A DNA stretch of 64,000 bases. Origin: Leucoraja erinacea (Eukaryota). The position numbers and the translations under genes are program-made. Location: positions 124,001 through 188,000 of the forward strand of contig NC_073406.1 of assembly GCF_028641065.1 (NCBI RefSeq), given 5' to 3'. The notes under the pieces were generated by a model that did no database searches, was not told the origin of the DNA, and saw only the letters and a list, made by a program, of their open reading frames with translations. This document shows, piece after piece, positions 1 through 64,000 of the stretch. Within the stretch, counting starts at the first letter, position 1. Each line of letters begins with the position of its first letter.

Positions 1-1366
1 TGCTGCCTGACCTGCTGAGTTTCCAGCATTTCCTGTTTAATTTCAGATTCTTGGTGCTATTTCTGAAGTCTACGTTGAAGGGTTGTATCAACAAACTGAC
101 CACTACAATGTTTTATATTTTCTTCTGTAGACAGAGCCTGGTGTGATTGGCGAGATGGCAAGATTGCTTCACCTTGTTACAATGACTGCAAATGACCAAG
201 CCAGCAGGAACAATCACTCTGGCCCCACTCATCCCCATAAAAATGGCTCTTTGCTGACCATCACTGCCCAATAACAGTAATCTTGCAAGGGTCATCGTGA
301 CCTCATTTGACATTCCAAAAACAGCCCTTGTGATGGAAGAGATTTCCCACCGCACTGAAGCATCATATTGGATCCCAACTGCAGGAGATCTCAAATGAAC
401 AAGCAGAGGCTGAGATGGCATCACTTTGTGGAGTCTATCACATTCAGAAGTAATATTACACTCTGTGATTCATATAATTTATTCATATGTTTAGTGAAGA
501 AGGCAGTAAAGGGTTAATAGCTAGTGGAAAAGCGGAACAAAATTTACCAGCAGCTTAGATTACCAACACAAATGTTCCCAAGACATATTCTCATGCCTTT
601 TAATATGGGACCATTAATTAATAATGTTTTCAATGGAATCTCATTGTCAGCATAACAGACCTTAATCTTAGGATTAAATTCCCCTGCACTCTTTCAATTT
701 ACTCAGAGTTGTTGATGATTTCAACCCCGACTTTGTCTTGAGTTTCTTTCCCCTGCCTTGTGCGCAAAGTCTCCTGTTGTTACAAAATCCCATCTCTTCC
801 CGTCCCCTTGCCTTGCAGGGCCTTTCAGATCACTTGTCAGTCTCATTATCGCGGACACTCACCTCTCCCCCTGGTTGGACCAGGCTGGACTTCCTCACCC
901 TCTATCGCTCTGACTGGGATTGTAGGGATCATACTGGGGATGGGACGGTGGGGGGGGGGGTAGATTTTATGTTGAAATGTGCTCAGAAGGGAAAGTTTCA
1001 CACCAGTGTCCAATTCCAGTCAAGCAATGGGTGGTTTGCATTCAATTATAATTCCAGTCTCAGGTTAAAACCAACTAGCTACGTTTAGCTTAATGCTGGA
1101 TTTAAATTCCTCATTCTGAACTTTAATAGCTAATGGTAATAGCATTATTGTTAACTATTATTGCCCAGGTCAAGGTGAAAACTACAACATTTAAGCAGCA
1201 GCAGCAGAAACAATCCTACTTGTGTCAGAAACACCAGCCTTGTGTCATCCACAATCCAACCTCTTTGGCAAAGGGTCTTTGACCTGAAACATTAACTCTT
1301 AACGTTTCTATTTCTGTAGATACTGAGTTGGAGTTGTCTCATCTAGTGGTGAGCAGTATGACCTTA

Positions 1367-1698
1367 GTGGAGACAGTTCACACCCAGCTACTACAGGCTT
1401 GCACTCTATAGTGTAAATAGTTCACACCCAGCTACTACAGGCTTGCACACTCTAGTGTAGACAGTTCACACCCAGCTACTACAGGCTTGCACACTCTAGT
1501 GTAGACTTCACACCCAGCTAGTGTAGTGTAGACAGTTCACACCCAGCTACTACAGGCTTGCACACTATAGTGTAGACAGTTCACACCCAGCTACTACAGG
1601 CTTGCACTATTCTCTATAGTGTAGACAGTTCACACCCAGCTACTACAGGCTTGCACTCTATAGTGTAAATAGTTCACACCCAGCTACTACAGGCTTGC
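1367..1698. repeat. Minisatellite, about 44-bp unit, about 8 copies
   Basis: (agtgtagacagttcacacccagctactacaggcttgcactctat)n. Confidence 0.95.
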
Positions 1699-2053
1699 AA
1701 TGTGAATACATGAGAAAGTTTCATTCAGGAAATAGATTTTTCATTCGCCATGTGTTGCCGTTCATAATGCAATATCCAGTCTGAAGAAGGGTCTCGACCC
1801 AAAATGTCACCTACACATGTTCTCCAGAGATGCTGTCTAACCTGCTGAGTTACTCCAGCACTTTGTGACCTCTGTAGTTGATATCATTTCAATGCAGTAT
1901 GAAGCGTGGCTGTAACACTGGGCAAAATGCAAAGTGCTGGAGGAATCTAGTGGGTCAGGCATCATCATGTGTAGAGGGAATGGACTGTTGATGTTTTTAG
2001 TCAACTTGAGTCCACTGCGTTTCCTTCCTACAGTCTGGTGATGCTTGTCGTGT

Positions 2054-2206
2054 TGATACAGGTGTGCCAATGAGTATTGTCATGGTGATACAGGTGTGCC
2101 AATGAGTATTGTCATGGTGATACAGGTGTGCCAATGAGTATTGTCATGGTGATACAGGTGTGCCAATGAGTATTGTCATGGTGATACAGGTGTGCCATTG
2201 AGTATT
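2054..2206. repeat. Minisatellite, 32-bp unit, about 5 copies
   Basis: (tgatacaggtgtgccaatgagtattgtcatgg)n. Confidence 0.95.
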
Positions 2207-2680
2207 CTTTGTTCCGTACTTAAGTTGCCAGGAACTGATCTACAAAACTAATGGGAAACTGTTCATTCTACTTTGCTTCCACTCCAGGAACCAGCACTCT
2301 TTAGTCAGGACATGTGCATTCTGCACAACACCTGTTGTGGGATGTTCTCCTTTAGATAGTGTTAATATTGTCACATGTGCCGAGGTACACTGAACAGTTT
2401 TCTGCAGCACCTGATCAGATTGCAATGTCCTTAGCATCAGGATTCTAACTAATTCCAGTTGCTTTTGGTAAAAGCTAAGCTTACTTTCCCAGCCCCTGAG
2501 ATGAAGAAAAGCCTAATAACAGAAAGTACCATGGTGAGGATGTGGTAGAATCAGAGACAAATATTCTCATCACGTCTCATTCACAGTGACTAATATAGAA
2601 TGGCTACAAGGGGTAATTAGGTACAATCTCCTCTCAGGACTCAGCAACTTATGAATTGAATAAAGAACTAAAGAATCACA

Positions 2681-4175
2681 GGTAGACAAAAATGCTGGAG
2701 AAACTCAGCGGGTGAGGCAGCATCTATGGAGTGAAGGAAATAGGCAACGTTTGGGGTCGAGACCCTTCTTTAGACTGATGTGAGGGTGGGGGGAGCGGGA
2801 AGTAGAAAGGAAGAGGCGGAGCCAGTGGGCTGAGGGAGAGCTGGGAAGGGGAGGAGAAAGCAGGGACTACCTGAAATTAGAGAAGTCAGTGTTCATACCC
2901 AAGCGGAATATGAGGTGCTGCTCCTCCAATTTACGGTGGGCCTCACTCTGGCCATGGAGGAGGCCCAGGACAGAGAGGTCGGATTCGGAATGGGAGGGGG
3001 AGTTGATTAATCACCGGGAGATCAGGTTGGTTATTGCGGACTGAGCGGAGGTGTTCGGCGAAACGATCGCCAAGCCTACGCTTGGTCTCACCGATGTAGA
3101 TCAGCTGACACCTAGAGCAGCGGATGCAATAGATGAGGTTGGAGGAGGTGCAGGTGAACCTCTGTCGCACCTGGAACGACTGCTTGGGTCCTTGAATGGA
3201 GTCAAGGGGGGAGGTAAAGCGACAAGTGTAGCATTTCCTGCGGTTGCAACGGAAAGTGCCCGGAGAGGGGGTGGTTTGGATGGGAAGGGACGAATTGACC
3301 AGGGAGTTACAGAGGGAGCGGTCTCTGCGGAAGGCAGACAGGGGAGGAGATGGGAAGATGTGGCCAGTGGTGGGATCCCGTTGGAGATGGCGAAAATGTT
3401 GGACGATTATTCGTTGTATGTGACGGCTGGTGGAGTGGAAGGTGAGGACAAGGGGGACTCTGCCCTTGTTACGTGTGGGGGGATGGGGAGAGAGAGCAGG
3501 GTTACGGGGTATAGAAGAGACCCTGGTGAGAGCCTCATCTATGGTAAAAGAGGGGAACTCCTGTTCCCTGAAGAATGAGGACATCTCCGATGCCCTGGTG
3601 AGGAACGCCTCATCCTGGGAGCAGATGCGGCGTAGACGGAGGAATTGGGAGTAGGGGATGGAGTCCTTACAGGAAGCAGGGTGGGAAGAAGTGTAGTCTA
3701 GATAGCCATGGGAGTCAGTGGGTTTATAGTGGATCTGGGTCAGAAGTCTATCCCCTACAATGGTGATAGTGCGGTCAAAAAATGGTAGGGAAGTGTCGGA
3801 AATGGTCCAGGTGTATTTGAGTGCCGGATGGAAGTTAGTGGTGAAATGGATGAAGTCAGTGGGTTGTGTGGGTGCAGGAGGTGCCATCAATGCAATTGTT
3901 GATGTAGCGGTGGTAGAGTTTGGGGATGGGGCCCTGGTATGTCTCGAACAAAGATTGTTCAACGTACCCTTCAAAGAGGCAGGCATAGCTGGGGCCCATG
4001 CGTGTGCCCATAGCTACACCTTGTATTTGGAGGAAAGTTGTTACGGGTAAGGACCAGCTCCGCTAGGCGGAGGAGAGTATCAATAGGTGGGGATTGGTTG
4101 GTTCTGTGGTCGAGAAAGAAACGGAGGGCTTTAAGACGCTCCTGGTGGGGATAGAGGTGTCAAGTGACTGGACAT
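2681..4175 (-). mobile_element. Penelope-like retroelement, 5'-truncated (RT C-terminus, GIY-YIG endonuclease, 3' terminal repeat)
   Basis: ORF 2943-3986 has NFHPALKYTWTIS..LPFFD..YKPTDSHGYLDYTSSHP..SIPYSQFLRLRRICS (PLE RT thumb), a Cys-rich linker CNRRKCYTC, and NLIYCIRCSRCQLIYIGETKRRLGDRFAEH (GIY-YIG). Confidence 0.9.
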
Positions 4176-5329
4176 TCATTCACCAGCCTCATTGACCAGA
4201 TCTACAACACCAAGCATCAAAGGTCTTCACTCTATCTCGATACACATGACAATCATAAACTAAACTAAACTCCCCATTGAAGGTATGTTTCATGGCACCT
4301 GTCTGAACGTGGGGAGATCTCGAAGACACCAGGGAACAAGTAGCTACGAGACTCACGATGAAAGGAGTCCACACCCCATCAAGGGCAGTTCAACTGTGGA
4401 ATCCGGGCTGTTAATGTCCGGGCTTTCTGATTACTACTTTGCCCAAGGTCAGGATCATAAAATAGTCATTTCAATCACCTCTGAGGTTAATGCGTGGTAA
4501 TAACTGACATTCTTAAGACTTACAAATCGCGTATTAATGCTAATAATGAACATTCCAGCATGTTTAATGCTGAAATAAAGGAGTTCAGACAGGTTAAACA
4601 ATTGAACAACACCCAGCCCCATGCATGTTGATCAGCTCCTAACGCAGTGTACGATGCAGCCAAATGTCCCTCATTCCCCAACGTAGCCTCTTGGGGAAAC
4701 ATAGCCTCAAAGAGAGATTCATTAACTGGGAAATGTATAATGTGGAGCACAGAAGTGGTAGAGCAATTAAAACAATACTTTGGTTCTCTTCATGGCAATC
4801 AAGTGCTTAATATGAAGCAGTAATGAAAGGAAACATTAGTTAACAGAAAGTTCTGGAGAAAGTAATGACACTGAAAGCCATTCAATTCCCAGGCCCAATA
4901 ATCTATATCCCAGAACACTAAAAATGTTTTCCTTGGAAACAGTAGAAGCTTTGGTGGTCATCTTTCAACATTCCCATCCTTATGATCTGGCTTCAAATTT
5001 AACCAGGAGGATTGCAAAATATTTGCCTCATTTCCCAATTGTTTTTTTATCAAAAGGCATTAGATGTTCCTTAAGTTTTTGCAAACAGTAAAAACTGAAG
5101 CCACAAGGTAAAGCAAGGCTAAAGACCCATAAAATGCAACTCTTGAGGACTGTGACATCCCAGAACTCATGGACAATATTGAGCTAGATGCACAGTTTGT
5201 GTCTGTAATTCGCCACAGTGACTGCTTTGGGATCCAGAGCAAACCCACACAATCACATGGAAAAACTGCACAGATAGATAGCACAAGAGTCAGCACTGAA
5301 CCTGAATCACTGGCTCTGTGAAGCAGCTG

Positions 5330-5646
5330 TCGTGTGCTGGGGCAGCAGGGTGAAGGCCATGGACACCAAGAGGATCAACAAAATCATCAGGAAGGCCGGC
5401 TCCATCCTGGGGGTGGAGTTGGATTCACTGGAGATGGTCTTGGAGGGGAGGATGCTCCTGAAACTGTGGAGCATCCTGGACAATACAGCTCACCCCCTCC
5501 CTGACACACTGGTCAACTTGAGGACCACCTTCAGCAACAGACTGGTTCCACCAAGATGCAGCACAGAACGCCACAGGAGATCCTTCTTCCCTGTAGCTAT
5601 CAAACTGTACAACTCCTCCCCATTCTGTCGTGGGGTAGACTGAGAC

Positions 5647-5692
<46 letters not shown>

Positions 5693-5835
5693 CCACCCCC
5701 CTCCACCCACGTAATCTTTGCACATCCCCTAATGCGCATCCCCACTGGTCACTTTAATTTCATGTTTCATGTATTTTGTGATATTATGGCTGTTGGCCTC
5801 CTGGGATAAATAAAGTTCTATTGTATTGTGTCGTT
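5330..5835 (+). mobile_element. Rex/Babar-type LINE 3' fragment
   Basis: ...PPRCSTERHRRSFFPVAIKLYNSS C-terminus and an AATAAA tail. Related pieces at about 62460-62660, 32300-33110 and 47320-47640. Confidence 0.75.
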
Positions 5836-8059
5836 TATATTTATATTTAAAACATTTTAATTCCTTTCAAGGTAAAATATTTTTGTGTTTCACAGTGAAA
5901 TACAGAAAATGTAGCAGAAATATAGCCTTATACATTAACATTTCTCAGCCATAAAACTAATCTGTATGGTCCTGACCCAAATGTCACATGTCCATTTCCT
6001 TCCTGATGAGTTCTTTCAGCGCTTTTTGCTCCATATTCCAGCATCTGCAGTTCCTTGTGCCCTCACATTCCAAGCTGGGTTTTTGATAAAGGTGTTGGAA
6101 ATACTTTGTAGACCTGGCAACATTATTAGAGAGTGAAATCTGTAATTAACTCAAAGTCCAGGTCCAAGGTCCAAATAATTGCCTGTCACGCTGAGTTACT
6201 CCAGCTTTTTGTGTCTACAATATCTTTGATTTAAACCAGCATCTGCAGTTCCTAGCCATACGAATGGTGCAGTTGAATTGTGGGAGGCGGTGAGATTAAA
6301 TGATTGGATCTGAAGAACTGCAGGCAGGTGGGACTAATGTAGCTGGGACAAGTCGGCCAGTGTGGGAAAGTTGGGCCGAAGGGCCTGTTTCCATACTGTA
6401 TCACTCTATGACTCTAACTGGTTCTGGCACTGACAGAGTATTGAGCATAGCTCCTCTAGAACCACCTTTCATTTCTAGATAACTGTCAGTACAGGGTAGC
6501 TAGCGAGATCACATTGCCTGTATTCCACAGAACACATTCATTTGGCTGAGGAAAGGAAGATGTTAATAATTAAATAAACAGAAGAACAAAGTAACTCAGG
6601 AAAAATGGGAGTTGAGAAGATGAAGATGGCCCTTCGGCCCAACTTGCCCACACCGGCCAACATGTCCCAGCTACACCAGTTAAAGTTACAGAAAGTTTTC
6701 AAAATAAAAGAAAGGTAGAAGAAGAAATAAAACATCTTTTCATACAAAAGAATATAAACAAAATAAGCGGAAGAGAGACGAAATGTAAAATGAGATGGAA
6801 GGGTTAAAACTCTTCTAAAACAATTGCATCACTTCCCATCTGGTTCTTGTGGGTTCACCACAACTGGTTAAATGCAGTTAGTCCCGGTTATTATACATGC
6901 ATGCCAGAAAGTGAACTGCATGGTACCTGTCACAGGCTGGATGTGGTCCCTTTAACACCCTCGAACCTTGTGGTCTACATTCCACATTCAAGCTGAGGTC
7001 TGCATGTAATCCTTGGGTAAGCCTTGAGCCATCACTATGGCAACTGGTCAGGGACCTTTCATCTAGCATTACGAAGTAGTTAGAATCTTTTTTTATTTAT
7101 AATCAGCTCTCAACAGTCATATATAATGCTGATTGTTGATTTCATGTTTAATATTCCTATTCCATGTTGACCTTTGCTAGTTTATAGATTTAGATATTGA
7201 GTTATCATAAAGCCATGCAGCATGGAAACAGGCCCACTGACCCCACTCATTCATGCCAAAGTGGAGATGGTCAAGAGCTTTGTGTATCACCAACACTTTG
7301 TCCACGACCAACCACAGCCAAGAAAGCAGACTGATGTCTCTTTGTTTGGCATGCCTCCAACATCTGTTAGCAACTTCCACAGATGCACCATAGGCCTGTA
7401 TGTTCCTGTTACAGTGAAAGGCAAGAGTAGGGAACCCTGGATGACCAAAGATATTGATGCTCTTGTCAGAATAAAAGGCGGGGTCAGGTACTAGAGTCTG
7501 GGATCAAGTGAATCACTTGAGGAGTATTAGGGATGCAAGAATATACATGAACAATCAAGAAGCCAAAATGTGGGCAAGAGTTAGATTAAAGAGAATCCAA
7601 AGACATTTTATATATGTGGAAAACAAGTAACTGAGGACAGAACAGGGCCCCTTAAAGACCCAAGAACATTTCCTAGTTCCAGTGTCTCTGCTCACCAAGT
7701 CCAAAGATGGCCTCTGATTCACTGGTTCCACCATGTGGTCGATGTAGGAATTGCAAGGACTGGTCAAGCCTGCATTTGGAGTTGACCACTGTAGTGGTCG
7801 CTGCCCCATTACAGGAAGGGTGTGGAGGCTTTGGGGAGGCTACACGGGGAGGTTGGACAGACTTGGATTGTTTTCACTGAAATGCACGATATTGCAGAGA
7901 GACCCGATATAGATTCATAGCCATTGAGTCACTGAGAGGAAACAGGCCCTTGGGCTCAACATGCCCCATCTACACTAGTCCCACCTGCCTCTGTTTGGCT
8001 CATATCCCTCTAAACATTTCCTAACAATGTTCCAGTTTTAATGTTTTTTAACCATTGGA

Positions 8060-8958
8060 TACCACCGGGTGGTTCCATCGTCAATGGCAGCCTCACCAAC
8101 GGTCTGTCTGTCTTTTCATCCATTTTGTTATTTTTTGTGTGTTTTAAAAAGTTTGTGTTAATGTTCTCTGTTTTTTTTAATGTGGGGGGTGGGGGGTGAG
8201 TGGGAAACCTTCTTCAATCTCTTGCCTTGCCGGAGATGCGATCGTTTTCTGGATCATATCTCCAGTCGCTCTGTAGCCTAACATCATGGAGCTGGTGGCC
8301 GTGCTCGAGACTGACTTTGAGCCCCACCGCGGGGCCGTGGACTTACCGTCGGAGCCTGTGCTCCTTTGCCTGGCATCTACGCTCCAACCGCGGCCCGTGG
8401 ATTTCAACATCAAGGAGCTCGCGATCTCGGGTAGAGGCCAATGTCGGGAAGCTCCAAAATCGCAGAAGGTTTGACCAGCCCTGACCCGGGGCCCAATCGC
8501 CCAGCGCGGGGGAGCTGAGATCCCCCCGATGTGTGAGCTTGATCGCCCCGACAACAGATGCTCGAGGCCCCTGACCAAGAACAAAGGGAAGATAAGGATA
8601 AGGGGGAAATATTTTAGGACCGAGATGAGAAAAACATTTTTTACACAGAGAGTGGTGAATCTGTGGAACTCTCTGCCACAGAAGGTAGTTGAGGCCAGTT
8701 CATTGGCTATATTTAAGAGGGAGTTAGATGTGGCCCTTGTGGCTAAAGGGATCAGGGGGTATGGAGAGAAGGCAGGTAAAGATTGAACTATTTTTGCCCC
8801 ATCACAGTGAGGAATGTGGGGGAGTCGCTGAGGTGGATGTTCATGTTAAACATTTATTTGTGTGTCTTGTTGCTTTTTATTGGTATGACTGTACGGCAAA
8901 TCAAATTCCTCGTTTGTTGCCAAACACACTTGGCTAATAAAGTATGATGATGATGATT
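8060..8958 (+). mobile_element. GC-rich non-coding retroposon-like element (interrupted by a CR1 piece at about 8588-8782)
   Basis: Related to 54770-55660; ends aataaag(tga)n. It interrupts a CR1 tail that resumes at 8959. Confidence 0.55.
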
Positions 8959-9560
8959 AGTACCTGCTTTAACCACCTCCCCTGGCAGCCTCTTTATATA
9001 CCTACCATCCTTCCTGTAAAATAGTTGCTCCTCAGGTTCATAGAAACATAGAAATTAGGTGCTAGGCCTTCGGCCCTTCGAGCCTATTTAATATGATCAT
9101 TCTCATCCAACTCAGTATCCCGTACCTGCCTTCTCTCCATACCCTGTCCCCTTGGCCACAAGGGCCACATCTAACTCCCTCTTAAATATAGCCAATGAAA
9201 CTGGCCTCAACCCCTCTGTGGCAGAGAGTTCCAGAGATTCACCACTCTCTGGTGAAAAAAGTTCTCCTCATCTCGGTTTTAAAGGATTTCCCCCTTATCC
9301 TTAAGCTGATTCCTATTAAATCTTTCTCCCCTTAGCTTAAACCCCTGTCCTCTGGTTCTCGATTCCCCTTCTCTGGGAAAAAGACACTGTGCATTCACCC
9401 TATCTATTCTTCTCGTGATCTTATACACCTCTATAAGATCACCCCTCATCCTCTTACGCTCCAAGTAATAAAGTCCTGCTCAACCTTTCCCTGTACCTCA
9501 GGCCCTTGAGTCCTGGCAACATCCTCGTATATTTTCTCTGCACCCTATAAAATTATGGGA
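8959..9560 (-). mobile_element. CR1 3' fragments (a younger copy at about 9040-9308 nested in an older one)
   Basis: RMRGDLIEVYKI..ESRTRG ORF remnant and a catagaaacatagaaa tail. Confidence 0.75.
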
Positions 9561-10789
9561 GGTAATTCACCTCCACCAAACTCCCACTGGGAGCAGTGAT
9601 GATCATTTTTAGAACCAATGGGAAACTGTTCAATCTATTGCAACCAAACTCCAGAAGCAGAATCGCCTAAACTTCAGTTGTTGAGTATTCAGACAATGCC
9701 TTTGTTAGTCCATGCTCCAGGTTAAAGATGGGCCTTGTACTCAACATCTGAAGACAAAGGTCCTCTGGTTAAACTGGTGTCTCCTGCACCAAAAGGTGAG
9801 AGCTTGGAAAACATGGAGCACCTCCATATTGACAACCGCCCCCTGACAATGGTAGCCCACCAATGACGAAATTTACCATCTCCTTCAATGGTCCACCATA
9901 GTCTTTGGTTCATTGATCAGATTTTTAGGCCTCATGGTCCAAAGAGCAGCATTAATCCTAGCCCTTCTTTGTGCTTCCAATTCCTGGACTAACAACTCAA
10001 GTGGACTAACAACTCAAGTTCAAGTTTATTGTCATGTGTCCCTGATAGGACAATGAAACTCTTGCTTTGCTTCAGCACACAGAACATAATAGGCATTGAC
10101 TACAAAACACATGAACTCAAGTGGACAAACAATTCAACTGACAGGAACATTTAGTCACAGGAGCATTCTCCACACTGTTTGCAAGGGTTATGAACCTACT
10201 CTCCCAGGCCCACATTCCCAGCAGTATGGAGAGGAACTGCAGGTGCTGGTGTATACCAAAGATCGACACAAAGTGTTAAATGGTCAGTTCGACATAGATT
10301 ACAAGACTTACACCAAACCCAAAACAATTAGGAGCAGACGAGGGCATTCGATCCAATTTGTGATCCCAGCTACAAAGACAGATGTGTACAGCAATTCGTT
10401 CTTCCCCCGCACAATTAAAGCATGGAATAATCTTCACCCTACCATAGTTACCCAACCAGATGCAACTAAATTTAAGGTAGCTCTTTCTTCCCAAAAACCC
10501 TTTCTGGCTTAAGTCCTCCTTCCACCACCAGTTTAAATTCCATTTGGATTATTTTGGAGGACCAAGAAACATAGAAATTAGGTGCAGGAGTAGGCCATTC
10601 GGCCCTTCGAGCCTGCACAAACCACGAAAGTGTTGTAGTAACTCAGCACGTCAGGATGCAGGATGGGTGACGTTTCTGTTCGGGAACCTCCTTCAGACCC
10701 AATGCATTCCCAGCAGTGGTGCCTTGGTTAGTCTCAATCAATCTCATTGGGCAAGCTATGGCATTCATGTGCCCGAAACCAGACTCATG

Positions 10790-11228
10790 TCATAAGTGAT
10801 AGGAGCAGAATTAGACCATTCGGCCCATCAAGTCTGCTCTGCCATTCAATCATGGCTAATCTATATCTCTCTCCTAACCCCATTCTCCTGCCTTCTCCTC
10901 ATAACCCGACACCCATGCTAATCAAGAATCTATCTATCTCTGCCTTAAAAATATCCATTGACTTGGCCTCCACAGCCTTCTATGGCAAAGAATTCCACAG
11001 ATTCACCACCCTGTGACTAAAGAAGTTCCTCCTCATCTCCTTCTTAAAGGAACGTCATTTAACTCCGAGGCTGTGACCTCTGGTCCTTGACTCTTCCACT
11101 AGTGGAAACATCCTCCCCAAATCACTCTATCCAAGCCTTTCACTATTGGCTAAGTTTCAATGAGTTTCCCCTCATCCTTCTAAACTCCAGCGAGTACAGG
11201 CCCAGTGCCGTCAAATGCTCATCATATG
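10790..11228 (-). mobile_element. CR1 3' fragment
   Basis: Similar to the 43185-43630 tail (ccattcggcccatc..ttccacagattcaccac). Confidence 0.75.
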
Positions 11229-11974
11229 GCGACTCACGAAACAGACCTTCTTTTCTGAGCTTTGCCATGAGAAAATAGGAAACAAGTCAATGTTGCTCAA
11301 AGTGCCTGTGCCTGCAGGCTGCTGGGTATCCTGCCCATAACTCCTGAAACTGGGACAGGATTCAAGCTGCTGCTGAGACAGACCACCCCTACATGGGATG
11401 GAAGCAGCGTCCCACCTCACAAACCACACCCCCTTTGACCATCAGTGGTCGCCACCATCCAGCTCGGACCCAGCGGCCTGTGGATGGACACAGTGGTGGA
11501 GAATCTCACGTCTGCAGAGAGGTCCCGACCCGAAACGTCACCCATCCTTTTTCTCCAGAGATGCTGCCTGACCCAAGTTACTCCAGCACTTTGTGTCTAT
11601 CTTTGGTATATAGCAACATCTGCAGTTCTGCCGACATACCTTGAGCCTGAGGGGCTCCCTCAGAAGAAAAACAGTAGGCGTCACACTGAGAAACACGGCA
11701 AAAAATGTAATTATGAATAAAAGTTCACAAGAACTGGGCAGTGAAACATCAACATCTGAACAAATCAAGTAGCTACTGTTGGATTTGTACTGAACGCTCA
11801 TGTGGTAGATGCGATACTAAAGTATTGTGAATAAAGAACAAAATCCAGTCTCATCAAAGGGAAACAAGCCAGACCTGGCCATAACGTGGCTGCATTGACC
11901 CTAGAGTGACGTATGTTCTCAGTTGCAGAAGAGGCATTCTGTCAAAACAGCAAGAACGGTCTCGAAACGTCACC

Positions 11975-12190
11975 ATTCCTTCTCTCCAGAGATGCTGCCT
12001 GTCCCACTGAGTTACTCCAGCACTTTGTACCTATCCACATTCTCCAGAGAGGCTGCCTGTCCCACTGAGTTACTCCAGCACTATCCACATTCTCCAGAGA
12101 GGCTGCCTGTCCCACTGAGTTACTCCAGCACTATCCACATTCTCCAGAGATGCTGCCTGTCCCACTGAGTTACTCCAGCATTTTGTACCT
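11975..12190. repeat. Tandem array (4 copies) of an internal part of the Penelope-derived short repeat
   Basis: (ttctccagagaggctgcctgtcccactgagttactccagcactatccaca)n. Confidence 0.9.
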
Positions 12191-13817
12191 ATTTTGTTTT
12201 GGATGTTCTTTGGTCAAGTTTAAAATGAGTAAAATTGATGCATTATCATATCTACATTTTCCTCCTCACCTCTAAATGACCTTAACACTTCCTCCTCCAA
12301 AACCTCACAAGCTCACACATTGGATGGCACAGGGACCCACGGCAATAGAAAATGACTGAGCGATGGGACTAACTCCCATTGACACTAAGTAACACTAAGC
12401 AATCACTCCACCGAAGAGTGTGCGTGTTTGTGGCCCAATGCCACCACGGTTCATGTTGGTTCATATAATAATAAATGAACAAGCATGAGGAACGATGCAT
12501 CATGTGTAGATGACCGGCAGATACTGGCTGGATAATGAACACAGAACAACTTCTCATGACAAGTGGTGATACGGTTGACTGACATGGTATACAATGGTTG
12601 GTGTGGTGCCAATAACTGGACGCTGGTTTCATTCACCATGGTATATCCGTTATGTCCGTCTATATCTCTTGTTTCTCTTTCCCCTACTCTCAGTCTGAAG
12701 AAGGGTCTCGAGCCAAAACATCACCCATTTCTTCTCTCCAGAGATGCTATACCTGACCCACTGAGTTACTCCAGCACTTTGTGTCATTTTCCAAACACTG
12801 CAACAAAGATGGTCATCTAAAAATTAAACAACTACAGAGCTGAAAATCAGAAATCTAAGCGGTGAATTGTGGAAAGGTGGATACTGTGCATCATTGCTCC
12901 CACCTTGCCTCCATCACCTACACAGTACGGTGTGAAGTCAAGACCATTGAAGCCTGTCCCCCCCCCCCATCGGTCTTTGTGATGCCCACACATTGGCAGG
13001 AGGCAAGTTCAGAGCTGCCTAGACTGCCCTGCTGAACTCCCACCCCCAAAGATCAGATAAAGACAGGACTGGGGTGGACTGAGGCTCCCTCCGATATAGA
13101 GTCGTGACACTCACCCCTCCAGAGAGGTTTACAAAACACCTCGCAGACTCGGAACAGTCAATCTGTCAGCAAGATTCAAGGGCTTCACGTGAAGGGCTGG
13201 GGAACAAGGAAACAAGTCTAGTAGCAGTTTACCCCCCTTTCAATGACAGATATCTTATCCATTGTGTAACCCAGTGTAGATGGGTGTGTGTCAATAGACA
13301 ATAGGTGCAGGAGTAGACCATTTAGCCCTCCAATAGTCTGGTTGCTGACGTGGACATGGGCAGTGTTACATGTCAATGGGTGGCAGCTCTGACCAGGTCA
13401 GGTGTATCTGTCACACCTTGTGGGAGAGCTGCCCAGAGTGAAAACATCCTGTATACTCTGCTGACCCAGATAGGCTGGCTTGGCCATAGAGCCAGGTAGA
13501 AGGTTGGCGATGGACACAGGTAGAATGGACCAAGGGACAAGAGCTTGGACATGGAGCTAGGTACAGGCATGTTCATGAACACAGCTAGGGGGCTTGCCAT
13601 GCCACAGGATATCATTGGGGCTACGGGGGAGGGGAGAAGAACAGGATTATGATAAATAAATTGCCACGCTTGGAGTGTCAAAGGCACCAGCTGAGAGGAG
13701 GATGGCCACTGAGGGAGGGAATGTTCCACAGTTTTCAGCTCCTAAATTGGAAAACAGTTACCAGGGACAACTAAACAATAAACCCATCACCCCTTGTGTG
13801 AGCAGCTGTAAGTTGAT

Positions 13818-14236
13818 TTACAACTCTTGCTTTGTAGATGGAATATTCAGAGCTGCTGTTGACTTTGTATCTGGGACAGTGGGTGCCGGCTCCATAGTTT
13901 TTATCATGTGTTCAGGAACTTTGCTGCCTTCGGTCATTGACCCCTTCACCTCCGTCTCTTGCTCTGCAGCGTCCCCTGCAGGTTCCGCCCCATCCTGCGG
14001 CTTGTGGATGGGCTCAGGGGCTGGGCGCTCGCTTGACCGGTGGTCAGTGACCGGTGGTCGGTGGGGACATCGCTTGACCGGTGGTCAGTGGGGACATCGC
14101 TTGGACGGTGGTCGGTGGGGACATCGTTTGACCGGTGGTCAGTGGGGACGGGCTCCTTGACGTCCCCCTCATCTGGCTGCAGCTCCTCCTCCATCCCAAA
14201 CAACATATTCACCAAGTCATCGGCCTCAATCCTTTC
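13818..14236 (-). CDS. P3H1: P3H1 terminal coding exon 15. Frameshifted as assembled; the intended end is probably ...PSTKQEL*
   Basis: cag|ERIEADDLVNMLFGMEEEL..., followed by (VPTDHRSxD)n repeats. The literal frame stops at 13946 (...SKRRR*). The shifted frame after a 13-nt-short repeat unit at about 14048 runs to KQEL-TAA at 13818. Confidence 0.88.
14031..14149 (-). repeat. Coding 27-bp tandem repeat inside P3H1 exon 15
   Basis: (gcttgaccggtggtcagtggggacatc)n, encoding VPTDHRSxD; one junction lacks 13 nt. Confidence 0.95.
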
Positions 14237-14504
14237 CTGGGAACAGACAGAGCTGGTTAGTCATCGGACACTGAGCAACCAAGACTGGGACTGCCGGGGT
14301 CTGGGCATAAACACGTGGGCTCTGGGGCTTGTTGCTACATTATACTTTCCTATGGTCTATACTCTATACTTCTCCATGTTCTATACTTTTCTATGTTCTA
14401 TGTTTAATAAAATGAAGAGAGAAGGAAAGTTAAAACATTATAGAAAAGGAAGACCAATGAAACAGGAAAATCTACCTGATTTAGCATTACATACAGTATC
14501 TTGT

Positions 14505-15043
14505 AAATAGCTGCGGTCCCAGCACCGAGCCTTGCGGTACCCCACTAGTCACTGTCTGCCAACCAATTTTATATCCATGTCAATACTCTACCCCCAATAC
14601 CATGTGTTCTAATTTTGCCCATTAATCTCCTTTGTGGGACCTTATCAAAGACTATCTGAAAGTCCAGGTACACCACATCCACTGGCTCTCCCTTGTTCAT
14701 TTTACTTGTTACATCCTCAAAAAATTCCAGAAGATTAGTCAAGCAAGATTTCCCCTTCATAAATCCATGCTGACTTGGACCGATCCTGTTACTGCTATCC
14801 AAATGTGCCGCTATTACATCTTTGATAATCAACTCCAGCGTTTTCCCCACCCCTGATGTCGGGCTAACTGGTCTATAATTCCCTGTATTCTCTCTCCCTC
14901 CTTTCTTGAAAAGTGGGATAATATTAGCTACCCTCCAATCCACAGGAACTGATCCAGAATCTATAGAACATTGGAAAATGATCACCAATGCATCCTAAGC
15001 CACCTCCTTGAGTACCCTAGGATGCAGACCATCATGCCCTGGT
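14505..15043 (-). mobile_element. CR1-type LINE RT fragment in the last P3H1 intron
   Basis: VPVDWRVANIIPLFKKG..GNYRPVS..QHGFMKGKSCLTNLLEFF..DVVYLDF. Confidence 0.9.
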
Positions 15044-15711
15044 CATTAGATAGATTTACCTGTAGAAATGGAAGATCCTGTCTGACTGGACGATCCCATG
15101 AACTATGAACCGCCACTCATGGGGGGAGGGAGGGATGTTAGTTTATTTGTTCCAGACTCTTCCCCAATCTGCCCAACATCTACAGACAGTGTCTTCATTA
15201 GAATCCAGCCCCACTCGCTGAGACTAAGCGTCAAAGACATGGGGAGAGGGATGGTCATAGAGTGGTACAGCATGAAAACAGGCCCTTTGGCCCAACTTGC
15301 CCACACCGGCCAACATGTCCCAGCAACACTAGTCCCACCTGCCCGTGTTTGGTCCATATCCCTACAAACATGTCCTATGGATGGAGAGGAAGAGTGACTG
15401 TTTGAGTTGGAATTGAGACACTGTTTACACATAAATTATCAGTGAGAGACAGGTCTGAAGGTCCATGAGGAAAGATGATTTATTTAAACCTGGCAATACT
15501 GAGGATTGGAGATGACCACTGCATCTTCCCCACCGCAATGTTCTCCTCCTCATCTTACAACATCATCCAACATACCTTGCACTATTCCTTCCTCTGCCTA
15601 TACCACCCCATCATCGCCCACACCTTACCCACGCCACACACCAGCAGCACCAGGATCCACTCCTGCAAGTTAGACCACATTGTACAGTGAAGCTCGGTGA
15701 GTTAGTCGTAC

Positions 15712-15852
15712 CCGTTCTTTCTGCGTGGGATCCAAGGTGAACCAGAGTGCCACTCCACACCTCTGCCCTTTAGTCACAGCTTGCACTCCATGAGGATTCT
15801 CCGCCCCTGATGAGAAGGCCACCACACGACCACACTTTGGGTTCACCATCGC
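15712..15852 (-). CDS. P3H1: P3H1 exon 14 (distal His and 2OG-binding Arg)
   Basis: cag|AMVNPKCGRVVAFSSGAENPHGVQAVTKGQRCGVALWFTLDPTQKER|gtac; 141 bp. Confidence 0.97.
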
Positions 15853-16276
15853 CTGCACAAGGAGACATCATTAATCTGGAGTCACAAGGTGGAAGTAGAA
15901 CTAGATTCTGCAAGATCCCAAATCCTTTCCCAGTGTCACTTCCACCCACCATGTGGCTGGAACTTCTCCCATGCACGGAATCCTTAGCTGAATTCACTGG
16001 CCCAGGGGATTAGGTTGTGTTTCTGTTGTGTTTGGGACTTCCCCCACCATGGTTCTCCCCAATAGCCTTAACTCAGGCACTGAATTACCCAAATTGTGCA
16101 GAGGGAAGATGTTGAATAAGTTGATTGGAAATGGAAAAATAAAACATGGAATGGTTTGAGGCAGGTGAATGAATCTTCATTTAAGCAGAGTATTCCTGAT
16201 CTTGATACTGACAGAAGTGACAAGAGTTTCAACTCCTTCTGCTCGATGACCACAAAGAAAAGGTTTAGAAACTTAC

Positions 16277-16352
16277 TGTAATAACTTTAGCATCAATCTC
16301 CGTGAATATGAAGTTCCCACCTTCAAAATCGTGGTTTAAGTAAAGGATTGCA
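16277..16352 (-). CDS. P3H1: P3H1 exon 13
   Basis: cag|AILYLNHDFEGGNFIFTEIDAKVIT|gtaagt; 76 bp. Confidence 0.96.
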
Positions 16353-17426
16353 CTGTAATAAAATGTAATTGTGATTATTGAGAATCTGTAACTAACTATG
16401 CCGAGTTCTCAAAGACAACGCAAGACTTGTCCCCAGCTCCTACAGAGGCCAGTTATGGAGGCGCTGAGGCAAAACACAACACATGAAGACAGGAACTCAG
16501 AACAGAAGAGATGGCCAGCTGGATGGCTCTCCTCTCATTGAGAACCAGCAGTGAAGACCAGTGGGCACTGAGGAGTTGACACTTGGTGTGTTACACAAGA
16601 TTGGCTGGGGTGTAGGATGGGGCACACATTGGTTTACTATGCATTCACAATGAAACTTGCACACAGTGACATCACCAAGTGGCATTAATACTAAACCATG
16701 GGGAGTTGATTTATTACAACATGAAAACGAGAAGCTGCTGGGGCATCAGGCATCGATCATCATCAACAGTTGTGTTAAATGGTGCACGTTACTGATGGTG
16801 ATCAGGCTGAGAAACATCGGCCGTTTGGTTTTGGCATTGTTACTTCTCTCTCTCTCATTCCCAGAGGACAAAAGGTCATGCTGCCAAAGTGACATGAGTT
16901 TCTGCAGCTCTTTGTGCCAGCACTCAATTCATTCAGAAATCTGCTGCCCACAACCCCTACCTTCCACCACTCACATCTGCCACATGACCATGGCCTCTTC
17001 CTCACCAATCTCACACATCACATCACAGCCAACAAGAGCTGGCATTGCTCTAATTCCACCCCTTTGCTGCTTCTCTGAGTTTCATCCTTCAATCTTTAAG
17101 TGGTATCTTCTCAACCCCAGGTTCTGAAATTCTCTCCCTAGCCGTTGGTTCTGTGCTCTGGGCATCTGAAACCCAGCTCATCGTCCAAGCTGGAATAGAT
17201 GCCATAATATGCAGCATTTATGGCATTAGACAAGAATAGTATTCTCTTTAGTTTTGTTTAAAGATACAGCATGGAAACAGGCCCTTTGGCCCCAAGTCCA
17301 TGCCGACCACTTTCTCATCCACTCCCTGCACAATGGGGGCAATTTTACAGAGGCCAGTGATCTTACAAACTCTTTTGTTTAATGACAAAGGGAGTGTTAT
17401 ACTGTCAACTATTCTGTCCTTACAGT

Positions 17427-17604
17427 TGTTTAAGAAAGAGCTGCAGATGCTTGAAAAATCGAAGGTAGACAAACAAAAATTCTTGAGAAACTCAGCGGGT
17501 GAGGCAGCATCTATTCAGACCGCCCCCAAAACATCACCTATTCCTTCACTCCATAGATGCTGCCCCACCCGCTGAGTTTCTCCAGCATCTTTGTCTACCT
17601 TTGG
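17427..17604. mobile_element. Inverted pair of the Penelope-derived short repeat with 9-bp TSD
   Basis: ccttacagt at 17418-17426 and 17605-17613. Confidence 0.75.
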
Positions 17605-17884
17605 CCTTACAGTGATAGGTTAATCAATATCCTTACCTTGCTAAAACTGGTCAGGGAGTTTACTTTGAAATCCTGACTAGCACAGACCACTCGATAACTA
17701 CTAGTTCAATTCTGTTCATTACCCGGCAGCTACTTACGGGAGCTTTCTATGTATCGCACAGCAGTAGCTATAGTTTTAAATATTTCACTACTAAGATTAC
17801 TTTGGGGCATTCAAGGTGTAAAGTCGCTGTGTAAAAGGCGGCAGGTGGCAATGAAAGGGTGTCAGTGAGAGAGGTGAGGCTTAC

Positions 17885-18002
17885 CTATAATCGCGCTCAG
17901 TGTAAGCTGGGTGCTGCTTTGGACATTCCAGAGCCTCCGAGTTTAAAATGCAGTTGTCCACATGCACAGAGTGGCTGAGGTCTTCTCTTTTGTCCTGCAT
18001 TC
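17885..18002 (-). CDS. P3H1: P3H1 exon 12 (Fe-binding HxD motif of the 2OG-Fe(II) dioxygenase domain)
   Basis: tag|MQDKREDLSHSVHVDNCILNSEALECPKQHPAYTERDY(S)|gtaag; 118 bp. HVD motif intact. Confidence 0.97.
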
Positions 18003-18374
18003 CTAATGCAGGGAAGAAGGTCAAAGAATTCAAAGTTAGCAACTCACAGCTGTGCGCGCGTTGCCAGGAATAGGTTGGTGATTCAGGAACCAGCCTGAGT
18101 AGCAAGTCAAGGAAGTGGGGCATTCATAAGCAGCTGCAGTGCTTCATGTGAAAGTGCTCGCGTAGTGCCACTGGGTAGAGTTGGGTGTAAGAGAGAACTG
18201 CAGATGCTGGTTTAAATCGAAGGTAGACATAAAAAGCTGGAGTAACTCAGCAGGACAGGCAGCATCTCTGTAGAGAAGGAATGGGTGTCGTATAAGGTCG
18301 AGACCTTTCCCCAGAGGGTTGCAGCATTCATCAACAAATTCTACACAGCAACAATCAGGTTAGGGTTAACTGTA

Positions 18375-18640
18375 CTGAGTGTACAGACCCTTTGGCCCAC
18401 TGAGTCCATGCTGACCATCGATCACCCATTCACACTAGTTCTATGTTATCCCACTCCCTACACACTAGGGGGATTTTACAGAAGCCAATTAACCTGCAAA
18501 CCCGCACGTTTTTATGATGTGGGAGGAAACCCACGTGGTCATGGGTAGAACGTGCAAACTCCATAGAGACAGCACCTGTAGTCAGGGTCAAACCGGGGTC
18601 TCTGATGCCGTGAGGCAGCAACTCTAACAGCTAAGCCACT
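18375..18640 (-). mobile_element. V-SINE (HE1-like tRNA-derived SINE)
   Basis: tRNA-like head, V-domain ggagtttgcacgttct..gtgggtttcctcccacatc..ggttaattggc, and a CR1-like tail. Confidence 0.8.
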
Positions 18641-18751
18641 ATCTTTAACTATCTGCAAACAGGCTCAGCTGTAACCACTCGGTCCAGGTGCTCGAAAGGT
18701 AAGTTGAACCACCTGGTCCACATGTTCTAGAGTTAAGGGCGAAGCTGTTAC

Positions 18752-18902
18752 CTTCCACTGCTGTGCGACAGACAAGATGCGAGTAGGCAAAGTGGAGTGG
18801 CGTTTCCATTCGGAAGTAGGACTCGATGATTCTTCTCACCTTCTCACTGACATCGTAAAAGAGCCTGGATGTTTTAAGTGGGATGGTGCCCTTCTGACTA
18901 AG
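18752..18902 (-). CDS. P3H1: P3H1 exon 11
   Basis: cag|LSQKGTIPLKTSRLFYDVSEKVRRIIESYFRMETPLHFAYSHLVCRTAVE(G)|gtaa; 151 bp. Confidence 0.96.
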
Positions 18903-19261
18903 CTGCCAGAGTTGTACATGTTAGAGAAAATCAGAGGAGAGACAGAGTTACCTGGCAATTAATTCACAACAAACCTCATGGATCATTTACAGCAGCAAAT
19001 AAACAATGCGATGACATAGAACATTGAAAGATTAAAGTGTAAAAAACTCACCAAGGTTGAAACTGCAAAAATTTGTAGTAAATGCCTACTATGTTCTGTG
19101 TGCTGAAGCAAAGCAAGAATTTCATTGTCCTATACAGGGACACATGACAATAAACTCACTTGAACTTGACTTGAAGTTAGCCAATGAAAACCAGGGAAAC
19201 CAATCTGATTTTAGAAATGTTGTTGTTTTGTGTTGTAGCAGTTCAAACATTATTTTTTTTT

Positions 19262-19540
19262 AGTTCAGTTTAGAGATACAGTGCGGAAACAGGCCCTTCG
19301 GCCCACCGAGTCCACTCCGACCAGTGATCTCTGCACATTAACACTATCCTACACACTAGGAACAATTTACATTTATACCAAGCCAATTAACCTACACACC
19401 TGTACATCATTGGAGTGTGGGAGTAAACCGAAACAGGTCACGGGGAGAACGTACAAACTCCGTAAAGACAGAACCTGTAGTTGGGATCGAACCCAGGTTT
19501 CTGGCGCAGTGTGGCAGCAACTCTGCCGCTGCACCACCGG
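19262..19540 (-). mobile_element. V-SINE (HE1-like), well preserved
   Basis: A-box ggtgcagcgg, B-box ggttcgatccc, V-domain and tgtatctctaaactgaacta tail. Further copies at about 28125-28388 (+), 30880-31145 (-), 41495-41770 (+) and 42775-42976 (+). Confidence 0.82.
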
Positions 19541-19943
19541 TAATGCAATTAATACAAGATAAATATAGTATGATTTGTTGAAAAACAACAAATGCAGATG
19601 CTGAACATCGCAAATAAAAACCAAAAATGCTGGAAATACTCAGCTGGTCACAGATGTTTCAGGTCAGGCAACGTCTGCGGAGAGAGAAAATACAATGAAC
19701 TCCTCAAGTCAATGACCAGATCTGCACAATCGACTCGTCTTTATGATGAAAGGTCCTGGAACATTAACTGCTTCTCCTTCCACAGATGCTGCCTGACCTA
19801 CTGAGAGCATCTAGTATTTCCTGCTTTTAATGCACCAATTGATGATGATCTATTTTACTTTTGTGCAATTATAATTCTTGTAAATAAACTTGATTTTCAG
19901 CTGTAGTTGGAATGAAACAGTGGGAATGTTTATTTTTAGCCTG

Positions 19944-20153
19944 ATGCAGATGCTGGATTAAACCAAAGATAGACACAAAATGCTGGAGTAACTCAGCGTG
20001 CAGGCAGCATGTCTGGAGAGAAGGGTTGGGTGACCTTTCGGGTCGAGACACTTCAGTCTGAAGAAGGTTCTCGATCCAGAATGTCACCCATTCCTTCTCT
20101 CAAGAGATGCTACCTGTCCCGTTGAGTTACTCCAGCATTTTGTGTCTATCTTT
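19944..20153. mobile_element. Inverted (palindromic) pair of the Penelope-derived hammerhead repeat
   Basis: Arms 19965-20056 and 20058-20153 are near reverse complements around cttcag-t-ctgaag. Confidence 0.8.
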
Positions 20154-20491
20154 TACTTTTAGCCTAGTGTGCAAAGGAGTGTGGGTGTGGGAGTTCAGTG
20201 CCAAAGAGTGTGGTCTATTCACAGCGGCACAAGTATAGAGTTCAAGTCCGTCGTTCAGTATATGTAGAATGTTGAAGGTGAATGCTGCCTGACATTGGAG
20301 GGAACAGACACAGGTATAAAGGGTAAATGGTGTCAAACCTGGAGACTGAGGTGGAGGAATAGAAGCCAAAAAAAACTAATGTTAAACAGGTGGGATTGAA
20401 GGAGACCCATCAGGTAAAAGGCAGGTAATGTTTCACCTGTCTACACCTGAGGAGATGCTGAGCCGGTCTATAACAGTGTGGACTCACTCAC

Positions 20492-20587
20492 CTTTAACGC
20501 CTTCAGTACCGTCACCCCCTGGAATCGCTCATTGGGCGTGTGAGGAGAAGGCCTCCCATAATAACCGTCACCCAGTGAAGCAGCAGC
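20492..20587 (-). CDS. P3H1: P3H1 exon 10
   Basis: cag|AAASLGDGYYGRPSPHTPNERFQGVTVLKALK|gtgagt; 96 bp. Confidence 0.96.
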
Positions 20588-20874
20588 CTGCAAAGTCAGC
20601 ACAGGCATACCAAGGATTTGGAAATGTATTGCAAGAAGTTCCGGCTTCCCTCTCAGTAGAAGTATTGGCCCGCACATCATTATCCTTCTAACCTGCACAA
20701 CTGCCTTTGGACAGGATCAGAGCCTTGATCCCTGCCTCATGTGTTTCACAGTGAATAAACCCACATCACTCAGCCCTGTGAAAATGCCAAGAGCATTTGG
20801 AAAAGTGGATACAAACTTCACATCGAGCCATGGTGGCAGACGCTGGTAATCTCTCTCCAACCATCTCCCTACCC

Positions 20875-21300
20875 ACCCTGCTACCCCCCCCACCCCACCC
20901 ACCCATCCATCCCCACCCACCCCCCAACCCACCCCCCCCACCCACTACCCCCATGCACCCCACACCCCCACACACCCAACCACCCACCCACCCCACACAC
21001 CCACCCACCCACCACCCCACCTACACCCACCCACCCACACACCCACCCACAGACCAACCCACCCACACACCCCACCCACACACCCTACAACTCACTAGTA
21101 CTGACCTAAGACTCTATAGTCCCATCCTATAGAGACCCATCCTATAGAGTCCCATGCTATAGTCCCATCCTATAGAGACCCATCCTATAGTCCTGGCCTA
21201 TAGAGACCCATCCTATAGAGTCCCATCCTATGGAGACCCATCCTATAGAGACCCATCCTATAGAGACCCATCCTATAGAGTCCCATCCTGTAGAGTCCCG
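20875..21300. repeat. (CCCA)n low-complexity tract followed by a 15-bp minisatellite
   Basis: C/A-rich tract at 20875-21085, then (cccatcctatagaga)n at 21110-21300. Confidence 0.92.
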
Positions 21301-21368
21301 GCCTGCCCAACCTCTCCCTGTAGCTCAGGCCCTGCCCGGTCTTGCAGGCTGTGGACAGAGATACTCAC

Positions 21369-21496
21369 ATTGGAGAGGTAGCGCATTTCCTGACATTCTT
21401 CATCAGTGATCACTCCGTCGAGCAAGACCCGCTGCGTGCCATTCAACAGGCGTGCGTTCATTACAACTTGGACACTGTCAAATAGCAACGGTCCCC
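21369..21496 (-). CDS. P3H1: P3H1 exon 9
   Basis: cag|GPLLFDSVQVVMNARLLNGTQRVLLDGVITDEECQEMRYLSN|gtgagt; 128 bp. Confidence 0.96.
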
Positions 21497-21700
21497 CTGG
21501 AAGTCACAAAACATTGGGGATATTTACACAGGACCTTACTGGGAATTGACAAAATCAGGGTCACATCATGAATGGATAGGTTGTGAGTAAGATTGTACAA
21601 CACTTCATTCTCAAGACCATGTCTGCAAGATTAGATCAAGAAAGACAAAGTTAAACATGCTGAGAAAACTGAAAGTAGTCTGTCAGGTGTTTTACAGAAG

Positions 21701-21864
21701 GTACACAAAAATGCTGGAGAAACTCAGTGGGTGCAGCAGCATCTATGGAGCGAAGGAAATAGGCAACGTTTCGGGACAAAACCCTTCTTCAGACTTCACC
21801 CGCTGAGTTTCTCCAGCATTATTGTCTACCCTCGATTTTCCAGCATCTGCAGTTCCTTCTTAAA
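21701..21864. mobile_element. Inverted pair of the Penelope-derived short repeat with about 17-bp TSD
   Basis: caggtgttttacagaag (21684-21700) versus cagatgatttacagaag (21865-21881). Confidence 0.78.
21762..21795 (-). ncRNA. Minimal short-stem-III hammerhead ribozyme motif in a Penelope-derived short repeat (best-preserved core)
   Basis: Minus strand reads aguCUGAAGAaGGGuuuuguCCCGAAACGUUgcc: CUGANGA box, stem II, GAAA box and palindromic AACGUU. Activity untested. Confidence 0.6.
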
Positions 21865-22324
21865 CAGATGATTTACAGAAGCTACCAACCATAAAGGAAA
21901 TAGTTTTAAGGTTAGAAAACAGATTCAGCCAACACATTGCATCATTACAGAGTTGGAACAAGATCATTGATAAATATTAGGATAACAAAATCTGAAATAA
22001 AAACAGAAAAAGCTAGAAATAGTCAGGAGGTCATGCAGCACCTGAGGAGAGAGAAACAGAGTTACTGATTCAGGTGAAAGGTACTCAACTTGAAATGTTT
22101 ATTCTGTTTCTCTTCCCACAGATGTTGCCTGATCCGTTGGCATAAGACCACCTGATCGGACTGAGGCGAAGGCTGCGTATTTCAATATTACTTACCTTAT
22201 TTAGGGTAGGATAGAAATCTGTCAATAACACCCCTTTTTACCCCTATTTGGAACGATCCCCCCTCCCCCAAACTCTGTCATAAAATGGTTTGTCCAGAAC
22301 CAGGTACGATGGACACTAGCTCAC

Positions 22325-22446
22325 CTTCTTTCACCATCTTCACAATCTCAGATGATTCCTTGGTTTTCTCATCCACCAAGTTCTCAATCTCTTTCATCAA
22401 ATTTCCAATTTCTTCAGAGATGCGAGCTGCAGTTTCCCGTTCCGCC
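22325..22446 (-). CDS. P3H1: P3H1 exon 8
   Basis: cag|AERETAARISEEIGNLMKEIENLVDEKTKESSEIVKMVKE(G)|gtgag; 122 bp. Confidence 0.96.
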
Positions 22447-22689
22447 CTGTTAGCAGGATCATTGTCTCAATCAAAGAGGATTTGTTCAAGTGTCAGGAAT
22501 CTCCCGTTCTCACCTGGAGATTGTTACAAGAAGCCCCATGGTTGGGGTGAGCACGGACCCTTCCCAGGTAATCCCCTATCCCAATCCCAGTCTCGTGGGA
22601 AACTGCCACTACAGCTCTCCCTGACTCAGGGGGTGCACTGTTTAACATCGCGGAAGGTCAGGAAAATCTGTCAGAATTCACCACGTGGA

Positions 22690-23810
22690 TAGTGTGAAAA
22701 CTGCAGTTTTCATTTCTGATGATCACACTCAGAGTAAGAATCTGGGCAAAAACAGGAAGGACAAGGTTGTGCATGGTCGGTTGCTTTGGAAGGTCAGAGC
22801 ATAAGAGATCCAAAGAGTAATAGCTGAATGGATTGAAAATTGGCTTCATAGAAGAAGTCAGAGGGTGAAGGTGGAAGGTTGTTTTTGTGACTAGTGGCGT
22901 GCCTCAGGGTTCAATACTAGGTTCATTGTTGTTTGTCATCTATATCTATGTTTGGATGAGAACATTCAGAGCAAGATTAGCAAGTTTGCAGATGACTTAA
23001 AAGTGGGTGATATTGTTGATAGTGAAGAATTGCAGCAGGATCTGCATCGATTGGTTGGGTGGGCTGAGGAATGGTTGATGGAATTTGATACAGAGAAACA
23101 TGAGGTGTTGTATTTTGGGCAGGAGCTACACAAAGTGCTCTGGGGACTGTGATCGAGCAGAGGGATCTAGGAGTGCAGGTGCATGGTTCCTTGAAAGTGG
23201 CATCACAGGTAGAAAGGCTTTTGGAACATTGGCTTTCATCAGTCGGAGTATTGAGTTTAGAAGATATAGAAAGGCCACATTTAGTGTATTGTGTTCAATT
23301 TTGGGCACCATGGTATAGGAAAGATGTCAAGCAGTAAACGATACAGAGAAGATTTATGAGGATGTTGCCAGGATTCGAGGGCCCATGCAGGCTAAGAGCC
23401 TATTCCATGGACTGCAGAAGGATGAGGGGTAATGTTATAGAGGTGTACACAATCATGAGAGGAATAGATTGGGTAAACGCAGAGAGTCTCTTACCCAGAG
23501 TAGGGGAATCAAGAACCAGAGGACATAGGTTTAAGGAGATGGGGGAAAGATTTAATAGGAACCTGAGGGGTAGCTTTTTTACACAAAGGGTGGTGGGTGT
23601 ATGGAACGAGCTGCCAGAGGAGATAGTTGAGGCAGGTACTATCGCAACGTTTAAGAAACATTTAGACAGGTACATGGATAGGTCAGGATTAGAGGGATAT
23701 GGGCCAAATGCTGGCAGATGGGACTAGTATAGATGGGGCATGTTGGTTGGCGTGGGCAGGTTGGGTTGGGTTGCAGGGCCGGTTTCCACACTGTATCACT
23801 CTGTGACATC
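22690..23810 (+). mobile_element. Degenerate CR1-type LINE 3' portion
   Basis: SKFADD, HLVYCVQFWAP and FFTQRVVGVWNELP pieces in different frames, followed by the 3' tail. Confidence 0.85.
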
Positions 23811-23839
23811 TGGAAAGATAGTGGGGTTTTGAATCTTAC

Positions 23840-23892
23840 TTTTGCTTTGCCTTGAGTTTAACAGGTATCACACTCTCTGGAGTCCACTTGTC
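23840..23892 (-). CDS. P3H1: P3H1 exon 7
   Basis: cag|DKWTPESVIPVKLKAKQ(K)|gtaaga; 53 bp, phase fits both neighbours. Confidence 0.93.
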
Positions 23893-24956
23893 CTGGAAAT
23901 GCAGGGAATAAATAGTCAGTGAACTGCTGGAAAACTTGGCATCATTGTGATCATTGATGAGATCAACTGGCTGGGAAAGATCTCTCCCAATTTCATTACA
24001 TGGAAATTAAACAGAACTGCAGATGCTGGAAATCTGAGACAGAAACAGAACGTGCTGAAACCATTCATTTAACAGTTTCTTTCCCCTCCTGACCAGCTGA
24101 GTGTTTCCAGCATATCCAGTTTCTATCTTTCAATCCACGTCTGTCGATTTAAATATGTAGCTATATCAATATCACACAATCATGTGCAGCCACATGAGAT
24201 CAGTTCAACTTGGCATCATGTTCAGCACAAACGTGGTGGGCTGAAGGGCCGTTCTGGTGCTATGTTCTATCTCACACTATAGTCAACTTAGCCAACCCCA
24301 CATTCAGTCACAGAGAAACACTAGTGTGTGTGTGCAAGTGGCCTGGGATATCTTTCACATTTATATAAGGATTCCACTGGGGTCCATATCCTTACCTTCC
24401 CTCTGTATTCTGCTGCCAATGCTGCTCACCTCATGGACAGATACGGGCACAAGACAGGAACAACAAGCAAGGCAAATGGCTTTATGAATTGTTAGAATTA
24501 GAAACTCAATAGCAGCAGACAAGATGCACCAACTCCAGGCCATGGTCCGCTACTGTATAAGAAGGAGTGCGGTAAAGATGTTAGAGACAACACAGAACAT
24601 CTCCTAGATGGAATCAGGAATACCCTTCGGAGTGAAGATGATGCCCATGTAACTACACGGATTCACACATCTAACTGATTATATGTATATACAAGAACTA
24701 GCCTGACATTTGTATTATTACTTTTATACAGGGAGGGTAAGTGCAGCTTTAATAACTAAGTGTGCATTTGTGATATATTTTTACACCATTGTTGGGAGTT
24801 TATTGCTTTCAGTGAAGGGTGGTCAGTGGTTGCAGAGTCGATGGTCACCTCTGTAATCAGCAAAACTCAGGACCCTTCAAACACGACACATTGATAAGTG
24901 AAACCTTATCCTGCAGGCATTCAGGTCAGAAGGAAAACCGAGTGTAACTGCTCTGT

Positions 24957-26565
24957 GGAGAAACATAGACAATAGGTGTAGGAGTAGAGGCCATTCGGCC
25001 CTTCGAGCCTGCACCGCCATTCAACATGATCATGGCTGATCATCCAACTCAGTATCGCATCCCTGCCTTCTCTCCATACCCCCTGATCCCCTTAGCCACA
25101 AGGGCCACATCTTGCACACCGCTCTCTCCCATCTCGACAGCCAGAAGGGGGGCTACGTGAGGATGCTGTTCATAGACTACAGTTCAGCCTTCAACACGAT
25201 AGTCCCCACCAGACTGGCCGGGAAGCTACTGGAATTGGGGCTCAACACCTCCCTGTGTGCCTGGGTCCTGGACTTTCTCACCGCCAGGCCCCAGGTAGTC
25301 AAGATGGGAGGGAACACATCGAAGTCCCTCACCCTGAGCACAGGATCGCCCCAGGGTTGCGTCCTCAGCCCCCTATTGTACTCCCTGTACACACATGACT
25401 GTGTGGCTAGGTTCAGCACCAATTCAATAATTAAGTTTGCTGATGACACTGTGGTGGTGGGCCTGATCTCAGACAATGATGAGAGGGCCTACCGGGAGGA
25501 GGTGGCTGATCTAGCACTCTGGTGCCAGGTGAACAGCCTCCTCTTGAACATCAAAAAAACGAAGGAGCTGATCATGGACTTTAGGAGGGCACATCATCCG
25601 AGGACGTACACTCCATTGAGTATAAATGGTGATCCTGTGGATAGGGTGAACTGTTTTAAATATCTGGGAGTCCACATCTCTGAGGATATGACATGGTCAT
25701 CACACGCCTCAGCACTGGTGAGTAAGGCAAGGCAGCGTCTTTACCACCTCAGGCAATTGCGGAAATTCAGAGTGTCTCCGAGGATCCTCCAGTGCTTCTA
25801 CGCAGCGGCGGTGGAAAGCATCTTGTCCGGGAACATTACCATCTGGTTCGGGAATTGCTCTGCCAAGGACAAGAAGGCTCTGCAGAGAGTAGTGCGTTCG
25901 GCCGAACGCACTATGGGAACTTCACTCACCCCCCTGCAGGAACTATACAACAAGAGGTGCAACTCCAGAGCAAACAAAATCATGAGAGACCTCTTCCACC
26001 CCTGCAACAGACTGTTCCAGCCGCTGCGGTCAGGCAAACGCCTCCGTTGCCATGCAGTGAGAACGGAGAGGCTGAGAAGGAGTTTCTTCCCAGAGGCAAT
26101 TCGGACTGTAAACGCCTATCTCACCAGGGACTAACTGTACAGAACGTTTTTCCTTCTATTATTTATTACGTAAAATAATATGTGTGTTAAGATTGTGTTT
26201 ATAATTTGTTTGGTTGTTTTGTTGTTGCGCGAGCATTGCCACTTTCATTTCACTGCACATCTCGTATGTGTATGTGACAAATAAACTTGACTTGACTTGA
26301 CTTGACTTGACTAACTCCCTCTTAAATATAGCCAATGAACTGGCCTCAACTACCTTCTGTGGCAGATAATTCCACAGATTCACCACTCTCGGTGTAAAAA
26401 ATGATTTTCTCATCTCGGTCCTAAAAGACTTCCCTCTTATCCTTAAACTGTGACCCCTTGTTCTGGACTTCCCCAATAATCTTCCTGCATCTAGCCTGTC
26501 CAACCCCTTAAGAATTTTGTAAGTTTCTATAAGATCCCCCCTCAATCTTCTAAATTCCAGCGTGT
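24957..26565 (-). mobile_element. CR1 3' fragment split by the Rex/Babar insertion
   Basis: 24957-25112 and 26311-26565 join to give the same sequence as 43185-43600. Confidence 0.85.
25112..26311 (+). mobile_element. Rex1/Babar-type LINE, 5'-truncated, with uninterrupted RT C-terminal ORF; nested in a CR1 fragment
   Basis: 340-aa ORF with [42 protein letters not shown] and [14 protein letters not shown] followed by a (CTTGA)n tail at about 26280-26311. Confidence 0.9.
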
Positions 26566-26626
26566 AGGTACCATGACTGAACCATGTTGAACCAAGTGAG
26601 GTACCAGCGACAGAATGGACACTTAC

Positions 26627-26716
26627 CGGATCAATAAAAGTGACTCCAAAGATTTCATTGGCAAAGTACAGCAGCTCCTTCTCCAAGAGCGAGTTGGCGA
26701 TGTACGTCTGAATGTC
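26627..26716 (-). CDS. P3H1: P3H1 exon 6
   Basis: cag|DIQTYIANSLLEKELLYFANEIFGVTFIDP|gtaagt; 90 bp. Confidence 0.95.
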
Positions 26717-27344
26717 CTGAGGGAATTAACACTGGTCAGTAAAGCTCAGAAACCCACAGAATTCAGACAAGAACATGAAGTCATTGGACACAAGGGATGC
26801 CTTAGGACCATGGCTCCCCTGACATGAGCTTGGACTTGGTGGGTCAGGGATCAACAGCCATAAATTAGCAATAGATGCTGCCAGACTGGAATAAGTGTAC
26901 AAAACTATTAAAACATGTCTGACTTTATTGTCCACATGTGGTGCAGTGTGCATGGAGTGCAAGGGTAACAATCAGGTCTCGCTAATGTCAGAAGGAACTT
27001 CAGATGCTGGTTTACACCAAAGATAGACACAATGCTGGAGTAACTCAACGGGTCAGGCAGCATCTTTTGAGAAAAGAAATAGGTGACGTTTTGGGTTGAG
27101 AATCTGATGATGGGTTTGTGTCTATAATCAGGTTGCTCACAGTTACTGTCAACAAAGGGACTCACACCACTCACTCATGATACCCTCTGGAGTATCATTT
27201 CCATATTGTGGACTCAATCAGTTCTATCAGACATTATGATATTGTTCAGAAGGATTGTGGCCACAAAGCAGCTATCTGAATACTACAGGTTTATTCAGGT
27301 AAATTTGAGCAAGGTGAAACCTGTGGGAGGAGTTGACCTATCTC

Positions 27345-27590
27345 AATGCGTGTGTGATCTACCTGCCTACCTGTGTGTGGTCTACCTGCCTACCTGTGTG
27401 TGGTCTACCTGCCTACCTGTGTGTGGTCTACCTGCCTACCTGTGTGTGATCTACCTGCCTCAATGTATGTGGTCTACCTGTACCTGTGTGTGTGATCTAC
27501 CTGCCTCAATGTATGTGGTCTACCTACCTCCCTGTGTGTGATCTGCCTGCCTCAATGTATGTGTGGTCTACCTACCTCCCTGTGTGTGAG
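27345..27590. repeat. Minisatellite of about 22 bp overlapping the P3H1 exon 5 donor
   Basis: (ggtctacctgcctacctgtgtgt)n. Confidence 0.92.
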
Positions 27591-27715
27591 ATGTCTGGAT
27601 AACTCGTCTCCCAGCACTGCCTGGTAGTACTGCAGGTTCTGGTTCATCACTTCATCATTTGGATAGAAGAGCAGGTATGTCTTGGTGCATTCTATGGCCT
27701 GGGAGTAATTCTCAG
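27576..27715 (-). CDS. P3H1: P3H1 exon 5
   Basis: cag|(S)ENYSQAIECTKTYLLFYPNDEVMNQNLQYYQAVLGDELSRHLTHRE|gtag; 140 bp. Not in the ORF track; translated by hand. Confidence 0.95.
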
Positions 27716-28709
27716 CTGAAATTAGAGTACAGACAAATCATTAAGATCTGAGTTCCAAGAATGAGAATAAGCATCGTACAAAACAGGAAGACACACACAA
27801 CAAAACTCTTTTTAAATCTTAATATTCCATCTGATAACAGGAAGACACAGTTTCCAAACATATTTATATGATTATTGCAAATGTTACTCAATACCCACCC
27901 CAGCGTTTACCTGAAAATCTCAAATATGTCTAATCTAAATCAGTACCAATCATCCTGTCCTGTACAAGACCATTGTAGATGCATTTGCCATTAGCCATTT
28001 GTCATTTTGATTTTATTGGTTCCACTATTAAAGTTTGTAGCTTTAGCCCCACAGAGGTTTCCTGCTCAGAATGGGAGCTCTTGATTCAGCAAAGACCAGC
28101 TTAACTCACCCGCCTGGACTATCAACTGGAATGTGTTTCCTCCCGCATATCAAAAGTATGGTGGTTGCAGGTTAATTGCCAACTGTAAATTGTTCCTAGT
28201 GTGTAGGTAAGTGATAGGATCTCAGAAGAATTGATGGGAATTTGCAAAGAATTAAAAATGTAGTATTGAAGAGTTGTCCAGACACAGGGAGGTTTGTAAA
28301 CTCTGCACATATTACTCCCGTAGGGTACTTGACGCTTATCATGTGGGTTGAGGGACCTGTCTCCATGCTGTATCTCTTTGTGACTTCATGGAATTGGTGC
28401 CCAGACATGGACGACTTTATACAATAAGATACATAATGTGAGCATACGAGTCTGTGAATGTTTGCCCCGTAACATCCAGGATTAGCGCACATGCCCTTGC
28501 AACTTTCTTTGAGGTTAAAGTCAAGTCAAGTCAAGTTTATTTGTCACATACACATACGAGATGTACACTGTACTCCAAGTCCTGCTCACGTTCCGTTCTA
28601 AGCTGCCGGGAAGGGAATCCCTCAGGGTTTGAGGAAGCAAAGACATTCCCAGCACTTTTGCAACTCAACTTGTCCAAGCCCAGTGACGAAGAAAGGTGAA
28701 GGCACTTAC

Positions 28710-28841
28710 AGTTATAATAAGCAAACTGAAGGTAGTCAAGGTGTGTGGGGAGGAAGTCTTCAATGGGTGCTTCTCTGTCGGGGCGTATGGCCAGCTCAGT
28801 CACACAGTTCTGCTTGCAGCCTAGAACCTGAATATAGTGAT
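28710..28841 (-). CDS. P3H1: P3H1 exon 4
   Basis: DHYIQVLGCKQNCVTELAIRPDREAPIEDFLPTHLDYLQFAYYN|gtaagt; 132 bp. Acceptor is tttgag. Confidence 0.95.
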
Positions 28842-28914
28842 CTCAAAGGAGACAGCAGAAGATGGATGTCAATGCACTGTAACGCACCAATTTATATACA
28901 TACTAGTCTATAAG

Positions 28915-29890
28915 ACCATTAGACATAGGAGCAGAATTGGGCCATTTGGCCCATCAAGTCAACTTTGCCAATCAATCAGAGCTGATCTATCTATCTATCT
29001 ATCAACCCCATTCTTCTGCCTTCTCTCCATAACCTTTGACACCCTTAATAGTCTTAGATTCTATTGGAACCTAGAAGCAAGCCCTTCGACATAACTTGCC
29101 CACACCAACCAACATGTCCCATCTACATGAGTCCCACCTGCTTGCCTTTGGCCCATATCCCTGTAAACCTGTCCTATCCATGTACCTAAATGTTTCTTAA
29201 AGGTTGCAATAGGACCTGGCTCAACTAACTCCTCCAGCAGCTCGTTCCATTCGCTCACCACCCTTTGAATGAAAATGTAACCCCCTCAGTTTCCTATTAA
29301 ATGATTCCCTCTTCACAAACCCATGTCCTCTGGTTCACCATTACCCTTCTCTGGGTAAGAGATTCTGTGTGTCTACCTGATCTATCTTCTCATGATTTTC
29401 TACACCTCAATAAGATTACCCCTCATCCTTCTGCACCCCAAGCAATAGACTTCTAGCCTGCTCAACCTCTCCCTATAGCTCAGGCCCTCAAGTCCTGGCA
29501 ACATCCTCGTAAATATTCTCTGCACCCTTTCCAGTTTGACAAACTCTTTGCTAAACGTGAACACAATACTCTAAATGTGGCCTCGCCAACGTCTTATACA
29601 ACTGCAACATGACCTCCCACCTTCTATACTCAATACCCTGACTGATGAAGGCCAATGTGCCAAATGTCTCTTTGACCACCCTGTCTACCTGTGACACAAC
29701 TATGCTCTACAAAGCTCCCCAGAACTCTACCATTCATTGTGTAGGTTCTGCCCATGTTGGGCTTCCCAACATGCAACACCTCACATTGCCATGAACCATT
29801 CCTCAGCCCACCTGCCCAACTGATCAAGATCCTGCTGAAATTGTTGACAATTTTTGGTTCCAAATGAGATTCCATAATCTGCAGCCTGTC
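28915..29890 (-). mobile_element. Degenerate CR1-type LINE 3' portion(s)
   Basis: Reverse-complement match to 23000-23800; WNELLEELVEPG and QQDLDQLGRWAEEW remnants. Confidence 0.8.
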
Positions 29891-29917
29891 GGAAGGAGAT
29901 AGCAAGAGTGAAAGTAC

Positions 29918-30107
29918 CTGTTATGGCTTGGTAGAGGTCTGCATTGTATTCCATGTAATTGTACCCATCAAAGTTGTATGGACCTTCACAAAGTGCCCGG
30001 CACTCAGCATTGGCTTTGAAATACTCCTCCAACGCATTCTCCAAAAAACGGATCGAATGTTTAAACTGCTCATCAGTGTAAAGCCGGACCCCCTGGCGGA
30101 AAGCTTC
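29918..30107 (-). CDS. P3H1: P3H1 exon 3
   Basis: cag|EAFRQGVRLYTDEQFKHSIRFLENALEEYFKANAECRALCEGPYNFDGYNYMEYNADLYQAIT|gtac; 190 bp. Confidence 0.96.
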
Positions 30108-31244
30108 CTGAAGAACAAAGATAACAGCTTGTGATCAATCACAATGGTTATAATGGTATATTTGACCCAACCAACAGCACATGATTCACAACTGCTTCAG
30201 ATATCTGATTCAGTGATTTCTGTTTATATTCCCCATGCGGACCAAGGTGCCCTATCTACAATAGTCCCACCTGGTTGAATTTGGCCCAAATCCCTCTAAA
30301 CATTTCTTAACCTCATGGTGAATCATTACCATTGGCATATTCCTGAGGCTTGAAATGCTTCAAGGAACAACCAGGTTGGTGCCGGCTGGCTGGAGTTACA
30401 CGTCAGTCAACAGCTGGGGGTGAGTGTTGTTCCTTCTCTAATGAGAGTAGTTTGATGACAATCTAACAGATTTACAAATCCATAATTTCTGGGTTATTAT
30501 TCTAGGTTTTTGGATTATTAACCCAGAAATGTAATCACAGATCTAGTGATCCTGCTCTGCCTTTCAGTCAGGTAAAGGCTGACCCACTACCTCAACTACA
30601 TCCTTCTTTCTCCTACCTTGGTTCCAAAAGTCAATCATTTGGAAAATACTCAATAACTAAGCTTCCTTAAGGTGTAAGAAGGAATGGGTGATATTTTGGG
30701 TCGAGACCCTTCTTACCCTAAAGCATCCTTAAGGCACAGGTGGAAAATTGCGAAGATATTTAACCATGAATTAGAACATTCTTCTTCATCTCAAGCCTAA
30801 ATATTGCTTCCTTACTCTGAGTTCCAGACGAGGGAATCAACCCTCAGCAGTTACCATGCCACCTTCCCACAGACCTCCATGGAAGGGCCATTTGACCCTT
30901 TGACTCTCTGCTGGCCCTTAGAGCGATTTAATTGGCATTCCCCCACATTTCCCTGTAACCTATTCTCTCTCACACCTCCAGTAATTTGGGGAAAATTACA
31001 GCAGCAATTATCCTAGAAACCAGCAGATCTTTGGGATGTGGAAGGAACCTGGATCGCCATTGGGGAACCCCGGGAAGAGAACGTGCAAGCTCCTCACAGA
31101 CAGCATAAAGATGGCTGGAGAAGCTGTACTACCCGCTGTGCCCTGGATTGGCATCATATTACAACCACCCTGGACTACAGCTTGCTAGTTGCAATCTCGC
31201 ACTAGTGGACCTTTTAGTTTGGTAGACCAGTCATGTATCATTAC

Positions 31245-31397
31245 CATATGGGCTTTAGCTTCCAGATCCTTAAAGTCAGCATCCTTCACGCCAGCCATCA
31301 TCTTGTAATACTCCAGGTTTTGTCTCATCTCTAGGTGATCCGGGTTTACCATGAAGAAGGTGTGAGCAGCAGCAACAGCCTTGTCCAACATCTTGAT
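31245..31397 (-). CDS. P3H1: P3H1 exon 2
   Basis: cag|IKMLDKAVAAAHTFFMVNPDHLEMRQNLEYYKMMAGVKDADFKDLEAKAHM|gtaa; 153 bp, phase 0. Confidence 0.96.
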
Positions 31398-32150
31398 CTG
31401 ATGTGAATAAAGAGACATAACAAGGGAATGCAAAACACAGACATGGTTAGTCAGCAGCTGAAGGAGCAGCACGGAAGCAGCATGTTGACATAAGGATTAG
31501 TAGATGTTGGAACATCGAGCAAAACATAAAGTGCTGGAGAAACTCAGCAGGTCAGGCAGTATCTGTGAAGGGAATGAACAGATGACTCTTCTTAGAATGC
31601 AGGTGAATGGTGGAGTAGTATGAGGTGAGTATGATATGCAGGGATTGGGTGTATTTAGAAGATGGCAGCGTTAATGAGGGGGTTGTGGTCCTGCCAAGTA
31701 AATTCATCAAAGATTCCCAAAAGAAATGGCTAATGCCTGCTCCAGACTACAGGTTTCTACAGGAGTCTAATCATTCACAGAAGGCAGGCTGATTACAGGG
31801 CAGTGTTGCAGTAGCTTGGAATTTTGTTTCCGCCCTTAGGCTTCTGTTGATGTACGTCCTAACCTGTCACGTGAATAAGCTCTGCAGCAGATGTCCAGGA
31901 CTATGGTTTATGCATAAGGAAATAAGTAGATGGATTGCAATTGTATTTTTACAAAAGTTAATGGACGAGTTGATTTCCAAGGATACTTTTCCAATTTAGG
32001 CTTTGTCTCAATACTAAGTCAGAATATCCCAGTGCACCAAACATCCCAGGTATAGACTCAAAACCTGCTCAGACTAGAAACTCCAGACAACATTTGTTTG
32101 GAAGAGAGATTACACAGAAGAAAAAGATTGGAAACAACAAGTTTCAATAC

Positions 32151-32258
32151 AGGGTTTCATTGCCTATTTCCTTCGCTCCATAGATGCTGCTGCACCCGCT
32201 GAGTTCCTCCAGCACTTTTGTCTACCTTCAATTTTCCAGCATCTGCAGTTCCTTCTTA
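32151..32258 (+). mobile_element. Penelope-derived short repeat with perfect 15-bp TSD
   Basis: aacaagtttcaatac at 32136-32150 and 32259-32273. Confidence 0.8.
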
Positions 32259-34366
32259 AACAAGTTTCAATACTTTTGTCATTTTCTAGTTCAATATAAT
32301 GAACCCCGGGAATGTTCTGGAAATGTGTGTCGGTGTCAGAACAACAACCTAGCCCTTAATGTCAGCGAGGTGAGGAGGTGGGGGGAGGAGGAGGGTGGGG
32401 GGGAGGGGGATGAAGAACACAATCCTGTCCTCCTCAATGGAACTGCTGTAGAGATGGTCAACAGCTTCAAGATGTTGGGCCCATGAAGAACTGGGCACTA
32501 TCCACCATGTTTTGTAATCTTCTGAGGTCCTGGGCATTCAAGTTGCTGAACTAGGCCATGATGCAACCAGTCTACTGTGTACCTGTAGAGTTTCAAGAGA
32601 GTGTTGACAAATTGAATCTCCATAATCTTCTCAGGAAGTAGAGGCATTGATGGACTTTATTTACAATTGCATCAATATGGTGGGTCCAGGACAGATCTTC
32701 AGATATATGCACACACAAGTACAGTGTATGTACTTTCTGAGGGCAATAGGGGCTTGTTTGTGTGCTGAGCTGTTTGAGAACTCTGACAAGATTTGGCACT
32801 CCATGTGCATCCTGTAAAGCTTGTACTGTGTGCTGTAGAGAGTATGCTGGCAGATGCATCTCAGTCTGGTCTGCCAACTGCTCTGCTCTGGGCCACCTGA
32901 ACCTACAGAGAGTGGTGGACACAGCCCGGTCCATCACAGATTGGTCCCTTCCTTCAATCCAGGATGAGACGGCTGGAAGTACTGTCATGGATGCCCGACA
33001 CCCTGGCCATTCCCTTTGGTCTCATCTACCATCTGGGAGAAGATACAGGAGGTTGAAAGCCCAGACATGCAAAGATAAGAACAACTTCTTCCCCACTCTC
33101 CCGAGGTTGTGAAAGTCATGGTTCAGCTCGACTGGACTTGGTCATTTGGACAATTGTGTGCAGTTCTAGTCACCCTGTTCCAGGATGGATGTGGAGGCTT
33201 TGGAGAGGCTGCAGAGGAATGCCCGGATTACAGGGTAATTGTTATTAGAGGCAGGACAAATTAGGTTTTTTTTCTCTGGGATTTTGGACAAAAGGCTATA
33301 AAACTATGATTGAGTAGGCAGTTCAGATCTTTTCCCCATAGCTTTATGATCAGAAGGGAAAAGTTTAAAGGAGATGAACAGGCCAAGGTTTTATTTTACA
33401 CAAGAGAGCGGTGGGGATGTGGGCGGCGTGGCCTGGGGTGGTGGTGAAGGCTGGTACAGTAGTTGTGTTTAAGAGACCCTTAGATAGGAACATGGATATG
33501 CAGAGAATGGAGGAATGGACCACATGCAGGCAAGGGAGATAAGGGCCGAATGGTCTGTTCCTGTGGTGTTCCATGATCTATGACACTACACCAATGTATG
33601 GTCTATCTTTCATCTTTTTAATTGTATTAAAGACATAATTTATCAAAAGATGATGTTAATACTGCAATAAAAAGGGGATGATGGACATGTTGTAAAACTG
33701 TCAAATGTTACAGTAAGAAACAAAGTATTAAAATGATACAGAGTTGACAAAAATCCAGTGTTGGAAGTATAATTATCATGTGGTCGCTGTCTGGGGAAAG
33801 GTTCTGTGAACAATGACTTCCGTCAGACACTCACTGGGAGGTTTGTTCCTGCAGAAGAGAAAAGGGGAGAGAGGGAGGAGGTGGGGAAAGAGGGAGGGAG
33901 GTGGAGAGAGGGAGGGAGGGAGAGAGAGGAGGGAGGGAGGTGGGGAGAGAATGGGATGGGAGGGAGGGAGGTGGAGAGAGAGAGGGAGCGGGAACTTCAG
34001 CTGACAGAGAGGGAGGGAGGGGGGGAGAGAGTGGGAGAGAAGGAGGGAGGGAGGTGGAGGCCAGCTACAGAGATAGCAGTAGGAGGGCCCAGCTAAGCTT
34101 TGCAGCTGACACCCGCAGTAAATCCAGGTTTACGTGGCACTTGGGAGAGGCGGACAGCGCCTCACTATTAACACACCGGGAGAGGGTATGTGGGGGTGTG
34201 TGTGCTTAGAGGGGCCAGCTACAGATCCTACAGCAGTAGGATCTTTGGGCCCAGCTACAGCTTTTGCAGTTTTGCGATCATGATTGTGCAGTAAATGTAG
34301 GTGTGGGCAGGTTTGTGTAACCGGTGGGTGACGTGTGGTGAGTGTGCGTGTGGGGGTGCGCCTCAC

Positions 34367-34618
34367 NNNNNNNNNNNNNNNNNNNNNNNNNNNNNNNNNN
34401 NNNNNNNNNNNNNNNNNNNNNNNNNNNNNNNNNNNNNNNNNNNNNNNNNNNNNNNNNNNNNNNNNNNNNNNNNNNNNNNNNNNNNNNNNNNNNNNNNNNN
34501 NNNNNNNNNNNNNNNNNNNNNNNNNNNNNNNNNNNNNNNNNNNNNNNNNNNNNNNNNNNNNNNNNNNNNNNNNNNNNNNNNNNNNNNNNNNNNNNNNNNN
34601 NNNNNNNNNNNNNNNNNN
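34367..34618. other. Assembly gap
   Basis: Run of 252 N. Confidence 1.
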
Positions 34619-35167
34619 TGTGTGGGTGGGGGCGTGTGTGTGTGGGCGAGGAGCAGACTCAGGCCGGCCGTGTTTAATCTAATGCATGAATGTTGTAACC
34701 CACAACAAACAGACATTGTGTAGAGGATTCACATTCATATGGAATGGAAATGAGGAGCAAGGGGAACGCTAGAAACTGATATTTGGTACTAACTTTGCCG
34801 ATAAACGGTGTTAAACCGCTAAATGTGATTTATCTGCAGCCTGTGGGCCCCACTAACCCCTGCCTGGCTCTGCGAGGTTCATTCCTAACATCCTCCATTA
34901 CTGCCCAAACATCTTCAACATCTGCTGCTGATAAAGACACTGTGTGAAAGCTGGTTGGTGGATGACGCCCCTGCCTGTCCCATCCATTTACTCCTTCAAA
35001 GTGTCTGAAGCAGCAACCGAGGAGATACCAGAACCGGCAAGATTCCGTGTTGGTGAAAGTTTAAAAATCCCATCCTATATTAAGCTGCCAATACACTAGT
35101 GTTTTCTGGGTGAGGGTGAACAACACCAATGATAGATGGGAATCGATGGAACAAGGGAAGTTGTTAC

Positions 35168-35611
35168 CTTGAAGTAAGCCACTTGTAGGTAGTTATAAGG
35201 TGTCCTCTTGTGGAATTCCAGTTGCACTTCCTCGGAGATGTGGTGGAGGGAATGTGGTCCCAGCCTCTCCCCCTCGCACACCTTCAGACAGTCCGCCTTC
35301 CTTAACACCGTGTGGAAGTAATTCATGTCCATGAAAAGGTCGTGGCTGCTGTTGGCGATGCTGAACTTCATCTTGTGGCTACACTCGGCCCGACAGTGTA
35401 TCTTTGCCCGGCGGAGGGCTGCCCGGTTCTGCAGTGCCCTCTCCATGTTGAGAATCACCCCTTGCCAGTCGTCGCGGTAGTAGGCATCCACTGCCATGCT
35501 GAATAACCGGTCATAGGGCTCCAGGGGTAGTCTGTCTGCCATAGAGTCAGCGCTGCCCACTCTGGCTGAGACCAGGGCCAGGAGGGTAAGGCAAGCGTAA
35601 CACACGGCCAT
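35168..35611 (-). CDS. P3H1: Prolyl 3-hydroxylase 1, coding exon 1 (signal peptide and start of the CRTAP-like/TPR region)
   Basis: ATG at 35611 in context aacATGg. Translates MAVCYACLTLLALVSARVGS...AVDAYYRDDWQGVILNMERAL...HKRTPYNYLQVAYFK. GTAA donor at 35167; 444 bp. Confidence 0.95.
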
Positions 35612-35821
35612 GTTACTGAGAGAGGGGCCAGGGTGAAATGTGAACTGGAGAGACTGCTTCCTCTGAGCGAGGAGCCGGCCTGTCACTTCCCTGCCGCCCA
35701 TGGGCAACTTTTTCAACGTGGAACGCAACTTGTAAAGTGTTCAATCTCAAAGCAGGGGGAGGCGGTGGTTTTATAAGGAGCAACGATTTCTGGGAAGTTA
35801 AAAGTTTCTGTAGGCAGTTCC

Positions 35822-36001
35822 TTCTCCTCCCAGATGCTCAGTGGGTGTGCTCAAATATCCCGTTAAAAACCATCACTCCGCCCCCTCCCCCAGTCTGGAT
35901 CCTAGTCTGTGTTCTCCTCCCAGATGCTCAGTGGGTGTGCTCAAATATCCCGTTAAAATCCATCACTCCGCCCCCTCCCCCAGTCTGGATCCTAGTCTGT
36001 G
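35822..36001. repeat. 90-bp tandem duplication upstream of P3H1
   Basis: 35822-35911 and 35912-36001 are near-identical; each contains a CCGCCCC box. Confidence 0.95.
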
Positions 36002-36103
36002 TATGTCTGTCTGTCTCACTACTGTAGTGTAAAGTGAACACTCACTTTCAACACTTTCTTCACAACTTGCTCTGTACATAACTGTACTGACGACTAATAG
36101 AGC

Positions 36104-36260
36104 CACAGAGTGCTTGAGTAACTCAGCGGGTCAGGCAGCATCTGTGGAGAACATGGATAGGTGACGTTTCACAGAGTGCTGGAGTAACTCAGTGGGTCAG
36201 GCAGCATCTGTGGAGAACATGGATAGGTGACGTTTCACAGAGTGCTGGAGTAACTCAGCT
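36104..36260 (-). repeat. 66-bp tandem array of a Penelope-derived repeat fragment
   Basis: (cacagagtgctggagtaactcagcgggtcaggcagcatctgtggagaacatggataggtgacgttt)n, about 2.4 copies. Confidence 0.9.
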
Positions 36261-36831
36261 TCCCCAACCTACCCCGTCTGATTATTACTGGGTTCCAAAT
36301 CCTTGGGACAGTCCACGATGAACAGATACCCCACCTGAGTGCTGTGTGAATGACAATAGACAATAGGTGCAGGAGTAGGCCATTCGGCTCCAATCAGTAC
36401 CCCGTTCCTGCTTTCTCCCCTCCCCTGACTCAGCTATCTTTAAGAGCCCTATCTAGCTCTCTCATTAAAGCATCCAGAGAACCCCCAGCCCCCGTGTGGC
36501 CCCCAGCAACATCACGGTGGCAATCTGCTTCTCTCTCTCTCTGGTATCCTACTGTCCACAGACCAGCATCATCTCCCTTTGCTGCCCGGTTCCCTGGAAC
36601 ATGGGCTGCAATGTACAGGTTACACTGGGACACGCGTGTGGGACATTGTGTGGACAGTGTGTGGGACAGGTGCAGGGCACCCGGCCGCGTTGTGTGTGTG
36701 TGTGACATTACAGTGTGTGTGGGGGGGGGGGGGATGACGCTTCACACGGCGGGGTGTTCTGTGACATCGGACACGGGAGGTTCGGGCCCCATGGACAGTG
36801 TGCGGGACATGACAGGGCGGGCGGGGCACTG

Positions 36832-36872
<41 letters not shown>

Positions 36873-37079
36873 GAGGAGGGGAGGGGGGGGCATTGGGCGG
36901 GTTGAGGTTCCGGGTCGTTGTGTTGCTGAGCTGAGGGCGGGACGTGACCGCTTGTGTCGGACAGACGCGGGGACGGGGACAGGGATCAGGGGGAGCGGGC
37001 AGCGGGGGGCGGGGGGGGGGGGGGGGGGGGGTGAGTAGAGAGAGAGAGAGGGGCCGAGTGGCCGGGTCGTGGCCACAAC

Positions 37080-37125
37080 ATGAGCCGGGGGGGCGATGGT
37101 GAAGAGGAGTCGCCACCAGCCGCGG
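37080..37125 (+). CDS. C1orf50: C1orf50 ortholog (DUF2452 family), coding exon 1
   Basis: ccacaacATG in a CpG-rich region; MSRGGDGEEESPPAA+G|gtaagg. Phase 1 matches exon 2, and the five exons total 600 nt (199 aa plus stop). Confidence 0.8.
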
Positions 37126-38594
37126 GTAAGGAGTCGCCACCCACCAGCCGCGTTGAGCAAACATGTTGTCACTGGTAGCGAGCGGCTTGTGCCCGCTGTA
37201 AGGCAGATCATAGATAGAACACGGGCAGGCCCTTCGGCCCACAATGCCCGTGCTGTACACTAATGTTTAGTGTTTTCTGAGTCATTTCGTAACTCACTGT
37301 ATGTCATGTTGTTACTTGTGGGCGGAGCACCAAGGCAAATTCCTTGTATGTGAATACTTGGCCATTAAGCTTACTTACTTAAACCTACTATCGTATCTAT
37401 GATCATACCTGCCTCCACCACCACCCCTGGCAGCGCGTTCCAGGCACTACCACCCTCTGTGTTTAAAAAAACTTATTTGAACTTTCTACGTTCCCCTAAA
37501 GGCTATTTGGTTTGGGTTAGTTTATTTTCACATGCACAGTAAAAAGGTTTTTTGGTTGCGGGCTAACCAGTCAGCAGAAAGACTACACACAATTACAATC
37601 GAGCAGTCCATGGTGTACAGATACAGGATAAAGGGAATAACGTTTAGTGCAAGGTAAAGTCCGATTAAAGATAGTCCGAGAGTCTCCAATGAGGTGAATG
37701 GTGGCTCAAGCCTGCTCTCTGGTTGTGGTGGGATGGTTCAGATGCCTGATAACAGCTGGGAAGAAACTGGAGTGCTCCTTCTGCATTGTGTTATGTGAAA
37801 TGTATAAAGAGAATTCCAGGAATGTGTATATTGATTCCCTCTGACAAATGTCCTGTGGACTATTGGCCAGCACGACACCAAACTATCTGCCACCTCAGCC
37901 TGCCCCCCTATCACACTAACTTTTCCTTGTTTGGACAGCAGGAAAGACTAATATTTAGACAGGACACAATACAAACATTCCCAGTTTGACACAGGACAGG
38001 GCTAACATTTCAATTTAAACAAAGCCGGAAAACATAATAAATAAAATAGGAGCAAGCCATTCAGGCCGTTGTGTTGCCCATGTAATGTTGTGTCACCAAG
38101 CGGGGCACCATTTGCTTGCACTGATCTCATGTTCCTTGCTCCACACCCTATGGGTGGAAAACCCCAGCGATTCATGACTACTCACCTGGGGTCAAATACC
38201 AGCCCTCAGTTTGAGACTGTGGCCTCGGGTTCTGGACATGCTGGACAGGCAGCTGACCCTTCATCCCAACGCCAGCCACCCCATTGGGGCCGAGAACACA
38301 CACTCTTCAATCTGATGTTTCTCCTTCTTCCAAACTAGAGATGACGAGTCCAGTCTGGTTATTCTCTCTGTCTGGTACAAAACAAGACTGCTGTTATTCA
38401 GAACTATTTCCAGCAGACTGTATAGAGCTATGGTGATGGCTGCACATTGTACCGTCTCGGTAGGGTCAGTGCTTAGAGTGCGGCCAAGTTTGACCAAGGC
38501 AGAGCGTAACATCCATCTGCTGTTGTTGATGTTCCACATGTCTTGTCCAGTGGAGTTGGCGAAGACTCATGCTGTCTCCTCATTTGGTTTACAG

Positions 38595-38710
38595 TGGCCC
38601 TGGTGGAAAGCAGTTCCAAACCCTCAGGCCTACAACTGGTCAATACCCACCAGGCCATTCGGCTCGGAGACCCACTCGACCTTGTAGCTCTGGCACAACA
38701 AATCCAAAAG
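38595..38710 (+). CDS. C1orf50: C1orf50 ortholog exon 2
   Basis: acag|(V)[38 protein letters not shown]|gtagg. [10 protein letters not shown] motif recognised from human C1orf50. Confidence 0.94.
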
Positions 38711-39189
38711 GTAGGATTGACTCTGATAGACACAACTCCTCTCCCATCCAGGCCAGTCTACTGCTGGGGCTCAGCTTACACAGATACTGTGTGGTGGAGT
38801 GAGTATGGGTTGGCATCAGTGAGGAGGTGCAGACAGCTGGTGGTGGGGGATGTGGAACGATGCACAAGGCTGGTCTTGTGAGGTGAAGCAGACAGCTGGT
38901 GGTGGGGGATGTGGAGGCTAGTTCACGCTGAAGTGAAGCACAGCGTTGTTGTTGTGTGGTGCAGAGACGCAGACAGCTGGCTTGTTCAGGCTAGTTTTAA
39001 GTGTGAATACAAGCACATCTTCAGGAAGAGAAGTCCTAGTTAGCAACACATGCCTGAGAACAACACACTGACCAACTGAATGGCCATGAAAATACACACG
39101 CCATCCTGGCCATTGGATCTGGTCGAATGTATCTGTCTGGCTGGGCAGATACTGAACTGATATGCCAGGGTGGAGGAAGCTGATGTAAT

Positions 39190-40105
39190 AGTGGTGGGTG
39201 CCAGTGTGGTGGGTGCCAGTGTGGTGGGTGCCAGGGCGGTGGGTGCCAGGGTGGTGGGTGCCAGTGTGGTGCCAGTGTGGGTGCGAGGGCGGTGGGGGCC
39301 AGGGGGGGGGGTGGCAGGGTGGTGGGTGGCAGGGCGGTGGGGGCCAGTGGTGGTGGGTGCCAGTGGTGGGTGCCAGGGCGGTGGGGGTGCCAGTGTGGTG
39401 GGTGCCAGTGTGGTGGGTGCCAGAGCGGTGGGTGCCAGAGCGGCGGGTGCCAGTGGTGGGTGCCAGGGCGGTGGGTGCCAGGGGCGGTGGGTGCCAGTGT
39501 GGTGGGTGCCAGTGTGGTGGGTGCCAGTGTGGTGGGTGCCAGGGTGGTGGGTGCCAGTGTGGTGGGTGCCAGTGGTGGGTGCCAGTGTGGTGGGTGCCAG
39601 TGGTGGGTGCCAGGGTGGTGGGTGCCAGTGGTGGGTGACCAGAGCGGTGGGTGCCAGTGTGATGGGTGCCAGTGGTGGGTGCCAGTGGTGGGTGCCAGGG
39701 CGGTGGGTGCCAGTGTGTGGTGGGTGCCAGTGGTGGGTGCCAGTGTGGGTGCCAGGGTGGTGGGTGCCAGTGTGGTGGGTGCCAGGGTGGTGGGTGCCAG
39801 GGCGGTGGGTGCCAGTGTGGTGGGTGCCAGGGCGGTGGGTGCCAGTGTGGGTGCCAGTGCGGGTGGGTGCCAGTGCGGTGGGTGCCAGGGCGGTGGGTGC
39901 CAGTGGTGGGTGCCAGTGTGGTGGTGTGCCAGTGGGGGTGCCAGTGTGGTGGGTGCCAGTGCGGTGGGTGCCAGGGCGGTGGGTGCCAGTGGTGGGTGCC
40001 AGTGTGGTGGGTGCCAGGGTGGTGGGTGCCAGTGTGGTGGGCGCCAGGGCGGTGGGTGCCAGTGGTGGGTGACAAAGGTGGGTGCCAGTGTGATGGGTGC
40101 CAGGG
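39190..40105. repeat. G-rich minisatellite, 13-15-bp unit, in C1orf50 intron 2
   Basis: (gtggtgggtgccagt)n, roughly 60 units. Confidence 0.97.
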
Positions 40106-40420
40106 CCAGAGGAGGGTGATACAATAGTGGTGGTTCAGAGGTTTTTAGACGGGCACGTGGACAAACAGGAAATGATGGGGTATGGATCACGTTAAGGCAG
40201 AGATTAGTTTATCTTGGCATTATGTTTGGCACAGACATTGTGGCCCGAATGGCCTGTTTCTATAATCTATGATATGGTATTGAAGGCTAGTTATCCCTAA
40301 TTACCCCCTGGTGTGTGGGTGAGGGGGTAGAATCTGGGTGAGCTGGTGGGAATGTGGAGCAATAGCAACATGGAATCATTGTGGTCGATATTTGGCGGCT
40401 ATACGGACAGGCAGCATTAA

Positions 40421-40597
<177 letters not shown>

Positions 40598-41048
40598 TGA
40601 TTCAATACCTCCCCCTCTGTGTCCCCATCACTCCGGACCCACTCGTTCCCGCACTAGCTTTCTAACTCAAAGCCCAGCGAACAAGATTGAGCTGTGTACA
40701 TAAGGGGCATTCTGTGTAACAAATTGCTACCTTCAATATGTTTATAGGTTAGTTTGTCTCGTGGTGTTGTGTATTCAAAAGTGAGAGGAGCAGAATTGGG
40801 CCATTCGGCCCATCAAGTCTACTCCGCCATTCAATCATGGTTGATCTATCATTCCCACAACCCCATTCTCCTGCCTTCTCCCCATAACCCCTGACATCCA
40901 TACTAATCATTTTTAACCCTACTAATTTATCTGGCTTACTTTGAGGGGTGGAATTTAGATCTTTGGGGCTAAATATGATTTTGAATTTCAAAGACTGAAT
41001 CTGCCTGCTTTCAATGTAAGCTCTGCATGCGCGGGGCTAGGAGTCACC

Positions 41049-41484
41049 ATACAGGTGACCCAGGTGGGCCAGTGACAGTACAGGTGGGCCAGTGACGATA
41101 CAGGTGACCCAGTGACGGTACAGGTGACCCAGTGACAGTACAGGTGACCCAGTGACGGTACAGGTGACCCAGTGACGGTACAGGTGACCCAGTGACGGTA
41201 CAGGTGACCCAGTGACGGTACAGGTGACCCAGTGATGGTACAGGTGGGCCAGTGACAGTACAGGTGGGCCAGTGACAGTACAGGTGGGCCAGTGACGGTA
41301 CAGGTGGGCCAGTGACAGTACAGGTGGGCCAGTGACAGTACAGGCGGGCCAGTGACTGTACAAGTGGGCCAGTGACAGTACAGGTGGGCCAGTGACTGTA
41401 CAAGTGGGCCAGTGACTGTACAGGTGACCCAGTGACGGTACAGGTGGTACAGGTGGGCCAGTGACAGTACAGGTGGGCCAGTGG
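41049..41484. repeat. Minisatellite, 20-bp unit, about 21 copies
   Basis: (acaggtgacccagtgacggt / acaggtgggccagtgacagt)n. Confidence 0.97.
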
Positions 41485-43184
41485 CACGTGTGGCAGGTGG
41501 AACTCCTGCCTCACAACTCCAATCTTGGCCTCTGCTTCAATTTCTGTGGCGTTTGCACGTTATTGCTGTGACCATGTAGGGCTTCTCTGGGTATTCCAGT
41601 TTCCTCCATCATCAAAATGATATGTCACCATCAATTGCCCCTAATGTGTCGATGGATCATAGAATCTAGGGGTGGAAGTTCATGGGAATGTGGAAAGAAT
41701 AGGTTGCATGGAAAAACTAGTGGAGGATGGATTGCTTTGTGAGCCGACATAACCTCTCTGTATATCATAAGTATATAATATTTGGAGTCGTACAACACCA
41801 AAATAGGCTCTTCGGCCCGCCAGTTCCATGCTATCACTTGTACCGATCAACTCTAATCCCCCCCACCCCACCACCACCACCACCATGGCATTCCACGCCT
41901 TGCTGATTCAAGTACTTGTCTGAATGGTTCACATCAGCTGTGAGTGTGCCTGGTCCCGTCACCTCCTCAGGTAGCAGGGTCCTGATTCAACTACCCTCTC
42001 CTTGAAAGAAATCTCCATCAGATCCCTTCTAAACCTCCAACCTGTGTCCCTCGTCTTAGATATCCTCACCTTAGGACGTATTTCCCCCTCATCATTTCAC
42101 AACCCGTCAGACCAGATTTCTCACCTCGTTGTCAAAGGCATTGTTACTGTTTCTGCTGCTTCTCCACCAGTGAAGACAACACCAAGTTCCTGGCCTCTGA
42201 AATTCATTCTCTTCACCTCTATTATATCCATGTGGAGATTGTGTCATAAGGAACTGCAGATATTGGAATCTTGAGCAAAACACAAAGTGCTGGAGTAACT
42301 CAACAGGTCAGGCAGCATCTGCCTGCACTCCAGCACTTCATGTTTTCTTCTTTAATTGAGCATTTGATCTCCTCCCTGGTTACAAAAAAATGTCTAAATG
42401 ACAGTTGTCTAATTGTCTCCAGAGGACATCTAAAAGACCCAGTTCAAACATGTATGGTGACTTACCTCATGCCCTGACCACATGACAGGAAATGCATACT
42501 GAGATTATTCTGCACTAGATTCGAACCAGTCAGAATGTCAGAGTGGCTCCAAATTAATTCCTAAATCTGAAGTGAAAATGCCAAATGGCCCAAACCTCCG
42601 GTGATGTTAAATGTCTAGTACCTTTGCTGCAGTGTTCACCAGCGACACAATGTACAACAGTGACACACTAAAGATTTTTGGTAGGACCATCACACAAGGA
42701 CTGCTCCAGAGGAAGGAAGTGACTAATGACAATGGATAGCCAATAACTGGCAGTCTTCAAACTATGAACCAAACATTGTGGTACAGCTGCTGCCTCACAG
42801 AGCCAGAGACCAGAGTTCAATCCTGACCACGGGTGCTGTCTGTGTGGAGTTTGCACATCCTCTCATTAGCTTTAGCTTCCTTCCACATCCCAAAGATGTG
42901 CGGATTTGTGGGTAAAATTGCCTTTGGACTCATTGGTCCGAACGACCTATTTCCATACTGTATCTCTAAAACTAAACGAAAAAGTAAATGAATATAAAAC
43001 TACACTGTTTAAGGCATCCTCCACACAACTTGCTCAAGCCCTGCCTCAGTAGATTAGGAGAGATTTTGCAGCTCTAATAAATCACAAGTCCATGCGTACG
43101 AGCAGCGTGCCACAACAACTTGTTAAACTGCTGAATTCATCAAGGCTGAAGGGGATACAGATAAAAACTAAAACTCTTAAAGTC

Positions 43185-44080
43185 ATAGAAACATAGACAA
43201 TAGGTGCAGGAGTAGGCCATTCGGCCCTTCGAGCCTGCACCGCCATTCGATATGATCATGGCTGATCATCCAACTCAGTATCCCATCCCTGCCTTCTCTC
43301 CATACCCCCTGATCCCTTTAGCCACAAGGGCCACATCTAACTCCCTCTTAAATATAGCCAATGAACTGGCCTCAACTACCTTCTGTGGCAGAGAATTCCA
43401 CAGATTCACCACTCTCTGTGTAAAAAATGATTTTCTCATCTCGGTCCTAAAAGACTTCCCTCTTATCCTTAAACTGTGACCCCTAGTTCTGGACTTCCCC
43501 AACATCGGGAACAATCTTCCTGCATCTAGCCTGTCCAACCCCTTAAGAATTTTGTAAGTTTCTATAAGATCCCCCCTCAATCTTCTGAATTCCAGCGTGT
43601 ACAAGCCGAGTCTATCCAGTCTTTCTTCATATGAAAGTCCTGCCATCCCATGAATCAGTCTGGTAAACCTTCTCTGTACTCCCTCTATGGCAACAATGTC
43701 TTTCCTCAGATTAGGAGACCAAAACTGTACGCAATACTCCAGGTGTGGTCTCACCAAGACCCTGTACAACTGCAGTAGAACCTCCCTGCTCTTATACTCA
43801 AATCCTTTTGCTATGAATGCTAACATACCATTTGCTTTCTTCACTGCCTGCTGCACCTGCATTCCTACTTTCAATGACTGGTGTACCATGACACCCAGGT
43901 CTCGTTGCATCTCCTCTTTTCCTAATCGGCCACCATTCAGATAATAGTCTACTTTCCTGTTTTTGCCACCAAAGTGGATAACCTCACATTTATCCACATT
44001 ATACTGCATCTGCCATGCATTTTCCCACTCACCCAGCCTATCCAAGTCACCTTGCAGCCTCCTAGCATCCCCCTCACAGC
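43185..44080 (-). mobile_element. CR1-type LINE 3' portion with intact ORF2 C-terminus
   Basis: LQGDLDRLGEW..QMQYNVDKCEVIH..YRVLVRPHLEYCVQFWSP..RLRGDLIETYKI..FFTQRVVNLWNSLP, followed by the conserved 3' tail ending in tctatgtttctatg. Confidence 0.92.
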
Positions 44081-44310
44081 TAAGTCCTAACTTGCAAGCA
44101 TTTTTACTCAATTTCGTCAAATTTATAAAAATTCTATTCAATTAACATTAAAGTAGAAAATAAATTGTCCTTTAAAATCCCAACCTCATTATTTTCTTAC
44201 AGTCAAGGCACAAAACAGGCTCTTGGCCCACATTGTTCATATTTGTGCTGTATCCTCTCCAGGTACACACTGTACCCTCTTGTCATACACCCTGTACCAT
44301 CTCCTCGTGA

Positions 44311-44499
<189 letters not shown>

Positions 44500-44525
44500 T
44501 GAGAGGCAGCTGTGATTAATTACAT

Positions 44526-44738
44526 TGAAGGTAGACACAAAATGCAAGAGTAATTCAGCGGGACAGGCAGCATCTCTGGATAATCTCAACCCTAACCTGA
44601 AACTTTCCGTCTGAAGGGTCTCCACCTGAAACATCACCCATCCCTTCTGTCCAGAGATGCTGCCAGTCCCGCTGAGTTATTTCAGCATTTTGTGTCTACC
44701 TTCAATGTAAACCAGCACCTGCAGTTCTTTCCTACACA
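44526..44738. mobile_element. Inverted pair of the Penelope-derived short repeat
   Basis: gaaggtagacacaaaatgc...cagcattttgtgtctaccttc arms, with a degenerate ctgaagggtctccacctgaaacatcacc core. Confidence 0.75.
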
Positions 44739-45373
44739 TTCCACTGTGGGGTGTTTGGTTGGGGGGGGGGGGGGGGGGGGGGGGGTGAACAGAGGCTCAT
44801 AAACCATGATGATTCTGCCTCAGGTTTAGTTCTGGCCGTGGTCCAGTTCTGCCCGTGATCTAGTTCTGTCCGTTGTCCAGTCCAGTTCTGGCCGTGGTCC
44901 AGTCCTGCCCGTTGTCCAGTCTAGTTCTGGCCGTGGTCTGGCCAGTACTCTGGCCTCTGCATTAGATCCCATTTCAGACCCAACAGCAATAATTCTGCCC
45001 ATCACTTCAGAGCTGGGCATGGGGAGTGGATGAATGTTGCAGGCATGCCCTTTAGTTATAAAACCGCTGACCTGCCTGTGCTTTCTGCGTTGTGTTAAAC
45101 ACTGCGTGGTACAGCATGAAGCAGCAGGTTCTACTTCCTTTTGTTCTGGACAACATTTACATCTCGGCCAACATTGCCACATCTGATTATTTCATATCTC
45201 ATTACAGTTTCTGGGAAATTGCTGCATGCAAATTGTCTGTGTGTTCCCCATGATAATTATACCAAAACTATTTCATTGGCCCCATGGTAATTATACCAGA
45301 GGTATCTTATTGTCCAGGAGACAGCTTAGGATGTTCCGAGGCACGGAGGTTCTTTGATGTACATTGTTTTTAA

Positions 45374-45619
<246 letters not shown>

Positions 45620-47054
45620 TAATAAATGGTGAAATACTGTGCCTGCTGATATGTTCAGAGCCATTTTCAAATCTTGTTTTTCATGTACCCTTGCCTTTCT
45701 TGGTTCTAGATTTAATTTACACTAAACTATAGCCAGGGTGTGACATGGTCAAATGGCCACATGATAGAAACACTTACAGCATCATTCAGTTACCATAACA
45801 GCAAACCTCAGGCCAAAAATGAATATTACAGCACTCAAATGTATTCTCTCATTGGACAGTATCAGGCCATTCAAGTCTGTTCCATTGTTACAAACTTGTA
45901 ACTCTACTCACCAGTGTCTACTTCACATCTTTTAACATCTTTGATGAACAAAACTTAATTTGATCTCAATCTTGATAGGAATGTAATATTTCTACGGAAG
46001 GAACATCTCTCCAGCTTAAATTCTGCAAAGAACTTGACACTTGTAGGGCAGGCGTATTTTAAAGCAGTGCTCTCCCATTTTCTTTTAACGCAGAACCCAG
46101 CACCATTCCCGATGTGTACCATGGCCACACTGGGCAGATTTCACACGCACTTTGCTTTACAGAAATCCTGTGACAACAAGAATAAACCTCGAATTAAAAA
46201 CTGGAAGTGAAATTTTGTCATTATTGAAAGTGAGGTAACAAGGACCGAAGAGTTGTGAAGCCGCTCACGTGTGGAGGTTGTCTGAAGGGTGGCAGTGTTT
46301 GGGCTGGTCTTGGTTGGTATTGGCACAGAATCTGCCTCCAATTTACCAGCATAGAGGCAATGTAGAGTGGTCTGGGCGAGTTTACCCAAGGTTGTGGCTG
46401 AGAGCAGATCTGCATACAGGTCATTCTTCAGCAATACTGGGTGTAATTGGATGCTTGAAACACCAAGTTACACCTCCCACCTGTACAGCCCCCACCCCTC
46501 CCGGTACAAACCCCCACACACAGTCCCCCTCCCCGTATCAGTTTACAAGCAATATCAACATCCTGTAATTGAAACACTAAAGATGTATTCACTCATTATT
46601 GCCTCAGCAGCTTGCTTTCTGCCTGTTAGCAACATCATTTGGGTGTGTAGTTACTGTCACTTGTTGCCGTGTTTCTAACCTGGTGGATCATGCTTCATAT
46701 TCTGCCCACTCTGAAGATGCTGATATCTGCCCAGGTCTTGATGTGCATGGAAACTTTTCAGAAATGATGATAATTTGGGAGGTGTTAATTCTTGGATAGA
46801 TCACTCATCTCTTCAATAGCTGGCGAATCCTGTTTATGACTGCACCACAGCAAGTTCAAGGCCTCAAGGCCAACAGCAAAGATGTTGAAACACAAAACTG
46901 CAAATGCTGGTTTACACCAAGTGCTGAAGTAACTCAGTGGGTCAGGCAACATCTCTTTGGGTCGAGATTGTTATTCAGACTGATTGTGGGGGTAGGGAAA
47001 GACTACCTTCAGATGTCTGTCACAAGGTCTTTAATAACCGTCGACAGGTAAAGT

Positions 47055-47186
47055 CAGTCTGAAGAAAGGTCTCAACCCGAAAAGTCGAGCATTCCTTCTC
47101 TCCAGAGATGCTGCCTGTCCCACTGAGTTACTCCAGCATTTTGTATCTACCTTCGATTTAAACAGGCATCTGCAGTTCTTTCCTAC
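47055..47186 (+). mobile_element. Penelope-derived short repeat starting at the hammerhead motif, about 11-bp TSD
   Basis: Begins cagtCTGAAGAaaggtctcaacccGAAAagtc. Flanks are acaggtaaagt (47044-47054) and acgggtaaagt (47187-47197). Confidence 0.75.
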
Positions 47187-48259
47187 ACGGGTAAAGTTTA
47201 GTAATGTGCCCCATTATTGCAACACGAGGTTGGAGCCATTAAAAGAGAAAATGGCCACAACAGGTACTTTGTACTCTTATTGGTCATCTCCATTCAATCC
47301 TCCCCTTAAAGATTCAATATTGATGCCTGGCAAGGTTGCGTTGTCAGCCCCTTACTATACTCCTTATACACTCATGACTGTGCAGTCAAATACCAATCCA
47401 ACACAATGTATAGGTTTGCAGATGACACCACCGGAGTACAGGAAGGTGATTGAAAACCTTGTAACCAGGTGCCAAGACACCAATCTGCCCCGCAATGTCA
47501 GAAACACAAGGTATATTGTGATTGCTTCAGGAAGCAATACAATATGTACATACTGGCACCAAACTAGAGATGGGCAAAGGTTCCTGGGAATAAATATCAG
47601 CAGCAATTTGTGGTGGACCAGCCTCATCAAGCTATGACCAAGGAAGCACACGTAAATCACAGGGCTCTGTGCAGTCCACCCACTCCAACAAGCAGCTCCT
47701 GCCTGCCTCCCTCCCCCGTGACACTCAGCACAACCCAGGGCCTCAATGGAACTGGAGTGGAGACACGTCATCTTTGACCTCCAGAAGTTGCCTGAGAATA
47801 TTAGTTGTAACAAAAAGGTACTTTCTGTGCATTGAGTCATCCCAAGTTGAAAAGTTGTTACATAAATGTAAGATTTATTTTCCTTAAAGCGCTAAACCCG
47901 ACACTACATCTGCAAACTTTACTCAACACAAGCTGCTGACAAATGTGTGCAGTATGGGTAATCAGTAAACAATGCGCTCCATTCAATATCCTTCAGCGTT
48001 ACTGTTAGCCTGAAACACAAAAAGGAGTAGCTGTGTATATAATGTGGCTACAAGTCAGACATTAGGAATCCTCATCTAACATGCCATGGTCTGTCCACCA
48101 TCGGCAAAGCTCAAGTCAGGGGTGTGAAGGACTACTCCCCACTTGCCTAGATGCCTCAATACTCAAAAAGCTTGACACTGTAGAGGACAGTGCAGCCATT
48201 TGATAGGCACTCATCCACAACCAACGTTGGATAGGCACACGTGTACAACCAGCATCTCT

Positions 48260-48965
48260 CTCCATCTGCACCATCTTCTGGTCACCTGTCCACAACTGGT
48301 CCGTCTATCTACAGGCCACCTGTCCACAGCTGGTCCCTCCATCTGCTGGTCACCTGTCCACAGCTGGTCCGTCTATCTACAGGCCACCTGTCCACAGCTG
48401 GTCCGCCTATCTACACCATCTGCTGGTCACCTGTCCACAGCTGGTCCCTCCATCTACACCATCTGCTAGGCACTCATCCACAACTGGTCCCTCCATCTAA
48501 AGGCCACCTGTCCACAGCTGGTCCCTCCATCTACACCATCTCCTGGTCACCTGTCCACAGCTGGTCCCTCCATCTACACCATCTGCTGGTCACCTGTCCA
48601 CAACTGGTCCGTCTATCTACAGGCCACCTGTCCACAACTGGTCCCTCCATCTACACCATCTGCTAGGCACTCATCCACAACTGGTCCGTCTATCTACAAG
48701 CCACCTGTCCACAGCTGGTCCGTCTATCTACAGGCCACCTGTCCACAACTGGTCCCTCCATCTACACCATCTGCTGGTCACCTGTCCACAGCTGGTCCCT
48801 CCATCTACACCATCTGCTGGTCACCTGTCCACAGCTGGTCCCTCCATCTACACCATCTGCTGGTCACCTGTCCACAGCTGGTCCGTCTATCTACAGGCCA
48901 CCTGTCCACAACTGGTCCCTCCATCTACACCATCTGCTAGGCACTCATCCACAACTGGTCCCTCT
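48260..48965. repeat. Complex minisatellite (33-42-bp variants) inside an old LINE fragment
   Basis: (ggtcacctgtccacagctggtccctccatctacaccatctgct)n interleaved with shorter variants. Confidence 0.95.
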
Positions 48966-49723
48966 CCCCATCACCACTGTTGGGCACCTGGTCCAATACC
49001 AGTTCTTCTCTCCATCACCAACCCACAGTGGCAGCTGGTTGTCCAATCTCCAGGTTGTCCTGCAGTCACTCATCAAGTGTCACGGACAGAACTTTCCCAG
49101 CCAAGGACGTCAACCAGGGAGAAGGACAAGGGCAGCATCACAACTGGGTTGTGTCCTCCACTCACACACCACTCTACACTTGAACATGTCTTGCCGTTCC
49201 TTCATGACTGGCTGATCCTAGAACCTCCTTACACCAGCATTGTGGACATACCATCCCTCAAGGACAGCACCATCACCTTCCAAACAGCAAGTAAATGCTG
49301 ACTCAGTCTGCCAAGCTCACATCCTTGGAATTTCAGTCACAGTCAAACCGGCTACAGATCTTATCACTAATAATGCAGGTTACCAGTTAGGCTTCTTCAG
49401 GAGAGGCACAATTCCAGTTTATGTCACTTTTTCCCCCACAATGTGAATTCCAGCTTTATGCATGTTTCACAGCAGTATCAGAACCTGCTGATCTGCCTTT
49501 ACATCCATTCAGAAGTCAATAAAGCAATGGGTTAAAATGTCAAAGGAAATCCAACAGGGTTTGTGGATCATGTGGGAGAGACTAGGTTACTCAGAACAAA
49601 GTGGGGAAATGGGCCTGATGGAATACTTCACGAGCTAGCGATGGGCCAAATGGCCTGTCTGTCATAAGCAAATATCAAATACAAGCCAACATCAGGAAAA
49701 TATTGAACCACGTATAAAAATAA

Positions 49724-49729
49724 TTTATT
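49724..49729 (-). promoter_or_regulatory. Candidate AP5B1 polyadenylation signal
   Basis: AATAAA on the minus strand about 550 nt after the AP5B1 stop codon. Confidence 0.5.
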
Positions 49730-50274
49730 TTTGTTCCTTTAAATGCAATATGGAATCAAGCGAGCCAAGAAGCCACATACACCGATCAGTATTAATTGCC
49801 AACACACAATGAACTTCAGCTAATTATCTTTCAGTCCTTTTCTGAAAGTGATTTCTTCATTTCATTGTAGTTAATTTCCATGGGAATTACTACCAAGACC
49901 ACTCCTGTCACCACCCGACAACTCAAACCTCCAGGGACAGTGAAGTAAAACCATGAACAGTTAGGCACTGCAACATGAGGGGCATCTGTACAGTGTGTCT
50001 AGCCTTACTAGAGTTGGGATTGACAAACACACAAGGATTAGAAATAGAAATATTCCTGGTCTGAATAATAATATTGCCAGCAATATTTTGATAGGCTATC
50101 TTTAGTGATAGACTTTAAACATTTTCCTTTGTAATAAGCAAAATAGAATTGAAGATATGTTGAATCTTGTTTGAAAGTATCTCCCAGACAAGATAGCTTG
50201 CAGAGAACAAAAATCGTCACCCGTGCTGCACTATTCTGGAGGTCAGGTAAGCCTTTCTGCAGCAAGCCTGGCTG

Positions 50275-52903
50275 CTAGTTTTTAGACGTCATATCCACAA
50301 GGTAAGAATTAATGAATGGTAAAAGTTTCCAGTTATCAGTGACTATATCAACCTTCACAATATCATCTATTTGCTCTAGTTGGAACAAAACATTGATGCA
50401 CGGGGGCAGGAACAGAAAAACCTTGTAGGACTCTGGCTGTGAATGTTGGGAGACCACATACTTTTGAAAGTGCAAGCGTATCAGTTCGCAAAGAGGCCCT
50501 TGGGCCGTCTTGAAGCAGAAACGACTGAGAATGGACTGGCTGGATCCGTTTTGGATCAGTGATGTCCACAGCTTGGTGAAGAGGCTAACCTTAACTTCTG
50601 GAGGCCAGCTGAGAGGCACAGGAAGGGGCAGGAACAGCCTCGGGAACCCAACATCAACAGGCTGGATCTGACTGCAATAAGTGTCGCCGTCCTCTGTGGT
50701 AAAAATGGCGCTCGTATGCAAGGTGAAAGGGAACGGTGACCGTGGCTTGAACACCAGAGAGAAAGCATGGGGCTTTTTGTTGAAGAGGAGACAGGGTACG
50801 AGGAGATCACTCAACGGCTCATAGTGAGAGCTCTGCAAGTCAAAGTGGAGAAGTATGGTAAAGATTTTGTGAAAATGTGGATCAACTTTCTCCACAAAAC
50901 CCAAATGAAATGTCAAGGTAATTGTAGAAGCAAATCCAGGATCACAAAACTGACCCAAGTATTTTTCCAAGTAATCTTCCCCGATGTCCTGTTCACTGGC
51001 TTCTCCTGCAGGACTGACTGTTGGACAGGCATTTTCTGGAATTGGAATAAGTTGGAGTATTGGATATTTGACTGGAAGAACGGAGACAGAGGAGCCGGCA
51101 CTCTCCGACATGAGAGAAAGGGAACGGATCTTGGTGCAACTGCAGTTGCCCGAGCCCTCTGCCACAATCCCTGCCAGCTTGTCAGTGGAGAGACACGTGA
51201 GCAGCGCATAATAGAAGTGAGCGTGATCTTGAATGTCAATGTCTTGGAACCAGAGGTGAAGGTGCTGCAAGAGATCAGCAAGATCCTTGAAGATGGGCTC
51301 CAAGTTCTGGCAGTGCAATATGTTTCTGCACACAGACAGGACGGCATTACCCATTTGCCACTCACCCATCCCACACACGTTGCAAGACCGGATGACAATC
51401 AGCAGGAACTGAACGGTTGCCTTTCTGTGGGATGCTGCCTTCTTTGGCCACTCTCGCCAGGACTTTAAGATGCCACATGAGATTAGGAGGCAATTGCTGT
51501 AATGGCAGTGCCACGATCAGCTTCTGCAGGGCCCCTGCTAGCGAAACGGGCCATTTACAATCTTCCAGCAGGTTTTGGGTGCTGCTTATAAGGTTGATCA
51601 TATGTGGAGCTAAGCTGCAATGCTTGTCATACAATTGGACCATACGGTTGGTCAACTCTGCCATATACTCCTCATTGGTATAGAAGTGACTCACAAATAT
51701 GTAAACCGCTTGGAAAAAGGTTACTATCCTGTCCCTGCTTCCACTGATGTCTACCAGTTTGTATAAAGACATCAGGTAATCAAAGATCTCAGCGATGCCT
51801 CTTTCATCCACCCCATTCTCCAGGCACACAAGACTCAGTAGGTTGAGACGGCCCAGCATCGTACTGCTGTCATTAAACAGGGTGGGGAATAGGCAATTTG
51901 CCATCCTCGAGGTGAACAGAACGGGAAGATTCTCTTGCAGGTTAGAGCTAAGGGGGCGGTTTTCAGGGAAGTGAAGCAGACAGTCCATGTAGAAGAGTTT
52001 GATAGGAACACCGAGCAGTGGGTGCTGGGCCATGCCAACTAGACGTTTCAAAAGGAGGTTCTCATCCTCAACAGTGAATAGACTGTCGGTGAAGGTTGCC
52101 TTCATGTAGAGCATGGTGTGGAGCAAGGACACGTCCATCGTCCCAAACAGACGCAATATCTGCGACCTGAACATCGCTGGAGAAAGTGAGTGCACCATCA
52201 GAACGACCTGGGCCAACTCCCGAAGCAAAACAGCTTGAGAAGCTGGAGTTAAGAGGAAGGACTCCTCCAGCAGTAATGATACACAAGACTTCAGCTCCTT
52301 TGTTTCATCAGCAGAAGGAAACAATGACAAATTAGTTGTTACTGTGACAGCTGCCAGCTCCTGCTGCTTCTCCCTCCCCTTCCATTTGATGTCTTCATTC
52401 CGTTCCAACATCTCCCGGATGGTGCCCCCACTAGCATTATGCACCTGTGCAACTGTGTGAATTGCATTTTTCAACACCTGGCTGTACAGGAGTGTGTAGG
52501 CCTGGTGCAGAGGAGTCACCTCCCTTCTCTGGAGGCTAGATAGAAGCTCCAATTTCCCTGACAGGAGACCTGGATAGCAAGTTTCAAATTCCCGGAGGCA
52601 GTCGCACACCACAGCCCTGAGAGGCCGGAAAGTCACGCCGTTTCTGTGATCGTTTGAATCGCACGCCACATCGAGCAGCTGCTTCATCAAGTTCTTCAGT
52701 GTCTGCTCATCACTCAGCAGATCATCAGTGGCAATTACTATGGTGGTCACTGAGAGCAGCAGATGGCATTTCAACTTCAGTGTCTTGGGCGTCAATGGCA
52801 ACCGCAAATAGAGGTTGAAGACAGACTCCACTGCCCTTCCTGCTGACTGCGAGCTGACCAACAACAAAGTTGGAAACTCCTGAAGAATGACGAGGATCTG
52901 CAC
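50275..52903 (-). CDS. AP5B1: AP-5 complex subunit beta-1, large second coding exon (1-nt frameshift near 51422 as assembled)
   Basis: tttcag|VQILVILQEFPTLL...LRAVVCDCLREFETCYPGLL...AQHPLL...LLHFPENRPL...GEWQMGNAVLSVCRNIL...DIDIQDHAHFYYALL...KVDIVTDNWKLLPFINSYL. ORFs 51362-52918 and 50275-51378 join if one base is removed (2629 = 3x876+1). Confidence 0.9.
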
Positions 52904-53986
52904 CTGAAATGCAAACACACACAGCTATGTTTCAATGCATACGTTTGAATGCAGGTACAGCAAATCATTAGTCTAATGAAATGTTGAGCTCTAATGCAAG
53001 TTTCAGTGCTGTCTTACAGGGTACTGATGACACCTCACGTGGAGTACTTTGTGCACATTTGGTCCCATATAGGGTCACACAGCATGGAAACTGGCCCTTC
53101 AGCCCAACTTGCCCATGCTGACCCACAGGGCCCATCTACGCTTGACCTACCTGCCTCCATTTGGACAGGTGCATGGGTGGATGTATATTCATGCATTGGA
53201 AGCAGTGCACAGAAAGCTCACTAGGTTTAATTCCTGGAAATAATTGATTGTTGCATTAAAGTTGAGCAAGTTAGGCCAAAGCTCGCTAAAGTATTGTGGA
53301 ATTATAGGAGACTTGGCAGGATGGATCCTGAGATGATTTTCCTCATCTGGGTGTATCTACAACTAAGAGGCACATATTCAAAAAAAGGAATTCAAGGGGA
53401 GATGAGGATGAATTTTCCTCTCAGGAGATCGTGAATCTCTGGAACTTTCTACTTTAGAGAGCTAAGGGATTAATGTAAAAGGTTCAAAGGGCTGAATGTA
53501 TCTGTTTGTGGTCCATGTATTCAGATGTTCTGCTAACCTTCAGTGAAAATATCTAAACTTTATTATACCTGGGATGATTGACTTATGAAGAAATGTCTTA
53601 TTTTATGAAAAAGGTTATCAATAATAATCTCACACTAACTTTGTGCATAATTTATACAACCAATGAGGCTCTGGATTTAATCCCTGACCACTGCTTAATT
53701 AACTAGTTATTAGAAAGGGGATGGAGCAGAGCTAATTTTCCCTTCCCCCAAACTTTGTCCAGCTGCAGTTTGAACAAGTAGAGCAAGTGTGAACATCAGA
53801 TGCTGTCTCAGCCTGCCAAATTTAAATCTAACTTGTCGAGTAGGGGTTACTAAGTCACTTAGGTGGTATATCAGTCAATCTATAATGATAGCATTTTAAG
53901 ACTAGACGAAAGGCATTAGTAAGTACTATATATTGGTCATCGATATGTATTTGATTCAAGAGTTTTAGGAAAGAGCTGTCTGGCAC

Positions 53987-54136
53987 CTTGATATTTTCAC
54001 CCATCTTCTCATCGGTAAGGACTCTCAGCAAATCATGCACAAAGTTCTCAGCTGTTGTACTTGCAAGAAAGTGCGATGGATTGGCATGGAATGCTGCTAC
54101 CTTTTGGGTCCATTCGTGATTAGACGACACTGCCAT
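53987..54136 (-). CDS. AP5B1: AP-5 complex subunit beta-1, first coding exon
   Basis: gccATGg; MAVSSNHEWTQKVAAFHANPSHFLASTTAENFVHDLLRVLTDEKMGENIK|gtgcc; 150 bp, phase 0. Acceptor cag lies 12 nt upstream of the ATG (exon starts about 54148). Confidence 0.88.
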
Positions 54137-54403
54137 GGCACTGAATTACTGCGAGAGAGGAAATTACAGATGAACACAGTTATAATTCTCCTTCTCAAAG
54201 TACAGAACCCCCCACCACCACCACCCTCGCCTCCCTAATATTGGATCTTCATTAGTTAACAATGGAGTTATTTCACATCCATTGCCACCTGGGAAAGAAG
54301 GGGTAGTTGGTCTAGACAGTTTGTGAAGCCATCTCATAAGCTATCAATCTACCTGATAGTGCCAAAGTGCCTGATGCTGCCACAAGATATGATTGGGGAA
54401 ATG

Positions 54404-54592
54404 GAGACACAAGCAATTGCAAATGCTAGAATCTTGAGCCTGTTTCCACGCTGTGTCTCTAAACTAAACAAAAACAAAGCGCTGGTGGAACTCAGCGGGT
54501 CAGGCAGTACCTCTGGTGGGAATGGACAAGCAAAGTCACCTGTCCATTCTCTCCAAAGACGCTGCCTGACCTGCTGAGTCTCTCCAGCACTT
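54404..54592. mobile_element. Inverted pair of the Penelope-derived short repeat with perfect 16-bp TSD
   Basis: tatgattggggaaatg at 54388-54403 and 54593-54608. Confidence 0.78.
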
Positions 54593-54769
54593 TATGATTG
54601 GGGAAATGTCTATCACTCATTCTCAGCAGAGTGTAATGGAATAATGTTCACTCCACAGTCACGAGTTAGCAGCATAGCCCAAGGACAACTAATTTTAAGT
54701 ACACAAGAAATAATAGGAATAGGCTGTTTTATCCCACTGTCTACTCCATTATTCAAGAGGTATGGGAGT

Positions 54770-55660
54770 CAGTGAGGGCGCTGCGAGATGGCTGCCTTGC
54801 CAGTAGCGTGTTAGTCAATTCTACTTTTTTTGTTTCTTTTAGTATGTCCAAATGTTTGTTTTAATGTCGCTTGGTGTGTCTTGTGTGGGGGGTGGTGAGG
54901 GGGGGGAAGGGGGGGAACCGCTTTCGGTCGCCTCCTTCACGGAGAGGCGACTTTTTCCATGTCGCCTCCCTCGTGCCTAACACCAAGGATTGGTGCGGCC
55001 TTTCCCAGAGTCGGGCCTGGAGCTTCAGCAGTGGGCGCAGCGTGAACTTTTCATAGCGGAGTGGGTGAGCCCGTGCCGGGGATCGCCAGAAGGGAGTGCT
55101 CCGATCGCTGGCCCACGGCAGCCTGAAGCCGCGGTCCGCGGAGATTCTAGCTGGCGCGGCGTCCGGTGCCTGGGATACCTCGTTTAGGAACCTGGAGCAG
55201 AAGAGCTCCGACTGCCGGCCCGCGGCCTACATCATCTAGAAGCCACGGACCGTGGTGTTTCTAACCACGGGCGCAGCGGGGACTTACTTACTTACCATCC
55301 GGAGCGGGATCCCTCGCCGGGAATTCCTGGAGAAGAGCTCCGACCGCCGGCCTGCGGCCTACACCATCTTCAAGCCGGGGTCTCCCGTAGGGAAGCACCG
55401 ATTCGGGACTTACCTTGCCTGTACATCTGGCCGCCCGCAGCGGCGACTATGGAGGTTTATGGTCCAGACCATGGGGAAAAATGGAGAAGGACTGACAGAA
55501 CTTTGTGCCTTCCACCATAGTGATGAATGCTGTGGTGGATGTTTTGTGGTAAATGTTTTATTGTATATTGTGTGTTTTGTTTTTTTTAATTGTACCACTG
55601 CAGGCAAGTTCATTTCACTGCACTTCATTGAGTATGTAATGAATAAATCTGACTAATGAC
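54770..55660 (+). mobile_element. GC-rich non-coding retroposon-like element with a Rex/Babar-like 3' tail
   Basis: Shares 5' and 3' blocks with 8060-8958 and has internal direct repeats. Ends catttcactgcac..aataaatctgactaatgact. Confidence 0.6.
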
Positions 55661-57204
55661 TGCAACATTGTCTGCCCATTTCTCTTCACAGATACTGCCC
55701 AACTCGCTGAGTTCATCCAGCAGTTTGTCTTTTGCTCAAAGATTCCAGTATCTGCAGTCTCTTATGTATTGATTTAGGACTTACTTTTCAAAGAGTAAAG
55801 CAGCTCATCACTGCAAAATTAAAACATTACGAGGCAAACTGACAATGAATTGAGGCGGTGGGAAAGGGGTTAAAAAAAACAGCACAATGAAAGGATGTAG
55901 TTTGGTCAGGATGTGATTGTTGGTATGCACACAAGCAATTTGTCGTTGAAAATAATTTATCATTCTTCAGAGGAACTATAATAATTGGGCACTGGACTGA
56001 ACTATGAGTGATCAAATACATTTACAAGTGGTTTAAGAGTGATGATTATATTTTCTCTAAGAATTGGCATTGGTTTGGATCCAAAAATACACACAGTCCA
56101 GTTCCAATTGTGCAGGACTTAGAGCTTCATATGAATGTTGCCAAAAGGGAACTTCTGAAAAAAATCACAAAACTATAAAGGCAAGAAATCTGAAATAAAA
56201 CTAGAAAATACAGGAAACAGTCAGCAGGCCGGGTGGGATCTGTGGAGAGAACCAGAATGAATGTTTCAGGTCGAAGCCCATTCGTCACAATGATCTTTCA
56301 CCTGAAGTATTAGAAACTAAAAGGATGGCTTTGGAATGGTTCTGACAGAAGGCCATTGAGCTGAAATGTTAATCCTATTTCTCTTTCCCCTGATATTCCC
56401 CAGACTGCTGGCTGTTTCCAGCATTTTCAGTTTGTCTTTCCAGAGCCACTAAGAGTTTTCAGGTTTTGTTTAAAATGTCTGCAAATAAAAGGTGCAAGAA
56501 CAAAACGGTTTGTAATATACACCGCATACAAGACCATACCTAAACTGTAGGCTAAATATCTAAAATTCAGATTTGTGTTGCAGATAAGACAGACAGAATT
56601 GAGAAAAAATTATAGTTACTGTTATTAATTGAAGTAATTGGCAGTCAGTTGGTTTTTGATAGCTTGTCCAACAGGCTCAGTCCTATGATCACCCTGTGGG
56701 GCCAAACCATCGTTTGACATTCACACTGCTGTCCTGGAGGGGATGCAAGGAAGGAAAGCTCAGAACATATAAACATCTTTTAAAACTCTTCCATTATTTT
56801 ATTACATTATGCATGTGGAATATTTTAGCTTGGTTACTTTTTTAATTCAATGCTCATTCCTCTGTGCACTTTGGTTTAGTGCACGAATCCAGCATTATGG
56901 AGAGTCTGTGGCAACAACAGGGAGGACTACAGTTTGCTATCAATGGAGGGATATCGGAGACCATACAAGTTGGAGTGGGCTACTTCTGTCCTTGCACTGA
57001 GTAATCTTCAATATTATATGTAGAAAGGAACTACAGATACTGGTTTATACTGAAGATAGACAAAAAGCGCGGGAGTCACCCATTGGGTGACAGAGCCTCG
57101 CAGGTCAAGTCAGCGGTCGATGAGGGCGCCAGCAGTCGAGAACATGCCACATGGGAGCCGGAGAACTCACCGCCAGGAACAAAGGAATACGCGAGGGTAC
57201 CACT

Positions 57205-57253
<49 letters not shown>

Positions 57254-57499
57254 AAAAACAAAAGAGGACCTGCCGCGGGATACATTACCAGTGCCCTTTA
57301 TGTGGCAACTATTTGTATACTGTGTGTTTGTGAGCAAAGAATTTCACTGTGACTTGTCATTCATCTCTAAACCCACCCTTTTTCTCCAGGGACGCTGCCT
57401 GACCATCTGTGTTACTCCAGCAATTTGTGTCTATCTTACATGTGCAATATTACATGTTCGGTAATGCTTTAGCTGCAAGTAATTTAGCTATGTACATCG

Positions 57500-58360
57500 C
57501 TTTCTTCACTGCCTGCTGCACCTGCATGCTTACTTTCATAGACTGATGTACAAGGACCCCCCAGATCCCATTGTACTTCCCCTTTTCCCAACTTGACGCC
57601 ATTTAGATAGCAATCTGCCTTGCTGTTTTTGCTACCAAAGTGGATAACCTCACATTTATCCGCATTAAATTTCATCTGCCATGCATCTGCCCACTCTCCC
57701 AACCTGTCCAAGTCACCCTGCATTCTCATAGCATCCTCCTCACAGTTCACACTGCCACCCAGCTTTGTGTCATCTGCAAATTTGCTAATGTTACTTTGAA
57801 TCCCTTCATCCAAATCATTGATGTATATTGTAAATAGCTGCGGTCCCAGCACCGAGCCTTGCGGTACCCCACTAGTCACTGCCTGCCATGAAAGGGGCCC
57901 GTTAATCCCTACTCTTTGTTTCCTGTCTGCCAACCACTTCATGTCACTCTACCCCTTATACCATGTGCCCTAATTTTGCCCACTAATCTCCTATGTGGGA
58001 CCTTATCAAATGCTTTCTGAAAGTCCAGGTACACTACATCCATTGGCTCTCGCTTGTCCATTTTCCTTGTTACATCTTCAAAAAATTCCAGAAGATTAGT
58101 CAAGCATGATTTCCCCTTCGTAAATCCATGCTGACTCGGACTGATCCTGTTACTGCTATCCAAATGTTCGGCTATGTCATCTTTTATAATTGACTCCAGC
58201 ATCTTCATCACCACCAGTCAGGCTAACGTCTATAATTCCCTGTTTTCTCTCACCTGCCTTTCTTAAAAAGTGGGATAACAATAGCTATACTCCAATCCAC
58301 AGGAACTGATCCTGAGTCTATAGAATTTTGGAAAATTATCACCAATGCATCCACGATTTC
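57500..58360 (-). mobile_element. CR1-type LINE RT fragment
   Basis: SQHGFTKGKSCLTNLLEFF..YLDFQKAFDKVPH and VTSGVPQGSVLGPQLFTIYINDL..KFADDTK, with frameshifts. Confidence 0.9.
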
Positions 58361-58779
58361 AACTGTTTGTGTGTGATCAATATCTCTCTACTGCTTGCCC
58401 TTCCATGTGCCTATCACACCACTATTGTATCTGTCTCCACCACCACCTGAGCAATGCTTTCCCTCACATCTCCATTAAACTTTAGCCCTCTCACATCATA
58501 GCTTTGCCCACAAGTGTTGGATCACTCCGAGAAAAAGGTTCTGTTCACACAATTATGTCTCTCTTAATTGTATACAGTTCTATCAAGCCTCCCTTCAACA
58601 GCCGACATTCCAGAGAAAACAATCGAAGTTTATCCAACCTCTCCCTGGAGTTGAAGCCCTCTAATCCAGACAGCCCTCTGGTGAACCTGCATCACACCGG
58701 CGCCAACGCCTCCGCACCCTTCCTCAATGCGATGCAGGTTGCTCCAGGACCCGGGCTGGAGCTCGCTGCCCCGGGCAGG

Positions 58780-59838
58780 GCTTGGGGGTCTGGGGTTTGG
58801 GGCTGGGGGCTGGGGACTGGGGTTGGGGGCTGGGGGATGGGAGCTGGGGCTGGGGACTGGGGTTGGGGGCTGGGGTCTGGGGTTTGGGGCTGGGGGATGG
58901 GAGCTGGGGGCTGGGGACTGGGGTTGGGGACTGGGGTTGGGGGCTGGGGCTGGGGGATGGGAGCTGGGGGCTGGGTTTGGGACTGGGGTTGGGGCTGGGG
59001 CTGGGGGATGGGGCTGGGGCTTGGAGCTGGGGTTTGGGGTTGGGGACTGGGGGTCTGGGGTTTGGGGCTGGGGGATGGGAGCTGGGGGCTGGGGACTGGG
59101 GTTGGGGGCTGGGGGATGGGAGCTGGGGGCTGGGGGCTGGGGGTTGGGGGCTGGGGCTGGGGGGATGGGGCTTGGGGCTTGGAGCTGGGGTTTGGGGTTG
59201 GGGACTGGGGGGTCTGGGGTTGGGGCTGGGGGATGGGAGCTGGGGGCTGGGGACTGGGGTTGGGGGCTGGGGCTGGGGGCTGGGCTGGGGGATGGGGCTT
59301 GGAGCTGGGAGCTGGGTTTGGGGCTGGGGTTTGGGGTTTAGGGCTGGGGCTGGGGGATGGGGCTTGGAGCTGGGGACTGGGGGCTGGGGTTGGGGGGGGC
59401 TGGGGTTGGGGGATGGGACAGAGCTGGGGACTGGGGGCTGGGGTTTGGGTACTGGGGGCTGGGGTTTGGGGGATGGGAGCTGGGGACTGGGTTTGGGGCT
59501 TGGAGCTTGGGTTTAGGGCTGGGTTTTGGGTTCTGGGGCTGGGATGGGAGCTGGGGACTGGGGTTTTGGGGTTGGGGGCTTGGAGCTGGGGTTTGGGGAT
59601 GGGGGTTGGGGATGGGGCGAGGGGGTTTGGGGCTTGGAGCTGGGGTTTAGGGCTGGGGTTTGGGTTCTGGGGCTGGGGGATGGAGCTGGGGACTGGGTTT
59701 GGGGGTTGGGGTTGGGGTTTGGGGATGGGGCTTGGAGCTGGGGTTGGGGGTTGGGGGATGGGGCTGAGGTTTGGGGGTGGGGTTTGGGGATGGGGGGATG
59801 GGGGCTGGGAGCTGGGGTTTGGGGATGGGGTTGGGGGC
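58780..59838. repeat. G-rich (TGGGGS)n satellite in AP5B1 intron 1
   Basis: About 1.05 kb of GGGG/GGGGG runs separated by 1-4 nt linkers (ct, tt, at, act, agct). Confidence 0.97.
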
Positions 59839-59879
59839 TACTGCTACTACTTTCACCCCCCGGCCCGGCCTGGGCCTTC

Positions 59880-60110
59880 CCCTTCCCCTCACCTGGAAAC
59901 GCCGCTTCGAGAGCCACGTGATGCGCAGCGGTCACGTGACACGAAGGGAGCGAACACGTGACGTCATTGCGGGGCAGGTTTCGTCCGCAGTGTGTGGCGC
60001 GACGCCATCTTTAGTGTGGGCAGTGCGCCGCTCGAGTCGCCTGAGCCGCCCCTTGGTGCGGTGACGGACCCGGCGCCATCTTTAGTATGGGCAGAGGGCC
60101 CTCACCGAGT
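59880..60110 (-). promoter_or_regulatory. AP5B1: CpG-rich promoter and non-coding first exon of AP5B1
   Basis: Minus-strand donor CCAG|gtgagg at 59893/59892. CACGTG at 59915 and 59955, GTCACGTGAC at 59931-59940, TGACGTCA at 59959-59966, and two YY1-type CGCCATCTT motifs (about 60003 and 60074). Confidence 0.7.
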
Positions 60111-60994
60111 GAGCCGTTTGGTGTGGTGAGGACATGGCAGAGAACACACAGGTTTTTCTTGATGCTCACTATATCTTTAAAGTACTTGTACCTTAATGTA
60201 ATAACATTCTAGTACGTTTTTCTAGTACGTAATGCAGAAACAGGCTCTTCGGCCCGCCATGTCCATTCGAACTATCAGTTATTCATCTATACCAATCCCA
60301 TTAACAAACAATGGTTCAATGCTAGTTTATTATCCCATGTACGTAGGCACAGTGGTCTATTCCCTTCTTGCCTTCACAGTTCATGTGCCTGTGAAGATAC
60401 TTACTTCACTGTTGTGAGGGGATCTACTTCACTACCCACACAAGCAATTGGTTCCAGATTCCAACCACATTCTGTGTGAACAAATGATTCCTCAGATCCC
60501 CTAAACCTCTTCATGCTAATCCTAAACCCAAGTCCTTTACTTTTTGACATCTCTGCTATGCGATTTCTGCTATCTATCGTATTTCCCTCATAATTTGGCA
60601 TATTTCATTCGTCAGTCTTTTATGCTCCATGAAAAAAACAGTTTAACCATTTTCTCTTCATAAGTGAAATGCTTAGGCGTTTCCAACACTGTCTTCCAAT
60701 TCAGGAACATTACCGGCCATAGAAAATACCTACATTCTATCCACGGAGGATATGAACGATTCACATGTCCCAGGCTGCCTATCAATGTAACTTTTTTCTT
60801 CAACTGCATCTTCATTCAATGCGTGATGAAAGTTTCACAGTAAAAGTGTGTGCACTCCAGCTCTCTGCAGGTTTGCATTGTCTTACTTGCTTTTTGGGGG
60901 GGGGGGGGGGGAAGGAAAGAATTGTCAAAACTCTGCAGCTTGGTTTTTGCTCCAGATTCCAGCAGCACCTGGAGTTTGATGTAGCACCTAGAGT

Positions 60995-61290
60995 TTAGAA
61001 ACATAGAAAATAGGTGCAGGAGTAGGCCATTCAGCCCTTCGAGCCTGCACCGCCATTCAATATGATCGTGGCTGATCGTCCAACTCAGTATCCTGTTCCT
61101 GCCTTCTCTCCATACCCCCCGATCCCTTTAGCCACAAGGGCCACATCTAACTCCCTCTTAAATATAGCCAATGAACTGGCCTCAACTACCTTCTGCGGCA
61201 GAGAATTCCAGAGATTCACCACTCTCTGTGTGAAAAAAGTTTTCCTCATCTCGGTCCTAAACGATTTCCCCCTTATCCTTAAACTATGAC
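60995..61290 (-). mobile_element. CR1 3' tail
   Basis: Near-identical to 43186-43479. Confidence 0.85.
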
Positions 61291-61599
61291 AGTTTGTTGG
61301 AGAAACTGAGCGGGTGAGGCAGCATCTATGGAGCGAAGGAAATAGGCGATGTTTCGGGTCGAGAAGCTTCTATCTCTTTTAGTTGCAAACTACTTTGCAA
61401 ACATCCTGTGAAAAGCACTAAATGAATGCAAACTTCTCATTTTCTGCCATAAATTAAACTTCGATTAATTTAAAAGTTTAAACATTCAATTTTCTTCTGA
61501 TCAGAGATGGCTCAAATGAAATAATTAAAAATTAGGATGTATCACCAGTGATGGTGGAAGACCAAAGGTTCAGTGAATTTGAATAGTTCAGTGAATAGC

Positions 61600-62180
61600 T
61601 GACAAGACTCTGATCAGACCCAAACTTGAATATTGCTCCGTGGTCTGGGATTCACAACACAAAGCAGATGAGGACAAGTTAGAAAGAATTCAAAATAGAG
61701 CTGCAAGGTTTACCGTTCGTGATTACAGCCGGGAGTCCACTATCACTAAAATCCTTGCTGATCCAGAGTGGGAAACTCATCAAGACCATCGGACCAAATT
61801 ACACCTGACGACCATCTATAAAGAAAATGCATGGGTTTATTCCAAGCAACATCAAGAGTCATATTCAATCTACAAATTCATCCAGTCAACCAAAGACCAT
61901 GCAATCGGGGGTTTTCAAATACAACATCATCCCAACAAATGAAGACTGTTATAGGTATTCACTGTACCCAAAGACAATTTGCCAATGGAAACATCTCCAC
62001 CATGACATTCGCACCGCACCTGACATCAAGACCTTCAAGACCAAGTTGGAAACAATCAAAATTAAGATGTTGACTTCGAAGGCCCACTTTAAAATTTAAT
62101 TATGTCTTTGCACATGACCCTCCTAATATGTGTGACAACCAGTGATGGTGATTATATGTCAAGATACAGATACAGATATT
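61600..62180 (+). mobile_element. L2/Crack-like LINE 3' fragment
   Basis: RPKLEYCSVVWD..KLERIQNRAARF..YRYSLYPKTICQW, with a (gataca)n tail. A related C-terminus (YSNSFFPRTIKAWNNL) lies at about 10275-10560. Clade assignment is tentative. Confidence 0.65.
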
Positions 62181-63767
62181 TCCTATTCTCACTTCAGAAT
62201 GATCACTGTTCCAGCTGAAGGAGAATGTAACCCGTAACGTCACCTATTTCTCTCCCGAGATGCTGCCTGTCCCGCTGAGTTACTCCAGCATTTTGTGGCT
62301 ACCTACAATTTCGTACACATCCTTTGACAAGCCATGTACCATTATATATTGGCTTTTCTTCATGATTACTGTGTCCAGATCCTGGAAATCCTTACAAACA
62401 CCACATTGTTTCTTCGGTTATACAATACGACAGAACTTTATTTATAAGAGGGAAATTGGTCTGCAACAGTCATAAAACACAAGATACATTAAATATGAAA
62501 TTAAAGTGACAAGTGAAAAGGATTGGGAATGTGCAAAGATTTGGTGTGGGGGGGGGGGTATGGAGGGGAATCAGTCTACCTCATGACAGAAGGGGAGGAG
62601 TTGTACAGTTTGATAGTACAATCCCCCCTCTTTTGTCGTGGGGAGACTGACTCCCCTCCCCCATTTGCATTCATCCATAAAGCCACGGTCAAGGTGGCAA
62701 CTCAACATTACCTTCCTTTGGACAATTAGGTGGAACAACAAGTCTTGCCAGTGATGCCATGTTCTGTAAATTTGTAAAAAAAAATGATGAAATTACAGTA
62801 TTTATTCCTGGTGATAATTTTGCTGATAAAGTTGCCTTTATAACAGTAAAAAATCCATTCTTGTACTCATGACAATATGTTTTATTTGTCAATTAAGCAA
62901 TTTAATATTTAAGTCATCTAAAGTGATTTCATACTGCTGCTTTTGGTGATTGTGAAAATGGACCATTCACATGTAGATTGGCATCAAGAGAAGGAGATGG
63001 AACTAACAGCTGGAAGATAGAATCCTAGATTGAAGGTGACCAGATTGTTTCTGTTATGTTTGTAATATTCAGTGATGGCCTATTCTGGTTTATATGTTAT
63101 TTGATGTTAGACAATGCACATATTGTTGTAGAATAAATGGTCGAGCTATTAGCTTAAACATGACACGGATCCCATGTTGTGAGGGGGATCCCAATAGACA
63201 TAATTTAAATAACTAATTAGAAGGGACAAGTGGCTTTCACAAACTATTTGATTGCTGCCTCACCCGCTGAGTTTCTCCAACAATTCTGTCTGTTAGATTT
63301 TTCCAGCATCTGCAGTTCTTTCCTCAACAGGGGATAGAATGGCAGGTTTTCAGTTACCAATGATGTCCACTCTAACTGGCCAGGCCAGACTAGTCTTGAT
63401 ATGGTGGTCAACATCAAAACCCCAATGAAACAATACAAGCAGAAAATTGTCATCAAATAATTGTGGCAATAATAAAGGAGGATAAGAAATTGACGAATAT
63501 TCAATCAGGAAAATAAAAATAACAAATGCTTGGGATAAGGGAGCATTGGGTAAGGCATTTTTGTGTGGTTGGAGGTTGAGTTGGCGAGGCACAGTGGGAA
63601 GGGCCTGTGGTGAAAGACTAGATGGCAGAAGGGTGGATGCAGTGGTGAGGGGTAGGGAAACTCAATTGATACAGTGCATTCAGAAAGTATTCGACCCCTT
63701 CACTTTTTCCACATTTTGTTACGTTACACCCTCTTTTATTACTTCAATGCAACATAAGGAATTTATG

Positions 63768-64000
63768 TTGGAAGGAACTGCAGATCCTGGTTTATACCGA
63801 AGATAGACACAAAGATAGACTGTTGGGGTCCTTGGAGTTGAGAGAGGAGGTATGGGAACAGGTGTTGCATATCCTGCGGTTGCAGGGGTAAGCACCTGGG
63901 GAATGGGTGTTTTGGGTGGGAAGGGATGAATTAACCAGGGAGCTGCTTAGGGAACAGTCTCTGCGGAAAGCGGAAAGCGGTGGAGATGTGACTTGTGGTG
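63768..64000 (-). mobile_element. Second, more diverged Penelope-like fragment running off the window edge
   Basis: 63822-64000 aligns by eye with 3185-3370. It is preceded by a copy of the short terminal repeat. Confidence 0.75.

Follow-up and report, generated by a model that had tools for sequence, protein, structure and literature searches.

Probable 5'-truncated 3'-end insertions of Neptune-type Penelope-like elements with a minimal hammerhead motif in 64 kb of Leucoraja erinacea DNA

The literature has described minimal hammerheads in the ends of Penelope elements, and how truncated copies spread them, since 2014, and a helix I of 2 bp has been reported for the minimal hammerhead of D. 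virilis. Published Penelope insertions are 5'-truncated and have an inverted arm, a one-sided tail and a target duplication (PMC8557442, PMC3846280). Nicking and the start of reverse transcription were shown in vitro for an anole element (PMC11167929). A trait of Neptune elements, common to Nematis, is the Cys-rich linker CX2-5CxxC that separates RT from EN. Non-LTR retrozymes have been reported in one chondrichthyan genome (PMC7229834; bioRxiv 10.64898/2026.07.22.740005).

We analyzed a 64-kb stretch of L. erinacea DNA (the window), in which a sequence-only reading had described about 30 short Penelope-derived elements carrying a minimal hammerhead motif. With a profile made from 12 copies in the window and matches kept at E ≤ 0.01, we detected 50 arms of a repeat family with a unit of ~135 nt, and none in the reversed window used as control. 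The arms formed 35 loci when grouped at a 120-bp gap and covered 4004 bases, or 6.3% of the window. All 19 coordinates listed for the recurring repeat fell on or adjoined profile matches. The figure of about 30 elements held for the loci (~35) and failed for the motif, as only 13 of the 50 arms extend to the CUGANGA box and one motif is complete. The copies were also said to have decayed by CpG loss, and 49 of 111 CpG sites now indeed read TG or CA. DNA-pattern searches of viral, prokaryote and metagenome collections gave no match to the family, scanning viral and prokaryote contigs at the protein level brought up no confirmed relative, and in the literature on Penelope/Neptune elements or hammerheads in sharks and chondrichthyans we found no paper on the skate family; it may already be named in Repbase or Dfam. 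The copies, in window coordinates, are as follows.

17418..17613, both strands: head-to-head insertion, tailed on the minus arm; target duplication of 9 bp.
19934..20165, both strands: head-to-head insertion, tailed on the minus arm, whose arms meet at a TCAG-T-CTGA palindrome; target duplication of 9 bp.
21691..21881, both strands: head-to-head insertion; 10-bp target duplication; tail on the plus arm only; complete motif on the minus arm.
44506..44737, both strands: head-to-head insertion within a DUF2452-gene intron; plus arm starts just 5' of the core and has the tail; a target duplication was looked for here and none was found.
47044..47197, plus: single 134-nt copy with tail, starting 4–5 nt before the core; 11-bp target duplication with 1 mismatch.
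1776..1872, plus: single copy from just 5' of the core, without tail.
10627..10698, minus: single copy from just 5' of the core.
11508..11632, plus: single copy from just 5' of the core, with tail.
18186..18317, minus: single copy from just 5' of the core, with tail.
62214..62311, plus: single copy from just 5' of the core.
12650..12790, plus: copy whose further upstream extension of ~40 nt enters a pyrimidine tract.
46892..47000, minus: internally deleted copy with an upstream extension into the pyrimidine tract.
11952..12195, plus: four partial units in a local tandem array; no CUGANGA box in the repeated units.
36096..36259, minus: local tandem array of 66-nt partial units without the CUGANGA box.
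32136..32273, plus: tailed copy whose start lies near the predicted cut site; 15-bp flanking duplication.
1–45, 1927–2002, 5964, 6180, 10232, 16878, 19589–19820, 22003–22139, 24012–24128, 26986, 30677, 31502, 42242, 54455–54597, 55675, 56205, 57019, 57371, 61295 and 63253: other copies, spread over 1..63324 and all starting within or after the core.

Several copies of the last group are old and diverged.

The family consensus begins with CUGAAGA and a bulged A; next come stem II (4 bp, capped by a 4-nt loop) and GAAA, and then a loopless palindromic CG and GUC or GUU. The proposed reading as a minimal hammerhead was borne out, in that both the consensus and the copy at 21792 have the boxes, the bulged base, the closing pair and the loopless palindrome. 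The full minimal-hammerhead descriptor was passed by the copy at 21792 alone, and 12 of the 13 core-spanning arms failed it; all core bases are intact in 2 of the 13, and core and stems together in 1. The sequence-only reading had singled out the copy at 21762–21795 as having the full core and lying sense to P3H1 pre-mRNA, and it does lie between P3H1 exons.

21761..21795, minus: the only complete motif, in sense orientation within a P3H1 intron; it has the bulged A, a loopless palindrome, a helix I of 2 bp and, by descriptor, a stem II of 3 bp.
2746..2773, minus: hammerhead motif of an ORF-linked copy, broken at G5 and G12.

In four other runs, 94–99% of the reads or of the contig depth have the G5 base at 2771 intact. 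The young copies of the window have a helix I of 2 bp. When at least 300 nt after the ORF was required, 22 of 49 related elements carried the motif, in sense orientation and 84–301 nt downstream of the ORF, with a shuffled background of 0; in one of them it is present in both pLTRs. The stems, for which a covariation check had been suggested, do covary in related elements, and helix I, which the descriptor did not demand, does so in 4 of 4 pairs. Rfam covariance models, also suggested as a check on the hammerhead, gave 9 matches at E ≤ 5, none of them to a hammerhead family. Matches to Rfam Plastid-psbJ arise from the inverted arms. Luense et al. reportedly describe cleavage by hammerheads as dimers. 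From PMC4209133 and PMC11167929 we infer that cleavage by the skate hammerhead could occur only in a dimer and would probably need the element's protein.

The repeat was also claimed to form the 3' end of a Penelope-like RT/GIY-YIG element. We found the same sequence on the sense strand of such an element, with the core 94 nt past the stop codon, and a second ORF fragment at the end of the window.

2675..4180, minus: 5'-truncated, frameshifted Neptune-type Penelope-like element with the C-terminal part of RT, Cys-rich linker, GIY-YIG and 3' UTR/pLTR; no tail.
63766..64000, minus: second Penelope ORF fragment, in which an internal deletion joins part of the ORF to the family tail.

The ORF of the first element spans 2943–4013. 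Its GIY-YIG match (E = 3e-4) is under the curated cut-off, and full-length RT plus GIY-YIG relatives align to 2991–4179 in two frames by tblastn; the best named match is from Chiloscyllium (66%). The second fragment is 77% identical to the first at the DNA level. With RT and GIY-YIG the ORF-bearing element is an EN+ Penelope-like element, and on a CxxxxCxxC linker between RT and EN, present in both fragments, it appears to be of Neptune type. No full-length copy between two pLTRs was found in the window; one relative (L003) is such a copy, and other runs contain partial-tandem joints.

How were the short copies formed? Their 3' ends are bimodal: 19 of 50 arms end at model positions 91–110 and 23 of 50 at 121–137, two ends ~35 nt apart that correspond to a pLTR with or without its ~35-nt tail. 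By eye, the tail is on one arm in 6 of 8 head-to-head pairs and on neither in 2 of 8 (46892/47054 was left out of this count because it represents two separate insertions). Target duplications of 9–10 bp were found at 3 of 6 head-to-head loci tested, and duplications of at least 9 bp in 114 of 2000 random intervals. Around the predicted cut site (model 31–40) ~6 of 50 arms start, no more than in neighboring bins; with no excess of starts there, hammerhead cleavage was rejected as what sets the main class of 5' ends.

The repeats are probably decayed, heavily 5'-truncated 3'-end insertions of protein-coding Neptune-type Penelope-like retroelements, whose end carries the known minimal hammerhead. 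The RT/GIY-YIG protein would nick DNA and begin reverse transcription downstream of the hammerhead at one of two sites ~35 nt apart, as the two 3' ends suggest. Synthesis of cDNA would mostly end early, and a second, inverted arm would often be added, giving the 9–11-bp target duplications seen in the sequence. Many cDNAs, to judge from the copies, would halt no more than ~6 nt upstream of the CUGANGA box. Once inserted, the copies decay neutrally. Excess conservation of the core over the flanks, named beforehand as a test, was absent (87% versus 90%, p = 0.27); the core decays like its flanks, and by this comparison we found no selection on the hammerhead core in genomic copies. Against this explanation, the ORF-to-end junction is unbroken in only 1 of 35 loci, and a short master element would give a like excess of short copies; target duplications of at least 9 bp were found at only 5 of the loci tested. 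Nor do data from other runs help: in DNA-like runs the summed contig depth does not rise from the ORF 3' end (3–6.5 million) to the core (about 4.0 million). The window's excess of short copies is not reproduced there, although such depth is not copy number. Raw reads of one poly(A) run of a relative showed no pile-up of RNA starts or ends at any point of the stretch, which is also weak evidence on self-cleavage.

The halt before the core is sharp. Of the 12 core-bearing loci, 9 start no more than ~6 nt upstream of the core, against an expected 8.8% (p about 5e-8), and agreement among the copies falls off upstream of -6. Of the 50 arms, 37 start elsewhere, scattered inside the unit, and 3 extend upstream. 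The boundary sits at an initiator-like palindrome with the word TCAGT, and it likely marks the end of the template RNA or of its copying. Most likely, the template RNA would begin at TCAGT, and RT that starts on the 5' copy of the tail would run off the template end. The initiator-like word is, by eye, not conserved upstream of the core in most invertebrate relatives, which weighs against this explanation. Tentatively, the short copies could be a "strong-stop" retrotransposition footprint, with an internal start on the 5' tail copy and run-off at a transcript start 3–5 nt before the core. If so, the boundary would map the element's RNA start in vivo, the uncleaved leader would be the main template, and each short copy would be a potential SINE-like seed with promoter, ribozyme and RT-binding site.

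Splicing was also considered, as the ORF stop has a donor-like CAG|GT and the core is immediately preceded by a pyrimidine tract with CAG. A ~92-nt, D. virilis-like intron was rejected as the cause of the boundary, since the short copies match the spliced junction only to -6; splicing would not lengthen helix I either, and the spliced joint was absent among 15 listed of about 500 joints in contigs of other runs.

For the boundary only, it is rather unlikely that the TCAG-T-CTGA palindrome is instead a site of cDNA snap-back or of RT stopping and not an RNA start. The arms of 19934–20165 meet exactly at the palindrome, a T at -6 that lengthens it is found in 7 of 9 short copies and 0 of 3 longer ones (marginal, with 25 columns examined), and palindromes at inverted junctions are published for rotifer Penelope elements. 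However, most boundary copies are single arms without an inverted partner, agreement with a fold-back product stops at -6 (3 of 9 at -7), and the other head-to-head junctions sit elsewhere in the unit. Fold-back or stalling is compatible with the truncation reading.

The sharp boundary also allows for a short master: a discrete SINE-like element of ~135 nt from TCAGT, derived from a Penelope end, self-transcribed and mobilized in trans by the Penelope protein. This amounts to the view of the sequence-only reading minus its retrozyme label. According to published work, Penelope has an internal promoter and pLTR sequences can mobilize DNA in trans; a short copy could thus be a template. The copy at 47044–47197 is of exactly such an extent and bounded by a target duplication, and short copies are in large excess. 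We nevertheless consider such an element unlikely, given the scattered inner starts and the upstream extensions. By pairwise identities within this one window, moreover, both young sequence types have an ORF-linked relative there, and RNA over the unit is unstranded (2316 versus 2527, with library strandedness as a caveat), as from read-through of host transcripts.

That the family is a non-LTR retrozyme spreading via self-cleaved circular RNA is very unlikely. It shares with retrozymes the hammerhead motif and an origin from Penelope ends, as proposed for them, and contigs from other runs contain some head-to-tail joints of the terminal unit. Yet the copies are dispersed, as single or inverted arms, helix I has 2 bp where canonical type I motifs have 6 bp, and it is upstream of the core, rather than at the cut site, that 5' ends cluster. 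A complete hammerhead in each tandem unit, the retrozyme hallmark, is absent: in each of the two arrays the repeated units begin past the CUGANGA box. From the proposal of a non-autonomous, retrozyme-like family we therefore retain the Penelope origin; the anatomy of 5'-truncated insertions, the arrays without the CUGANGA box and the two ORF-linked members speak against the rest.

Host genes were placed by ORF scans.

13821..35600, minus: P3H1, with 18 arms (10 sense, 8 antisense); last exon placed by the terminal KQEL only.
38590..45540, plus: gene with DUF2452, presumably C1orf50-like; 3 arms.
50278..54140, minus: AP5B1 coding span; no family copy inside.

The motifs had been placed in introns of all three genes, which agrees with the arms in P3H1 and the DUF2452 gene and was not confirmed for AP5B1, where the nearest copy is ~320 bp upstream of the coding span and might fall in a 5'UTR intron. 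Because hardly any intronic motif is unbroken and the core is conserved no better than the flanks, a role for host genes is unsupported, and the hammerhead motifs in host transcripts are likely inactive. The other core-reaching sense arms in P3H1 are broken and thus leave the motif at 21792 without a partner in cis. It is most improbable that this intact copy is a working ribozyme acting on P3H1 RNA: its core is complete and sense to the pre-mRNA, but 1 intact copy in 13 fits neutral decay, its 2-bp helix I includes a U-G pair, predicted monomer and dimer folds differ from the hammerhead fold, and the arms in the gene show no strand bias.

With minimal Penelope hammerheads published for years, the main finding is an ordinary one. 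At about one copy per 1.8 kb, however, this lineage is a very large natural data set on the mechanics of Penelope insertion. A boundary that lies upstream of the core rather than at the cut site has a bearing on where Penelope templates start and on hammerhead cutting in vivo, and the 2-bp helix I raises the possibility of a highly successful family that spreads with a weak or dead ribozyme.

EN+ Penelope-like elements of the Neptune clade, as described in parts of PMC8557442, PMC3846280 and PMC11167929, likewise have RT, a Cys-rich linker and, at the C terminus, GIY-YIG, strong 5' truncation, an adjacent inverted arm, an optional 30–40-nt tail at one end and 8–10-bp target duplications; the skate family differs in its very dense end-only copies, at 35 loci in 64 kb, and in a sharp 5' boundary immediately ahead of the hammerhead, features that these parts do not describe. 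Non-LTR retrozymes (PMC7229834; bioRxiv 10.64898/2026.07.22.740005) are likewise hammerhead-bearing, non-coding and akin to Penelope pLTRs, but they are tandem repeats with a hammerhead per unit, whereas the skate copies are dispersed, inverted and tailed, with a minimal motif. The searched portion of one supplement of Cervera and De la Pena 2014 (PMC4209133) contained no shark or skate terms. Compared with the minimal hammerheads of metazoan Penelope pLTRs in that paper, helix I is 2 bp in the skate family, 4–5 bp in Schistosoma and mostly 3–6 bp in the relatives compared. Otherwise the two agree in type I topology with CUGANGA and GAAA boxes, in the extra base between 9 and 10.1 and the G10.1-C11.1 pair, in the palindromic 15.2-16.2 without loop 3, and in a pLTR location with mostly single motifs on truncated copies.

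An initial profile search of the window returned 45 matches to the repeat family. With a longer profile built on 12 window copies the count was 50 arms (single repeat matches) at E ≤ 0.01, against zero for the reversed sequence. When grouped at a 120-bp gap, the arms form 35 loci; together they occupy 6.3% of the window, and each of the 19 repeat coordinates listed in the earlier sequence-only reading is among them. The 28-nt motif alone had four matches at ≤ 3 mismatches in the window vs none in 100 shuffles. The unit (pLTR plus optional tail) is ~135 nt long and opens with CUGAAGA and one additional A; a stem of 4 bp closed by a 4-nt loop follows, then GAAA, CG and UC/UU. Older, more diverged subfamilies are present at 1–45, 19589–19820, 22003–22139, 24012–24128 and 56205–56427. 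In their tails an acceptor-like run of pyrimidines ends in CAG; in one older copy (19744) the 3′ helix I strand could pair better than that of the young copies.

The repeats had been attributed to a Penelope-like element, and this origin proved right: the repeat core lies 94 nt past the stop codon, in sense, of the following ORF.

2943–4013, minus strand, ORF of the source element of the family

The GIY-YIG match in this ORF is weak (E = 3e-4). At E ≤ 1e-10 it has 135 longer relatives, most with RT domains; among those with a name, the nearest belongs to the bamboo shark Chiloscyllium (66%), which makes a cartilaginous fish the probable host. Full-length relatives align over 2991–4179 in two frames, so the ORF-linked copy is 5′-truncated and frameshifted. 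A CxxxxCxxC motif sits between the RT and the endonuclease; in the accessible text of PMC8557442 and PMC3846280 this is a trait of Neptune (and Nematis) elements, and it suggests that the source element is of Neptune type. At the end of the window another ORF fragment, 77% identical to the first over 159 nt, is fused to the family tail.

In contigs of three organisms the element's 3′ end (2681) is joined to position 3382 inside the ORF, and in a single run 2686 is joined to internal position 3734; the joints have several times single-copy depth and may be partial tandems that the organisms share, or subfamilies with internal deletions. Over the ORF body (2805–4146), RNA reads favour first-mate-on-minus ~1.3- to 5-fold; with most stranded protocols such a skew would indicate transcripts antisense to the ORF. 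The terminal unit shows no such bias. At the ORF stop lies a donor-like CAG/GT, and ~92 nt away a pyrimidine tract with CAG at its end abuts the hammerhead (2776–2870, minus). This candidate interval resembles the intron of D. virilis, which has helix I directly at its 3′ end; the joints listed include no spliced one across it.

The motif had been read as a hammerhead, and it fits the minimal hammerhead described in the available part of PMC4209133, sharing the extra base after position 9, the G-C closing pair and the palindromic 15.2-16.2. A search with Rfam, as that reading had advised, gave nine matches at E ≤ 5, none of them to a hammerhead model. We sampled the best 80 of 477 confirmed relatives, all from metagenome contigs. 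Among the 49 with at least 300 nt past the predicted ORF end, the motif is present in 22, in sense and 84–301 nt downstream of that end, and shuffled sequence gave 0 matches in 343 kb; the 22 include several near-copies and therefore do not count as independent. One of them (L003) has the motif in both pLTRs (910–1110 and 3976–4176) and is a near-complete Neptune-type element. In an alignment of 15 relatives, hand-picked to span families, and three window copies, 90.7% of cells are paired and 7/9 pairs change on both sides. Helix I covaries at 4/4 pairs (82% paired); since stem II is demanded by the descriptor, this is the sole independent result of the covariation check. Where the ORF-linked copy at 2773 is mutated at G5, the base is intact in 94–99% of reads or contig depth of four other runs, so the core of the family consensus is complete.

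About 30 motif-carrying copies had been proposed. The motif is real and their number was overstated: only 13/50 arms reach the CUGANGA box, two of these keep all core bases, and one, 21792(-), passes the whole descriptor. The excess conservation of core over flanks that the hammerhead reading had predicted is absent from the window copies (consensus agreement at non-CpG sites, 113/130 in the core vs 504/559 elsewhere with 12 subfamily-variable columns left out, p = 0.27), and TG or CA stands at 49/111 CpG sites. The window copies are decaying neutrally; in the parent element, cross-species conservation holds. Against activity count a helix I of only 2 bp in young window copies, vs mostly 3–6 in relatives, and predicted folds in which the core pairs with the pyrimidine tract that follows it. 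Minimal hammerheads show low cleavage, even as dimers (PMC4209133, available part). According to the accessible sections of PMC11167929, the hammerhead of an anole element cleaves only with the element's protein, is dispensable for insertion in vitro and has no read ends at its cut site.

Three host genes lie in the window:

about 13.8–35.6 kb, minus strand, P3H1, 18 arms
38.6–45.5 kb, plus strand, DUF2452 gene, 3 arms
50.3–54.1 kb, minus strand, AP5B1, 0 arms

Outside these spans lie 29/50 arms. Those in P3H1 are 10 sense and 8 antisense, so a bias against sense copies is not visible. The intact motif at 21792(-) reads in the sense direction within an intron of P3H1. It lacks an intact partner in cis, and its own inverted arm encloses it in a long hairpin; a host role is unlikely. 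The putative last P3H1 exon (13821–14260, minus) has a short VPTDHR-like internal repeat and a terminal KQEL.

A second dispersed repeat family (8593–8781, 26160–26454, 43186–43480, 60996–61290 and 10565; youngest copies 94–97% alike) is likely a LINE 3′ end or a SINE, and one copy adjoins the 61295 element. LINE-type RT fragments (Pfam RVT_1) occur at 25040–26131 (+), which also matches Pfam ALKBH8_N (E = 1.7e-12), and 47310–47450 (+). Minisatellite arrays, intronic and intergenic, are numerous (1365–1700, 2040–2200, 21100–21320, 27300–27590, 39170–40000, 40980–41530, 48250–49000, 58740–59820), and there is a single N run (34367–34618).

The copies share a 5′ boundary. In 9/12 core-reaching loci the 5′ end, judged by eye, falls at most ~6 nt upstream of the core; the other three continue into a pyrimidine tract. 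The truncation rate over profile positions 9–90 predicts 8.8% of ends in such an interval (p about 5e-8, for a small sample scored by eye with a model seeded from the same copies). Upstream columns agree as far as −6 and then drop to chance, and flanks beyond the boundary are not pyrimidine-rich (0.26–0.61 vs 0.70–0.91). Among arms, 5′ ends did not pile up at the hammerhead cut site. The boundary is located on TCAGTCT, which fits the initiator consensus YYANWYY. Position −6 is T in 7/9 short copies and 0/3 longer ones, which lengthens a palindrome there by one pair and is marginal after multiple testing.

The Penelope promoter is internal, and its start site falls within the pLTR (PMC2377424); an RT, for its part, can begin at an internal site, on the tail's 5′ copy (PMC11167929). 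An RT starting there would run off at the RNA start and leave a boundary before the core; given these two properties, run-off is the simplest cause. Rival causes are a short master element and fold-back, with which TCAGTCT, itself a small palindrome, is consistent. In a related organism, raw poly(A) reads number 1558 at 2771, ~70–110 just upstream and ~490 in the ORF end, and neither read starts nor read ends pile up; summed contig depth in other runs is 4.0 million at the core, no higher than at the ORF 3′ end (3–6.5 million). These data do not settle the cause. Unique flank depth is 20–27, far below both; several organisms must therefore hold the family in very high abundance, with many longer truncated copies.

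The 3′ ends of the 50 arms are bimodal (19 at profile positions 91–110, 23 at 121–137), which fits the optional 30–40-nt tail, linked in PMC11167929 to a pair of RT start sites. A head-to-head arrangement was flagged at nine loci. One, 46892/47054, is two insertions because the 47054 copy carries its own 11-bp duplication; in the remaining eight the tail is, by eye, on exactly one arm in six and on neither in two. Duplications of 9, 9 and 10 bp were found at 3/6 head-to-head loci tested, and 114/2000 random intervals reached 9 bp. A 15-bp duplication flanks 32158, and most single copies checked lack one. Inverted arms are also present in relatives.

We found no published account of the family or of its 5′ boundary in the sources within reach, which excluded Repbase, Dfam, subscription papers and some supplements. 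A retrozyme-like family had been proposed. As described in bioRxiv 10.64898/2026.07.22.740005 and PMC7229834, retrozymes are arranged in tandem and every unit has its hammerhead, whereas both arrays in the window repeat partial units without the core, so the label is unsupported. The repeat family is a real feature, and truncated Penelope ends with a minimal hammerhead are already known: the structure of the copies is that of the truncated Penelope insertions in the accessible text of PMC8557442 and PMC3846280, and PMC4209133, in the part available, describes minimal hammerheads as abundant single copies on truncated elements, including fish Neptune elements.
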